The notes under the pieces were generated by a model. That model was not told where the DNA came from, searched no databases, and was given only the letters and a program-made list of their open reading frames with translations. Position numbers and translations under genes: made by a program. From positions 6,820,001 through 6,884,000 of the forward strand of contig OZ336882.1 in the NCBI GenBank assembly GCA_965287045.1: a stretch of 64,000 nucleotides of DNA. Reading direction: 5' to 3'. The first letter of the stretch is position 1; each line of letters starts with the position of its first letter. This DNA comes from Carcharhinus amblyrhynchos. Its lineage: Eukaryota. This document shows positions 1 to 64,000 of this stretch, one piece after another.

Positions 1-1815
1 CAAAAACTGATAGGAAAGCCGTGCATTCTGTCCGGAATCTGAGTCTGTAGCAATTACTTTGGTAATCATGTATCCTGGAGCTGCTGACTTGGGAACAACT
101 TCCATCGCCGTTGAACTATTATCTGCTCGAGGTGAAACGATAGCGGGAATATTGTCATTTTGGTCCAAGACAATAATGTTGACTATGGCAGCGCTGCTTA
201 GTCGGGGAGATCCATTATCTTGAGCTTGGATTTTAATCTCAAAATTCTTCCGCACTTCATAATCGAAGGAGCGCAGCGCGTAAATGCGCCCAGTTTCCGC
301 GTTAACCGTCACGTCGCCAGACACGGAACGTTCTTGTGCGCTTTCCTCCAAAAGAAAATACGACACCTTGCTATTCTTGTTCAAATCAGGGTCTAAAGCA
401 GTTACAGCAAATACCAATGCACCCGGAGTGTTGTTTTCCATCAGGAAGGCATTATATGATGGTTGTGTAAACCGGGGAGCGTTATCATTTATATCAGAAA
501 TTGAAATGAGGATGGTTCTATTTGTTGAAAGACGGGGTGATCCTGCATCCCAAGCTGAAATGCAGATGTTATATAACGGAGTCGTTTCGCGATCCAGTTT
601 ATCGCTGATTACCAAACTGTATTTATTATTCAAAGACTTTTGAAGTTTAAACGGGATATTCGGGGGCGCCTGACAATTTACCTGTCCATTTTCACCAGAA
701 TCTCGATCCATTACACTTATTATAGCGACTACTGTCCCGACAGCAGTATCTTCCCATATTTCACTGGATACTGAGGTAATTTTTAACTCCGGCGCGTTAT
801 CATTAATATCAATTAATCCAACAAGAATCTCGGCGCGCCCGACTAATGCGGGTGTTCCAGTGTCCACAGCTTGTACCTCAAGTTCATAAACATGTTTCTC
901 TTCATAGTCCAGTGGTGCTCGAACTCTGATCTGTCCTGTTACCGTGTCCAAAGTGAACAAGTCCTGAACACTTTGAGAAACGTGGCTGGTTAGAAAGTAT
1001 TTTACCTCACCGTTTTTTCCTTCATCTAAATCAGTAGCATTTATTGTAATCACCAAACTACCTTTAGGTGCGTTCTCCATTACGTCAACCCTGTATATCT
1101 GATGATCAAATACGGGTGCGTTATCATTGCCGTCCAGAACAGTAATGATTATTTCTGCAGTGCCAGATCTGTGAGGGATTCCACCGTCGATGGCCATCAA
1201 TGTCAGACCAAAGGTCGACTGTTTCTCACGATCTAACGGGCTTTCTAACACTATTTCGACAACTATACTGCCATCACTTCTCCTGTGAGTCTTTAGGCCA
1301 AAGTGATTGTTTGTACTGATTTGATAAGCACTCACAGTGTTTGTACCGACGTCGGGATCGTGCGCACTCTCGAGAGGAAAGACAGCTCCTGCTGCAGTGA
1401 GCTCGGAGATTTGTAAAGGATATGTGGTTTTGGCAAAACTGGGAGAGTTATCATTTATGTCCAAAATCTCCACATCAATGCGATGCATTTCCAAAGGATT
1501 TTCTACCGTGATATCCTGAGAAACGGAACAGCTCGAGGTTCGGCCACAGATAATTTCCCTGTCGATTCTCTCGTTCACAACCAAAATGCCATTCCCCATG
1601 TTCACCTTCAATAACTGTACGCCGTCATCAGATACCAGCCTAAAATTGCGGTCCGCCATATCTCGAATGTTTAGGCCTAAATCCTCGGCGATATTCCCAA
1701 CAAATGCGCCGCGTTCCATTTCTTCAGGGATTGAGTACCGAATTTTCCCGTAAACTGCGTCCCAGACACAAACTAAGAATATAAAATATAACCAGCGGCT
1801 GAATGCGTTCGCCAT
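1..1815 (-). CDS. pcdh: Clustered protocadherin variable exon 1 (partial; runs off the window start in EC6)
   Basis: Not in the ORF track because no stop falls in the window. Manual translation from the ATG at 1815 gives MANAFSRWLYFIFLVCVWDAVYGKIRYSIPEEMERGAFVGNIAEDLGL...ERIDREIICGRTSSC...DINDNSP...FPLESAHDPDVGTN...DQNDNIP...DSGQNARLSYQFL. This shows a signal peptide, cadherin DRE/DxNDN/AxDxD motifs and the EC1 C-x5-C motif. A CSE lies upstream. Confidence 0.95.
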   Translation of the reverse strand, partial: MANAFSRWLYFIFLVCVWDAVYGKIRYSIPEEMERGAFVGNIAEDLGLNIRDMADRNFRLVSDDGVQLLKVNMGNGILVVNERIDREIICGRTSSCSVSQDITVENPLEMHRIDVEILDINDNSPSFAKTTYPLQISELTAAGAVFPLESAHDPDVGTNTVSAYQISTNNHFGLKTHRRSDGSIVVEIVLESPLDREKQSTFGLTLMAIDGGIPHRSGTAEIIITVLDGNDNAPVFDHQIYRVDVMENAPKGSLVITINATDLDEGKNGEVKYFLTSHVSQSVQDLFTLDTVTGQIRVRAPLDYEEKHVYELEVQAVDTGTPALVGRAEILVGLIDINDNAPELKITSVSSEIWEDTAVGTVVAIISVMDRDSGENGQVNCQAPPNIPFKLQKSLNNKYSLVISDKLDRETTPLYNICISAWDAGSPRLSTNRTILISISDINDNAPRFTQPSYNAFLMENNTPGALVFAVTALDPDLNKNSKVSYFLLEESAQERSVSGDVTVNAETGRIYALRSFDYEVRKNFEIKIQAQDNGSPRLSSAAIVNIIVLDQNDNIPAIVSPRADNSSTAMEVVPKSAAPGYMITKVIATDSDSGQNARLSYQFL

Positions 1816-2044
1816 TATTCCCGATTGGATCATGTTGTAAATACTACAATCTCTCTTTTCGTCTTATCGGCGCCCTGCAATATAAAATACGTCTTGTGGT
1901 GAAGGGAAGTGCCGATATTAAACTGAGAAGCGTAAGATCTCGGAGCGTCTGACCCCCTGATCGTCAGTCGACGATATAAATGCGCTAACAGTTTGTCCTT
2001 TCCTTTGCTTCTGTCTGCGCTTTGTATTAATGGAGGGGGAGGTA

Positions 2045-2130
2045 GATCTCTCCCAGCGTTTGCTTTTCTTATTGGTAGACAGCGACACAAAGAGTCCTCG
2101 CCCATAACTGCACCAAGCATCTCTTAAAGC
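2045..2130 (-). promoter_or_regulatory. Protocadherin promoter module with CSE/CGCT box (putative CTCF site) for gene 1
   Basis: CTTATTGGTAGACAGCGACAC at 2068-2088 (sense GTGTCGCTGTCTACCAATAAG) is identical in all five promoters. It is flanked by GATC (2045) and CTTAAAGC (2123) and lies 253 bp upstream of the ATG. Confidence 0.9.
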
Positions 2131-3499
2131 TGAACAGACTTCATCGACTGACACTCGCACTGAACGAATATTTAACGGTGCGCACTATAAATTCGTCCTT
2201 CTGCTGGAAAACATTCCCATGTGTTGTTTAGCAGACTTTATTTTCCCACTTATGTTTTTTTTGACAAGTGTGCTTATTTGCAGTTTGCACTTCGCAATTA
2301 ACAATATCGTAATTTAAAGAATAAATTACCTTTCCTCAAAGGAAATGTATAAAGTTGCATTTACTGCGTAATTCATACCATATCAACGTTTTCATTAATG
2401 CGCTTTGAAAACGTAATCAAATTTGATTCTATGTACAAAATTCAACGAAGTAAGAATTTATGAAAATATGTTCAAGGCTGCTATTGACTTTTAATGTATC
2501 CCTGGTTACCAGGTTTAGTGATTCCAGTGTTCCGCTTCTTTTCGTCGACAACAAAGTCATTTTGTTGGTCGAGTTGTGAACTATTTGGATTGTTACTCAA
2601 TATTTATGTTCACAAAATAAGGAGCAAATTCGCAAGAATTTGGCGCAACATCAATCGAAAGGAATTGCTGGATTCAGTTTAATTCCCAACGGCAGAATTG
2701 ACGATGACCAGGCCAATGTGCCGTTGAAACTTCAGGGCATTTTTACTGGGCAAACCTACTAATGGGGCACATCTTTCCAAAGGGCTACGAAAAAAAACCC
2801 TGCAAGCTCATACGCGAGATAACTGCAGCTCATTTCCCTTAAAACATATCCGATAATTAAGGCAAAAGAAATGCGTGACTAACAGCAGAAACATATTGGC
2901 TACCCTGACCTTTCTCTAATTCATTTCTAACTCTCACGAGGAGGCCATTAAACCCCTATGGCTCCAAATCTTTAAATTTAATTGATTGCGTTACACGTGC
3001 ACTTCTGAGATTGACATTGTTAAACTCTACAAGAAACGTCTAGGGAAAATTTTCCAGTAAATCTTTTAAGGTCTTGGTGCTCTTGGTCTTGGAGGTCAAG
3101 GAAGCAAAAAAGAAATGACATTGCTAACCTTGAGACTGATTGCTGCGAGCTAGAACGCTTGGAGATCTTGGACAGGCTTGGAAGGCCTAAGAGGTTGCTC
3201 CTGTTTGTTTTTCTTTGTACTTTGTTCTTTGCCATGACTGATCTAGGTGCATGATATTAGCTGACTGAACTCGATGTGGAAAATATTTTACAGACTCCTC
3301 ACCATCAGCCCACTCTATCATTAGTTCTATTCTAGAACACAAACAGAAAATATTCCTCGCTCTTGCCTGAACTATGAAGATTATAAGGCTCTTCTGAGAC
3401 GTTTCGTTTCCGATTCTCCAGTGATGTAAAACAGCCTCAAAATTAAAAGTTAATTGTTTTCAACTGGTTAAGCCTCCGGTTCTGAGCATTGTTCGCGCA

Positions 3500-3666
3500 A
3501 TCGTTGAATATCTATGGCTAAGGAGGCAGATATTGATCCATCAGGGAATAAAGGATATGGGGTCTTTGTAAGCAATTGGAACTGAAGCTCCATATCAGCC
3601 TTGGCTGATGGTGGAACAGGCTGGATCAGCCGGTCTGTTCCTGCTCCGATTGCATGTGTTATGTAT
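3500..3666 (+). mobile_element. Decayed CR1 LINE 3' end
   Basis: AAGGATATGGGG...TCAGCC...ATGGTGGAACAGGCT...TCCTGCTCC...ATGTGTTATGT resembles the 3' UTR/tail of the better-preserved CR1 copies in this window. Confidence 0.6.
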
Positions 3667-3862
3667 TTTAAGAATCTCGGCCCTTCATCTGCCTCTTTAA
3701 GACCCTCAATGAAATTTATTAATGGTAACGACGTTTCGACGCTTTTCTTGATGTATGATATACTTTTATTGGAGTTTTACATTTCTCCTGACTTGATTAT
3801 GATTGCCAGAAACAGGTAAGAGCATTTATCTGCTGTAAGTGTGCTTTATGAATAACCAATCA

Positions 3863-4105
3863 ACATAGAATCATAGAATGGATTCAGCACAGAAGGAGGC
3901 TTGTTGGTCCCTCTTGCCTCCGATGGTTGTCTTCAAGAACAATTCCCTCAATCCCAACGCCCTTGTATTTCTGCATATCTTCGCAATTCGTTTTTCTGTC
4001 TTAGTTAGTTATTTCATTCCATTTTGAAAGACAACATTATACATTCCCACACTAGAAAACAAGTGAATTTCAATCCTAAGCACTACATGTTTTGCCAGGG
4101 AATTT
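3863..4105 (-). mobile_element. Decayed CR1 LINE 3' end
   Basis: CATAGAATCATAGAAT tail followed by CAGCACAGAAGGAGGC, the reverse complement of the CR1/HE1-type terminus. Confidence 0.6.
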
Positions 4106-6235
4106 CTTAATGGCCAGTCCTTAACGCAACTTAAGTTGATGAAGAGCTTGAATCTTGGCCAAGAAGAGGGAGAGCAAAGCGGCAAACAATGCGACACAAA
4201 ACAGAGACAAAAAGAAGCAAAATAATGGCATCGCTTACCTTAAGGCTGATTGTTCTGAGCCGGAAAATTTTGAAATAGTTTATTACAAGCTGCGAAAAAA
4301 TTTGCAGGCCGATTGATAGATCCTCAAGGATTCTGAGACAAAGGTATCCCAAGAAAAACTAATATGACAACTTATATCTACGATTGTTGCTCTCAAGGAA
4401 ATAAATAAACTCTAAATACAGTTTCCAAGTGTTTGGGCGAAGCCCTTGTCATCATTGAACAGCATTAGGCCGAGATATTTTGTAGGTCTCCACATGCTTT
4501 GTTGATACTTGACAAAATTATGCTGTATACTCTGGTTGTGAGTATAAATCTAGTAGATTATTTGCTCGTGATAACTTGCATTTATTATTTCGGTGTATTT
4601 GGTCCTTTATTGTTTATATAGGTGGACTTTTTCATTTTGATTATTTTCAAGTTGTAACGTGACCATTGGCATCATGTAATTCAGGATCGATCGAAATATT
4701 ATTAAATAGTCATAAAAATACATATTCACCCTTTTTGCTTCAGGACCCTAACTTGCCCAGAATCATTCGATACGTAATTCTGCGTACTTAGATAGGTTAA
4801 CCCAGCGGAGTTGGATCTTCCATCACATATCAAATATATGTTACTTGGAGATTTGTTGGAGATGATGATGTATTCCAATTTATTTTAGTACCAGGTCTAT
4901 AGCTAGTATAGCTAATATGCTCATATAATGATCTAAAATTACTCCTGGTAGACGAATAGTGCTAACAATAAGTTCGTCGGAATGCATTTAAGCAGCCGAG
5001 TGTGGAATTATCGTAGAACTATCATAGACCTTTTCAGCAATGGGAACAGAATCTTCTTATCTACATGCTACTTTGGCTGATCCTACAATGATTTTACCCA
5101 CAAACGTATGTGATCTCCTGTCAATCATCTCTCATCTAAGGTTCTCCTATCTACGAAAAAAACTGGAGTGCATCTTCTTTCTGCACTTTCGTTAGGCCAC
5201 CAAATTCTACCTAACGCTTGCTATGTGGCATTGGACAAAATATTCCAGTTAAGGTCGAAATTATGTTTTTATATAGGTTCACCATAACCTTTTTGCTATC
5301 GGCTTATTAAGGAAAGCTCGGATTTCACATGCCTTATGAGACAATTAGTGTCTTGTTCTTTCTTAGCTTGATGTCTTTTGTCTCTCCAAGTCCTTCCTGG
5401 ATCTATTTCCTTTTTTTTCGCGTTTCGTACTGATTTCCACCCTCTTGCAAAATTGATTTGAATCCTCCTCAACAACACGAACAAATCGCCTATTTTTGAT
5501 TCCCGTCCTGTTGCGGGGTAATTTGTTCACTTTCTACAAGGTCGTCCCGCCCCACCACCCCCTGCACTGTCAGGAAAATGTATAGTGCTTTCTCCTGAAA
5601 CTTCTCTCCAACCTCGTTTCGGTCCATTGGGCCCTACTGTTTCTACACTCATTACTCACTGGGGCTCGAATGCACACTCAGATAGGGAACACACTTGGAA
5701 AATGACAGCGAAATGATTTCAACCTGATACTTTCTGCTGTTGAACTTGTAGTGGAAGCGAGCAGAAAGTGAGGAAGCTGGTATTTTAAGCAGGGTTTTAA
5801 CATTTACAGGAGATCCACGGCGTTTCAGTGACTCAGCAACAATAATTGGCCGGAGTTCAGTTGCAAGTCGGTGGAGGTTCAACTGCAAATCATTGTAAGC
5901 AGCAGCTATTCTATCGAAGATGGCGGTGAGGCAATATTGCACTAGGTGCAGACGCTGGACTTCAGGCCAAATGATTGAAAACGTGGGAGGGAGATTACTA
6001 GAATTGCACATTTGCCGTTTACCTCATGAGAGCAGAAATAAGGGGTGCAGAAGATTTCAGCCCGGTGAGTAGCAAAGCATTCAGATATTGACTGCTCCAG
6101 TGAGGACGGGAATGCGAGAAAGAAAGAATTGCACTCCCACGAGGCAGAGCTCTGACACCCAGAAACCCAGATGAATCACGAGAGGGCAAAGGACATGCTT
6201 CCTGAGTCCAGCACTGGCCATTGGGACGCCATCGG

Positions 6236-6236
<1 letters not shown>

Positions 6237-6265
<29 letters not shown>
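6237..6265. repeat. (TG)n microsatellite
   Basis: Uninterrupted TG run seen directly. Confidence 0.95.
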
Positions 6266-6268
<3 letters not shown>

Positions 6269-6559
6269 AAACTTCAATGGCTGCCTACATTAGGTAACTA
6301 ATTGTGTGTCGTTTTCCACATTATCCTCGCTGTCATCGATGGGCTGCCCTGCTAAAAGGACTCACGGCTCCATAGTCTCCTCCCCATGCAACGGCTTTAA
6401 CAGATACAGCACTTTTAATCCTCCTCAACAAAGAGTAAGTGCTCAAATATCTCAGCAGATCTGACAGCATTTGTGAAAAGAGAGCACGGTTAACGTTTCA
6501 AGTGTGGATGTCTCTGCATTTCACCTCTGCTTTTGACCTCTCTTTTCCTGAAAGAGAGG

Positions 6560-6960
6560 AATTGCTTCACTGGGGGATTCAACGATTCCAATTCCATTGA
6601 ATGTCAAGGGCGATGGTCAGAATACCGCTTGCAGGAGATTGTCGTAGCCTGGCACTCGCATGGAGGAAATGCTACTTGCATCTTGTCAGCCAGATGGTGG
6701 ATACTATCGGCGCCTCTCTGAACGTGGGGATGGACTGCTTCAGTATTGGAGCAATCGTGAATTGTGCTGAACATTACACAACCACCAGAGAACATTCCAT
6801 TTTTGACCTGGTGATGAAAGGAAAGGTATTGATGAAGAAACTGAAATGGCTCCGCCTGCGGCACTCTTAACACGAAGAATTCCCACAGGTCCGTCATGGA
6901 ACTGAGATGACTGACTTCCAAACACCACAACTATCTTCCCGTTTGCTGAGCACGACGCCA
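6560..6960 (-). mobile_element. CR1/L2-superfamily LINE RT fragment (decayed)
   Basis: The minus-strand ORF contains GMFSGGCVMFSTIHDCSNTEAVH...LADKMQVAFPPCECQATTIS, a degenerate form of the FADDC...WADKWQV.F.P.KCQAM.IS region. Same family as 36960-37320 and 57690-59370. Confidence 0.65.
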
Positions 6961-6989
6961 ATCAGCGGATCCCACACAGGCTCTACCCT

Positions 6990-7170
6990 CTTAACCCCAT
7001 TTATTTACCCTACTAGTCCCCCGAATACTAAGGAGAAATTTAGCTTGGACAATCATGGTCACTGGGAGAATGTGCAAACTGCACACAGACAGTGACACGA
7101 GGTCGGAATTGAACTCGACCTCTTATGCTGTGAGGCTGCAATGCTAACCACTATGCCACCATGCTGACCC
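6990..7170 (-). mobile_element. HE1-like V-SINE (tRNA-derived), internally deleted
   Basis: The reverse complement has the tRNA-like head GGTGGCATAGTGGTTAGCATTGCAGCCTCACAGC and the V-domain TCTGTGTGCAGTTTGCACATTCTCCC. Confidence 0.8.
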
Positions 7171-8090
7171 TTTGTAGTTTATTGTAGATTCGGACAGACC
7201 AAGAGACATAGCAAGTTGTGATACAACCAGAAAGAACGTTTTCTATAGTGCATCTGTCCAAGTTCTTGAGCGTTGTGCTGGACATGCCAAATTTCCTTAG
7301 TCTCCTGAGAAAGTAGAGACATTCGTGGGCTTTCTTAAATATAGCGTCCACGTTGAGCGACCTTGAAAGATTATTGGTGATCTGGACACCTAAAAACTTG
7401 ATACTCTCGACCATTTCTACTTCATCCCCATTGATGTCGAAAGGGGTATGCCCGCTACCATGCTCCTGTCTCGTTCACTTTGTTGGCATTAAGGGAGAGA
7501 TTATTGTCATCGCACCAGTTGAGCCGATTCTCTATCTTTCCTGCACGGTGTCTCGTCATCGCTTGAGATCCGACCCACAATAGCGTGTCATCACCAAACT
7601 TGAGAATCCATTTGGAAGGGAATTTGGCCACACAGCCATAGGTGTATAAGGAATATAGTAAGGGGCTGAGGGCACAGAATCGTGGAGTACCGGTGTTTAC
7701 AATGATCGTGGAGGAGGAGGTGTTGCCTATCATACTCACTGCTGTCTGCGGGTTAGCATGTCTAAGATCCAGATGCAGAAGGAAGATCCGTGCCTAGCCA
7801 CGAAGTTTTGAGATGAGATTCATAGGAATAATGGTGTTAAAGGCTGAGCTGTAGTCTATGAATAGGAATCTAACACAGGTGTCTTTGCTATCCATGTGTT
7901 CCAAGGTTGAGTGTTGGGCCATGGAGATGGTTTGTTGCTGTGGACCTCTTGTCGCAAGAGGCGAACTGTAGTGGATCTAGGCAATCGGGTAGGTAGGAAT
8001 TGATTTGTGCCATGACTAACCTTCAAAGCACTTCATAATGATGGATGTCAGAGCCATCGGACGATAGTCATTAAGACGCACTACCTGCTT
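7171..8090 (-). mobile_element. Rex1/Babar-clade LINE RT fragment (frameshifted)
   Basis: Peptides NTGTPRFCALSPLLYSLYTYGC, KFGDDT and KFLGVQITNNLS...KKAHECLYFLRRLRKFGM...RCTIENVLSGCIT are typical of Rex-Babar RT. Confidence 0.85.
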
Positions 8091-8349
8091 GTGCTTGTAA
8101 AAGTGGAACGGAAGCGTTGATAAAAAATATCATCAGGAAAATCTGGTGTAGCGTTTAGAATGCAAACCGGTAAAAGGAAAGCACCGTAATGAGAAAATAA
8201 TTAAAAATGCGATTTTAGGACTGGAGTTTGCAAGCTTTCACGTGATAGTCATCTGCAGGGTCTCTGAGGAGACAATTGTAGTTTAAAATGTTCCTTGTAA
8301 TCCGTGTAACTCCTGAAACGCGTGTGTAATAATAAATCTAAGGGAAGAG

Positions 8350-8652
8350 CGAAGTTTATAAGTTTATGTTCAAAGTTTGTCCGGTAGTATCTCAAATAGG
8401 CTTGCATTAGCACTGCAATGCAGCGACTGCGGTTCCACATTTGGATAGAGTGAGGGACTATTTAGCAAGGCCCATACCCATAACCAGCATGTCTTTCGCA
8501 CTTATAGGAGGAAACTAGAGCACCGGGATGAAACATGGGCAGACACGGGGAGAACGTGCAGATTCCACACACAGTGACCCAAGTCAGGAATTAAACCTCT
8601 GTCCTGGCGTTGTGAAGCAGCAGTGCTAACCACTGTGCCACCGTGCCACCCG
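8350..8652 (-). mobile_element. V-SINE with non-CR1 3' tail
   Basis: Head GGGTGGCACGGTGGCACAGTGGTTAGCACTGCTGC and a V-domain. The tail CATTGCAGTGCTAATGCAAGCCTA...AAACTT is shared with the copy at 60060. Confidence 0.8.
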
Positions 8653-8819
8653 TATACTGTATCATTATTCATTTATTCGCCTTTAATAAATGTTGTCTCC
8701 TTGTTAGTAATACGAATTAGTAGTCACGTATCTCAGTTCCTCTACGTTTTATAAGCATAAATAAATACATGTGATGGGCTTTTGAGCTAGGATACCATTC
8801 TGCAATCTTCCTATTAGGC

Positions 8820-9595
8820 TGTACCATCAACTGGGAACGTGACAGGATTAATTGGGCTAGTTTGATTTAAACTATCCTGGCAGGGAGTGGGAACGTATGT
8901 GGGGGAACACAAGAGACGCTAGCAAAGATAGAAACGAAACATAGAAAAGAAAGTAGCAAAACTGGAAGAGACAACACGGACTTGCAGAAAACCCGGCCAT
9001 AGTACAAAATAGATGTGTAAAAGGACTAAAAAGTCGTCAACATGCACTGTACGTGACAGCGAAAATATATGTAAAAGAGTATGGTATGATCGTGGTTATG
9101 AAGAAGTGGCTGCCGGGTGACCAAGGCTAGGAAATAAATATCCAAGTATATGCACTGATTCGAAAAGACAGGAAAATGAAAAGGATATGGATTTGCGTTG
9201 TTAGCAATGGATGAAATCAGTGCAATACTAAGGAAAGATATTGGCTCAGAAAACTGAGATGTAAATCAGTCTCCGTGGATTTAAGGAAAAAACAATTTGC
9301 GGAGTCGGAGTCCTCAATAATCCGACGAACAGCAGTGGTAAGTTTGGGGATGGAATTAAATAGAACATTAGAATTTCGGGTAACAAGGTGAAGGAAAGCA
9401 CAATTATGAGACAAAAATTTCAATTGTGTTCTTAGGACTGAAGTTTGGAAACTCCCCCTAGATTACGGGTGATTTTAATTTACAAATAGACTGCACAAAC
9501 CAAGTTACCAATCATCCTGTGAAAGATAAACTCCTGTTGTATTTACGAGATTTGTTTTGGACAAGTACGTCGATGAACAAACGAGAAAACAGATT
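8820..9595 (+). mobile_element. Decayed CR1 LINE (ORF1 end and endonuclease region)
   Basis: TTTAAACTATCCTGGCAGGGAGTGGGAAC, TGGCTGCCGGGTGACCAAGGCT and GGGTGATTTTAATTTACAAATAGACTG (GDFN) parallel the CR1 at 33100-33750. Confidence 0.7.
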
Positions 9596-9603
9596 ATAAT
9601 AAT

Positions 9604-9910
9604 ATCAGAAAATGTTGGAAAATCTCAGCAGTTCTGAAAGCATTTATGGAGAGAGAATAGAGCCAATGTTTCGAGTCTGGTTAACTCTTTGTCAAAGGTA
9701 AAGTCAAGGCAAATAAAACGTGATTTATATTCAGGGTGAGGGGACGCAATTGACTAAGATGCCATAAAATGGCAAAGGGAATGCAATTTGTGGTCATAAA
9801 TGCTGAGAATGGTGCAAATAGGATCCATTAAGAGACCCGAAAGTGTATATGGCAGAACAAAGGTGCAGAGTGTGAATGGGTGACCTAAGGAGAACAGGTT
9901 ATCTTGGGTT
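9604..9910 (-). mobile_element. Penelope-like element terminal (pseudo-LTR) fragment
   Basis: TGTTGGAAAATCTCAGCAGTTCTGAAAGCATTTATGGAGAGAGAATAGAGCCAATGTTTCGAGTC. Related copies occur at ~6430-6520, 57300-57520 and next to the GIY-YIG fragment at 58130. Confidence 0.55.
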
Positions 9911-10049
9911 TAGTGTTTGTACAATGAAAAACTTTTAATTGATGATTTTTGAGAGGGGCATTCACGGAAAATAAGTTTGCACAATCAAAAACTTTTCCGT
10001 GGATTGCAACCATGTCACGGAGAGTGCTGAGCATTCAACTGAGCGTTCC

Positions 10050-10378
10050 GGGGCGGCACGTTGGCACAGTGGTTAGCACTACTGCCACACTGCGCCAGCG
10101 AGCTGCGTTCAGTACGGCATTGGATCATTGTCGATGTAGAGTTTGCACAATCTCCCCGTGTCTGCGTGGTTTTGCTCTGGGTGTTTCTGGTGCCGCCCAC
10201 AGTCCAAAGATGTGCCGGTTAGGTTAATTGGCCGTGCTAAATGGACTTTAGTGTCAGGGAGATTATCACGTAAATATGTAGGTTTACAGGAGTGGGGCCT
10301 GGATGGGATTGTGGTCAGTGCAAACTCGCTGAGCCGAATATCTTCCATCTGCGCTGTCGGGATTCTATCATTCTATGA
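10050..10378 (+). mobile_element. HE1-like V-SINE, near full length
   Basis: GGGCGGCACGTTGGCACAGTGGTTAGCACT head, V-domain GAGTTTGCACAATCTCCCCGTGTCTGCGTGG, and CR1-type tail GGATTCTATCATTCTATG. Confidence 0.9.
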
Positions 10379-10839
10379 ATCACTGATCCCGAGGGCGACG
10401 TCGTCAGGAATTTTTCTGCCTGGCACGGTCAGCTCTGAGAGAAAGGTCGATGGGGAGGAACTAAAGTGCATTCGAAAACAAGTCCTCAATGGCATAACAA
10501 TCAGAAGATACACTTGTGATATGAATAACTGCACTCATGATGAGAATAGCTTCAATGGAGGATGACGTCTGCAGCAGTCAGCAGCTTCCCAATCGTCGAC
10601 GTTCCTTTGCCATTGGAACTGGACCTAACTTGCTCAAGCACCGTGTGCTTACTGATGTGCATCGGAATTTCCACATGAAAATAAATGATGCACGAGATGT
10701 CTACCACCACCCCCCTCCCCCACACAGCTCTCACCCTCTCCCCTCCCACACCTCCGCCTCCCACTTCACTTCTCCGCCTTCTCTCCTCCACACACAAATA
10801 GATCATGCAATGATCGCGAGAGTTGACGGGACAGGACCG

Positions 10840-13800
10840 TGAGATGTGGAAGTCCGTACAATTGGGCCAGCACCTAGGCGGTGGAGTTTAATTCAATCGA
10901 ATCACTCTTGGAATAGGAACAACAGAGAATTTCGGCGACTTTCTACAAGACGAATCTTCCCTCTTCAGGATGAACACTACTCAGCTGCATTGGAGAAGGG
11001 ATAAAAACAAAGTGCCTTAAACATAGTCCGTTGTGTATCCAACCTGGTTGGTAAATAGCACCTAGCAAGTTCTTCGACCTGCGCTAAAACAAAGTTATTT
11101 TAATCTGGGAGCATGTTCATGGTAACTTGCAGAACATTCGACTGGGATTGAGATCAGCCCATATTACCAGTCAGTTTGGAAATTTTAGCATTGATGTCAC
11201 TGCACTGTAAGTAACCCGAACAGCGGGCGAAGAGCAGCTGAGGGAAGAAGGCGGTAGTTACAGCTAAAGCTGTAGAGGAAATCCCAAGGATCAGCAAAAA
11301 CGCATGGAATTTGATTCGCCATCAAGACTAAACTCGTCGACAAATTCTTGGATCATCTTATCCGTATCAAAGAATGCCTTATTACTCTCCATTTACATCT
11401 CTCCAGAACCAGCAGACAATTGTCGTGAAAGTCCTTGATGATATTGATTCAAAAAAAGCTTCTACTTCACCAGGGATGGTATGCAATCCAACACTCCGAA
11501 GGAATATCAGAACTCCTCATTGGTGACTTCAACGTAAGGGTTAGAAAGGACAACAAAGTCTGGAAAACAATCATCAAAGCAACGATTTGGGAACTGCAAT
11601 TCCAATGGGGTTCCCAGCTCAATAACTGTGAAGAACACTAACGTGTCATTACTGATAAACTGTTCCACCAAAATGGCAAATTTAAGACTTCGTGGAGACA
11701 TCCATGATCAAGGCTCTGCCACATGACCTGACAAGTCATCACTGATCTATAGAATGGTGATGCCCACATCACAAAAATGATGACAAGTGCGGATCACTGA
11801 TGCATAGATCACCAGTTCATCCACCCCTCTGTATCCGTCAATATTCACCAGCAGCTGAAGATGAAAAATGAGTTGTGAAAAAAAATCAAAATTGAACGCA
11901 TTCGGACCCAAGCATTCCAGCAAGCTGTTAACAATATCTGCCCCAAAACGTCCAAATCATTTATTATAATGGAGTGGAATACATTTGAAGAGTCGAAGAC
12001 ATCCATTGTTTCATGCTATGAAGAAATCATCTCTTCCAGGACATGGTAACATCAATATCTGTTCGCAGAGAATGAGCTCATCATCGAAGACCGAACCAAT
12101 AAGAAGGCGAATGCTCGTTGCTCCTGGTGAAATGATATCCCCAAAAAGGCAAAGGGAACTTATCAAACACAAAAGGGAGAGGTACGAAGGGCAAGTAGGA
12201 GAATCAAGAATCAAAATCAATGATGAAATGAGAAAGTTAAGGAGCTGCAACTCTGTGCTGACAAGGATGACATCTGTGGCATCTTCAATGCCACATAGGC
12301 AATGGTTTCAAACTGGTCTCGAATGACGATGCAATTCTCTTTGACAGACAGAGAACACAACGTCCTTTCATGGAAGGAAAACTTTAAACATCTGGTAATG
12401 TGGCACGGTGGTTAGCACTGCTCTGTCACAGCGCCAGGGAACTGGTTTAATTGCAACCTTGGGTGGCTGTGTGAAGTTTACACGTTTTCTCCGTGTCTGT
12501 GTGGGTTTCCTTTAGATGTTCTAGTTTCTTCCCACAGTCCAATGATGTGCAGGTTAGGCGGATTGACCATGTCAAATTGCTTAGTAGTGTCCAAAGATGT
12601 GTATTTCAGGGGTATTAGTGGAGTAATTTGATGGGTATATGGAGATATGGCCAGGTTAAGATACTCTTGGTGGGGAATCTGTGCAGATCCGATGGGCCGA
12701 ATGGCCTTCTTCTGCACTGTTGGCATTTTATCCCTCTGAACCATGATACAATTATCGATGCGGATGTCTGATTCCTCATCAAAATGATTTTGGACTCCCA
12801 GAAAGCTTTCATGAAGTTGAAACTGCTATTAGAAACATGAAGAATGGAAACGCTGCAAGAGTGCTCAGTATTCCAGCAGAGGAGTTAAGAGATTATACTT
12901 CCACTCTATCAACACTTGCTGAAAACCTGGGACAGAGAAGAAATCCTTGCTGACCTCAGCGATGCCGTCATCGTCACTATAATGAACAAAGAAGACAAAG
13001 AGGGTTGTGGGAACGACCTTGAAATCTTTCATCGCTCCCAAGGCCATAGTCTGAATCCTTGCTGTACGCTTTCTCTCTGTCTCTGCAGAAATCCTTCCAG
13101 AATGGCAGTGTGCCTTCCAAACAAACCCTGGAACAACAAACATGGTTTTCAGGGCATGACAAGGTCAAGAGAAATGCAGGAAGCAGCATCACCCATTCTG
13201 CAGAAACTTCACAAATCTGGTCCAGACTGTCAACTCAGTCAATCAGTAAACTCTGTGGAACACTAATAAAAGTCAGATGTCCAGAGAAATTCTTCAACCC
13301 CTTCCGACCTCTCAAAGTGTCGGTGACTCGTCTCATTCATACAAATATCGAGGCCAAGTCTGGAGTGAAGGATGTCATCAGCACCACCCTCTTCTCCGTT
13401 TTCTTTGCACCATACTTCACCTTGTAAGAGCAAACTTCCTAGTGGAGTGTTAAGCTACAGGATGAACACAAAACTTTTCAACTTCAACCGGTTGCAATCC
13501 ACAAAGTAAAAAAACACTGACATCAGTCGTGAATCATAAATCAAAATGTCATATCTTTGGAGAGAATCACAAAGCTATGCTTGATGACTTCGTGGAAACA
13601 TACTGAAGAATCGGTCTCAGCCTTGACGTCAAGATTACTCCAGTGATTTGCCACTCAAACCAAGGCAAGATCCGGGTTTTCCTACATCAAGATCAATGGA
13701 GAACCTCTCCCACATGTGGAGTATTTCCGCTACCTAGGGGGAGGGGGGAGGAGGACTACATTTCATCTAAGGCTTCCAACAACGTGTAGATCCAAAACTT

Positions 13801-14510
13801 ACTTAATGCAAGAGATCTGCCTTTGGAGGCCTATGGATGACGGACTTCAATGACAAGGACATGCCGATACTAAGATACATTTATAAAGGACTGTCGTCCT
13901 CCCACCTCTTCAATTCGGCTCAGGAATCTCGACTAAATGGAGACGCTAGTGCAAAGTCCTGGAGAGGTACCAACAAGTTGTATGGGTGGATTCTCCGCAT
14001 CAGCTGAGTTTATAGACATGCTAACGTTCGCGTCCTTGGAGGTGCCAACAGCAACAGCGTCAAGGACATGATCATCCATAACCAACTCCGTAGTTAGGAT
14101 GTCGGACTACCGACTACCAAAGCAAATCACGTCCAAATCAAGGCAGGAACGCTAACGAGAGAACAAAGGAAGCGCTTCAAGATATTCTGAGGGTTTATCT
14201 CAAGTAATGCACATTGACATCAATGCACGCGAGATCCTTGCGCAGAAGAAATCAACTTGGAGAGCCCATCTGTTTGAAACCGCATAATTCTCTGAGCACA
14301 TCGAATAGCAACAGGTGGCCGGAAAAGGCGCGTGAGAAACGAATGCCAGTGATCTCGACTACAAGGACCAATTCCACCTGCCGGAAGTATCTGCCAAACG
14401 AGCAGGCAGAGATTCGGATCAGGATCAGACTCATTAACCACGCAAGGACGCACAGAACTAATGACCAGGAACACGGAATTTCCTCGGTGGACAATGATAT
14501 TTGTTAGTCA
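10840..14510 (+). mobile_element. RTE-clade LINE, near full length but heavily decayed
   Basis: APE remnant LLIGDFNVRV, TWRHP-type segment (CGTGGAGACATCCA), DAVIVTI, KSGVKDVISTTLFSVFF (GVKQG..APTLF), CAAAGGAAGCGCTTCAAGA (QRKRFKD), and C-terminal C2H2-like IRIRLINHARTHR. Confidence 0.8.
12400..12732 (+). mobile_element. HE1-like V-SINE nested in the RTE LINE
   Basis: GTGGCACGGTGGTTAGCACTG head, V-domain, and tail GATGGGCCGAATGGCCTTCTTCTGCACTGT. The RTE sequence (WKENFKHL|LNHD-like) resumes on the other side. Confidence 0.88.
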
Positions 14511-14559
14511 GTGATCACCAAAGAAAAAGATCCTGCAGTCTGAAGCATTTTATTGACGA

Positions 14560-15140
14560 TCTTCTTGTGTGAAGTCTTCAGGAAAAACTGACGAGAACAT
14601 GATAGAATTCTTCTTTGGAATGAGAAATGAAGTAGTCCATGCGAAATTGGGGTCCTAAATTTTATCAAAGAAAACTAAAGTTATGAGGGGGCGAGTTAGC
14701 TACGGCATATTGGGGAACTTCATCAAAAGGCATCACGATGGACAGGCAGTGTCTAACATTTAAGTAACAAATTAATGCATGCTGCAATAACACATTCCTT
14801 TCTGGGCAAAAGCACGAAAGAAATGTGGCCCAACAATGACTAAAAACATCAATTAAAGGTAGTATTAGATCCAAAGAGAAGTCATACGAAGTTGCTAGAA
14901 AAAAAAGCAAGCCTGAAGATTGGGAAGATTTCAGAAAATTACCAGGAACATAAAAGTGGACTGTAAAATCTTATATAAGTATGTAAAAAGAAACACATTT
15001 GACATAAGTAGGTTCCTTACTATCCTGAACAGGATAACTTTTAATGCAGAAGAAAAGGATGACCGCGCTATTCAACAAATAACTTCCTAGAAACGCTGGT
15101 GAACCAGGAGTCCAGACAGAAGAAGACATTTAAGTACATT
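14560..15140 (+). mobile_element. Decayed CR1 ORF2 linker fragment
   Basis: ATGGACAGGCAGTG, GTGGCCCAACAATGACTAA, AGTATTAGATCCAAAGAG and GACTGTAAAA...TATGTAAAAAG parallel 33900-34450. Confidence 0.7.
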
Positions 15141-16176
15141 GGGCAAAGATGATATGCTGCATCTGCACATGTTCTTGGTGAGGCGAGGCATCGAGTATTG
15201 TCAACAGTTTTGATATCAGTACTTATGGGCGGATAACCTGGGCCCAGATATCTTCATACTAGGGCCCCAGTTTGGATTTGAGGTAACCGGCAAACAACTG
15301 GCAAAAGTTTCGAAGTGTGATATGACACTAAATGGTGGAGAATTTTATGCATCGGTTTGTCGAATTGCATCTTGGACTGCTGATAAAGTTTGTTGTTAAC
15401 GCATGCCAACCTTTGCTAGTTAGTCGTTTATTTCCTCTGATTTGAAATTGCCGCACTAATTTTGCTTGCACATAAGATCAGTTAAACTCTTTGCATAACT
15501 GCTGATTTTTTTTAATATCAAGAATCGGTGAGTGTTATTGCAAATTGCAGTGTTGATGTAAACCTACTTGTTACATTAATAAGTAAAATAAAAAAAAACT
15601 CATGCACCATTGAAATAATTATCACCGAGTTTTGCAAAATGACTCCAGGGTGTTGCTTTCTAAATGCGCCCTTTGCACGTAAAACATTGTTGCATCATGA
15701 TCGCTTTACAATGTTTGTAAATTTACTTCACCTAACGTCCTGATAATTAGGTTTTGTATCATGATTTGAGTTCTTTCATCATGTTCACATCAATTCACTT
15801 CACATAACAACAATGTAATCTGGGAATAGAATATGAAAACATTTGGTTATTGAATAAAAACATTTTCCTCATCGCATTCCAACTAAATACTGAATAATTA
15901 AATGGAACATCGTTGCTGAAAAGAAAATGTTTAGCTCTATGACTGGTACACTTCAGTAATAAGAATAGTAAAAATACAAAACAGCAAGCATGTAGGCAAA
16001 ACAGCAAAGGAGATTCTGTTTCGGGCATTCAAAAGATAAGGATAGAGTCATCAGTGTGGCTACCTATATCTATTAGCGTGTTTTCATATGGGACAATATT
16101 AGTTGCAATGCACAATAATTCTATGATTCACGAAAGTGATTTTTGACATAATAGCCCAGTCGAAAATTTGGATTTC

Positions 16177-18579
16177 TTATTTAGTCAAGATAGTGTTATG
16201 AACATTCAAATCATTCAATGGTAGGGTTGCTTCGCAGGATTTTAGGAACAGGAAATCACTTTTGGATGATTTTGGAGATAAACGGACAGAGTACGGGTAA
16301 GTTCCAGAAGTGGGAAGTGTCTGATGTGCTGCAGTGTAACGTAACAGATCTTTTGGGATAGTTCTCCGACTAAAGGTGTCATTCGAATTACTCCGTCTAC
16401 GGCAACAACAATATGTGGGATTGTAATGATTGATATTCCTGCCCTGTTTGCACTTTAGCACTACCAAAAATATAATGATTGCAAGAAATATAAAAGATGT
16501 TGAGCCAAAAGTGATGATTAAATAAATATTTAGTTCCGAGAAGTTCCCATGATTACTGGGTTGGCGACCTTGGTTGTCGCGCATTTCAAGAACGTTGGTC
16601 AAGACCGAAAAGCAAATGGTAGCCGTGCTGGAGAGGCGGGGTTGCCCATTGTCCTTTACCACGATGATTACTCTTTGCGTGGCAGCGTCTTCGTTTCTAA
16701 AACTTCGGACAGCCCGTATTTCTCCAGAAAATAGGCCAATGCTGAAAAGACTGGTATCAGAAGCTTCCAACATTTGGAATGTTAACCGTGTGTTCATGCC
16801 AGAATCCGCGTCTGTTGCGATTACCTTGGTGATAATGTCTCCTGGGTCTATGGACTGACGATCAATCTCCACTGGTGCTAAACTGTTGCACGGTAAGGGT
16901 GAAACAATCACCGGTGCATTGTCATTTTGATCAAGGATAATAACATTCACGATGGAAGTGCTACTCAGTGGAGGAGATCCAGCATCCTGAGCTTGAACAA
17001 TGATCTTGAAATTCTTCAGCTGTTCATAGTCAAAGGAAAGCAGTGCGTAAATGGCCCCAGTCGCCGAGTTAATTGAAATTGGAGAAGTCGACACATTTTG
17101 TTCTTGACTTTCCATAGAAGAATAGGAAACCGCTCCATTCTCAGCCAAATCTGGATCCAACGCAGTGACGGCAAACAGGAAAGAACCGGGTTGATTGTTC
17201 TCCAGCACAAGCACATCGTATGAGAGCTGCGTAAATTTCGGCGCATTATCATTAACATCAGAAATAGACACCAATATGTGTTTAGTTGTTGCGAGCGGAG
17301 GAGACCCGCCATCCCAGCATGAAATAGATATGTTGTATTGTGGGTACGTTTCACAATCCAAAATATCATTTGAAATCAACTTATAGTTGTTGCTCAGTGT
17401 CTTCTGTAGTTTGAACGGAATATTTACATCAATTTCACATTGAACCTGCCCATTCTCATCAATATCTGGATCCTTTACACTTATTGAGGCTATCAGAGTT
17501 CCAGGATGCGCATCTTCTGGAATAGTACTGGAAACTGAGGTCACCTCTACCTCCGGGGCATTGTCATTCACATCAATTAATCGCACCATTACTTTAGTGT
17601 GACCCGCCATTGCGAATACCCCTTTATCCACAGCTTCAACATGAATCTCATGAATATTACTTTCCTCAAAGTCCAGAACGCCTTCAACGCTGATCTCTCC
17701 GGTTCCTCGGTCCAGTCTAAAGAGCTCACGAGTCCGTTGCGATGTGTGACTGGTGAAAGAATATGTTAATTCAGCATTTGTGCCTTCATCTAAATCAATA
17801 GCATTGACTTTGATCACTAACGTACCTTTAGGGGCGTTTTCAAGTACATTAGTCCTATATATTTCATGATCAAATACAGGCGCATTATCATTCGCGTCCA
17901 CAACATTGATGATAATCTGAGCAGTACCAGATCTGTGCGGATTCCCTCCGTCAATGGCCGTCAACACAAAATGAAATGTTGACTGCTGCTCACGATCCAA
18001 CTGCGTTTCTAAGGATAATCCTGCCATTTTACTCCCATCGCTTTTTGTCTGCACTTTGAGGCCAAAGTGTGCATTTGGACTGATCTGGTAATTACTAATA
18101 GAATTTATACCAATATCCGGGTCGTACGCGCTCTCGAGAGGATAACGCGCCCCCGGAGCGGTAAATTCAATAATCCGGAAAGAATAAACGTCCTTCGAAA
18201 AACTGGGTGAATTGTCATTCACATCCAAGATCTCCACTTCAACGCGGTGCATTTCCAGCGGATTGTCGAGCGCAATTTGAAAAGAAAGGGAACAGGTGGA
18301 GCGTTGTCCACAAAGGTGTTCCCTGTCGATTCTTTCTTTGACAAATAAAATTCCATTTTCGAGATTTACCTCCATGTATTGGTTGCGATCATCAGAAACC
18401 AGCTGAAACTTGCGAGCCGATAACTGCAGAATGTCAAGTTTAAAATCATCTGCGATATTCCCAACAAAAGCTCCAGGTTCCAGTTCCTCTGGAATCGCGT
18501 AGCGAATTTGTCCACAGACCAAATCCGACGCGCAAAGCAGGATGAAGAAAGACGCCCAGCTCTCCGCTGTATGCGCCAT
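16177..18579 (-). CDS. pcdh: Clustered protocadherin variable exon 2 (800 aa; signal peptide, 6 EC, TM, cytoplasmic tail)
   Basis: Intact ORF with QIRYAIPEE, EC1 CGQRSTC, repeated DxNDNxP motifs, TM YLIITFGSTSFIFLAIIIFLVVL, and tail motif SVRLSPKSSKSDFLFLK. Confidence 0.97.
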   Translation of the reverse strand: MAHTAESWASFFILLCASDLVCGQIRYAIPEELEPGAFVGNIADDFKLDILQLSARKFQLVSDDRNQYMEVNLENGILFVKERIDREHLCGQRSTCSLSFQIALDNPLEMHRVEVEILDVNDNSPSFSKDVYSFRIIEFTAPGARYPLESAYDPDIGINSISNYQISPNAHFGLKVQTKSDGSKMAGLSLETQLDREQQSTFHFVLTAIDGGNPHRSGTAQIIINVVDANDNAPVFDHEIYRTNVLENAPKGTLVIKVNAIDLDEGTNAELTYSFTSHTSQRTRELFRLDRGTGEISVEGVLDFEESNIHEIHVEAVDKGVFAMAGHTKVMVRLIDVNDNAPEVEVTSVSSTIPEDAHPGTLIASISVKDPDIDENGQVQCEIDVNIPFKLQKTLSNNYKLISNDILDCETYPQYNISISCWDGGSPPLATTKHILVSISDVNDNAPKFTQLSYDVLVLENNQPGSFLFAVTALDPDLAENGAVSYSSMESQEQNVSTSPISINSATGAIYALLSFDYEQLKNFKIIVQAQDAGSPPLSSTSIVNVIILDQNDNAPVIVSPLPCNSLAPVEIDRQSIDPGDIITKVIATDADSGMNTRLTFQMLEASDTSLFSIGLFSGEIRAVRSFRNEDAATQRVIIVVKDNGQPRLSSTATICFSVLTNVLEMRDNQGRQPSNHGNFSELNIYLIITFGSTSFIFLAIIIFLVVLKCKQGRNINHYNPTYCCCRRRSNSNDTFSRRTIPKDLLRYTAAHQTLPTSGTYPYSVRLSPKSSKSDFLFLKSCEATLPLNDLNVHNTILTK

Positions 18580-18808
18580 TGTTCTGCGCTGGATTTTGCC
18601 GTAATAGTGCTAAATATCTGCCAGTCGGTAATGTTAACTGAACAAAAGAATAAGCGAATGTTGCGCTCTGCACTAATCCAGAGCTGAGAAATACTGATCT
18701 ATCAGTTACCTATTCCGAAAAAGGGTCACATAACAAACGCAGGAACAGGCTGCCCGTCTCGTTCTCTGTCCGCCTCTGTTCTGCGTTTCCCTGCTGGAGC
18801 AGGGTCCA

Positions 18809-18893
18809 GATCTCTCGCAACATCTCAGCTTCTTATTGGTAGACAGCGACACAATGTGTCCTAACCAACAACTGCAGCAACAGTTCTTAAAGC
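18809..18893 (-). promoter_or_regulatory. Protocadherin promoter module with CSE/CGCT box for gene 2
   Basis: Invariant 21-mer at 18832-18852, GATC at 18809, CTTAAAGC at 18886; 253 bp from the ATG. Confidence 0.9.
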
Positions 18894-19199
18894 AGAACTG
18901 CTTCAAAAATATTTTCACCCAGAGATCCAATATGTCCAGCAGTGCGCAAATGGTATATTGAAATGTACAGTATTATTAGTATTGTTTTTTTTAATGTGCA
19001 TGATGTATAATGTCTGAATAAAGCGAGCAGTCTTTTTAATCAAATTTCACAGCAGCACATACTTTGATAAATACTCGAACGGTGGCATTTCCGTTATCTT
19101 ACAGTTCAGACTAATTACCTTCGCCTGGTATCTCTGCTCTCCTATAATGCTGGTCACTTAAGAATCCGGATTTAGTCCCTCTGCCCTTGGCGGCCGTGA

Positions 19200-19437
19200 G
19201 ATCATGATGCTAAATTTCGGAATGCCCTCTCAAAGCCTCTCCAACTGCATGAATTTCTCTCCTGTGTGAAGACGATTCTGAGGGCCCTCGTTTTGGGACG
19301 TGAGAATTAAAGATGTTAGCCATCTCTCCAGATGTGACCCCAGTTTGAGATTTAGTTTGGTAACACTCTTGTGATTTATTCAGGATGTAGGACTACGACG
19401 AAAGGCGCTATATCAATGCAAGTAGTTGTTACTGTTG
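19200..19437 (+). mobile_element. L2-type 3' tail (L2 LINE or Deu-SINE remnant)
   Basis: Ends in AAAGGCGCTATATCAATGCAAGTAGTTGTT, the characteristic L2-family terminus. Confidence 0.55.
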
Positions 19438-21756
19438 AGGTGTGCTCACTGTGTATTTGTTTCTGAACTTGATATTTCTTGTCGTCCTCTTTTGGTGAGC
19501 AATATTTGGAGAGTACTGTTATTCCGTAGGCAGATCAATGTACTTCCAGTCAAATATTCGCACGTTACGCATCCTCAATTAACTTTGGATTCATTTACCG
19601 TCAGTGGGTAAGTTTCCATAATTTGCATTCGGTTTGTGAACTTCATAATCGTTCATTCGTAAACATTTTTTCGCAGATACGACATGAGATGTTTACCTTC
19701 AATTGCCTCTAACGTTTCCAGGACTCAAAAAGAGCGCCGCGAAATTAACATTATATAGATGGATAAAACTATATCTATATTTTAACTGCCTGACATAGAC
19801 GTACTCATCATGCCATTCTGTCTTCTTAAATCTTTGCATAAAATTCATCATAGCATCAGCATCAACACACTTAATGCAGCTGCTCAGAATAAAATCCGTC
19901 AACGCAACAAAGACAAGTCAATGAATACAGGATTCTGCAACATACTTAGATATAGAACAATGCGAAAGTTGATGTGCCTCATATTTACTGTGATCTCCTG
20001 AGCTTATCTGGTAGATTTGGAGATTTACTTTCCTCAAAAAACGAGGAATTTCTTATCTTGTTTGATGATTCTTCTCTCCCACGGTACTGCATGTCAGACG
20101 GCCTGCGGGAAGAACGGTGGGTCATTATGTATGAAGAGGTTATGACTGAACAATAGAGTTTCAAGAGGGCAGACTGTGTTTTCCTGCTCATTTTGTTAGA
20201 TGGGCCTACTTGCTACAAAGTCATATAAATAAAACTAAACTCAATGGAAAATAATTTTAAATTCCACATTTTTGAAAGGATCGTCCATGCACCAAGCTAA
20301 TAATAGATTGTTTGACAACTGCACTTGTGTTGATGAAAAAACTTTCTTCGAATGTTCTATGCCATTTTCTTTTCAAATTGCACTATAAGAAAAAGTTCAT
20401 GCTAACATATGTGCCAAGTATGTGATGCTAATCATTTAAAATTATTAATTGAAAGCATTGTAATTCTCCACAATGTTGCGCATCCTTCCATTATCGAAAC
20501 GTGCATCAATTGCTCAGTCTCCTTTGCCAAATAAGTTCTTGATGTCAAACTGTTTTAATTATGGTTGTCATTCGGACGTCCACTTTTTTATCTCACTTTA
20601 AATGTTCGATATCATACTCTCAACATCACAGATGAATATTTCTTTTCAATGTTTTCATTACCTGGTTCATATTCAAAATGCTATTACTGTCGCAAGTAAG
20701 TCAGATTTATTTGAATCAGATTTATTGGGAGTCGTGTTTATTGATGAAAGCGACACGATTCCAAAGTCCTTCAAAAACAAAACGCCAGATCCAAAGTTTG
20801 AACCTGAACTAACCAATTATTAATACCTATGATCAGAAATAGGACGACGTAACTCGTGATTTTGGAGCTCAATTGTCTGAGTTCACTGTAGACATAGATT
20901 CAGGGCTCAAGCTGCAACATATTTTAATTAATCAGACTTTTGCAATTGAAATTCTGATTAATCACGATCTCCCTTTTTTTTCTCAACATTTGAGTAGATA
21001 ACAGCGAAGCTTTGGCGAGAGAAAGTTCCACTGTTGTCAAGTTTGGATGCTGGAAATTCCCTTCCAAAGACGCGTATTTAAATGCATTTCTTCCAACATC
21101 CCTGGAAATACATTTACAGGTCCATGTTTCGAACAGATATCATATTATTTCTGATTTTAAAAATAGTTCGCTGATTTTGCAAGCTGATCTGTTCACAAAA
21201 TGTATGTTGCGCCTACGTTTAAAGCACTGACTTGACAAGACGACAAAGACGTCGTACTCGCTGTAGCAAAACAAAAAGCATGTTCCGTTTAATGAAGTTT
21301 TAGTTTCCGTTTATTACATACAAAACAATGTAAGTGATCGAGGAATAAAATGACCTTATTAAGCGACCTCTAATCGTTAATAACTGTAAACTTCTTCCCA
21401 AATTAAGATCTTGAAGTGAAAACTTTAATGGAGACTTTAAACAGAAAGGTTTCGAACAGTCATCTGCTATAATTATAGATATTGGGAAAAATGTTCATTC
21501 CAACTTTTTACATGTTTCGGCAAAGCAGAAATTACAACAAGTGTGTAGCTAGTTATTTATGTGAACATTGACACGGCAAGCTCTATTGAAGGCATTCGAG
21601 AATTAGCATAAATAATCAAATATTACTATTAATATATACACATGTCTAGGACAGTGTTCAAGCGCATAAATCAATTGTATTTGTACTGCGTAATAGGTAA
21701 ACTTACGACACGACTAAATTGCAACCAATAATCTCCAGCCCAAAGGTTAATATGTA

Positions 21757-24153
21757 TTACTTTCTTACACTACCACCACGAACATTCAAATCATTCAGCG
21801 GTAAAGTTGCTTCGCATGGTTTTATGAACAAAAAATCACTTTTGGATGACTCTGGAGATAAACAAACAGTGTACTGGTGTGTTTCAGAAATGGGAAGCGT
21901 CTGCCGTGCACCAGAATAATTTAGAAGTTCTCGGGGGACAGTTCTACGATTTATGTAGTCATTCGAGTTACTTCGCTTGCAACAACAGTAACTTGTGGAG
22001 GGATAATAATTTGTATACGTGCTCTGCTTGCACTTCAGTACCACCAGGAAAATAATTATTACAAGAAATATGAAGGATGTTGAGCCAAAGATGATGATTA
22101 AATAAGCATTCAGGTCAGAAAATTGTTCAGGACTTGTGGGTTGGTGACTTCGTTTGGAGAGATTTTCAGTAACATTGGTTAGGATTGAGAAGAAGATTGT
22201 AGCTGTGCTAGATAAGCTGGGCTGCCCATTGTCTTTCACCAAGATTATCATTTTTTGTATGGCGCAGTCTTGCTCCTTAAAATGTCGCACCGCTCTTATA
22301 TCTCCAGACAGTCGCCCCAGACTGAAGAGACTTGGATCAGTGGCCTCCAGAATTTGAAAGGAAAGCCGCATATTCTGCCCAGAATCCGCATCAGATGCGA
22401 TTACCTTGGTGATCAAATGTCCTGGATATATGGATTGGCGCAGAATCTCCACGGCCAAGGAACTATTCCAAGTTAAAGGAGAAACAATAATTGGAGCATT
22501 GTCATTCTGATCCAAGATAATAACATTCACAGTGGCAGTGCTGCTCAAGGGTGAAGATCCCGCATCCTGAGCTTGAACAATGATCTGGAAATTCTTCAGC
22601 AGTTCGTAATCAAATGAAAGCAGCGCATTTATCCTCCCACTCTTCGAGTTGATCGTAATATAAGAAGACGCAGATGTATATTGTATCTGTTTTTCATGCA
22701 TAAAGTAGGACACTTCACCATTCTGATCCGTATCTGGATCTGCAGCGCTAACACTAAATATAGAAGCACCGGGTGTATTGTTTTCCATCACAAACACGTT
22801 GTATGAGGACTGTGTAAACCTTGGAGGATTATCATTTACATCAGAAACTGATACCATTACAATTTTACTTGTAGCAAGAGGCGGAGATCCTCTGTCTCGG
22901 GCCGTAATTGATATGTTGTATTGCGGGGTAGTTTCCCGATCCAAATCACCACTTGTAACTAATTTATAATTGTTGCCGAAAGACTTCTGGAACTTAAATG
23001 GTATATCCACGTCAACATCACATTGGATTTGCCCATTTTCACGAGAGTCTGCATCCCTTACGCTGATTGTAGCTACTACCGTCCCAGACTGCGCGTCTTC
23101 TGGGACTGTACTAGATATCGACGTCACTTCAACCTCAGGCGCGTTGTCATTCACATCAATTAGTTCTACCATAACTTTGGCATGTCCTGCCATTGGATAT
23201 TCACTTTTGTCCACTGCTTCTACATCAAGTTCGTACATAGGCGATTCTTCAAAATCTAATATTCCTTCAACTTTTATTTCTCCATTTATCGGGTCCAGTG
23301 TGAACAACTCCCGAGCCTTTTCGGAAACGTGGCTAGTGAATGAATATGTTAACTCAGCGTTTTTACCTTCATCCAAATCAACAGCATTGAGTTTTATCAC
23401 TAATGCACCTTTGGGGGTGTTTTCTAAAATATTGGTACTGTATGTTTCACTGTCAAATGCAGGTGCGTTATCATTCGCATCCACAACATTAACAACAATC
23501 CGAGTAGTGCCAGATCTATGGGGGATACCACCGTCAGCAGCTGTCAGTACAAGATGGAAGGTTGACTGTTCTTCACGGTCCAAGGTTTTCTGTAACAGCA
23601 GCTCGGCACTTTTAGTTCCATCATTTCTTGCCTGCACTCTGAGGTCGAAGTATTCATTTGGGCTAATCTGGTAACTGCTGATTGCATTTGTGCCGACGTC
23701 GGGGTCGTGCGCGCTCTCGAGAGGCAAACGCTTCCCTGGCATTATTAACTCATTGATCCGCAAAGCATATTCGTCCTTTAAAAAACTAGGTGAATTATCA
23801 TTTATATCTAGTATTTCCACTGCAACGCGATGCATTTCCGAAGGATGTTCAAGCAGTACTTGGAATGAAAGGGAACACACAGGGCTTTGCCGACAGAGCT
23901 GTTCTCTGTCGATTCTTTCATTAATAAATACATTTCCATTTTCCAGATTTACCTCCATGTATTGTTTCCTGCTGTCGGAGACAAGTCGAAAATTGCGGAC
24001 CACTATTTCCCGAGCGTTTAGGCTTAAATCATCAGCGATATTCCCAACAAAGGCCCCATACTCCAGCTCCTCGGGAATCGAGTAGCGAATTTGTCCTGAA
24101 ACCAGGACCGATATACACAGCAGAAAAATGAAAGAAGCCAGTATATTCGTCAT
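21757..24153 (-). CDS. pcdh: Clustered protocadherin variable exon 3 (798 aa)
   Basis: Intact ORF with QIRYSIPEE, CRQSPVC, six cadherin repeats, TM, and tail YTVCLSPESSKSDFLFIKP. Confidence 0.97.
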   Translation of the reverse strand: MTNILASFIFLLCISVLVSGQIRYSIPEELEYGAFVGNIADDLSLNAREIVVRNFRLVSDSRKQYMEVNLENGNVFINERIDREQLCRQSPVCSLSFQVLLEHPSEMHRVAVEILDINDNSPSFLKDEYALRINELIMPGKRLPLESAHDPDVGTNAISSYQISPNEYFDLRVQARNDGTKSAELLLQKTLDREEQSTFHLVLTAADGGIPHRSGTTRIVVNVVDANDNAPAFDSETYSTNILENTPKGALVIKLNAVDLDEGKNAELTYSFTSHVSEKARELFTLDPINGEIKVEGILDFEESPMYELDVEAVDKSEYPMAGHAKVMVELIDVNDNAPEVEVTSISSTVPEDAQSGTVVATISVRDADSRENGQIQCDVDVDIPFKFQKSFGNNYKLVTSGDLDRETTPQYNISITARDRGSPPLATSKIVMVSVSDVNDNPPRFTQSSYNVFVMENNTPGASIFSVSAADPDTDQNGEVSYFMHEKQIQYTSASSYITINSKSGRINALLSFDYELLKNFQIIVQAQDAGSSPLSSTATVNVIILDQNDNAPIIVSPLTWNSSLAVEILRQSIYPGHLITKVIASDADSGQNMRLSFQILEATDPSLFSLGRLSGDIRAVRHFKEQDCAIQKMIILVKDNGQPSLSSTATIFFSILTNVTENLSKRSHQPTSPEQFSDLNAYLIIIFGSTSFIFLVIIIFLVVLKCKQSTYTNYYPSTSYCCCKRSNSNDYINRRTVPRELLNYSGARQTLPISETHQYTVCLSPESSKSDFLFIKPCEATLPLNDLNVRGGSVRK

Positions 24154-24347
24154 TGCTCTTGCTAGAATCCCTAATAATAAACAGTCATCAAAAAGGAAAA
24201 GTCGACCTTACTTCTGATTGCTAACACTCAAACAAGAGAGACAAATTCCTTCTGCGTCTTCTGAACATGTCTGCTCAGCATGAAAGCAGGAACAGTCTGC
24301 CTCTCACCCTTCCAAGCTGCTCAACATTGCTGTAAGAGGCGGGGGTA

Positions 24348-24432
24348 GATCTCGACCAGCGTTTCAGCTCCTTATTGGTAGACAGCGACACAGAGTGTCC
24401 CAACCAATAACTGCAACAACTGCCCTTAAAGC
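24348..24432 (-). promoter_or_regulatory. Protocadherin promoter module with CSE/CGCT box for gene 3
   Basis: Invariant 21-mer at 24371-24391, GATC at 24348, CTTAAAGC at 24425; 218 bp from the ATG. Confidence 0.9.
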
Positions 24433-25999
24433 TACACTGCTTCAATGTATTTGGATTTAGAAGTGTGCAATTAAAATACTTAGGTCATTTAAAATTGTAT
24501 TTTTTAAAGCCGACTGGTGACGTGTAAGTGAAACCCGGTGGTTCCTTCGATAAATCTGTGATGTCAGCCATCGGCAATGATTCATTCCCAAACTTCGCGT
24601 GAGCTGCACTCTTGCTGTTACGCTGACCTGTGTAAGACATGAATAAATTGGACTGTGTTTAAAATCAATAATTTGCATTGCGAAATGGTGATGTTAAAGG
24701 ATATTTTTTGTTTACCCTGTATTCTCATGCAGTTTTTAGAATAGACATGTTATGCATGATACTCTTTTTTCTACATTTTTTTAATCGCACGAAAATACTT
24801 CTTTGCACAGCCGTTTGTATTTTACATTCTGGGTAGGCTTTGTAAACGTGCAACATGTTCATTGTACTTTCAAGTCATTCATAAAATGGTAAAATTATTC
24901 AAAAACAAGCATCATGTGAGAACCTTTGCCACTTTGCAGAATATTGTACCTTGAGAGAGACAATCGCGTGTTTGCTTGCTGAAGTAACTTTCCACATTGC
25001 TTACCTTTAGCGAGTCCGTTTGGATAGCTGGTACTCTTTATAAACGTCCGTTCTAGTTGGAACCAAATACGTGTCGACTTGTATTTACTTTAAATCCACA
25101 AGGATGAAAAAAGACCTAATAAACTATCCACCGAAGTGATGCGTTCCGTACATTTTTCAATTACTTTTCAACTCATGACGCTCTGTTAACAATTAAAATA
25201 TAAGCCTTTTTTTCCAATGAAATGTCGCCGGCATGAAATTTCCCTGCTGTTCTACCTCCACAGATGCTGAACATTTTCACCATCCTGTGTTTGTCGTTGA
25301 ATGTCCTTCATAACCTACCGCATCTGTATAAATAAAAGTGGTTCACAATCCTTTTGAATGGAAATTTGAAATTGAATATCTTGGATTCAATAACAACACG
25401 TATAAGTGTAAGATCTTACAATTCTAACATAATATGTTGAAAAACAGTGGGTTATTCAACCTAGCCAGTTTCACGATCCTCCAAATTCAAATGAAACATG
25501 GTTTTACCGCTGCAACCATCAAACTTATGTTAGAATAACGAGCAGTTCCATGTTGCCCTTCATCGTATTTGGGCTGATATTTTGCTCGGTAAGACAGAAT
25601 TTCCCATAATAAAAAAGGTGGCATTTGACTATGCTTACTAACATATTAATCAGGTTAATAAAACTACATTCAGAAGTAAGTTTCTTATAATCACATCAAC
25701 AATCCAGCTTTTGTCATGGCAAAGAACACTATTTTATTAATATTATGCCTCCATGGGGTACGGGTTATACTGACAAAGACAGTATTTATTGTACATCACT
25801 CCTTCTCACTTGAATAGTATGGGATGATTAATAAATTCCAGCCAGCCTGTTAAAAACAAATCTTGTTTGACGAATTGCATTGAACACTTTGTTGAAATAA
25901 TTATGAAAATTGCTAAGCTATTGTAACTAACATGGTTGACGCAAGCGTTCAAGCGCATTTGGTAAAATAGAATGCAATAGATACCTATTTAAAAAAAAA

Positions 26000-26590
26000 C
26001 AACGGTGTGAATACTGAGACCGTGGCTGTGGAGATACGAAATTTGCAAAGTCGTTGAACACAGAGAGCAGTGGCAAACTGTTGTCAAGATCGAGGGAAAC
26101 ATATAGTATTCTCTCCCGAAGATCAGCATGATGACTATTGAACCTTTTGAAGTTTGTTGATGACCTGAACGTAGGTATACAAGACATAATTTCAAAGTTT
26201 ACAGATGACAAGGAACTCATAAATTTAGCAACAACGTGGATCTTACTAATACTTACAGGAGAACATAAATTAGGCAAGCGTCGGGCAAATTACAGATTAA
26301 ATTAAGGCAGAGAAATGTGCAGAGGTATAGTTTGGTAGGCAGGATAAGATTTGGAAAATGAACTAATTGTTACACTGTGAAAAAAATGCAGAAACTTAGA
26401 GATTAGATAGTACATGTGCAAAATCGTTGAAGATGGAACGGCCAGTTGAGAAATATATCTATAAGGATCCATTGGCTTTATTATTAGTACGGAGAGTAAA
26501 AGTAAGGACGTTGTGCTAATTTTCTATAAAACACTGGTTAGGTCTGAACTTGGTTTTGTGTTCAATTCTGGGCACCACAATTTAGTTACA
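26000..26590 (+). mobile_element. Decayed CR1 RT fragment
   Basis: TCAAAGTTTACAGATGACA (SKFADD) and CTATAAAACACTGGTTAGGTCTGAACTTGG...TTCAATTCTGGGCACCACA (LYKTLVRP.LEYCVQFWAP). Confidence 0.7.
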
Positions 26591-26869
26591 TTTTCCAGGG
26601 GGGTGACATATTGCCAAGGCGGATGAAGAGAAGCAACAGGAGTTGAGTGAAGGTTTTTCTATCTTGCATGGAATTCAATAATCAAGGGACGCACAACATC
26701 CTTTATTTGCAGAATCGGGACTTCTGCATGGAGTTCCTTATCTCGTGGCAGGATGCAGTGCATTTCGAACAGTTTTGAAACGATAAGGGAGAGGACGTAA
26801 GCAGGGAACAATTTGACAGATGGTGCATTATGTGGAAAAATATTTGGTTATCCACATTGGTCATCCACA

Positions 26870-27997
26870 TCCAGGATGTTGCATGGTATGGAAGGCATTA
26901 GCGACGAGGAAAGGTTGGAGACACTTTGTTTGTTCTCACTGAAAAGACGGAGGTTGGGGAGCGACCGGAATCTTGACTGCGGAATGCTGACGTAGCGATG
27001 CACACGTGTGCCCTGATACATGAATCATGAAAAGAAAAGTTAGCGTGCAGGTACAGCAAATAATTAGGAAGTCAATCGGAACGTTGTTTCCGATTGCAAG
27101 ACGGATGGGGAAGAAAAGCAGGGAAGTTTTTCTGCATTTGCGCAGGGCATAACTTAGACTATATCTAGAGTACTGGATAATTTTTTTGGTCTTCTTATTT
27201 AAGGGAGGGAAATATTTGCATTGGTCCATGTTCAGAGAATATGCAACAGTTTGATTATTTCTGGTACCGAAGAGTTGTTTTATGAATTGTTTTTTGAACA
27301 ATTAATAATGATGTTACTGAAACATGCAATGTTTCGAGGGAACTTTACGTGGATTCCGAGGGAACTTCACATAGATTCCGAGAGGTCTTCTACTAGTGGT
27401 GAAATCTCCAACTGGAGGACGGAGTTTGAAAATAAACAGTCTTTCATATAAGACGGAAACCAGGAATAATTTGTTTCCCCAGAGTGTCCTTAATTTTTGA
27501 AGTGCTCTACCCCAAGGAACCGAGATACTTGCGTCACTGAATGTACTCAAAGTTGATTTAGTTGATTTTGATCGGCAATGGAATGACTTGTAAAATGGGC
27601 TGGAGAATGAAAGCACGAAGTAGAATTATCAAGGAGTCTACAAGATTATGAAAGGCATGGACAGAGTGGATAGTCAGAAGTTTTTTTTTCCCAGGGCGGA
27701 AGAGTCAATTACTAGGGGACGCAAGTTTAAGGTGCGAGGGGTAAGGTTTAAAGGAGTATGAGGCATTTTTATTTTTACGCAGAAGGTGCCTGGAACTCGC
27801 TGTTGGGGGAGATAATGAAAGCAGATGCGGTAATGGCTTTCAAGGGACGTCTTGGCAAATACATGAATAGGTTGGGAATAAAGGGATATGATCCCCTGAA
27901 GGGTAGGGGATTTTAGCTAGGTCGGGCAGAATGGTCGCTGTAGGCTTGGAGGGTCGAAGGGCCTGTTGCTGTTTTGTAGTTTTCGTTGTTCTTTGTT
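26870..27997 (+). mobile_element. CR1 3' fragment interrupted by a ~650-bp insert
   Basis: CCAGGATGTTGCATGGTATGG...GAGGTTGGGGAGCGACC breaks at ~26970. It resumes at ~27630 (GTCTACAAGATTATGAAAGGCATGGACAGAGTGG) and ends in a TTGTTCTTTGT tail. Confidence 0.75.
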
Positions 27998-28701
27998 TGG
28001 AAAAAAAAATCAGAATTTAGTTTAAATTAATCCTGACTGCGGAATGCCAAGTACCGAGGCATCTGCATGTCTTGATACATGAATCAGGGAAAAAAATGTC
28101 AGCGTGCAGGTGCAGCAAATAATTAGGAAGGCAAATGGAGTGTTGCTTCTTATTGCAAGAATGATGGAGAAGAAAAGCAGCGAAGCTTTTCTACACTTGC
28201 GCAGGGCATAGCTTAGACTACCTCTAGAGCATTGGTTAATTTTTGGTCTTATTTAAGGGAGGGAAGTATTTGCATTGGACCATGTTCAGAGAACACGCAA
28301 TAAATTGATTATTCCTGGTACAAAGAGCTTTATGAGGAAAACTCAGATTTTCTGGGTCGATAGACCTTTGTTTTTGAACAATTAGTAGGGATCTTACTGA
28401 AACATGCAAGGTTCCGAGGGAACTTTACATGGATTTTGAGGGGAGTTCGCATAGATTCCGAGAGGACATCCATTAGTGGGGAAATCTAGAACTAGAGGGC
28501 GGAGTTCGAAAATAAACAATCTCTCACATACGACGGAAACCAGGAATAATTTATTTTCCCAGAATGTCTTTAATTTTTGAAGTTCTCTACCCCAAGGAAC
28601 GGAGGGTCTTACGTCACTGAATACATGGAAAGCGGATTTAGACAGATTTTTGATCGGCAATGGAGTGAAATGTAAAATAGGGTGGAGCATGAAAGCAAGA
28701 A
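26970..28701 (+). repeat. Diverged direct duplication of an old CR1 piece: 26970-27619 and 28030-28701
   Basis: The two segments are colinear and both start at ATC(T/C)TGACTGCGGAATGC. They share idiosyncratic strings such as TTGCGCAGGGCATA, TTGGxCCATGTTCAGAGAA, CATAGATTCCGAGAGG and GACGGAAACCAGGAATAATTT. Confidence 0.85.
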
Positions 28702-29399
28702 ATAACAGCCATACTCATTATGGGGCGGAGGAGGCTTAATGAGACAATTAACGTAAGTCATGTCATACATTTGTCCTAAATCTTAAGTTCAACTCAGAAT
28801 GAACCACTTGCTGCGATCCATGCTGGGATCAAAATTACAGGTAGTGGAAGAGTTCCTGTTTGGAGAGTATGAGGAACACGGAGCAGAATTCAAAAACAGA
28901 ACTTCAAGACCTTTGATCCTTTGATTGGTCCGTTCTTCTTGCAGGCCAGCGCTTGTCAGAACAGTGGCCAATTTATTGAGTGTTTGTAATGTTATAACTA
29001 TGTTAGGGTTTGGGTGTTTCACAGGAAGAAAAAAAATGGTTTTCACATAGATTTATGTTACGCACACAGGTTTATTGAAAGAGATGTTCTCTGATCTGCA
29101 CGGAATATAAAACTGCAAGTAAAACAGCAGCCTGCGGAAACGCCACAATGCCAGGGCCATCAAGTCGTGTGATCAGCTCTTAAAACAATACGCAGCCCTT
29201 TTGAATAAAAAAACTCTCACCCTGCACTTTTTCTGTCATGACCAGTAATTACTCCGATGTCATGCAAAGGATCAATGCTACTCTAAACACAGAGCTTTAC
29301 ACCATCATTAATTATACACCGTCAATAAGAAAGCCGATCAAAAGGATATATATTCCTTGTTGGTTGTATATGTCGTTCTGAAATGTAGCTGGCCTTGAC

Positions 29400-30950
29400 C
29401 AGAAGTATGATTTAGAACATCAGAAGATAATACTTCTCTTTGAACTTATTCTGCATCATTCTTAGTCTGGATAGTAGCAGATACAAAATCATCAGCCTCA
29501 TCAGAATCAACTAAGTCTTCGGTAGTGGTGTTCACGACACCACGGACTAAAAAATCTGGTACTCACGTAGGTGACTGTGGGAAATCATTTCAATATGACA
29601 ACAATTAGTCAGAATGCAGTCGCCAAAAATGTTTATATTTTGTTTGAACCATGTAAGGATTGGAACTGTTTTTGCAAAAATAATGGCTGGAACCCATTTA
29701 TCGCTCATGGCGTAATTTGGCATCACATTCAATCTCCTTGTTGAATAATTATCGCTTTGCCCTTAGTTCTCGTCTAGTAACTTGAGATTGTTGTTAAGTC
29801 TACTATTCTGAAGTTTCTTGAGGTATAAAAAAACAATCGTTTTTCTCAAATTTCTTTTTAAGAGGAATAACGTAGGTGAACTTTGGGTGGGCGGATTAGC
29901 CGTGTTTCTATTAGACGCCAAGAAGCTATTCATAGGAAATGATAAGGAACCTTGTTCGTTTGATGTTTGTAAAAACTGTCTCAAGGATTGTAAAAAATCT
30001 TTCTGTGAAGCCATGGTTTGATGGATGGTAAGGTGTGGATTTCAAAAGCTGAGTACTATCTATTTAAAATGATCCACAAACTCTTGAAAGTAAACTGTGA
30101 GCCATTATCGCCAAAACTCTGCTGATGGTTACCAAATCTTACACAGATTTCGTTAAGTAAGTCAATGATTTGTTAAGCTGTAGTAGATCTCATTGTCATA
30201 ATTTCTGGCCACTTTGAGTGTGCACCGACTATGACTTAGACTATGCAGCCCACAAACGCACCAGCAAAATCTACGTGTGATAGTTGCCATGGCATTTTAT
30301 ACCAATCCAAATGATGAAATCGGATGGGTTTTTATATTCGTGCATAGGATTGATATTTTCCCAACTATTCTCCAATCTAAATATCTAAACACTGCCACCA
30401 AAATTAGCTACGTGTTAACTTCCCCACACAGGCCATATCAGGATGCCCTTCATCTAATTGTTCAAGAATACTTCCACACACGCTAGGAAGAATGATCATT
30501 CAGATTCCCCACAATGGACACCCATCTTGAGCGGGCAATTCAAGTTTTCTTGACATTTATGGATTCAAATCAGAATACGGAAGATGCATTCCAATTATCG
30601 TTCATTTCAATGCCATATCCACCACCTTCCACATCGTGGGATCATTCCTGGTATCACAGGCAAATGATCTACTAGCGAAAAATAAAGAATATAACAAAGC
30701 TCCCTTTATCCGCACCCAATCAATCAGCGTAAACATTAGTTTACTCCAGCGTGGTCTACTGTGCTTTATGTAGCACTCGACATCCATAACACTGCATCGC
30801 ATAAAGCAAGGAGGACGAAAGGAATTTAGGAAAACCAAAATTTGAATGTTCTCCTTCATGTCGGCATTACCTGGTCTTGAAATTAACTCGGCTTCCTTCA
30901 ATGTTATTGAATATTGAAAGTAGACATGCGGCAGTTCTGTGATTTTATCC
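29400..30950 (-). mobile_element. Gypsy/Ty3 LTR retrotransposon pol remnant (RNase H end and integrase)
   Basis: Minus-strand peptides TRNDPTMWKV, QDGCPLWG...ILEQLDEGHP...FWW, PWQLSHVDFAGAF...VGAHSKWPEI, DNGSQFT and FLASNRNTANPPTQSSP form a degenerate zinc-binding plus rve integrase with many stops and frameshifts. Confidence 0.85.
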
Positions 30951-32790
30951 AAATCACCTGGACCGCATGGGGTTTAAGAAAGCACTGCACCCCACCCACC
31001 CCCACCCCCATCACCATCGCAGGGGTATTTGGAATATGCAACGTTTAATCAAGCAATCCTGCCATCGTTATCTGAAGCTCATTATCAAATAAAAAGAAAT
31101 TTCACTCCAATCCTATCACTGCAACTGAAAATGTGTAATGAAGGAAAAGGAGTCTTAGAATTCAGGAAATACAATTCGTAAAACTCACCATGTAACTGAA
31201 AATGGCAAATCGTAAATAGCAACAGTGTCATTACTATTCTTTAAAAAGGAGACATACTGCTGTTAGCCGGTATTAAATTTCAATCACATTAGACCTCGCC
31301 CGGCTGGCTGCCCGACAGAGACCAGGATCCCCAGTGAAGAGGAGCTTTCCCCTGTTCCACTAAGATCGGGCATGTGGAGTGTTACATGAAACAGACCCAT
31401 CAAATATAATTAAATTCGTGGAATCTGAATCTCATAACCTACACAGAACTTGAAACGTTACAGTCCCTAATCCACCATTTGAAACGGTTGTTAATTCTTT
31501 TGCAGCCAGGCATTAGAACACGATCTTGATTTTGGGCCACTCGGTGGGAAGAAAGGGCGAGCTATTCACGGGATATCATTGAGGGTCTGCTACAGAAGCT
31601 GGCCAAGGTAGCCATCCACGAGTCCATGCTAATGCATCGTCAAGCACATCATTTGGGCCCATTACCTCCCTGCCTGAAAGGTAAACGTTGCAAAAGAGAA
31701 AGGGCACAGTGAGGAGGACAAGCTAGGTAAAAGAAAGGTGTGGTCATGCGCTGCTGCAGTAGTAGAGGAAACAATGGAAAGAACTGATTGGTAAGTAGAA
31801 ATTGCCGAGGACGTATTTAATAATAATATCACTTGTAGTCTCAGAAGTAATTTCTGTGATTTATAGTTTGTAAAGGTTCTATTCGCTCTGACCGAATATT
31901 AAAAGGGCGAGGTTATTATATTCGAGGAGTAGCGAAGAATGGCTTTAGAGAATTAGATATAATTTGAAAAAAGTCTTTCAAAATTTTAATTTAAAGGGGT
32001 AACACATGACAAGAGAGCTCCAAGCCATGGTTTGTGTTCCATGTGGGAGGCGAGGAACGTTTCTATTGTCCTGTGCTATCATGTGTTCAGGAAGTGTCCG
32101 CACTTGCAGCTCCTGGAAGTCTGCATTTCAAAGCTGGAGAGGTGGAAGGATACACTGTGGAAAATTTGTGAGGCGGAGAGTGTCATGATAACATATACAA
32201 ATAAGTGGTCACACAGAAGGCTCGGACTCCACAGGCAGAAAGGGAATGGGTGATATCAGGCAGAGTCAGAGATCGAGGCTGGTGGTGTAGGAATCTGCTG
32301 TGGCTATTCCCCTGCAAATCTGATGTACCGTTTTGGATACTGTTGAGAGGGATGGCCTTACAGAGTCAAAGAACAACAGCCAAATCCGTTGCATCATTGC
32401 TGGTTCTGCTACAGAGGGGATGAGTAAAATATATGGGAATGCAATTGTTATAGGGGTTTCAATTGTAAAGAAAATAGATAGATGTTTCTGCGGCTGCAAG
32501 TAAGATTCCAGGATGGTACGTTGCGTCATTGGTGTCAGGGTCAAGGATGTCTCAAAGTGGCTGCAGGGCATTCTGAAGACGCAGCATGAACAGACAGTGG
32601 TTGCAATATGCGTTTGTACAAACGGCATTCGTAGAAAAAGGGATAAGATCCTACAAGCATAGTGCAGGGAGTTAAGAAACAAGCTGAAAAGTAGGACTCA
32701 AAGGTAGTGAACATAACAGTACGAACTGTGCCACGTGCTAGTCAGGATAGAAGCAGCAGGTTGCATAGGACAAATAGGAGGTTTAAATAC

Positions 32791-32841
32791 GTGCGTGTGT
32801 GTGTGTGTGTGGGTGGGTGGGTGGGTGGGGGCGGGGGGTGG
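32791..32841. repeat. (GT)n/(GGGT)n G-rich simple repeat
   Basis: GTGTGTGT...GGGTGGGTGGGTGGGTGGGGGCGGGGGGTGG. At least four G3+ tracts, so G-quadruplex-capable by motif. Confidence 0.9.
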
Positions 32842-32907
32842 TGAGGGATGTTTCACATTCCTAGGGCATTAGGACCGGTTCTGCGGGAGGTGTGATCTGT
32901 GCAAACT

Positions 32908-33012
32908 GGAAGTTCATAAGGGGGAATAAAGAAATGGCTGAGGAATTAAATTTGTACTTTGACTCAGGCTTCACAAAGGATGATATGAATAATGTACCAG
33001 AAGTGCTGAGGG
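32908..33012 (+). repeat. 105-bp exact copy of 34369-34473
   Basis: GGAAGTTCATAAGGGGGAATAAAG...CCAGAAGTGCTGAGGG reads identically at both sites. Confidence 0.93.
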
Positions 33013-36000
33013 CAGGATAGGGACTGATGACCTGGGGGGAGTAATTTGTGGGGGTTGGCGGGGGGGGGGGAGAGGGAAATACTTGCAAGAGTAGTTGAGG
33101 AGAGTTTAAAGTAATATGGTAAGTGGTGGGAATCTTTTCAAGGATTAGGAGAAAAAAGAACAAAGAACAAGAGAAAAATAGAGAAATAAGGAAAATCATA
33201 GGCAGATGAATCAAGGGCCACAGTTAGAAATAGTAGGAAAGGGAAAAGATATGTTAAAAGTGCCCTCCTTAAGGAATCGCACCTGAATGCTCAGAGCTTT
33301 CGAAATAAAAATGGATGATTTAGTTGCACCATAAAGGGGTGTGGCATAGTGGAATTACGGAGACGTGGTTCCAATGTGATCAAGAATGGGGACTAAGCTT
33401 TGAGGGCTGTTCAGTGTTTAGGAAGTTCAGACAGAAAGGAAAATATGGTGGAGCTGCATGATGGATTAAAGATGATATACGATATTGAGGAAAGATATTG
33501 GCGTAGATGATGAGGAATCTGTGTGGGTGGAGTTAATAAACAAGGGCAAAATACATTGGTAGGCATGGTTTATATACCAACAAACTGTTGTGGTAATGCT
33601 AGGAAAAAAACATTAGACAGGAAATCAGGGATGCATGTGTTAAAGGAACTTCTTTGATTATGGTTGACTTTAATCTGCATATAGATTGTGAGATTCAAAT
33701 TAGTCACAGTACAATAGATGAGGAATATCTGGACCGCATAAGAAATGGTTTTCTGGAGCCAACTGAGGAACCAACAAAGGAGCAGGCCAACCTGGACTAG
33801 GTATTGTGCAATGAGAAAGAATTGGTTGGCAATTTAGTTGTGAGAAAACCCGAGGGGATGACTGACCATAATATAGTAGAACTCTTTGTCAAGGTAGATA
33901 GTGATGAAGTTCATTCTAATACCAGGGTCCTGAATCTCAATAAAGTTAACTATAATGGTATGAGGCATGAATTGTCCATGAAGGACTGGGAAACATTATT
34001 GAAAGAAATGTCAGTGGACAGGCAGTGGCGGGTATTTAAGGAATGAATAGCTGAACTCCAGAAGCTGTTTATTCTTGTTTGGCGCAAGAGTGATGAGGGA
34101 ATTGTGGCCACCCCATGGCTTACAAGGGAAATTAGAGACAGTATCAGATTCAAGGAAGAAATATACAATGCGGCAAGAGAAAACAACAGGATTGGGAACA
34201 GATGAAAATTCAACAATGGAGGACCAAGGAATTGATTAACAAAAGAGAAATTGAGTCTGAAAGTAAGCTAGCTGGGTACATAAAAACTGACTGTAAAAAA
34301 TTATTTCGATGTGTAAAGAGAAAAAAGATGGGCTGAAAATGAAAGAAGGCCCCTTACATTCAGAAACAGGAAGTTCATAAGGGGGAATAAAGAAATGGCT
34401 GAGGAATTAAATTTGTACTTTGACTCAGGCTTCACAAAGGATGATATGAATAATGTACCAGAAGTGCTGAGGGAAACATGTCTTAGTTAGGAACTGAAGG
34501 AAATCAGCATTAGTAGAGAAATGTTTGTGGCAAAATTGAAGAGGTTGAAGGTGCATAAATCTCCTGGTCCTGATAAACCTTATCCCAGAGCACTTGAGAA
34601 AATGGCCCTGGAAGTAATAGATCCATTGGTGGTTATTTTCCAAAATTCATTGGATTTTGGAACAGTTCCTACAGATTGGAGATTAGCTCATATATGTCCA
34701 CTATCAAAAAGGGAGGTAGAGAGAAAACAGGGAGTTATAGACAAGTGAGCCTAACGTCAGAACTGGGGAAGCTTCTAAAGTCTATTTTCAAGGATTTCAT
34801 AACCCAAAATTTGGAAGACATCGGAATATTCAGACAAAGTCAGAATGGATTTACAAAAGGGAAATCATGCTTGACGAATCTATTGGAGTTTGAGGATAAA
34901 ATAGTAGAGTTGACCGAAGAGAGCCTCTGGATGTGGTTTATTTAGGCTTTCAGATGGCTTTTGACAAGGTCTCACATAACAGACAATACAAAGTTAAAAC
35001 ACACAGGATTGATGGTAATGTTTGGGCTTGAATAGAAAGTTGGTTAGCAGATGGGAAGCAAAGATTTGGCATAAATGGGCCTTTTTCTGATTGGCAGTCA
35101 GTGACTGGTGAGGTTCTGCAGGCATCTGTGCTACGATCTCAATGGATCACATTATATATATTAATAATTTGAAAGAGGGAACTGAATGTATTATCTCCAA
35201 ATTTGCAGGTGATACAAAGTTGGGTGGGAGGGTGAGCTGTGAGAATGATGCAGAGATGTATCAGCGTGTTTTGAACAGACTGGGTTTATGGGCATCTGCA
35301 TTGCAGATGCAATACAATGTGGATAAATGTGAGGTTATCCACTTTGGCAACAATAAAATGGAGACAAATTATTACTTGAATGGTGTAAACTGAGAAAGGT
35401 AGGTACTCAACGAGACCTTGGATCCCTCATTCATCAGTTGCTGAAAGTAAGCTTGCACGTACAGCAGGCAGTAAAGAAGGTGAATTGTATGTTGGCCTTC
35501 ATGGCGAGAGGTTTTAGTTGTAGGAATAGGGATGTTTTGCTGCAATTTTGTAGGGCGTTGGTGAGGCCACGTCTGGAGTTTTGTGCAGTGGTGGTATTAT
35601 TTTCTGAGGAAGGATGTCCTTGCTATAGAGAGAGTTCAGCAAAGACTTACCAGGCTAATTCCTGGGATGCCACATCTATCATTTGAGGAGACATTAAGTC
35701 GGTTATGGTTCGATTTACTGGAGTTTAGAAGAGTGAGAGGGGCTCTCATAGAAAATTGTAAAATTCTAACAGGGTTAGACAGGGTAGATACAGAAAGAAT
35801 GTTCCCAATGCTGGTGGAATCCAGAACTAGGGTTCATAGTTTGAGGATAAGGAGTGACCCTTTTAGAATTGCAGTGAGGAGAAACTTCTTCATCTGGAGA
35901 GTGGTGAATCCGTGGAATGCACTACCACAGAATATAGTTGAGACTAAAACATTACCTGATTTCAAGAAGAACGTCGATAGAGTATTGAGGCTAAAGGGAT

Positions 36001-36959
36001 CAACGGATCTGGAGGAAAGAGAGGGCCAAGACATTGAATTTGATGATTACTCATGACCAAATTAATGGTGGAGCAGGTTCGAAAGGCCGAATGGCCTGCT
36101 CCTACTTCTAATTTCTATGTTTCTATGTAACTCTAAAACCGCGTACTAATACGAAAACTATTGGTCAACAATAGCAGTAAAATTTAAACCACTGCAAGCT
36201 TCAATCTCACAGCTTCGTAGATTTCTCATTTGTCTATTATAATCAAGCAGGTATACTAAACGTGGATTAAGACGGTATCTCAATAAGCACACCGGTAGCA
36301 ATAGCAGAATCCTAATGAGCTACCAGTTTGATTAAGCTAAATTAACAGCGAGGCAGTTTAACTCTGGAGCTAAGCAGTCCAATGCCAAAAGACCAGATTA
36401 ATCTTGTCACATGTGACCGTCAATGGTGATGGACAATAAACCGATCAACATGAGCAGTGTATGTGACTCACATCCAACTTGTAACTGGCAAAGCGGAAAT
36501 GGTGTACACAAATAACTTCGTGTGATGAGCAAGGGTCCAGATGTAGGAAGAAGGGCATGTGCCAAGTTTGAAATGTGGCGTAATAGTGCAATTGAAAAAC
36601 AGGATGCATTGAACATGCTAAGTGGTCAAAATGTTGCTAAATGTATCGATAAATTTGTAACTGGTGCGCCATATGGGTTGGTTGCTTGGAGGCTTGGAAT
36701 TTGGTGGAAAAGATTTAATGTCTTGTCATCATGTAAGGGCTAAAAAACTATGCCAGGTGTTCAAAATTTGATGAGACTGCTAATAAGAAAATGGATTTTG
36801 GAGACTTCTAAATAGGCAACCATTTGTAACTGGTATTGCGCATTTGCGGTATCTGCCAACAGATGACTGTACAGCCTGTGAGCCTCGAAGAAGACACGGC
36901 CTATCTGGGGGGGAGGGGGAGTAGGAAATGGCTTTAAAGAAGTGATGGGTGCAAGACAT

Positions 36960-37320
36960 TCTAAACGGTGAGGCCCAGTTTTAGAGTTGCACTCACCCAG
37001 GCTAGTGGAGTCTATTTCATCATACTCCTGATTTGTGCCTTCTAGATGATGGACACGATTTGGACAGTCAGGAGGTTAGTTACTCCCTGCAGAATTTCCA
37101 ACCAACGAGTTACTATTATAGCGGCAGCCATATCGGGTTCAATTCAGTTTCTTGTCAATAGCAAACCCCTGGATGTTGATAGTCGGAGATTCAGCGACGT
37201 CCATGCCATTTTAATGTCCAGGGGAGCGGATTGGATTCTCTGTTGTTGGCGCGTCATTGTCTGGCACTTCTGTAGCGCAAATGCAACTTGTCGCTGGTCA
37301 GCCCACATTATAGAGATCAC
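36960..37320 (-). mobile_element. CR1/L2-superfamily LINE fragment
   Basis: Peptide WADQRQVAFALQKCQTMT. Similar to 6560-6960 and 58740-59370. Confidence 0.65.
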
Positions 37321-37384
37321 TGCCCCATTCGTTAAATTACCGCATAGAAACCTTTTCTTCCACACGAGAATAATAACAAGAATT

Positions 37385-37522
37385 GGGGTTTAACGTATCA
37401 TCCCTAACATGGCACCGATAGTACAGCTCTCCCTGTGCACTGTCATGGAGCTTCAGCCTAGATTTTGTGCTCAAGTTTCTGGATTTCGAATTGAAACTAC
37501 AACCTTGTAACTCAGGGGCGAG
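37385..37522 (-). mobile_element. Deu-domain SINE (SacSINE1/AmnSINE-like) 5' part
   Basis: GGTTTAACGTATCATCC...CAGCCTAGATTTTGTGCTCAAGTTTCTGG...ACAACCTTGTAACTCAGGGGCGAG matches the reverse complement of a Deu-SINE head as recalled. Confidence 0.65.
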
Positions 37523-38286
37523 GCAAATTGTCCTCTAAGGTTTGCAGGGGCGTAATGATGAGTCAATTTCGAACATACTATGCATGGAACAAATGTGTCT
37601 CCCTCCTTCATGATGTGTTAATGCGCGCCCAAGTCAAAGTAGCCACGCAATGCATCTATGGGTCTGCACACAGTAAACTGAAGCCAAACGAAAAATTGTA
37701 CGAGAATGCTGCAAAACCAGCGACAGTTAAAACTTAAATGCATAGCAATTCAGAATTAATATTTAGTTTTGTGTATCAACATTGTTTGATAGGAGACTCT
37801 CAGGGCCTGACCTCAGGCCTTCAATCCAATTGTAACAACTTAACTGATTAATCTGAAATTTCACTTTGTTTTGAAGCACAACTGTATGCCGCTCAAAATA
37901 ACTGAGCCGAGACTATTAAAATATTGGAGAGTGAGATTTAAGAAGGCTCTATTCAGTTTCCTTTCAAAAACATTTTTCAGTATGTAGTTAGTTAGACATT
38001 AGTAAAAACAGAAATCATAAGCAGTTGAAAGACAAGTTTCTACAAACGTGCAAGTAATTAGTATACTAATCAAGACTGTAAAATGGGGTTTATAGACAAG
38101 AATAGCTATGACTGAACGCAAGGAAAATGGAAAGAAGAGTGGGCAGTTCTGGCGCATTAGATTTGCCGTTTTCAAAATGGAAATCTAGAATCTTGCATGA
38201 GATACAACCTCCAATTCAGGACATAATAAATATTTCTTTACCAAAACGCATTACCTGTCAGTGGGAGAATGAAACTGCTGCCTTAG

Positions 38287-40680
38287 TTAATTTCTTCCGT
38301 TGATGTCATGAACACTCACATCATTGAAAGGCAACGTAGGATGACAGGGTTTTAAAAAGAGAAAATCACTCTTCGATGATTCAGGTGATAAACACACAGT
38401 GTAACGATAACCTTCAGTCTGAACTGACCCGCTGTAATTTAAAGGTTCACTTGTGGCTTGCCTCCGATTAAAACCATCATTGGAATTCCTCCGACTATAA
38501 CAACGACCTGTAGAGGTATAGTCTTCAGCAATATTTCTGTCTTGTCTATACTTCAGGATGACCAATCCAATAATCGTTACCAGGAACAAAAAGGAAGTGG
38601 ATCCTAAAATGATGATCAGATAACTATTTAGATCTGAAAAATATTCCAAGCGTCTGGGTTCATCCATTCGTTCAAAAGAGTTCTCAGTCACATTGGACAT
38701 TATTGTAAAGGAGATTGTGGCCGTACTGGAGAGGCTTGGTTGTCCATTGTCCTTCACACAGAGGATCACATTTTTTGTAATGATTTCTTGGTCTCTAATA
38801 CTTCGTGTTGCTCTGATTTCCCCAGAGAGAATACCAATTGTGAACAGATTAGGATCAATGGCCTCCAATAATTGGAAGGAAAGCCTCGCATTCTGACCAG
38901 AATCCTCATCTGTCGCAATCACCTTGGTGATTAAGTAACCTGGATAAGTTGACTGGGGCATTATCTCCACGAATGCTGAGCTGTTCCACGTCAGAGGTGA
39001 AAGGATAACCGGCGCATTGTCATTTTGGTCTAGGATAATAACATTGACAATAGCAGTACCACTTAATGGAGGAAATCCAGCATCATGAGCTTCAACGCTG
39101 AATTGAAAATGTTTCAGTTGCTCATAATCAAAGGACTGCAGTGCGTAAATGTTCCCATTCTTGGAGTTAATCGTGACGTAAGCAGAGGAAGACATATCTT
39201 GCTTTGCATTGTCGAGAATAGAATAGGAAATTTCTCCATTTTGATTCAAATCAGCATCATATGCATTAACAACAAATATAGAAGCACCAGGTGTATTATT
39301 CTCCATCAGGTATACATTATATGAGGATTGTGTAAATTTTGGAGCGTTGTCGTTGATATCAGTTATGGAAACCAAGATGAGTTTACTTGTTGAAAGAGGT
39401 GGCGAGCCTCCGTCCCAGGCAGAAATGGAGATGTTGTACAATGGGATCAGTTCATGGTCCAGAATACCGTTGGTAACCAACTTGTAGTTATTCCGTAAAG
39501 GGTTTTCAATGTTGAACGGAATACTCCCTGGAATCTGACAGTGAACTTCTCCAAATTCATCAGAATCAGCATCAGTTACACTGAACAAAGCTATCGTCGT
39601 TCCTGCTGGAGCATCCTCCCGCACAGCACTGGCAACTACAGTTACGTGCAACTCAGGAAAATTATCGTTCGTGTCAATGACATCGACCACAACATTTGCA
39701 TGGGCTGCCAATCCTGGTGGAACATGTTCCACTGCTTGTACGTCAAGTTCATAAACATTCGCTTCTTCAAAATCCACGACTCCTTGAACTCTGATCTCCC
39801 CAGTAGCAGGGTCCAATTGGAACAAATCACGGATATTTTGGGAAACGTGATTGGTGAAGGAATATGTTACTTCAGCATTTGTACCTTCATCCATATCCGC
39901 AGCATTAATTTTTATCACTAAGGTACCATTGGCGACGTTTTCCACGACAGTCGCCCTGTAGGTTTCCTGATCGAAAATAGGGGCGTTATCATTTCCGTCC
40001 ATTACATTAATGATAAGCTGAGCTGTGCCAGACCTGTGAGGAATCCCACCGTCTATGGCCGTCAGTTGAAGAGTAAACATTGATTGTTTCTCGCGGTCTA
40101 AAGGCTTTTTCAGTAAAAGCTCAGCATTTTTACTTCCATCCCGTCTTGTCTGCACTTTGATAGCGAAGTTCTCGTTTGGACTGATCTTGTAAGTGTTGAT
40201 TGCGTTTGTACCTACATCCGGATCCTGCGCGCTCTCGAGAGGGAAGCGCGCCCCTGGCGCAATTAATTCATTGATCTGCAAGTGGAATTCCCTCTTCGGA
40301 AAGATGGGCGAATTATCATTTACATCTTGTATCTCCACTGAAACGGGATACATTTCCAAAGGGTTGACGAGCGCGATTTGAACAGAAAGTGAACAGGGAG
40401 AGCTTTTTTTGCAAATCTGTTCTCTGTCGATTCTTTCATTAACAAATAAAAAACCATTTTCCGGATTTACCTCCATGTATTGTTTCGGGTCATCTGAAAT
40501 CAGCCGAAATTTGCGAGACGGTAATTCCCAAACATTAAGTCGTATATTTTCAGCGATATTCCCAATAAAGGCCCCACGTTCCAGTTCCTCAGGAATCGAG
40601 TAGCGAAGCTGCTCCGAAACCAAGTCGGACACACACAGCACGAAAATGAAGACCGTCCGACTCATCAGTAAGTTCGCCAT
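38287..40680 (-). CDS. pcdh: Clustered protocadherin variable exon 4
   Basis: Intact ORF. The first ATG in paralog-like context (GCG ATG GCG) is at 40680, giving MANLLMSRT...QLRYSIPEE. Six ECs, TM, and tail YTVCLSPESSKSDFLFLKP. The ORF-track start at 40722 is non-ATG. Confidence 0.96.
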   Translation of the reverse strand: MANLLMSRTVFIFVLCVSDLVSEQLRYSIPEELERGAFIGNIAENIRLNVWELPSRKFRLISDDPKQYMEVNPENGFLFVNERIDREQICKKSSPCSLSVQIALVNPLEMYPVSVEIQDVNDNSPIFPKREFHLQINELIAPGARFPLESAQDPDVGTNAINTYKISPNENFAIKVQTRRDGSKNAELLLKKPLDREKQSMFTLQLTAIDGGIPHRSGTAQLIINVMDGNDNAPIFDQETYRATVVENVANGTLVIKINAADMDEGTNAEVTYSFTNHVSQNIRDLFQLDPATGEIRVQGVVDFEEANVYELDVQAVEHVPPGLAAHANVVVDVIDTNDNFPELHVTVVASAVREDAPAGTTIALFSVTDADSDEFGEVHCQIPGSIPFNIENPLRNNYKLVTNGILDHELIPLYNISISAWDGGSPPLSTSKLILVSITDINDNAPKFTQSSYNVYLMENNTPGASIFVVNAYDADLNQNGEISYSILDNAKQDMSSSAYVTINSKNGNIYALQSFDYEQLKHFQFSVEAHDAGFPPLSGTAIVNVIILDQNDNAPVILSPLTWNSSAFVEIMPQSTYPGYLITKVIATDEDSGQNARLSFQLLEAIDPNLFTIGILSGEIRATRSIRDQEIITKNVILCVKDNGQPSLSSTATISFTIMSNVTENSFERMDEPRRLEYFSDLNSYLIIILGSTSFLFLVTIIGLVILKYRQDRNIAEDYTSTGRCYSRRNSNDGFNRRQATSEPLNYSGSVQTEGYRYTVCLSPESSKSDFLFLKPCHPTLPFNDVSVHDINGRN

Positions 40681-40909
40681 CGCTCTGGCAGAATTGTGTG
40701 GCACAATATTGAAATTTCTCACAATAGAGTATATTGATTTGCGTCGTAGAACATAACAATTACCAACAGTATATCGTTATCCTACTACGAATGGACGAAC
40801 GTAACGACACAATGTGGAGAGCTTTTCCAAACATGTCCGCGCACCACAAAGGCAAAGACTGTCTGGCTCTCCGATTCTGTTCTGTTTCGCTAACGAAGGA
40901 GGGGGGGTC

Positions 40910-40994
40910 GATCGCTCGCAGAGTCTCGGCTTCTTATTGGTAGACAGCGACACGAAGAGTCCCAACCAATAACTGCAACAAATTTTCTTAAAGC
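40910..40994 (-). promoter_or_regulatory. Protocadherin promoter module with CSE/CGCT box for gene 4
   Basis: Invariant 21-mer at 40933-40953, GATC at 40910, CTTAAAGC at 40987; 253 bp from the ATG. Confidence 0.9.
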
Positions 40995-41849
40995 TAGGCT
41001 GATTCTAGATAATTTATATGCCACCGAACGTTATATTTACAGGTGTACAATTACAATTATATGGACAAGCATGCACAGAAATCTTGTGTTCTGTTTCAGC
41101 CTTAATCTTAAACGTGAAATATCGGAATACTGAGACCTCTGGTAATTGCAGCGTTCAAATCCGCAAACGTAATCAAATACTAATCGCTATATTATCACCG
41201 TTGAATTTAGTTACTGGTAGGTTTCTGAATTTACAACGGCGCCTAATCTTTAAACGTCCTTCAATAATTTTAAAGGGTTTCGAGATGCTTTGAGATCTGG
41301 AAAGGCTTTACATATATGCTAAGTGCATCCATGGCTTTCGGAATGATTATGTCACCAAATGAAAATTATAGTAAGTTGTTGTAGCATGTGTATAAATATC
41401 AACGAATATTTTAAGCTTATACTGATTTTTTCTGATACCTTTCTTCTTAATTCATTTTTGTATAACATTTCCACTGTCGTCATAGTGATGGTAAGTGAAA
41501 GATCGCCTCGCCCCACACTTGCAGATTGGTGCCCCTTAAACTATAACACAATGTTGATGGGTCCCTTTTTCAACCGTGATTAATGCCCAAAATCTGCCTA
41601 CGATGACTGTCGTTCTGAACAAAGATCGCTTAAATATTTTTTTTCCGAGAAAACAACTCAGATATATTGTCAGACGATGGTTACATCAAATAACAGTACT
41701 TCTATTCCATTGGCTGTATAGAATTATTCCCTTCAGCATCACATTATCAGTCAATTTCAGATATCGTGCCAGCTTTAAGAGAACTTCCTGGCGTAGTTCT
41801 AATGTCCTTGGGCCAGTAATAGGTTTGGGATGAGTGGTCACATGAACTG

Positions 41850-42136
41850 ACAGAATTTGAATTCCAAAAGTAGTGTATAGAATTAAACAACAGTCCTGGT
41901 AACTATGGAACCTATCATCGCTTGTTATAAAAACTTATCTGGTTCAGAAATGAGCTTTAGGGAAGGAAATCTGTTGTCCTTACCTGTTCCGACGTACATA
42001 GGAAACCAGTCCCTACTGGTTGACTCTAGATTGTCCTCTGAAATTTCCCAGCAACTCGCTCAAAGGACAATTCGCGATGGACAACAAATGTTGGCCTTCT
42101 CAGCGACGCCCATATCCCAAGATAAAAACAATGAAT
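41850..42136 (+). mobile_element. SINE-like repeat sharing its 3' tail with the LINE family at 57690
   Basis: TTTAGGGAAGGAAATCTGTTGTCCTTACC core and tail GATGGACAACAAATGTTGGCC...AGCGACGCCCATATCCC...ATGAAT. Confidence 0.6.
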
Positions 42137-42151
42137 ATTTCGTTCACGTTT

Positions 42152-42582
42152 AAAGAACAAAGAGCAAACAAAATTACAGCACGGGAACAGCCCTTCGGCC
42201 CTTTAAGTCTGCACCGACAATGCTGCCACCTTCCGGGCACCATATCCCTCTACTTCCATCTCACTCATGCACTTGTCAAGACGCCCCTTAAAGGTCACTA
42301 AAGTATCCGCTTCCATTACTACCCCGGCAACGAGTTCCAGGTACCCACCATTCTCTGTGTAAAAAATCTATCTCGTACATCTGTTTTAAACGTTGCCCCT
42401 CGCACCTTAAACCTGTGCTCCCTAGTTTTTGACTCTTACACCCTGGGAACCAGCTTCTGACTATCCACTCTGTCCATGCCTGTCATAATCTTGTAGACTT
42501 CTATCAGGTCTCCCCTCAACCTCCGTCGCTCCAGTGAGAACAACCCAAGTTTCTGCAACTTCCCCTCATAGCTAATACCCTT
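42152..42582 (-). mobile_element. 5'-truncated CR1 LINE 3' end
   Basis: (AAAGAAC)-type tail, CCCTTCGGCCC, and TCATAATCTTGTAGACTTCTATCAGGTCTCCCCTCAACCTCCGTCG (reverse complement of RRLRGDLIEVYKIM). Confidence 0.88.
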
Positions 42583-44349
42583 CAGCAATATAGCTTGTTA
42601 CTGACTGGTTACACGTCACTGCATATGAATTCCCATGACTTCGCTTTCATTTTTGAGTGGTAACTTGATCAAACTCCATTCATACATTGTGCATACCATT
42701 CTCTTGGTATGGAGGGAATTATCGTTGTTTCTACGTCCAATTAACCTGTTGTCAAATTGCCACAAATTGGTTAGACTGTTTTTAAATAATGAGCCAGTGA
42801 GTGGCTCATATGCTGTAAACTCTTACCTTCTCTTTCGGCGAATTATCCTGTGATATTAGATTGTGGCTGAAATTAGGGACAGGAATTGCATACAACGTTA
42901 AGCAAAATGTGCGTGAGAGGGGAAAATGTGCAGATTCATTCAAATCTGTGAGGAGTCGTGGAGAAGAATGCAGTGCACAATTTTCTATTATTTTTGCTCT
43001 TTCTTCCAATGCTGCGTGAGGCTTTCAATAAAGGTCTGAAAATCGCCAAGGCACAATTTGTAGAATAATGCAACTGTTTTCCAATTTCATAGTTGTTTTC
43101 ATGTTCATAGTCGTATTTTTGTTTTTAGTTGTCTTATTCCGGGGCTGCAACTCTAACATTTGCAACATTTGAACGTTTTAGCTTTGCGAAGAGTTGAAAT
43201 TGAAATTCCCCGTTTGATCTTGGTGTTTATTCCATTATTCAAAATGACGCAAAAGAATCCTGTCTTCTGGGTGGTTATAGACACCCGTGGTACATAATGT
43301 GCTTAACAAAATACACTGCGGATCTGATAAACATCATAAAGTTTAATGAGATATAATTATGACAGTGTTACATCTGCAAAAATGAAAGCGAAGTCATGAC
43401 AATTCATATGTAATGATGTGTAATCAGTCAGTAACAAACAATATTGCTGGGTTTGCACTTTGCCTTCATGTCAAGAACACGAATTCGTTATGGAGTTCTC
43501 AATTATCAAAGAAATACGACTTTAATCAACTATTTTCTCATAATTATATGGGTTCTCTGCCAATATGCAAAGCCCCAAGAAGCCCCATAACTAAGAAGAT
43601 GGCAATATTCCTTGAACTAGGAAGGCTATATTTTATTCATACTACAGATTTATTAGTGGTTTATTACAAATGATGCATTTAATGCATCACGTAAAGAGTA
43701 CAGATTAAGAATTATTGCGAAATGGCAATACGTGTCAAAAGATTCCGAGGACGCTTCTAACTGAAATGTTAAATACATTCCCAAGCATGCTAGATACCAA
43801 TTACAACCACAGTTGAACTTACATCTGTCATGCTCCATTATGTCCATGACAAAACATGTCTTTGCATATTAATTTGACTGCAAGATATAGGTGAATTTGA
43901 CATTGTAGTCCAACTACTAGGACTTTGAAAACTCAAGCACATATCTAATCCCAGAGTACAAAATTACGAAGCAAATTTTAACTTCATGCGACCATGCTTG
44001 CCATTTCAGTTACAGTTACCTTCAATATTGAAATTATTGTTCAAAATAAAGTCAACGTTGATTGTATATTCTGCATGCTTAAATAATTTCAGACTCAGAC
44101 GGTCAGAATGGCTTGTTCATTTCGGTCAGCAGTATCCTAATAATTAAACATTAAGTTACGCAGGTTACAAACATTATTCAAGTATGAAAATGCACGTTCA
44201 AATCGAATCCCAATTTATCTACAATGAGCGTTACATAATATGTGATTCATATTTACATCGCACAGTGAGGCCATTCAATTTAACAGGCCCATGTCAGCAT
44301 TTATGCATCTCTCGCGCTTCCCCCCAACTACTCTGTCTAACGTTATTAA

Positions 44350-45443
44350 CAAATATGGATGGTGAGTGTCGAAAGGAGGGTGTTGACATTCTGAGGACGC
44401 GTTGAGACAAAAAGGAAGGTGTTATTGGAGGTTTTGAAAAAGATTAAGTTGGACAAGTCCCAAGGGTCTACCCCAGAATACTGAGTGAGACGAGGGAAGA
44501 AAATGCTGAGGCCTTGGCCAGTATCGTTGTATCCTCTTTAGCCATGGGCGAGGTAACAGAGGATTGGAGAGTAGCTAACATTGTTCTTCTTTTTAAGAAA
44601 GGCAGAAAACACAATCTGTGAAATTACAGGCCTGCGAGCCTTACATCAGTGGTGGGGAAGTTATTGGAGAATATTCTTAGTGACAGGGCGTAGTCTCGTC
44701 TGGAAGATAGGCAGTATGGTTTGTGAAGGGGGTGGGGTCGAGTCTCACCAACTTGGTTGAGTTCTTTGAGGAAGTAACAAGAAAAATTCACCAGGGCAGG
44801 CAGCAGATGTATGCATGGATTTTAGTAAAGCCTTCGGTAAGGTTTGCAGGCTGATAAGGGACGCCAAGTCAAATGGGTTCCGAGGTGAGCTGGTGAGACG
44901 GATACAAAACTGGCTTGGTTATAGAAAGCAGACAGTAACAGTGGAAGGGTACATTTTCTAACTGGAGATCTGTGACAAACCGTGTTCCACAAGGAGCAGT
45001 GATGGGGCCTCTGTTGATTATAATATATGTAAATCATTTGGAGGAAAACGTGGGTGGTCTGTTTAGTAAATATGCCGATGATACAAAAATTGGGGGAGCA
45101 GCTGATAGTGAAGAGGATTGTCAGATGGTACAGCAGGATATTAATTAGCTGGAGACCTGGGCTGAAAAATTGCAGATGGAATTTAACACGGACAAATGTG
45201 AGGTGATGCGATTTGGTAGGTCTACTGCAGAAGGAAAGTACACAGTAAATGGTAGAAGCCTTAGAAATATGAGCACACAAAGGGATCTTAAGCATGCAGA
45301 TCCAGAGTTTCCAAAAGATGACAACTCAGTTGGACAAGGTTAAAGAAGGAGTATGGCATGCTGGCCTTCATCAATCCGGGTATTGAAAATAGGAATTGGA
45401 AATTCATGTTTCAGTTGATTTTGGTTAAGACTTTGGTTAGGCT

Positions 45444-45476
<33 letters not shown>

Positions 45477-45973
45477 ATATTACCGGAAGGATGCTGATGC
45501 ATTGAAAAGGGTGCAGAAGAGATTCATCAGGATATTACCTGATTTAGAGGATATGTTCAATGAAGAAAGGTTGAACAACCTTGGATTCTTTTCATTTGAG
45601 CGTCAGATGATGAGGGGAACTTGATAGATGTTAACAAGATTCTGACAGGCTTGGACGACATGTCTTTCCCAGGGTCGAAGGGTCAATTTCTCGGGGGTAT
45701 AGGTTGAAAGTAAGAAGGCGAAATTTCAGAAGAGATGTAAGGGACACGTTTTTCACTCATAGGGTGGTAAACACCTGGACCATGCTGTTGGACAAGGTGG
45801 CGGAAGCAGATTCTATAACAACGTACAAAGGACATCTGGATAGACACATGAATAGGCAGGGAAGAGAAGGATGTGGGCGACGTGGGGGAAAAAAATCAGA
45901 GAGACATCTGTGTCAGCACAGGCTTGGTCGGCCGAAGGGCCTGCTCCTATGTTGCACTTTACTTTGTTCTTTG
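44350..45973 (+). mobile_element. 5'-truncated decayed CR1 LINE (RT region)
   Basis: GACAAGTCCCAAGGG, AGTAAATATGCCGATGATACAAAAATTGGG (SKYADDTKIG), KTLVRLHLEYCVQFWSPYYRKD, and tail GGCCGAAGGGCCTG...TTTGTTCTTTG. Confidence 0.9.
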
Positions 45974-45974
45974 A

Positions 45975-47190
45975 GACCAAGAAGGGGGAGCGGGACACCG
46001 AGGGATGCGAGAGACTGGAGGGGGAGGCTATCATGGACAATTCGAGGAAGGGGTGGTGTACAAAACTGTGGGATCGCAATGGTGGGCGGAGGGGGGGGGG
46101 TGCTTTGAAGAAGAGGTCAGAGGGTCAGAAGGCGAGGGGGGAGATCAGTGTGGAGGAGTGATCAGAGTGGAGGGGGTTCAGGCAGAGATCGATGCTGCAG
46201 CGAAGGAGGAGCTAGGACGGGGGACAGTGTTCGGAGCATGCATATCGGAGAGGAATCGGGGTCGAGCTGAGAGAGATGCTTGGGTTGGGAGTGGGGGAGG
46301 GCGGACGGTTGAGGATCGGTTTGGAGTGGGATTGGAGTGGAAGGGAGGGCAGAACAGGTGGGGGTGATGGGGCAGAGGTGTGGTCAGAGGACCAAACCGG
46401 GGCATGATCCCAGCAGAGGGGGCGTTTAAAAAGAGGGAGGTTCCAGCTGAATGGAGTTGAGGAAGGGGAGGCTGGGAGTAGAGGACGTTTGAAGCAGAAG
46501 GGGTTGTTAAAGCGCAGAGCACTGACGGAGCGGCAGTAGATCAGAGCGGCAGGGACCAGGGGCTATTGGCGAGTCACAATGTAGAGGTGAATGGTTAGGA
46601 GCGAATGGTTGGGTCGGAAGGGGGCTTGGGTGGAGGGAGCGGGGAATGATCTGATCGGAAGGAGTTGTTGGAACGGACGTGTGCCTCCTACCAAACTGAC
46701 CGGAGATGAGGCATTCTGAGTGGAGGTATGGGTCGCAACGTGGGGTGCGTCGTTATTAAAAGTAGAGGAATTGGGCTGGAGGGGGAAGTTTGAAGCAAAG
46801 AGGGATAGAGTTTGAAGGAGGCGGGTCATAGTGGAGGAAGGTTTGGAGTGGATGGAGGAGGCCAGAGCAGGAGAGATAGGTCCGAGTTGCAGACTGGGCA
46901 GAGGGCCCAGAGTCGACCAGCAGAGAAGTCAGGGCAGGGGCTGGGTGAGTGTTGATGAAACCTGTAGGGAGAGGTGATATGACCAGAAAGATGTTCGAGC
47001 TGTGGCGTGGTCGGAGCGGAGTTTGAAAGTCAGGGCGACAGGTGTTTTGATTAGAGGGCCTGACCGGAGTGGAGAATGGCATCGGCTGGGAATGGGAGTG
47101 CTGGTCGGACAGCGTGAGAGGGTCGGGTCAGGGTTGGGTTTGGTGCGGTTGAGTCTTCCTGTTTCGACAGTTACTCTGGAGTGAGAAGTT
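45975..47190. other. GC-rich, strongly purine-skewed (G/A on +) 1.2-kb segment of uncertain origin, possibly a decayed Penelope-like 5' region on the minus strand
   Basis: Abrupt compositional shift with many GGAG/GGGG tracts and retained CpGs. No recognisable protein motif; ORFs are Pro/Ser- or Gly/Arg-rich. Confidence 0.4.
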
Positions 47191-47869
47191 TTCTTTTCCT
47201 TTCTAAGTCTTCTGAGTGACTGTCAGGGTAGAAGAGGCTGAACCATCCGCATTACATCAGTTCTGTCGGATGGCTTCCAGCCCAGCGCAATAATCCAGAG
47301 GAAGTTAGCATTTTGGAACTCAGAGATTCGCCAAGGCATCAGTAGGGTGCTCCCAAATGCGATTCTCGGTAACCAGGAAGTTATGGGCCTACATGTTTGA
47401 TGGCAATATGTTATAACCAGAAGTTCAAATTCATAGTGAACAACGTTGCAGTCCACATGCTGAGTAGCATGTCTGCGCGTGCGTTAGCATATGTACAATG
47501 ACGTAGATGCCAAAGCGTTTGGTTTTCAAAGACATTAGTTGAATTATTTACGCGCTGGGGACTGTGGTGAATAATCATTCACACTGATATAATGGCACCG
47601 GCATCTCGACTGCAAATGCAGTGAATATTGTCAAGGTAAAGTTGAACAATAACTGAACACGACTATTGTGCACTTCAAACAGTATCTTTCAGTGACTGAT
47701 TTCGTTAAGAACACACATACCTTAATATGGCAGACGTATACGCGTGTAAGTGCAGTTATGAATATGATGAAAAGAAAGGCACAAGTTTTTAAAATGAAAC
47801 AACGAAGTGATGGGACACATATTCGTGAAGGGAATGATGAGTAGTAGACCTGCATGAAACCATTCTGAG

Positions 47870-50800
47870 ATAGGAGCTACAGGCACTTAGAAAGGCAAAA
47901 ACTGATTAGGGACATTCAACGTGGTTTCTGAGTGGAAAATCATATCTCACCAATTTGATTGAGTTTTCTGAAAGTTTAACGGAGAAGGTAGACGAGGGCA
48001 GTGCAGCCGACTTTGACAAGGTACCACATGGTAGGTTGTTGCATGAGTTTAAACTTCGCAGGATCCAGGGTGAAGTAGCTAATTGGATACCAAAGATAAA
48101 AATAGAGGCTGGTTGCAAAGGGTTATTTTTCAAACTGGAGGCCAGTGACCAGCGGTGTGCCTCAGGGATCAATGTTGGGCCCATTGTTATTTGTCATTTA
48201 TATTAATGATTTAGATGAGAATTTAGGAAACATGGTTAGTAAGTTTACAGATAACATCAAGATTGGTGGCATAGTGAGCAGTGAAAAACGTTATCTAGGA
48301 TTGCAAAGGGATATTGATGAATTGGACCAGTAGACTAATGAATGACAGATGAATTTTAATGTCGATTAATATGAGGTAATGCATTTTGGCAGATCAAACC
48401 ATGGCAGGACTTACTCTCAGTTAATGGTAGGGCACTGGGGAGAGTTATAGGACAAAAAGATCTCGGGGTACAAGTTCACAGCATCTTGAAAGTGGAATCA
48501 TAGGTGGACAGGGTGGTGAAGAAAGCAATTCGGCATCCTTGCTTTAATTGGTCAGAGCATTGAATGCAGGAGCCGGGACACCTTGCCGATGCTGTACAAG
48601 ATGTAGGTAACTTCGCACTTAGAATACTGTGTACAGTTCTGGTCACCCTATTATAGAATAGATACTACTTAACTAGAAAGAGTGCCGAAAAGGTTTACTG
48701 GGATGCTACCAGAACTTGATGGTTTGAGTTATAAGGACAGGCTGGATAGACATGAACTTTTTCCCTGGAGTATAAGAAGTGTTGCGGTGATCTTATATAA
48801 GAACATAAGAACATAAGAAATAGGAGCAGGAGTAGGCCATCTAGCCCTTCGAGCCTGCCCCGCCATTCAATAAGATCATGGCTGATCTGTCGTGGCTCAG
48901 TTCCACATTCCCGCCCTCTCCCCATAACCCTTAATCCCCTCTCTTATCAAAAACTCATCAGCCCGCGTCTTAAAAATATTTAGCGAGGTAGCCTCCACCA
49001 CTACAACGGGCAGAGAATTCCAGAGATTCACCACCCTTTGAGTGAAGACGTTCCTCCTCAACTCCGTTCTAAACCGCACCCCCCCCCCCCCCCCACCCTT
49101 TATCTTGAGGCTGTGCCCCCTAGTCCTATTATCCTTTCTGAGCGGGAAGAGTCTCTCCACGTCTATCCTATCCATCCCATTCATCATCTTATACGTCTCA
49201 ATGAGATCTCCCCTCATTCTTCTAAACTCTAACGAGTACGAGCCTAGTTTATTCAGCCTCTCCTCATAGCTCAACCCCCTCAACTCCGGCATCAGCCTAG
49301 TAAACCTCCTCTGCACTCCCTCCAAGGCCAAAATATCCTTGCGTAAGTACGGCGCCCAAAACTGCACACAGTACTCCAGCTGCGGCCTCACCAATGCTCT
49401 ATACAGCCGCAGCAAGACCGCCCTACTTTTATATTCAATCCCCCTCGCTATGAAGGCCAGCATTCCATTCGCCTTCCTGATCACCTGCTGCACCTGCAGG
49501 CTGGGTTTTTGCGACTCATGCACAAGGGCCCCAAGGTCCCTCTGCACCGTCGCCTGCTGCAGTTTTTTGCCATGTAAGTGATAATCCTTCCTACCATTAT
49601 TCCTACCAAAGTGGACCACCTCGCACTTGCCAACATTAAATTCCATTTGCCATTTCCTGGCCCATTCGCCCAGCTTATCTAGATCCTTCTGTCGACTCTC
49701 CACACCCTCCGCACAATTTGCCTTTCCTCCAATTTTGGTGTCATCAGCAAATTTCGACACCCTACACTCGGTTCCCTCCGCCAGGTCATCTATATAAATG
49801 GTAAATAGCTGAGGCCCCAGCACTGACCCCTGAGGCACTCCACTAGTCACCATCCGCCAATCCGAATAGCACCCATTGACTCCCACTCTCTGCCTCCTAT
49901 TTGACAACCAATCCTCTATCCACGCTAACACCCTACCCCCAACTCCCTGTCCCCTGACCTTCTGCAATAACCTCCTGTGAGGTACCTTGTCAAACGCCTT
50001 CTGAAAATCCAGAAAGACCACATCCACCGGCTCTCCTCTATCCACCGCCCTAGACACATCCTCATAGAACTCCAGTAAATTTGTCAGACACGACTTCCCT
50101 TTAACGAAACCGTGCTGCGTCTGCTCTATCAAGCAATTCCACTCAAGATGCCTCGTTATTTCCTCCTTGATGACGGATTCTAACATTTTACCTACAACAG
50201 ACGTTAAACTAACCGGCCTATAATTCCCTGCCTTTTGCCTGGCACCCTTCTTAAACAACGGCGTAACATTAGCCGCTTTCCAATCTTCCGGCACTTCCCC
50301 GGAATCCAGCGACGTCTGGAAAATAACCATCAAGGCATCCACTATCACCTCCGCCATTTCTTTCAGAACCCTCGGATGCATTCCATCCGGTCCTGGCGAC
50401 TTGTCCACAATCAGTCCCTCCAGTCTGTCGAGCACCTCCTCTCTAGTAACAGTAATGTCATTAAGACCCTCCAGTCCTACCACCTTTCCATCTCTAACAC
50501 CCGGCAAATTATTCACGTCCTCCTCCGTGAAGACAGAAACAAAAAAGTTATTCAGGACCTCAGCCATATCCCCATCCCCTACCACTAAGTCCCTCTCCTC
50601 ATCCTCTAAGGGGTCTATTAAATAATGATGGGTATAGATAAGGTAGATAGTCAACATTTTTCCCGTAGGTTTGGGAGTCTAAAACTAGAAGGTATAGTTA
50701 TAAGGTGGGGGGGGGGGAATACAAAATGGCCCAGAGGGACATTTAGTTCACACTGAGGGTGGTGAGTGTCTGAACTAAGCTGCCAGATGTAGTAGAAGGT

Positions 50801-50970
50801 GCGGGTACAATTTTGTCTTTTAAAAAACATTTATACAGTTACTTGGATAAGACTGCTATGGAAGGATATGGGCCAAATGCAGGCAATTGAGAATAGCTTA
50901 ATGGTAAAAACTGGGTGGCATGGACAAGTTGGGTGGAAGGGCCTCTTTCCATTTTGTAAATCTCTATGAC
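47870..50970 (+). mobile_element. Old CR1 LINE split by the young CR1 insertion (47870-48797 and 50609-50970)
   Basis: DFDKVPHGRL and [15 protein letters not shown]. The frame breaks at GGTGATCTTATA (48797) and resumes at AGGGGTCTATTAAATAATG (50609), reconstituting GDLI-(E)VYKIM. Confidence 0.88.
48798..50607 (-). mobile_element. Young 5'-truncated CR1 (HER1-like) LINE with intact reverse transcriptase frame
   Basis: About 570 uninterrupted codons (48897-50607) with DKSPGPDGMHP, DFQKAFDKVPH, SGVPQGSVLGP, SKFADDTK and LVRPQLEYCVQFW. Clean (TGTTCTTA)n tail at ~48798-48820. Confidence 0.96.
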
Positions 50971-51169
50971 CCCAAGACTCATTATCAATCGTTTCAAGCA
51001 GGATACATTAGAAAGATCGTCACAGAAGACCTAACCGAAAACAATAGCTGCTGAATCAATTTGTTCTTTGCAATGTTTGCAAGATTTTCGATATAGAATA
51101 GATTTTGTTGAAGAACTTGTAGGATATTAGGTAGAATGATATAATGAAGGTATTTTGCATGATTTGGCC

Positions 51170-52320
51170 TTGATGGTGGGTTCATGACCACAAATGGTTG
51201 GGGGTGGTAGAGAGTATTGACAATGGGAGACTTCCGAAATGGAGGGGCCAGAAGCAGAGCCACCCATTGTCTGTGTTGGGTGGCAGGAAATGCAGAAAAG
51301 AGGGAAGAGATAGAACATTTGGCATGAGAGTGACAAGTAAAATTTTAAGTAATTTTGGAAACAGGAATCAGTGCAGCTCACCAACATGTGATGGATGACC
51401 TGGAATTGGAAAAAATGGCGGTAAAAATGTATTGGACGAATTGAAATTCGAAGATCATTGAGCAGGCGGCCTAGAACTGAAATATTGAAGTTTAAAGCTG
51501 GTTAAAAAAAAAGCATGCATAAAGGATTCACTGGAACAAGGGATGAGACATGAGCAACAGTGTATGATGTTCGGGAGGTAGTTCTAAGTAGCATTTGTCA
51601 AACAGCGGTCTGGCTCATCTCTGGTGTTGAAGGATAAGAAGTTGGTTTCAGCGTAAGAGAACAACCAAACAATGAAACCATTGCAATGGTATAGAGTTTG
51701 TCCCAAGCGGCTGCTAGATCTTTTAATAGATTAGCTGAAAGTTTGGTCAGCTCATACAGAATAAAATATCTTTTACCAAGATGTGCAGCAACAGGGGGAA
51801 AGTCATAGCTGGTCGTGAATGATTAAAATAAAATGCGAACTGTCAACAACAAGATATGTGGAATCTGACCCCAATTTTGTGGATAATGTCATTACGCAGC
51901 AACTTACAGAAGAGGAGAAATGGAGAAAGGGTAAAAAATTGGTGTGGGACAAGAAAGTGAGTCACATTTCCTAATGTCTAAGATAACATACATACCATAC
52001 GCGCTGAATGTATGGCCAAATATAGGCAGTCACGCTAAGTAGGAAACAGGCAAATTGCTAAAATAGCATAAAATGATCCTTATGTGAAAAGTTTAAATGC
52101 GATCACAGGGATCGTATAGGGACGAGGCACCGGGGTCACTGTCACTAAGGGTGTCATTTGCTTTATTGACTGCAACAATTTCAGTTGGGTGGTGGACCTC
52201 TACTTGATTAGAGTGATTCAAACAATTAATGCGATAACATTAGATCATAGTTGGAATGTGTGGCATAGATGTATCTTGCAATTATATTTCCGTGGTTTAG
52301 TTCGGCTGCCATTGTGTTTA
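51170..52320 (-). mobile_element. Very old L2-like LINE remnant
   Basis: Purine-rich + strand. GATATGTGGAATCTGACCCC...GGATAATGTCATTACGCAGCAACTTACAGAAGAGGAGAAATGGAG resembles the antisense of an L2 RT core (LF.IY.LPL..II...GV.FH.YADD). Confidence 0.45.
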
Positions 52321-52639
52321 TTGATGTAGTCAATAGCCCAAGCGTCGCTGATTCCTGTTGCATAAGTACGTCAACTTTAATCTTTTGAAATATTTTCCAG
52401 AATTCTTATTTGTGTTAGGGAGTGAAATGTAGAACTCAGGCCATTCTTCAGTAAAGGAAAATTATCTGGGGAAGTGTAAACTGAGTCATTCTAAATTCCA
52501 TTCGTGTATAATTTTGTTATTTCCCATTTAAAGCTAATAACACACTACAACGTGGCGTATAGATAGCTGGAGTACACATCATATAAACTATTGCGTCCAA
52601 TTGAGAGCAAGAACGTTTTGCGGCGCTGTCAATTCCTTG

Positions 52640-53010
52640 AAATCTGTCCAAACGACATTTCCTACAATGGTACCAGGAATGAACAAATCTAACTACAGGG
52701 AGTAGAAATCACGGATTTGATTCCTTAGAGTAGAAAAGCGTGCGTAGAGATTTGAAGGAAGTGTTCATAATTATGATGGGCTCTGGCAGAGAAAATAAGA
52801 AACGAACCGTTTCCTGGGAAAGGCGTGATAAGTGGTTTTAAAGAAATTGAAAAATTATTCTAACTAAAATCGCGAGGATTTTTTTTGTTTTGCGCAGTGC
52901 TATTACAATTTGGAATGCATTACCTGAAAGGAAGACGGAAGAAAATACAACAGAAATACAACAAGAAATTGATCATGTACTTGGGTAATAAAGGACTGCA
53001 CTTGCACATT
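52640..53010 (+). mobile_element. Decayed CR1 3' fragment
   Basis: TCCTTAGAGTAGAAAAG...GAGATTTGAAGGAAGTGTTCATAATTATGATGGG and TGGAATGCATTACCTGAAAGG. Confidence 0.55.
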
Positions 53011-53629
53011 ATATAAGGTGAGTAACTAAGCTAATGTGAGACAACAAGATTACTGATACAAGAAGCCATTGTTTTCATGTAAAATCTGGAAGAAAACTGA
53101 GAAAGTATTTACCGTTGACATACTCGTGCTGCATAATTTTCCAGGGACAAACAAGTAACATATCATGAAAGCAGCGAATATGCCGACTCCACGCAATGAT
53201 AACACCGGAGAATTTATTTCAGGGGCACGTATTTAGTTTTACGATTCATTACTGTTCAATGTAACCAAACGTCCAAAAAATATTCTTGTCGCATTGACCA
53301 CCTCAAGATACGCGATGTAACATTAGCAGAGCAAGGGGTTGCACTTTTATAATTTACACAATCAAACAATTATGTCAGGCTTCAATATGATATTAATTAA
53401 GCATGCACTGCTCAGGATTGTGAGGATATGGGCAGATATGTGTAGCATCAGTGAAAGGCAAAAATATAACAGCAACAGTAAGCAATTTGACTAATGTAGT
53501 CTTAAACTACCAAAATTCGAGGACCTAGTGGTATAGGAAAGAATGGCTTACCCAATATTTCTAAGTATAACACACAGATCTACCAAGTGTGAATTATTTA
53601 CCACTCCCTGCATCGAAACTGCTTCCAAG

Positions 53630-56023
53630 CTATATTTTTGTGTTGGCATCCCGGACACCCAAGTCATTGAAAGGCAAGGTAGGATTACAGGGCTTTAAAA
53701 ACAGAAAATCACTTTTCGCTGACTCTGGCGATAAACACACGGTATAGTGATAACCTTCAGTCTGAGCAGACTCGGCATAGTTAAATGGTTCGTTTGGTGC
53801 AGACCTCCGGTTAAAGGCATCGTTCAAATTCCGTCTTCTGTAACAACAAACCGCAGAGTTGTGATCTTCAGCGATATTTCTGCCTTGATTAAACTTCAGC
53901 ATGACAAGGGAAATGATGGTTACAAGAAATAAAACCGATGTTGATCCCAATATAACGATTAAATAACCATTAAGATGCGAAAAATACTTCGATGCACCAG
54001 GTTCATCAATTTGTTCAGAAGAATTTTTTGTTACATTGGACAAGACGGTAAATGAGATCGTAACCGTGGTGGAAAGGCTTGGCTGTCCATTATCGTTCAC
54101 AATGACGACCAATCTTGCTGTGCTGGTACTTTGCTCCCTTAAACGTTGTCTTGCTCTGATTTCCCCAGAGAGAAGGCCCACAGTGAACAGATTGGAACCA
54201 TTGGTCTCCATCGATTGATAGGAAAGCCGGGAATTCTGACCGGAATCCGCATCAGTCGCGATTATCTTGGTCACCAAATATCCTGGATGCAATACTGACT
54301 GCTGCCCAATCTCCACTGATGCCGAACTGTTCCAGGTTAAAGGTGAGACAATAACCGGTGCGTTGTCATTTTGATCCAAGATTATAACATTGACAATGGC
54401 AGTACTGCTCAGCGGGGAAGATCCCATATCCTGGGCTTGAACTTTGATCTGGAAGTGCTTCAACTGTTCATAGTTAAAGGAACGCAGGGCGTAAATGTCC
54501 CCATGTTTGGAATTGATGGAGACGTAAGGAGTCCCGCCTCTTCCTTCATTCTGAGCCTCCAGAATTGAATAGTGAATCTCACCGTTCCGGCCTAAATCTG
54601 AATCCAATGCTGTGACAGCAAATATAGAAGCACCTGGAGTGTTGTTCTCCATCTGATATATGTTATATAAGGATTGTGTGAAATTTGGCACATTGTCATT
54701 TATATCTGAAACGGAAACTAAAAGAGTTGTATTTGTTGAAAGAGGGGGAAATCCCCCGTCCCAGGCTGAAATACAGATGTTGTATGTCGGGGATGCTTCA
54801 CGATCCAAAATACCATTGGTAACCAACTTGTAGCTGTTCTTCAACGTTTTTTGAAGTTTGAATGGAAGTTGCCTTGGAATGTGACACCGTACGTGCCCAT
54901 ATTCGCCAGAATCTGGATCCATAACACTGACCAAAGCGATCACAGTCCCCGGAGGAGCATCTTCCTGCACTGAGCTGGACACCAAAGTCACGTCTATCTC
55001 GGGGATGTTATCATTCGTGTCTATCAGTCCAACCATCACTTTTGCCCGTCCAGCCACACCAGGCGGAGCGTTATCCATGGCCTCTACATCAAGTTCGTAA
55101 ACACTTGCTTCTTCAAAATCCAGTACACCTTGGACTGTTATTTCTCCAGTTTTGGGGTCTAAATTGAACAATTCGCGAATACCCTGGGGAACATGGCTGG
55201 TGAAAGAATAGGTCAGTTCAGCATTGGTACCTTCATCTGTATCAGCAGCGTGGACTGTTGCCACCAACGTCCCTTTGCGGGAATTTTCTGCGACGCTGGA
55301 TTTGTATATTTCGTGATCAAATATAGGTGCGTTATCATTCGCGTCCAGGATAGTGATTGAAATCCGGCTTGTGCCAGATCTCGGGGGTTCACCGCCATCA
55401 ACAGCCGTCAGCACAAGGTTGAAGGTTGACTGCTGTTCACGGTCCAAGGCTTTCTCTAACAGCAGCTCAGCACTTTTGCTTCCATCATTTCGTGTCTGAA
55501 CTCTGATGCCAAAATGTTCATTTGGACTGATCTGGTAAGTACTGATTGCATTTGTGCCGATGTCCGGGTCGTGCGCGCTCTCGACAGGGAAGCGCGCACC
55601 TGCCGAAATTGACTCACTGATCTGCAAGAAGAATTCGCTATTCGGAAATTTGGGTGAATTATCATTTACATCTAATATTTCCACTTCAACAGGATGTATT
55701 TCCAAAGGTTTATCGAGGACGACTTGCAACGAAAAGGAACAGGCAGGGCTTTGTCGACAAAGCTGTTCTCTGTCGATCCGTTCATTAACAAATAAAACCC
55801 CATTTTCCAGATTTACCTCAATGTATTGCTTCCTTTCTTCGGAGGCCAGGCGAAATTTACGAGCCGATAATTCCCAAATATGTAATCTCAAATTCTCAGC
55901 GATGTTCCCAACAAAGGCCCCGTGCTCCTGCTCCTCGGGAATCGAGTAGCGAATTTGTCCTGAAACCAGGTCCGACAGACAGAACAGAAAAATGAACGTT
56001 ACACCGCAACTCATTGAGGCCAT
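53630..56023 (-). CDS. pcdh: Clustered protocadherin variable exon 5
   Basis: Intact ORF. ATG at 56023 (ACA ATG GCC) gives MASMSCGVT...QIRYSIPEE, with CRQSPAC, six ECs, TM, and tail YTVCLSPESAKSDFLFLKP. The ORF-track start at 56053 is a TTG. Confidence 0.96.
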   Translation of the reverse strand: MASMSCGVTFIFLFCLSDLVSGQIRYSIPEEQEHGAFVGNIAENLRLHIWELSARKFRLASEERKQYIEVNLENGVLFVNERIDREQLCRQSPACSFSLQVVLDKPLEIHPVEVEILDVNDNSPKFPNSEFFLQISESISAGARFPVESAHDPDIGTNAISTYQISPNEHFGIRVQTRNDGSKSAELLLEKALDREQQSTFNLVLTAVDGGEPPRSGTSRISITILDANDNAPIFDHEIYKSSVAENSRKGTLVATVHAADTDEGTNAELTYSFTSHVPQGIRELFNLDPKTGEITVQGVLDFEEASVYELDVEAMDNAPPGVAGRAKVMVGLIDTNDNIPEIDVTLVSSSVQEDAPPGTVIALVSVMDPDSGEYGHVRCHIPRQLPFKLQKTLKNSYKLVTNGILDREASPTYNICISAWDGGFPPLSTNTTLLVSVSDINDNVPNFTQSLYNIYQMENNTPGASIFAVTALDSDLGRNGEIHYSILEAQNEGRGGTPYVSINSKHGDIYALRSFNYEQLKHFQIKVQAQDMGSSPLSSTAIVNVIILDQNDNAPVIVSPLTWNSSASVEIGQQSVLHPGYLVTKIIATDADSGQNSRLSYQSMETNGSNLFTVGLLSGEIRARQRLREQSTSTARLVVIVNDNGQPSLSTTVTISFTVLSNVTKNSSEQIDEPGASKYFSHLNGYLIVILGSTSVLFLVTIISLVMLKFNQGRNIAEDHNSAVCCYRRRNLNDAFNRRSAPNEPFNYAESAQTEGYHYTVCLSPESAKSDFLFLKPCNPTLPFNDLGVRDANTKI

Positions 56024-56256
56024 TGTTCTCGTGCGGAAGGTTTTTTCTTGCAAAATTTAAATTGTCCAATCGATTCTGCGAAGATGTCTCTTACACGACA
56101 ACACTATTTGATTTTAAAAAATCGTATACAAATAAGAAACGGAGGAAGGCAAAAATTAGACCAGAGGAGCTTTGCTAAAAATGACCGCCCAGCATAAACG
56201 CAGGCATCGTCTGTGTCTTCGCTTCTGATCTGTTTCCTGGGCCGGAGAAAGAGGTA

Positions 56257-56341
56257 GATCCCTGGCAGCGTACCCGTTTCTTATTGGTAGACAGCGACAC
56301 GAACAGACTCAACCAATAATTGCAGCAATTGTTCTTAAAGC
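56257..56341 (-). promoter_or_regulatory. Protocadherin promoter module with CSE/CGCT box for gene 5
   Basis: Invariant 21-mer at 56280-56300, GATC at 56257, CTTAAAGC at 56334; 257 bp from the ATG. Confidence 0.9.
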
Positions 56342-56576
56342 GAGACGGTTTGGGGACTATATAAGGAAACTGAAGGATCAGAAGTGAGTAATATAAAATT
56401 CCCTTAAAAACACAGACATCCTGCAGTTAAAAAAAAGTCGGTGTAAATTATGTAGCAGCAAAACGACTGAAGCTCCTTGCGATAGCATTCTGCACATCAT
56501 TAATAGACGTTCACGATCCATATTGTAATTATGAAATCTTACCGGTAACATGTAGGTTATTGCTGCTCAGTATCAC

Positions 56577-57065
56577 TTAGAATCATAGAATCCTACGCTG
56601 CAGAAGAAGGCATTTCGGCCCATCAAGTCTACACCGGCCATAATCCCACCCAGTGTCTATTCCCAAAACCCCATGCATTTACCCTGCTAGTCCCTCTGAT
56701 ACTAAGGGGCAATTTATCATAGAATCATAAATCATAGGCAATCTACAGTGGAGCAAGAAGCCATTCGGCCAATCGAGTCTGTACCAACCACAATCCCACC
56801 AAGGCCCTATGTCATATCCCTACATATTTACCCGCTAACCCTTTTAAGCAATGCATCTCAGGACACTAAGGGGCAATTTTAGCATGGTCAATCCACCTAA
56901 CCCACACATCTTTGGAATGTGGGAGGAAGCCGGAGCACCCGGAGGAAACCCACGCAGGGATCGGGAGAATGTGCAAACTCCATGCAGTCACCCAAAGGGG
57001 GCATCGAAGCCAGGTCCCTGGCGCTGTGAGGCAGCTGTACTAATCATTGTGCCACCATGCCGCCC
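56577..57065 (-). mobile_element. HE1-like V-SINE (56718-57065) abutting a second headless 3' half (56577-56717)
   Basis: Two CATAGAATC tails, each followed by TTCGGCC(C/A)ATC and CTAAGGGGCAATTT. Only one tRNA-like head, ending GCCACCATGCCGCCC. Confidence 0.85.
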
Positions 57066-57689
57066 TTGTCCCTTTATGGATGCAGTCACCCTTTATTTAC
57101 GCCTCACTTGGGTGAGCAATCGTTGTGTTATGCTGTTGTGAAAAGTCTGATTAAATTTGCCTCACTGGAAGGCTGAATAAATTTGGCGATATACGTAAGG
57201 AGTTTGCGTATTTAAATAAAAATAATTTTCAGTGCATACTCCGAGCGCGTAATTTTAACGACTATTACAGTTTTACAATAATTATAGTCAACGGGTGTCG
57301 AAAGCACAAATACTGCGGATGCTGGAATCGAAACAGAATCTAAACAGGAATTGCTGGAAATAATCAACAAATCTGGTTACATCCATGAAAAGTGAAACAG
57401 CAACAAACTTTCCAATTGGAAATTTCGGTCTTAGACAATTGTGATGAAAGAGCACTACCTGTTACGCTAGCTCTTTATCACTTCTAACAAAGGCATATAT
57501 ATCGAACATTTTCGGGCCCTATTTCACAAAACTGGGCACTTTGCTGATGGAATTTGCGATTTTCTGGATTAATAGTCTAACGATAATACCATCGCGCCCA
57601 ACCTTCTTTTTACATCTATGGGGCAGACATTGGGAGGCGATCAGAAATTCCATGAAGTAATCAAATCAGGAAGATTAAATAAATTGTTT

Positions 57690-59370
57690 TTCAATTCAAT
57701 CGTGGGGTGTTAGAGTCGCAGAAAAGTAAGAATTTAGTGCTCATTCCCATTATTCTTGACAAGGTGGAGGTGAGCTGCATTCTTGAATCGGTGCACTCCA
57801 GTTGCTGTCTGTAGACCTACAGTTCAGTTCGGAAGGAGTTTCCAGCATTTTGACCCAACTGACAGTGAAGGAACATAAATATGTCTCCGCTCAGAGTGGA
57901 ATGTAGGGCGAATGGAATCTTAAAGAAGGTGGTGTTCCCATGCGTTTATTGCCCTTATACTGGTACTGGTACTCTTACTGGTAGAGGTACAGATTTTGAA
58001 AACAGATTTAGAAAGTTGTTGAGCTGCTCCTTGTAAAGTTGCAGGATCTAATGTCTGCTTCTGGTAGAAAAATGGATGTTTCTGGGAAGGATACAAGATC
58101 TGGGAAGGAATCGATCACAGATTGACATGGAAACAGATAATGGTGGATAAACACTGCAGCTTTTGCAGCATCTGTGGAGAGAAATGTCAATAAAATACAA
58201 AAAAAGGAGGTTCAGACAGAGGGAAAAGTTCACAGTCTAAAGTTGCTGAACTCAGTGTTGCATCCATAAGGAAGCAACATGCCCAATCTGAAGATGGGGT
58301 CGTGTTCTTCACTTTGTGTTGACTTTCACTCGACCATTGCAGCGTGTCTTGGACAGACATGTGGTTATAAGAGCAAGATGGTGAGTAGAAGTGGCAAGTG
58401 ACCAGAAGGTTAGGGCCATCTTTTTAAATGAACTATCAGTGTTCCACAAAGCAGTCACCCAGTCGACACAGACTATGCCAGTTTATGGCACAATATCAAG
58501 GTGGCAGTTCGTGTTGTTATAGCTGGATAGGAGCACGCCATTTTCTAAACTAGGGATTTGAATGTCAAAATGCCTAGACATTCCTTCATGATAAGCATTC
58601 ATTATTCATTGGATCCATTCATTGGAGAGGTGATATCACAGCTTCATAAGTACATCAATAGTTCTTAAAGTGGTGCATGAATGCCAAATTGCCCAGTCGC
58701 TGGGAACTGCATCATGCTGAAACTCTAGACTGTTGCTGCAAATGCACTCATGCAGGTGAAGGAGACTATTCCATTACATTCGTGAGTTGAACCCTATAGC
58801 TGGGAGCAGGCATTGGAGAGTCCAGATTGGAGTTCCTTTGTGCAGAATTCCAATTCTTTGACATGGTCTTGCAGCTTTAAGCTTTAGTTAGCCAGTTCAG
58901 TTAAGTTTCTGGCCAATTTTAACACCAACAGTGTTGATGGTTGGGGGTTCAGCGATAGTAATGCCATTGAATGCAGAAAAGAGATGGTTCGGTTTTCTCT
59001 TTTCGCAGATCGTTATTGCCTGGCTATTTAGTGAACGGGATGCTATTTGTCACTGTTCAGCCCAATTATAAATGTTGTATACTTAATGTTGCATATGGAA
59101 ACAGCATATTTCGGTGTCTGGAGAGTCAGGAACAGTACTGAACACGTATAACCTTCAACAAACATCCGATAAATTGCGATAAAATTTCGGAAGGTAATTG
59201 ATGAAGCAACGGAAGATGATTCGGCCCAGAACAAACCCGTAATTAACACCTGCAGTAATTTCCTGGTCCTGAGTTGATTGGTTTCTAATAACCAGAACTG
59301 TCTTCCTTTGTGTTCGGTATTACTCCAACTGTGAAGTGCTTTCCACTTGTTTCCTATTGGCATTCGCCTG
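57690..59370 (-). mobile_element. CR1/L2-superfamily LINE 3' part (decayed, interrupted)
   Basis: AAGGTGGAGGTGAGCTGCATTCTTGAA, CCAGCATTTTGACCCAACTGACAGTGAAGGAAC and TGTTGATGGTTGGGGGTTCAGCGATAGTAATGCCATTGAATG are shared with the 6560 and 36960 fragments. Confidence 0.65.
58130..58466 (-). mobile_element. Penelope-like element GIY-YIG endonuclease C-terminal fragment
   Basis: The minus strand reads RLGDCFVEH...LVTCHF...HMSV...LQ..SESQHK...(H)LQIG..., a degenerate form of the Penelope RLGDRFAEH...PVA.HF...EQHLIFRLG...GLN.EF ending. Confidence 0.7.
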
Positions 59371-59419
59371 GCTTCCAGGGCAAACCTCCAAACACAACAA
59401 TGTGATCATGATCAATTAA

Positions 59420-59645
59420 CTACTTGTCTGGTGTTAGTGGAGGAATATATATTGGAAGGACACCAAGGATAACTCCACTGGACCTCTTCGAAATATGGCC
59501 TGGAAATCTTTAACAGCCACCTGAGATGGAAGCTGGGACAGTGGTTTGATGTCCCACATTAATGTGAACATATCACACACTGTAGTGCTCTCAATACCAC
59601 ATTATGTGGTAATCCTTGATTTTGAGTTTATGTCCTGGAGTTGAA
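59420..59645 (-). mobile_element. Deu-domain SINE (SacSINE1-like) remnant
   Basis: TATTGGAAGGACACCAAGGATAACTCC...CTCTTCGAAATATGGCCTGGAAATCTTTAACAGCCACCTGAG matches the reverse-complement Deu domain as recalled. Confidence 0.6.
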
Positions 59646-59909
59646 ATTGCCCTGTGTCAGTGGTGCATATTTTACATAGTTTAACATTCCAATTCACCAA
59701 ACTCGGACATTTAACTTGCTAAAAAGTAAAGTTTCACCTAATTTGTTCTTGGTGTACTTGGGGGTCTGCGTTTTTGTGACAATCAGAACTGTCTTAACTC
59801 GAGTAACATCAGCGCAGATCTGGCTTTTGGGAAACCTAAGGCATTCGTCTAATTGGACTACAGCCATTTTGACATGGGGTGCAGATGGGATTTTGTGAAA
59901 GATTTTGAT

Positions 59910-62050
59910 GCAGTGTTAAGGCCCCAACATTGAACCCTGCAGCTTGGTACATATTGACAATCTGAAAATCATACATTTAAGCCACTTTGTTAACCAGACG
60001 AGCTTTAGTCCACGCAAATATGTTGCCTCTCCACCATGAGCATTTGTTTTCCACGATTAGCGTGGCGCGGTGGCACAGTGGTTAGGACAGCTGCCTCACA
60101 GCACCGTTTGATTCCCGGCTTCAGTCAGTCTCTGTGCGGAGTGTGCACGTTTTTCCCCTATCTGTGTGGGTTTCGTCTGGGTGCTCCAGTTTCCTCCTAT
60201 AGTCTGGCCTGGTTAGGTGTGTTGGCCGTGCTAATTCTCCCTCGGTGTACCAAAATAAGCGCCAGAGTTTGGCGACCAGGAAGTTTTCACAGTAACTTCA
60301 TTGCAGTAGCAATATAAGCCTATGTATAACTGAAAGTAAACTTTAACTTTATTCTTTGATGTGGCACTATTTCATTTGTTTTTCTGGAAATCTAGGCACA
60401 TATAATCACTGGGTCTCTTTTATTTTCAGCAGATGTTACTTCCACAAATAATTCCGATAATTTGATTCAATATGATTTCCTCTGCACAAACCCATTTGAA
60501 TCCATTTCATTATCTTGAAGAGTTCTAAGCATCCTACTGTAACATCATTAATAATAGCTTCCAATATCTTCCCTTTGACTGACCTACAGCCAATTAGTCT
60601 CCAGATCCCTGCTTTCTGCCATCTTCATTTTGTGAATTCAGGAGTTTACATAAGTTATTTTCGAATCTAAAGGAACATTGACCAAATCTAAGTAATTGTC
60701 GAAAATTACAACCAATGCATCAACTATCTCATTCGTTGTTTTTTCTATGATGAAATTCATCTTGAACTGGGGATTTGTTAGGCCGCAGCTCCAAAATTTC
60801 CTCAGTACAAATTCCTTGGTCGTTGTAATCTTTTTGAGCTTCTCTCTCCTTTCCATTTCCTGATTTACAACGAATTCTGAGATGTTACTTTTATTCTCTT
60901 TAGTGAAGGCTGGTGCAAAACATCTGTTCAATTCCTCGTCCATCTCATTTTCCATTATTAATTACCCAGCCTCTTATTAAAAGGGCCCAAAGAATAATTT
61001 CTCAATGATTTACTTTGAGAAAAAAAATATATATACTGAAATTCATACTCTACTTTTATATTTCTATCTACCTCCTCCGGTGCTCTAATTTGTCCTGCCT
61101 TGTTAACTTTTTAATAATTATTTGGTCTCTTTAATACTCTGTGCCATCTTCTGACTTACCACCTAACATTGCACAAGCATTTACCTGTTCTTTTAGTTGA
61201 TGATATCTTTAGCTTCGTTGGCTAAAAAGGAATGGTCGTTCCTCTCCTTAAATTTTTATTTCTCCGTGGAATCTATCTATTCTACATTTTCCAAAATGCT
61301 ACCTTAACAGCTGATCGCAGCATCTCTATTGACCTATCCGGTAATAGAATTAGCAAGATTAATTTAGCTGCCGCTGTTTATATGCCTGCGTAATTGTCCA
61401 TATTTAAGTTTAAAATTCTAGCCTTGCGTCCACTTTTCTCTCTCTCCACCTTAACGTCAGGACTGAACCAAAACACGAAAGTTGGTGTCTTAGGGCGCCT
61501 TTACTATGAGGTAAGTCATTCACTCTATTTTGTTATACATCACTAGGGCTTGTATAGCCTGTTATTTGGTTGTATGCAAAATGTGCTGCCCTAAAAATTA
61601 TCCAAAAGTCATTCTATGATCTCATCCAGGCTATCTTGGGTTATCTGTTTTGTTATTCCAATCTATATGTAAAATTAGTTCCCCCACAGTTGCCTTACCT
61701 TTCTGACAAACCCTCACGACTTCTTGTATATATTGCGTCTTCTCGTGTTGTTAAGGGGGCTGTACAGCACTCCCATGACGGAATTTCTGTCTTTACCATT
61801 CCTCATTTTACCCAAACTGCCTCCAAATCCTGATTACTTAAAATTAATATACCCTTCTCTGTTGTGTGAATACAATCATTATTTAACATAACCAGCCCTC
61901 TACATTTTTCTGGCTTTGTTTCCCTACTGCCATGTATCTTTCCATAGTCAGGGCCAAACTATGTCATTCTCCTGCCATGTGTCTCATGATTATTAGGTCA
62001 CATTCTTTTCTACTTGTGGTACCAGTTCATATATGCTGTGTTGATTGTTG
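59910..62050 (-). mobile_element. Decayed CR1 LINE (APE to RT)
   Basis: Peptide EMDEELNRCFAPAFTKE...NEIVDALVVIFDNYLDLVNVPLDSKI parallels the intact CR1 ORF. Confidence 0.75.
60060..60350 (+). mobile_element. V-SINE with non-CR1 3' tail nested in CR1
   Basis: GGTGGCACAGTGGTTAGGACAGCTGCCTCACAGC head, V-domain, and tail TTCACAGTAACTTCATTGCAGT...TAAGCCTA...TAAACTTT. Confidence 0.82.
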
Positions 62051-62907
62051 CGTGCAGTGAGATACTGTATATTTATCCTTTTATATTTTTTGTAAGCATT
62101 GGCTTTATCTGTTGATTTACTGTTGCATTTTCTATCCATCGTGCCAATCTTATTTATCATTTCCTATATTGATATATTTCTCACTCCCCTTGTCACTACG
62201 CTTTAATTTAGCAGATCCTTCCAAATTTGATCCCTCAAATTCTTAAACGCAGACATTTAGGTCAATGGTACTTTCTTGGTTTTTCACCCCAGTAAGAGGG
62301 ACATGTTTTGAGTTCAGGAAAATTTCGCACCTAGATACTTTATGTAACATTCTTATATATGATTATAAGCATTGAAATTTAGGTGTTGAGACTGATTCTT
62401 GAACATGCGTCATTGTGCATAACTCATTCACGCTTTTTGGACGGTCTCTCAAAAATGAAGATCTCGCAAATGGAAGCAGCATCATACCTTACAGCTGTTA
62501 AAAATCAATTGCGTTAGTGTTAATTCGAGAGGGAAAACAATTAATTAAATACAAACGTTTCTTTCTATGGTATCTCTGACAACATTTAGGAAGGTGAACG
62601 TTTAGATATTCCACGTGTTACCAAAAACAAAATAAACCGACTACATGATGATAAACACAGTTCTTCATCTTTTAGCTTGGTTAGAGTAAGGAAACCTGTT
62701 CTCTCTGAACTTTATGTGCCGTCTAACATTTAAGGAACTAAATCAAAATTTGCAATACCTTTGTCATCAGCATCTGGACATTTTTGCCTCATTGATATTA
62801 ATCTTGATATTGCCATTCAAGGATACCAGCATTAATTTTTACCTGAATAAAAGTATTGAGATTTGCTCCTTAACATATCCTCAAAAAATGAAAACCGGTG
62901 GGCAGAA

Positions 62908-63577
62908 GTTGCTCTTTATCTCGAGGGGGATAGAATATAAAAGCAGGGAGGTCTTGCTGCAACTGTACAAGGCACTGGTGAGGCCTCAACTAGAGTACTG
63001 TGTGCAGTTTTGGTCCCCTTATTTGCGAAAGGATATATTGGCCTTGGAGGGAGTACAGAGACGGTTCACCAGGCTGATACCGGAGATGAGGGTGTTAGCT
63101 TATGAAGAGAGATTAAATAGACTGGACCTGTACTCGTTGGAGTTTAGAAGGCTGAGGGGGGATCTTATAGAGACTTACAAGATAATGAAGGGGCTAAACA
63201 GGTAGAGAGATTCTTTCCGCTTAGAGAGAAAAACAGAACTAGAGGGCACAGCCTCAAAATAAGGGGGGGGGGGAGCAGTTTAGAACGGAGTTGAGGAGGA
63301 GCTTCTTCACTCAATGGCTGGTGAATCTTTAGAATTCTGTGCCCATTGAAGTGGTGGAGGGATATGTTTAAGATGGAGGGATTGTTGAATATGTTTAAGT
63401 CACGGGTAGATGGATTTCTGATAGACAAGGGAATTAAGGGTTATGGGGAGAAAGTGGGAAAGTGGAACTGATCCACTGCAGATCAGCCATGATCTTATTG
63501 AATGGCGGGGCAGCCTCGAAGGGCTAGATGGCTTACTCCTGCTCCTATTTCTTATGTTCTTATGTTCTTATGTTCTT
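62908..63577 (+). mobile_element. Young 5'-truncated CR1 (HER1-like) LINE
   Basis: RGIEYKSREVLLQLYKALVRPQLEYCVQFWSPYLRKD. The 3' end is nearly identical to the 48798 element, with a (TGTTCTTA)3 tail. Confidence 0.93.
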
Positions 63578-64000
63578 AAACTAAGTAAGGTGAATAATTT
63601 GAAAAGGACACCAGATGGACAGGAGACGCACAGAGTCTCTCATGTTAATGTGTGCAAATGTTATTTTGAAAGGGAAGCAAAACAGAAAGGGAATGTGTTA
63701 ATTACTACAACTAGGTGTGAAGAAACAGATCAAGATTATTCTGAATTTGACATTCTGCAAATTAGATTTGGCAATGAGGAAGTAATCAGTATTTGGGATA
63801 AATTACTGAGTTACTTTCCAGAAGAAGATTGAAATAACCTGGAAGAGTTATTGTAATCCCATAGTACTGCATCTAGGAATTAACTGGGAAGGATCGAAGT
63901 AATTGTTCATGATGTAGATGTAGGAAATGCTGTTCCCATTAAGCAACTTCCGCATAGGCTGAATCTACTAAAGTTGGCACAGGTTCAAAAGGGGTTGAAC
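63578..64000 (+). mobile_element. Gypsy-type LTR retrotransposon fragment, Gmr1-like (integrase C-terminus followed by RT N-terminus)
   Basis: KLSKVNNLKRTPDGQETHRVSHVNVCKCY (integrase GPY/F-region end, ..HVN.LK.Y) is followed in frame, through stops, by HDVDVGNAVPIKQLPHRLNLLKLAQVQK (RT start, H.I......PIKQ.PYR). Confidence 0.72.

What the first reader, a model, noticed from the sequence alone, without database searches (positions are those of the whole stretch)
1347..55597. CpG-rich palindrome inside EC2, 692-693 bp from the promoter CSE: a candidate dual-use exonic regulatory element
Seen: the perfect 10-bp palindrome CTCTCGAGAG at 1367, 18131, 23714 and 40232, and one-mismatch CTCTCGACAG at 55578. 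It lies in the codons for (F/Y/L)P(L/V)ESA(H/Y/Q)DPD. Synonymous positions repeatedly use CpG-forming codons (CTC GAG AGC GCG CAC GAC CCG/CCC GAC), although the rest of the exons is comparatively CpG-poor and synonymously diverged. Distances to the CSE are 692, 692, 648, 692 and 693 bp. In gene 5 a longer ATG-CSE spacer is offset by a leader one codon shorter. Established: mammalian Pcdh-alpha exons carry an exonic CTCF site and an antisense lncRNA promoter that drive promoter choice. From memory, the homologous mammalian peptide FPLEGA is encoded by CCACTAGAGGGCGC, and the shark sense sequence CCTCTCGAGAGCGC matches 11/14 of it. Inference: an ancestral or alternative exonic element. Two CTCF-critical bases differ, so a different dimeric factor may bind.
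Basis: partly seen in the sequence, partly recalled or inferred. Interest (0 to 1): 0.7.

Follow-up and report, generated by a model that had tools for sequence, protein, structure and literature searches.

The report
Shark protocadherin exon's hidden regulatory site
Five shark clustered-protocadherin genes keep a short CpG-rich stretch nearly unchanged at silent positions, at the spot matching the mammalian exonic CTCF site, so it is likely an old second control site for choosing which gene a neuron expresses, though binding is untested.

Summary
The window holds five shark clustered-protocadherin exons, probably epsilon-type. The palindrome positions, peptide and spacings are confirmed. Codons P-L-E-S-A form the least synonymously diverged 6-codon window of the exon (pS 0.10-0.11 against 0.55; exon-wide p about 0.01, 0.05-0.08 under a 5'-codon-usage null). 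The site is also the exon's CpG peak. Published human eCBS probes bracket the homologous peptide, so the site sits where the mammalian exonic CTCF site (eCBS) sits, 718 bp from the promoter site and on the same strand.

Three corrections. The conserved unit is an asymmetric 16-18 bp block, not just the palindrome. The spacing is already fixed at the start of EC1. The exons are not CpG-poor. Canonical CTCF binding is doubtful: this is the best CTCF-like register of 3,460, but it scores only 0.8-6.9 bits, and 3 of 5 conserved wobble bases are ones CTCF disfavours.

Best reading (0.40): a methylation-sensitive exonic element paired with the promoter site. Neutral retention remains plausible (0.28). 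Only five paralogues could be compared, and no shark chromatin data were seen.

The parts
1360..1377 (-). Gene 1 conserved exonic block (codons P-L-E-S-A-H; contains the palindrome 1367-1376); positional homologue of the mammalian eCBS
   Evidence: CTCF-register score 0.8 bits
18124..18141 (-). Gene 2 conserved exonic block (palindrome 18131-18140)
   Evidence: 2.4 bits
23707..23724 (-). Gene 3 conserved exonic block (palindrome 23714-23723); 44 bp closer to its CSE than in genes 1, 2 and 4
   Evidence: 6.9 bits
40225..40242 (-). Gene 4 conserved exonic block (palindrome 40232-40241)
   Evidence: 3.7 bits on the sense strand, 8.1 bits in an antisense register
55571..55588 (-). Gene 5 conserved exonic block; a Leu-to-Val change breaks the palindrome (55578-55587)
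   Evidence: 3.0 bits
2068..2112 (-). Gene 1 promoter CSE: 21-bp block identical in 5 of 5 genes (2068-2088, CGCT box plus CCAAT), with TGCAG 17 bp upstream of the CTCF-core register
18832..18876 (-). Gene 2 promoter CSE with upstream TGCAG
24371..24415 (-). Gene 3 promoter CSE with upstream TGCAG
40933..40977 (-). Gene 4 promoter CSE with upstream TGCAG
56280..56324 (-). Gene 5 promoter CSE with upstream TGCAA
1..1815 (-). Gene 1 protocadherin large exon (runs off the window)
16177..18579 (-). Gene 2 protocadherin large exon, 800 aa
21757..24153 (-). Gene 3 protocadherin large exon, 798 aa, leader 3 codons shorter
38287..40680 (-). Gene 4 protocadherin large exon, 797 aa
53630..56023 (-). Gene 5 protocadherin large exon, 797 aa

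Best explanation
Each of the five shark protocadherin exons carries a 16-18 bp CpG-dense block conserved at silent positions, lying about 718 bp (674 in one gene) from the promoter CSE at the position homologous to the mammalian exonic CTCF site, and it is likely a methylation-sensitive protein-docking site that would work with the CSE to decide which promoter is switched on. SHOWN: low synonymous divergence, a CpG peak, a position and strand matching the eCBS, and a weak CTCF-like core. INFERRED: (1) the block is under selection as DNA, not only as protein; (2) it is read when unmethylated by a GC/CpG-binding factor, with CTCF binding weak or secondary; (3) as in mammalian Pcdh-alpha, occupancy or antisense transcription from this region would keep the 5' exon and CSE demethylated and stabilise the promoter-enhancer loop. 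The palindrome is probably a by-product of the peptide plus three fixed wobble bases. The strong mammalian eCBS would be the same site after a Ser(AGY)-to-Gly step and wobble changes.
For: Synonymous divergence: pS 0.11 at PLESA against 0.55 exon-wide and 0.27-1.31 at 11 other conserved motifs; lowest of 287 six-codon windows. Top window at widths 4-6 codons under both nulls; exon-wide p 0.010-0.012 at widths 5-6 and 0.007-0.009 by permutation of real columns matched for degeneracy, where the local value was reached in 0 and 1 of 20,000 permutations. Rare codons are retained: CTC is 8% of Leu codons and GCG 21% of Ala codons. CpG: 28 in 10 codons against 9.8 or 11.7 expected with amino acids fixed, exon-wide p 0.003 or 0.014. 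Position: primers of the published human PCDHA6 and PCDHA12 eCBS probes read in frame as the peptides just before and just after the FPLEGA stretch (PMC11667065 Table S7, translated by eye), and mouse Pcdha7 FPLEGA aligns to shark FPLESA. The eCBS lies about 700 bp from the CSE in the same orientation (PMC7811963); here it is 718/718/674/718/719 bp core to core on the same strand. The register is the best CTCF-like one of 3,460 in the aligned exons (mean 3.4 bits; best register away from this site -3.6), p about 0.02 against synonymous simulations, and scores above each gene's own CSE core. Four of five paralogues group with orthologues from other sharks, so the duplications are old. No long identical tract covers the site.
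Against: Only five sequences. The signal is 5-6 codons wide and disappears at 9 codons or more. Exon-wide p rises to 0.05-0.08 with 5'-region codon usage, and six widths were tried. Three other 5-codon windows have equal or lower pS, and 47 of 232 invariant-residue columns have one codon in all five genes, so retention of single codons is common. The peptide is conserved for structural reasons: non-clustered PCDH10 has the same FPLESA, and 5-25% of all synonymous encodings of it reach the observed CTCF scores. The spacing does not single out the site. No E-box, GC-box or TATA is shared at aligned positions next to the site by more than 3 genes, although bHLH factors mark the mammalian eCBS promoter (bioRxiv 10.1101/360206). 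That preprint gives the pCBS-eCBS distance as about 1000 bp. No binding factor is identified.
Confidence: 0.4

Rival explanations
1. Neutral retention plus ascertainment. A structurally conserved peptide inherited CpG-rich codons from the common ancestor, and slow shark substitution rates in a little-methylated 5' region left one short window unchanged by chance.
For: Four-fold sites are still 43-56% identical between paralogues. 16 of 20 CpGs shared by four or more genes lie in the first 232 codons. Exon-wide p is 0.05-0.08 under the 5' null and not significant at other widths. A block at EC1 codons 37-41 is almost as conserved.
Against: Hypomethylation removes CpG hypermutability but should not push divergence below the exon average. 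The top window falls on the independently known eCBS position, where the local p is 0.00025 or less at widths 5-6.
Confidence: 0.28
2. It is a true low-affinity CTCF site: a shark eCBS that forms a tandem forward pair with the CSE.
For: Best CTCF register in the exons; same strand and spacing as the eCBS; the conserved block spans matrix positions 4-19. Gene 5's change, and 7 of 8 variants among 80 other chondrichthyan proteins, are Leu-to-Val, a C-to-G change the recalled matrix tolerates. Mouse cPcdh CTCF sites have weak cores in general (PMC11217373). A degenerate xSCAG lies 16 bp upstream in 4 of 5 genes.
Against: Scores of 0.8-6.9 bits (p 1e-3 to 1e-4), with two mismatches costing about 4 bits each. 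One mismatch is a free Leu wobble fixed at the disfavoured base in 5 of 5 genes, and 3 of the 5 conserved wobble bases score negative. The CSEs have a clear upstream module and the exon does not. Defective cores are not rescued by an upstream site (PMC10287918).
Confidence: 0.13
3. A dimeric factor binds the 10-bp palindrome itself.
For: It is the only palindrome of 8 bp or more shared at an aligned position by three or more genes. All three wobble bases that symmetry requires are fixed in 5 of 5 genes.
Against: Broken in gene 5. Conservation extends 4-5 bp beyond the 3' arm but only 1 bp beyond the 5' arm. 22 of 80 related proteins depart from PLESA. No factor with this site was identified; the recalled BANP/Kaiso element has a different centre.
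Confidence: 0.07
4. A conserved RNA or single-strand DNA hairpin pairs codons 143-145 with codons 148-151.
For: Lowest RNAalifold energy of 105 windows on both strands; local p 0.001-0.012 against synonymous simulations.
Against: Three to four of the 8 stem pairs fail in gene 1, no pair shows a two-sided compensatory change, the conserved wobbles include the loop while the 5' arm varies, and by z-score the nearest window is only joint fourth of 53. High GC explains part of the energy. No Rfam match.
Confidence: 0.06
5. Old short-tract gene conversion homogenised this spot.
For: cPcdh clusters undergo conversion (PMC4978886); genes 3 and 5 share a 41-nt run elsewhere.
Against: Identical runs at the site are only 7-19 nt and the longest run of no pair. 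EC2 and EC3 are the least converted domains in other vertebrates. It would need conversion among all five genes over just 15 bp.
Confidence: 0.06

Closest known systems
Mammalian Pcdh-alpha exonic CTCF-binding site (eCBS) and its antisense lncRNA promoter
   Same: Same codons in EC2 (probe primers; alignment), about 700 bp from the CSE, same orientation as the CSE, CpG-rich, repeated in each variable exon.
   Different: The shark genes are not alpha: they group with Callorhinchus epsilon genes. The peptide is PLESA rather than PLEGA, so the core has two strong CTCF mismatches. It is palindromic and more CpG-dense. Binding, antisense transcription and an enhancer partner are not shown. In the passages read, the eCBS is described only for alpha variable exons.
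Clustered protocadherin promoter CSE (pCBS, CGCT box)
   Same: The window's own promoters carry it: 21 bp identical in 5 of 5 genes, 218-257 bp before the ATG, with an upstream TGCA(G/A) module.
   Different: The exonic block lacks the CGCTG/CCAAT tail and a clear upstream module.
GC/CpG-reading zinc-finger or BEN-domain sites (ZBTB14/ZF5; BANP/Kaiso CGCG element) - recalled, not from a call
   Same: The 3' half of the block is a purine-rich lead into CGCGC, resembling the recalled ZF5 consensus, and the TCTCG half-site is shared with the CGCG element.
   Different: The CGCG element has two more central bases. No matrix for these factors was tested; this is a lead only.

Membership tests
Pcdh eCBS | Lies in the coding region of a variable exon about 700 bp downstream of the CSE | tested here: met
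   718/718/674/718/719 bp core to core; PMC7811963 passage
Pcdh eCBS | Occupies the homologous EC2 codons | tested here: met
   Human eCBS probe primers flank the FPLEGA peptide (read by eye); mouse Pcdha7 alignment
Pcdh eCBS | Same (forward) orientation as the CSE | tested here: met
   The best mean register is on the sense strand, like the CSE; in gene 4 alone an antisense register scores higher
Pcdh eCBS | Canonical CTCF core match | tested here: not met
   0.8-6.9 bits with a recalled matrix, two mismatches of about -4 bits; only p 1e-3 to 1e-4
Pcdh eCBS | Bound by CTCF/cohesin in vivo or in vitro | not testable with these tools
   No ChIP or EMSA data; the shark genome paper recalled to contain CTCF ChIP-seq was not held
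Pcdh eCBS | Antisense lncRNA promoter that demethylates the CSE | not testable with these tools
   No RNA data; no widely shared E-box, GC-box or TATA beside the site
Pcdh eCBS | Belongs to an alpha alternate exon | tested here: not met
   All named Callorhinchus hits are epsilon genes; other shark subclusters were not in the tree
Synonymous-constraint (dual-use) element | Local synonymous rate below that of other conserved motifs | tested here: met
   pS 0.11 against 0.27-1.31 at 11 motifs
Synonymous-constraint (dual-use) element | Significant after exon-wide correction and across species | tested here: inconclusive
   p 0.007-0.012 or 0.05-0.08 depending on the null; no orthologous DNA available
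Conserved RNA structure | Compensatory base-pair changes | tested here: not met
   No two-sided change; stem broken in gene 1
Clustered protocadherin variable exon with CSE promoter | Tandem large exons encoding six cadherin repeats, TM and tail, each preceded by a CGCT-box CSE | tested here: met

The most novel reading that the evidence does not exclude
The two-site promoter-choice module (CSE plus an exonic element about 700 bp away) predates the split of cartilaginous and bony fishes and is not alpha-specific. Sharks keep a CpG-read, low-CTCF-affinity form in epsilon genes, under selection on both its sequence and its distance from the CSE. The mammalian eCBS arose from it by a Ser-to-Gly codon step and wobble changes that turned it into a strong CTCF site.
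Probability: 0.25. Interest if true: 0.72.

Novelty: new variant of a known kind. Interest (0 to 1): 0.45.

Why it matters
Stochastic protocadherin promoter choice gives neurons their identity code. In mammals the alpha mechanism relies on an exonic CTCF site and antisense promoter of unknown origin. A constrained element at the same codons in a shark non-alpha subcluster would date the module to the first jawed vertebrates. It would also show how a protein motif that happens to resemble a CTCF site was co-opted, and it points to one 18-bp target that public shark genomes and ChIP data can test at once.

Tried and rejected
tblastn of the five proteins against the window found no further exons or relics. 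An Rfam scan found nothing. The sigma-70 promoter and terminator scan is not meant for vertebrate DNA and found nothing. Windows of 9-12 codons show no synonymous trough. The spacing was rejected as evidence for this site in particular. The DPD codons were rejected as part of the conserved block. Amino-acid variants were tried as a proxy for codon use in 80 chondrichthyan proteins: this works for Ser (variants R, N, G imply AGY throughout) but that follows from descent, and it is weak for Leu. The strongest CTCF-like 19-mer in the window (42221-42239) lies in a repeat, not at any exon. Three key papers were not held: the 2018 shark genomes paper, Yin 2017 and Yu 2008. Searches listed no paper reporting an exonic element in shark protocadherins; this covers only the held library, and bioRxiv supplements could not be seen. 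The cross-species synonymous test therefore stayed unchecked.
Full report
CONTEXT. The window holds five large minus-strand ORFs (ATG at 1815, 18579, 24153, 40680 and 56023) encoding protocadherins with cadherin repeats and a cytoplasmic tail (gene 4). The closest relatives are chondrichthyan, and all Callorhinchus hits with a subfamily name are epsilon genes (one query, best 120 listed). In a tree of 39 rows, genes 1-4 each group with orthologues from other sharks at full support, so the duplications are old. The epsilon label is provisional because mu, nu and delta proteins were not in the set. Each ORF has a CSE whose 21-bp core is identical in 5 of 5 genes, with TGCA(G/A) exactly 17 bp upstream of the CTCF-core register. 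That resembles the upstream site read by CTCF fingers 9-11 (PMC10287918, passages).

OBSERVATION. The palindrome positions, peptide, spacings and the gene 5 offset are all reproduced. Three points need correcting. First, the distance from CSE to the first EC1 codon is already 325/325/281/325/326, so every EC1-EC2 base shares the spacing. Second, the exons are not CpG-poor (other domains o/e 0.68-1.17; window 0.66). Third, only codons P-L-E-S-A(H) are positionally conserved; the following codons have pS 0.77.

IS IT MORE THAN CHANCE? The right null holds the amino acids fixed and allows for shared ancestry. Under a star model fitted to the five exons, PLESA is the top window at 4-6 codons. Exon-wide p at 5-6 codons is 0.010-0.012 with global codon usage and 0.053-0.075 with 5'-region usage (which includes the site itself); it is not significant at 4, 7, 9 or 12 codons (4000 simulations). 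Permuting real columns matched for degeneracy gives 0.009, 0.007 and 0.072 at widths 5, 6 and 7; the local value was reached in 0, 1 and 4 of 20,000 permutations. pS is 0.11 against 0.55 overall and 0.27-1.31 at 11 other conserved motifs. The site ranks 1 of 287 windows at six codons, 4 of 289 at five and 22 of 298 at eight. CpG count in 10 codons is 28 against 9.8 or 11.7 expected; 5 and 21 of 1500 simulations reached this anywhere in the exon. The signal looks real but is narrow and rests on five sequences. As a blind scan it is borderline; as a test of a position named in advance it is strong.

THE POSITION IS THAT OF THE MAMMALIAN eCBS. The eCBS lies about 700 bp downstream of the CSE, in the same orientation, in alpha alternate exons (PMC7811963, passages). 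It is linked to an antisense promoter whose transcription demethylates the CTCF sites (bioRxiv 10.1101/360206, passages, which gives about 1000 bp). Mouse Pcdha7 has FPLEGA where the shark has FPLESA. In Table S7 of PMC11667065 (supplement rows) the forward primers of the human alpha-6 and alpha-12 eCBS probes read in frame as the peptides just upstream of FPLEGA, and the reverse primers as those just downstream of the D-V/I-G motif (my reading by eye). The peptide is older than either element: non-clustered PCDH10 has FPLESA too, 58 of 80 other chondrichthyan proteins have PLESA, and their Ser variants (R, N, G) imply an AGY codon one step from Gly. One Heterodontus protein has PLEGA.

IS IT A CTCF SITE? 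I used a CTCF matrix recalled from memory, not supplied by a tool. The homologous register is the best of 3,460 aligned registers (mean 3.4 bits; 1.1 for the antisense register of the same site; -3.6 for the next). It exceeds synonymous simulations at p about 0.02 and beats each gene's own CSE core (-5.4 to 2.2). Mouse cPcdh CTCF sites have weak cores in general (PMC11217373, passages). But scores are only 0.8-6.9 bits, 5-25% of synonymous encodings do as well, and the best possible encoding scores 15.5. Of the five conserved wobble bases, two favour CTCF (+1.4, +1.9) and three do not (-1.5, -4.0, -1.4). Palindrome symmetry accounts for three of the five and CpG formation for three. Selection for CTCF affinity alone would not fix these bases. 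The block extends asymmetrically 3' of the palindrome and gene 5 breaks one arm, which argues against a strict dimer site. A CpG-dense site for another factor fits best; ZBTB14/ZF5 is a recalled, untested lead.

OTHER READINGS. A hairpin joining codons 143-145 to 148-151 gives the lowest alifold energy of 105 windows (local p 0.001-0.012). However, it fails in gene 1, has no two-sided covariation and is not outstanding once normalised. Gene conversion is unlikely: identical runs at the site are 7-19 nt, and EC2-EC3 are the least converted domains elsewhere (PMC4978886, passages). Neutral retention stays the main rival, because four-fold sites are still 43-56% identical and 47 of 232 invariant-residue columns keep one codon in all five genes.

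SPACING. The CSE-to-ATG spacers are 252/252/217/252/256 nt. For most pairs ungapped identity is near random beyond the first 50 nt, and an internal block sits at offsets 66-79 in four genes, so equal length was kept despite indels. A toy indel-drift model gives p 0.006-0.057 for four of five lengths within 1 bp. This suggests a length constraint, but it cannot say whether the target is the start site, the ATG or this block, and gene 3 is 44 bp short.

MECHANISM AND NOVELTY. Most likely (0.40) the block is a methylation-sensitive docking site that pairs with the CSE in promoter choice, working like the eCBS. It should not be filed as an eCBS: the canonical core test failed, the genes are not alpha, and binding is untested. 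Eight searches listed no report of such an element in sharks. Three central papers were not held, and I recall that the 2018 shark genomes paper includes CTCF ChIP-seq that may already answer the binding question. Also seen as passages only: bioRxiv 10.1101/525543, PMC13395409, bioRxiv 10.1101/2023.09.27.559875 and PMC3333863. Rows left out: the protein comparison used 80 chondrichthyan hits of 120; four fused or truncated chondrichthyan hits and three unnamed hits were dropped, and 33 other vertebrate hits were only pattern-scanned. The tree used 34 of the 80. Verdict: new variant of a known kind, interest 0.45.

Noticed in passing
window 2068-2112, 18832-18876, 24371-24415, 40933-40977, 56280-56324 (minus strand): The shark CSE has a CTCF-type upstream module at a fixed 17 bp in 5 of 5 genes. 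In genes 3-5 the CGCT core sits between two inverted CCAAT boxes 25 bp apart (degenerate in genes 1-2). A GCTTTAAG block upstream and a GATC 19 nt downstream are also shared by all five.
   Followed up: partly
CSE-to-EC1 intervals, e.g. window 1743-2068 and 40608-40933: The length is 325-326 bp in 4 of 5 genes although the UTRs align only with many indels. This is a possible spacing constraint independent of the palindrome.
   Followed up: partly
EC1 codons 37-41, e.g. window 1690-1706 (minus strand): A second block conserved at silent positions (F-V-G-N-I, ending in a CpG shared by all five genes), second-ranked at five codons; not significant exon-wide.
   Followed up: partly
genes 3 and 5, aligned codons 18-31 (about window 24065-24108 and 55930-55972): A 41-nt identical run across the leader/EC1 boundary, the longest of any pair; a candidate conversion tract.
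   Followed up: no
window 48900-50678 (minus strand), related copies at 62914-63571 and 34856-35589: A 593-codon open frame with a reverse-transcriptase domain (Pfam RVT_1, E 3e-34), likely a LINE-type retroelement.
   Followed up: partly
window 42221-42239 (minus strand): The strongest CTCF-like 19-mer in the window (16.7 bits with the recalled matrix), 1.3 kb upstream of gene 4's CSE, inside a repeat that has a diverged copy near 27.6-28.0 kb.
   Followed up: partly
3' ends of ORFs at window 16177, 21757, 38287, 53630: Each complete ORF ends at its own stop codon with no splice donor shared by all four, which suggests single-exon, beta-like genes without a constant region (inference).
   Followed up: no
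protein P0075 (Heterodontus, gene 1 clade): Carries PLEGA, the mammalian alpha-type peptide, showing that the Ser-to-Gly step has also happened in a shark gene; a natural comparison for CTCF binding.
   Followed up: no
whole window: CpG o/e is 0.66 overall and 0.48-0.87 between genes, high against what I recall for vertebrate bulk DNA.
   Followed up: no

Follow-up and report, generated by a model that had tools for sequence, protein, structure and literature searches.

Pcdh-epsilon genes of Carcharhinus amblyrhynchos with candidate splice donors behind their stop codons are probably single-exon genes

Five Pcdh-epsilon genes and their promoters

The window, i.e., the whole stretch of 64,000 nucleotides of Carcharhinus amblyrhynchos DNA that was analysed, contains five clustered protocadherin genes, all on the minus strand (Table 1), with no additional protocadherin piece found within it by tblastn and with 0 Rfam matches. 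A Mustelus asterias protein shares 93% identity with the partial gene 1. In gene 3, Pfam recognises Cadherin_2 (EC1), five Cadherin stretches and Cadherin_C_2, and no Cadherin_tail; six cadherin repeats, a transmembrane segment and a short tail lie within a single open frame, as is expected of a Pcdh-epsilon gene. Upstream of all five genes, 217-259 nt from the ATG, an identical 21-mer containing CGCT is present, which occurs in 0 of 100 shuffles, and each gene has in this way its own promoter with the CGCT element, again as in Pcdh-epsilon. The name CSE for this element is taken from the literature, where the CGCT element is mentioned for the elephant shark in a passage of PMC2926608. When the constant regions of 13 spliced relatives were compared with the window, the best match had an E value of 0.5, with nothing better.

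Table 1. Genes, promoter elements, candidate sites and putative 3' UTRs in the window (a slash marks the candidate exon end; + values are distances in nt behind the stop)
Feature	Position	Strand	Remark
Gene 1, Pcdh-epsilon type, partial	1..1833	-	truncated by window edge; 3' end beyond window
Gene 2 coding exon, 800 aa, TAA stop	16177..18579	-	open frame and tree
Gene 3 coding exon, 798 aa, TAA stop	21757..24153	-	open frame and Pfam
Gene 4 coding exon, 797 aa, TAA stop	38287..40680	-	open frame and tree
Gene 5 coding exon, 797 aa, TAG stop	53630..56023	-	open frame and tree
21-nt CGCT-containing promoter element, gene 1	2068..2088	-	identical copy
21-nt CGCT-containing promoter element, gene 2	18832..18852	-	identical copy
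21-nt CGCT-containing promoter element, gene 3	24371..24391	-	identical copy
21-nt CGCT-containing promoter element, gene 4	40933..40953	-	identical copy
21-nt CGCT-containing promoter element, gene 5	56280..56300	-	identical copy
Gene 2 GT at +45, TTC/GTGAAT	16130..16131	-	first-pass pick = shared position; weak
Gene 3 GTs at +45 (21711, GTC/GTGTCG) and +50 (21706, GTC/GTAAGT)	21705..21711	-	+45 shared position; +50 first-pass pick
Gene 4 GTs at +32 (38254, CAG/GTAATG) and +45 (38241, TTG/GTAAAG)	38240..38254	-	candidate sites; +32 best of the four picks
Gene 5 GTs at +28 (53601, GTG/GTAAAT) and +46 (53583, TTG/GTAGAT)	53582..53601	-	candidate sites
Likely unspliced 3' UTR, gene 2	15011..16176	-	contig ends 15011 (X11), 15049 (X1); ATTAAA at 15045
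Likely unspliced 3' UTR, gene 3	21306..21756	-	matches end 21306 (X1), 21307 (X11); AATAAA at 21315

The assignment of the genes is based on their tails and on a tree. A search with the tail of gene 3 gave 156 matches, the best 120 of which are all from sharks, rays, chimaera or unnamed sources. In all of these best 120 of 156, the distance between the start of the SDFLF-like motif and the protein end is 14-40 residues, the distribution peaking at 18 residues (39 proteins) and 27 residues (40 proteins), and none of them carries a constant domain, so that no C-terminal domain is shared among them. In the window genes, 27 residues separate the motif start from the stop, and the protein ends there without a constant domain, as in the epsilon type, the named members of which differ among themselves in their C-termini. 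The Callorhinchus proteins among the 120 listed matches are epsilon8, 9 and 17, to which cluster look-ups and a second search add epsilon2, 3, 6, 7, 10-14 and 18.

The tree was calculated with FastTree from 62 hand-picked rows (5 window genes, 13 named epsilon proteins, 27 other elasmobranch or unnamed proteins, 1 electric eel protein and 16 outgroups), with the outgroups cut to 830 residues, with unnamed spliced shark proteins standing in for mu, nu and delta, and with no clean Pcdh-beta row in the set. In this tree genes 1-5 lie inside a 45-row clade of support 100, together with 13/13 named Callorhinchus epsilon rows, and this clade is separate from the 16 outgroup rows and from the electric eel row. 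As judged from tree and tails, the window genes are members of Pcdh-epsilon, a known gene type. The first-pass annotation, which was made from the sequence alone, had suggested self-terminating, beta-like proteins, and since the genes fall in the epsilon clade and their tails lack a constant domain, this part is borne out and corresponds to the known epsilon type. New shark members are added here to a known subcluster, and they most likely behave like Pcdh-beta.

GT sites behind the stop codons

For each of the four complete genes the first-pass annotation had picked a GT hexamer shortly behind the stop codon, at 16131, 21706, 38254 and 53601, as a candidate 5' splice donor. All four GTs are present, at distances of 45, 50, 32 and 28 nt from the stop, and so is AGCAGTTTC, which is common to the short UTRs of genes 4 and 5; the quality of the sites is weak, however, and as donors they are not confirmed. 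The stops are indeed homologous, lying in the same column in 4/4 genes, with the spacing being exactly 20 residues after SDFLFxK rather than the 18-20 residues given before. When the post-stop stretch is aligned across the paralogs, the four picked sites do not line up.

With an approximate donor matrix, not MaxEntScan, the picks of genes 2, 3, 4 and 5 score -4.2, 0.9, 4.0 and 1.9 bits, respectively, and an equal or better site is present in 67%, 16%, 2.9% and 11% of 935 non-coding 56-nt background windows of the minus strand, the gene 4 site CAG/GTAATG, which outscores 97% of them, being the only one in the top 3%. For the summed score the joint P is 0.035 on the minus strand, 0.08 on the plus strand and 0.02 in 104 local windows, and the test on the weakest of the four gives P of 0.18-0.30. 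The four picks are weak, and their excess over chance is marginal. Moreover, since GTRA is present in 299 of the 935 windows, its presence in 4/4 genes has P of about 0.01, for a motif that was picked after the fact. In gene 5 a stronger site lies at +78 (TGG/GTAAGC, 53551), beyond the 50-55 nt zone. A metagenome scan for related loci gave 594 pattern matches, with 0 confirmed.

Absent from the first-pass annotation is a GT that is common to all four genes, at +45, +45, +45 and +46. Of the 16 dinucleotides, GT (+45) and TT (+11/12) are the only ones that all four genes have in common over the first 66 nt, with a tolerance of one base. The shared GT lies at codon 43 from the motif, with phase 0 in three genes, and in the spliced relatives the shared C-terminal region begins 36, 36, 37, 42 (six proteins), 43 (two proteins) and 44 residues from the motif, as measured in 12 of 15 relatives with anchors set by hand, 3 being dropped as unmeasurable and several being orthologs. 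In the cartilaginous-fish spliced relatives the junction is at 42-44 in 8/8 measured. An independence model gives P of 0.007 if the shared GT may lie anywhere and of 0.0009 if it must lie inside +42 to +48, and with simulated relatedness these values become 0.14-0.52 and 0.016-0.08, respectively. It is noted, as a counterpoint to the reading preferred below, that the match of codon 43 to the 8/8 junctions stands beside a simulated probability of only 0.04-0.21 for the neutral survival of an ancestral GT in all four genes.

Because the +45/+46 pattern was seen before the codon test was designed, it is suggestive only that the shared GT may mark the position of an ancestral donor. The triplet preceding the shared GT is TTC, GTC or TTG, whereas Glu is the last residue of the exon in 8/8 spliced relatives from sharks. 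At +45, genes 2 and 3 have only poor donors, and in 4/4 genes the frame stops at codon 28, none of the frames staying open to a phase-0 donor at 36-44 codons.

Contigs of putative transcripts and isoform records

Four of 17 runs (X1, X11, X2 and X3, with 43-107 million letters) were aligned to positions 12700-26700, a region that covers two of the four post-stop sites, those of genes 2 and 3. Three of the four runs are guessed to be RNA and X11 is of unknown kind, no RNA record existing for any of the 17; the runs are from related organisms about 1% divergent from the window and from unspecified tissues, and contigs drop rare forms. It is noted as a further counterpoint that genes 4 and 5, which have the best sites, lie outside the region covered by the contigs.

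The gene 3 site is spanned unbroken in three of the four runs, by X1 record 8, X11 record 15 and X3 record 28 (positions 21306-24630, 21307-23514 and 21444-21844), with 138-2924 nt on the exon side and 263-401 nt beyond the site, and the gene 2 site is spanned in two of the four, by X11 record 12 and X1 record 3 (15919-16706 and 15824-16322), with 191-575 nt on the exon side and 213-308 nt beyond. Altogether, three runs, guessed to be RNA or of unknown kind, contribute five contigs that span the two sites, with flanks of 138 nt or more on either side. In X2 no piece is present at either site among the pieces listed, with 105 pieces lying beyond the listing. No junction at a post-stop GT was found among the 5 joints or among the 24 loose ends listed (the best 24 of 74). 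The read-through that the first-pass annotation had named as evidence against splicing is thus seen at genes 2 and 3, with its force reduced because the RNA status is guessed, the tissue is unspecified and rare forms are dropped by the contigs. For genes 2 and 3, the contig ends beside polyA hexamers (Table 1) hint weakly at local polyadenylation. At 21306 the X1 contig has 159 further letters without match in the window, and its other end lies 477 nt ahead of the ATG of gene 3, as would equally be the case with DNA.

Some features of the alignments were considered as junctions and rejected. Four joints with sides of 21-36 letters, in or between the coding regions, and one joint that goes back are away from the post-stop sites and were read as matches between paralogs. 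A loose end at 16044 (X11, X3) is followed by no GT in the window. The end of X11 record 14 at 20661, with 30 unplaced letters, lies beside a CAG/GTAATG, and since the bin depths imply that about 26 of the 30 letters map just beyond 20661, the reading as a splice was rejected. Cover in any of the four runs is absent from 10 of 30 bins (13167-14567, 18771-20171 and 24842-26700), and neither this nor the depth differences between contigs were counted as evidence.

Based on these data, we can weigh the proposal that in the normal mRNA of each gene a post-stop donor joins one non-coding constant exon common to the genes, at a distance from the stop that is limited by nonsense-mediated decay (NMD). 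It is established that a stop close to the last exon junction escapes NMD, and all four picks do lie at most 55 nt from the stop, with the joint P of 0.02-0.08. For the spacing argument to be valid, the donor has to join the last exon; if a set of several constant exons were joined, there would still be, by the same rule, a large distance between the stop and the last junction. Moreover, the picks are unaligned, and with the five unbroken contigs over the sites the proposal is unsupported at genes 2 and 3. The protein records point in the same direction. Under the RefSeq practice, exons that are shared between genes usually merge the genes into one locus, and in the same five species an isoform label is carried by 1/32 epsilon-type proteins versus 10/10 spliced-type ones (up to X34), the single labelled epsilon-type protein having a sibling isoform that is truncated before the membrane segment. 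Since shared exons usually merge loci and 31/32 epsilon-type proteins are unlabelled, it is unlikely that a common exon is used at a visible level, where an isoform label is taken, from that practice, to indicate a merged locus. In addition, the constant-exon tree of a lizard paper contains alpha, gamma, delta, mu and nu and no epsilon (PMC2764143, as regards that tree). It is noted that a protein tree of constant exons could not reveal a non-coding exon. In favor of the proposal are the shared GT at +45/+46, the better sites of genes 4 and 5, which lie outside the aligned region, and a lamniform paralog, described next, which indicates that a near non-coding second exon is possible for an epsilon gene. 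On balance a shared non-coding constant exon in the normal mRNA is very unlikely; it is unsupported and would be at most a minor form. If it is real, it would represent a third architecture for clustered protocadherins.

The lamniform paralog groups with epsilon17/18, and its isoforms in Cetorhinus and Carcharodon differ in the last residue only: Cetorhinus XP_078407352 and XP_078407351 and Carcharodon XP_041048857 end in T-stop, P-stop and A-stop, respectively. As read from the proteins only, these ends fit phase-1 donors at +16 and +28 nt, behind the homologous stop, and at -26 nt, before its end, all joined to one C-N-stop exon. In addition, one Carcharodon protein, the stop of which falls on the codon where the window genes end, has three accessions. 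The isoforms would fit post-stop splicing in one epsilon paralog of two shark species. For gene 3 itself, the catshark ortholog has two accessions and one protein. These isoforms and the two catshark accessions are again a counterpoint to the preferred reading.

Such isoforms, together with the gene 4 site that exceeds 97% of the background and with the shared GT at the ancestral donor codon (with the P values given above), are what can be said for a donor zone that is maintained at +28 to +50 and that some epsilon genes (4 and 5 being the most plausible) would use, leaving the protein unchanged, either by a regulated gene-specific splicing of the 3' UTR or by leak splicing to downstream exons. 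By contrast, the lamniform paralog is a distant branch in the tree and no ortholog of genes 2-5, the +45 sites in genes 2 and 3 are poor and are spanned by contigs, and the +45 pattern was noticed ahead of the codon test. The maintained zone is considered rather unlikely. A further reading, in which the ancestral donor behind a newer stop would be used in brain to join a shared non-coding last exon, we regard as quite unlikely; if it is true, a subcluster without a constant protein domain would share a constant 3' UTR that sets the mRNA location or stability.

The in-frame sites AGT/GTAAGA (21768, gene 3) and GAT/GTGAGT (38319, gene 4) exist, as the first-pass annotation had stated, at positions that are not homologous. 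If they joined coding constant exons, the genes would be variable exons of the ordinary kind and the stop would belong to a read-through form. The latter site scores 3.4, close to the post-stop site of gene 4, and the Carcharodon paralog isoform fits a donor inside the coding tail; however, no comparable in-frame donor is present in genes 2 and 5, the site at 21768 is spanned by the same three contigs as the gene 3 post-stop site, and a constant domain is found in 0/120 listed tail matches (the best 120 of 156). Such a use of the in-frame sites is highly improbable.

Comparison with known protocadherins and the preferred reading

The elephant shark Pcdh-epsilon subcluster has reportedly been described by Yu et al. 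(2008), where the exon structure may already be settled. Judging from the protein records, Pcdh-epsilon would have a single-exon transcript without constant exons. Like the elephant shark proteins (ABV59320-ABV59336), the window genes belong to the same clade, with 55-61% identity, about 800 aa, the CGCT promoter element and their own C-terminus, which in the elephant shark lies 27-40 residues from the motif start. Unlike them, genes 2-5 represent an elasmobranch expansion without a one-to-one Callorhinchus ortholog in the tree, and whereas the tails of the 13 named Callorhinchus proteins vary, these four genes all stop at residue 27. With the spliced variable exons (alpha, gamma and the shark mu/nu type, where the shark rows compared carry no mu/nu names) the window genes share the exon anatomy and the promoter, and the phase-0 junction that lies 42-44 codons from the motif in 9/12 proteins compares with the GT at codon 43; in contrast to the spliced exons, the window frames stop at codon 28, and no constant domain is present in the listed relatives.

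The subclusters delta, epsilon, mu and nu are named for the elephant shark in passages of PMC2764143 and PMC4978886, and the part of PMC2764143 on epsilon reports it without ortholog in bony vertebrates, so that its likeness to the mammalian single-exon Pcdh-beta, which also has a short tail of its own and, as is probable here, no constant exons, is one of parallel design. According to the passage of PMC3431597 on mouse transcripts, the beta mRNAs are polyadenylated (locally), with no product spliced to constant exons, and PMC3601302, in the part concerned, describes for Pcdh-beta a residual 5' splice site near the end of the single exon and rare intercluster splicing. The beta sites are called consensus, in contrast to the weak shark sites, which are found 28-50 nt past the stop. 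A loss of splicing is one of two routes for the origin of beta that are discussed in a section of PMC7811963. In the literature searched, outside which Yu et al. 2008 lies, no report of post-stop splicing of shark epsilon genes was found.

We propose that these are single-exon epsilon genes, the main mRNA of which likely runs unspliced through the post-stop GTs to a local polyA signal, a reading to which we give a probability of roughly three in four. What is observed is the one promoter element of five genes, the four full frames ending at the homologous codon, the epsilon grouping and the contigs of genes 2 and 3. In this single-exon reading, each gene would be switched on from its own promoter, and one large exon, ending its frame with a stop of its own, would give the entire protein. 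The product would be an adhesion receptor with a short tail, similar to that of the mammalian Pcdh-beta genes. The mRNA would then be left unspliced and be polyadenylated locally, as the contigs of guessed RNA suggest for the read-through at genes 2 and 3 and as would be expected for the rest. The genes probably derive from a spliced variable exon in which a stop arose 15 codons ahead of the phase-0 donor. What is left of this ancestral donor, in worn form, may be the GT at +45/+46, and the other picks (+28, +32 and +50) probably represent cryptic sites or chance. If a donor is used at all, this would presumably be rare leak splicing, as reported for Pcdh-beta. Finally, we note that epsilon, like beta, may have turned single-exon, with the stop being gained before the donor and the donor then decaying.

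A GT shared by the four genes behind the stop codon

The first-pass annotation placed the candidate donors of genes 2, 3, 4 and 5, the complete protocadherin-epsilon-type genes, at 45, 50, 32 and 28 nt behind the stop codon, respectively. A GT at +45/+46 behind the stop is present in all four genes (window 16131, 21711, 38241 and 53583), falling on the same codon as the donor of the spliced shark subclusters, and in three of the four genes the site chosen earlier differs from it. Note also that the 9-mer of the gene 4 site, CAG|GTAATG, recurs identically at window 20661, roughly 1.1 kb past the stop codon of gene 3; an X11 contig of low depth apparently continues across this copy.

Contig ends around genes 2 and 3

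Contigs from X1, X3 and X11, sequencing runs from related organisms (X1 and X3 presumably RNA), were compared with window 12700-26700. The 159 letters of an X1 contig past window 21306 match nowhere on that stretch and an X11 contig ends at the adjoining 21307; the window sequence following the break at 21306 has no GT, and an 8-nt direct repeat (21312-21305 and about 21290-21283) lies at the break. At window 16044, where the window sequence likewise has no GT, X11 and X3 carry the same long loose end following a short match. Upstream of gene 3, an X1 contig reaches 477 nt beyond the ATG (24153-24630), past the promoter element, which could represent upstream transcription, antisense transcription or DNA.

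The gene 2 3' UTR also holds a short high-copy piece resembling the tail end (3') of SINE/LINE elements in sharks, and the reverse transcriptase frame listed below is one that we take to be a LINE of CR1 type.

Repeat-related features in the window
Feature	Coordinates	Strand	Evidence
Open frame, 586 aa, reverse transcriptase domain	48897-50678	minus	Pfam RVT_1, E 3e-34
Related fragments	near 34856-36056, 44984-45220, 62690-63571
Short high-copy piece, gene 2 3' UTR	15544-15592		matches many unrelated contigs

Protein features and isoforms in other sharks

Gene 2 has LDCE, and gene 4 has LDHE, where the fourth cadherin repeat normally carries the calcium-binding motif LDRE. Among the best 120 of 156 matches to the gene 3 tail, most of the epsilon-type tails belong to one of two length groups, ending either 18 or 27 residues from the SDFLF-like motif, with the 18-residue rows forming a separate clade in a FastTree tree of 62 hand-picked rows.

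The Scyliorhinus canicula ortholog of gene 3 (P0002) may have two transcripts differing in a UTR, because two accessions encode the one protein. An epsilon17/18-like paralog of Cetorhinus and Carcharodon (proteins P0167 and P0181-P0184) has several RefSeq isoforms and, in Cetorhinus, Glu in place of the usual stop; judged by their protein sequences, these isoforms fit splicing to an exon with a stop after one codon.
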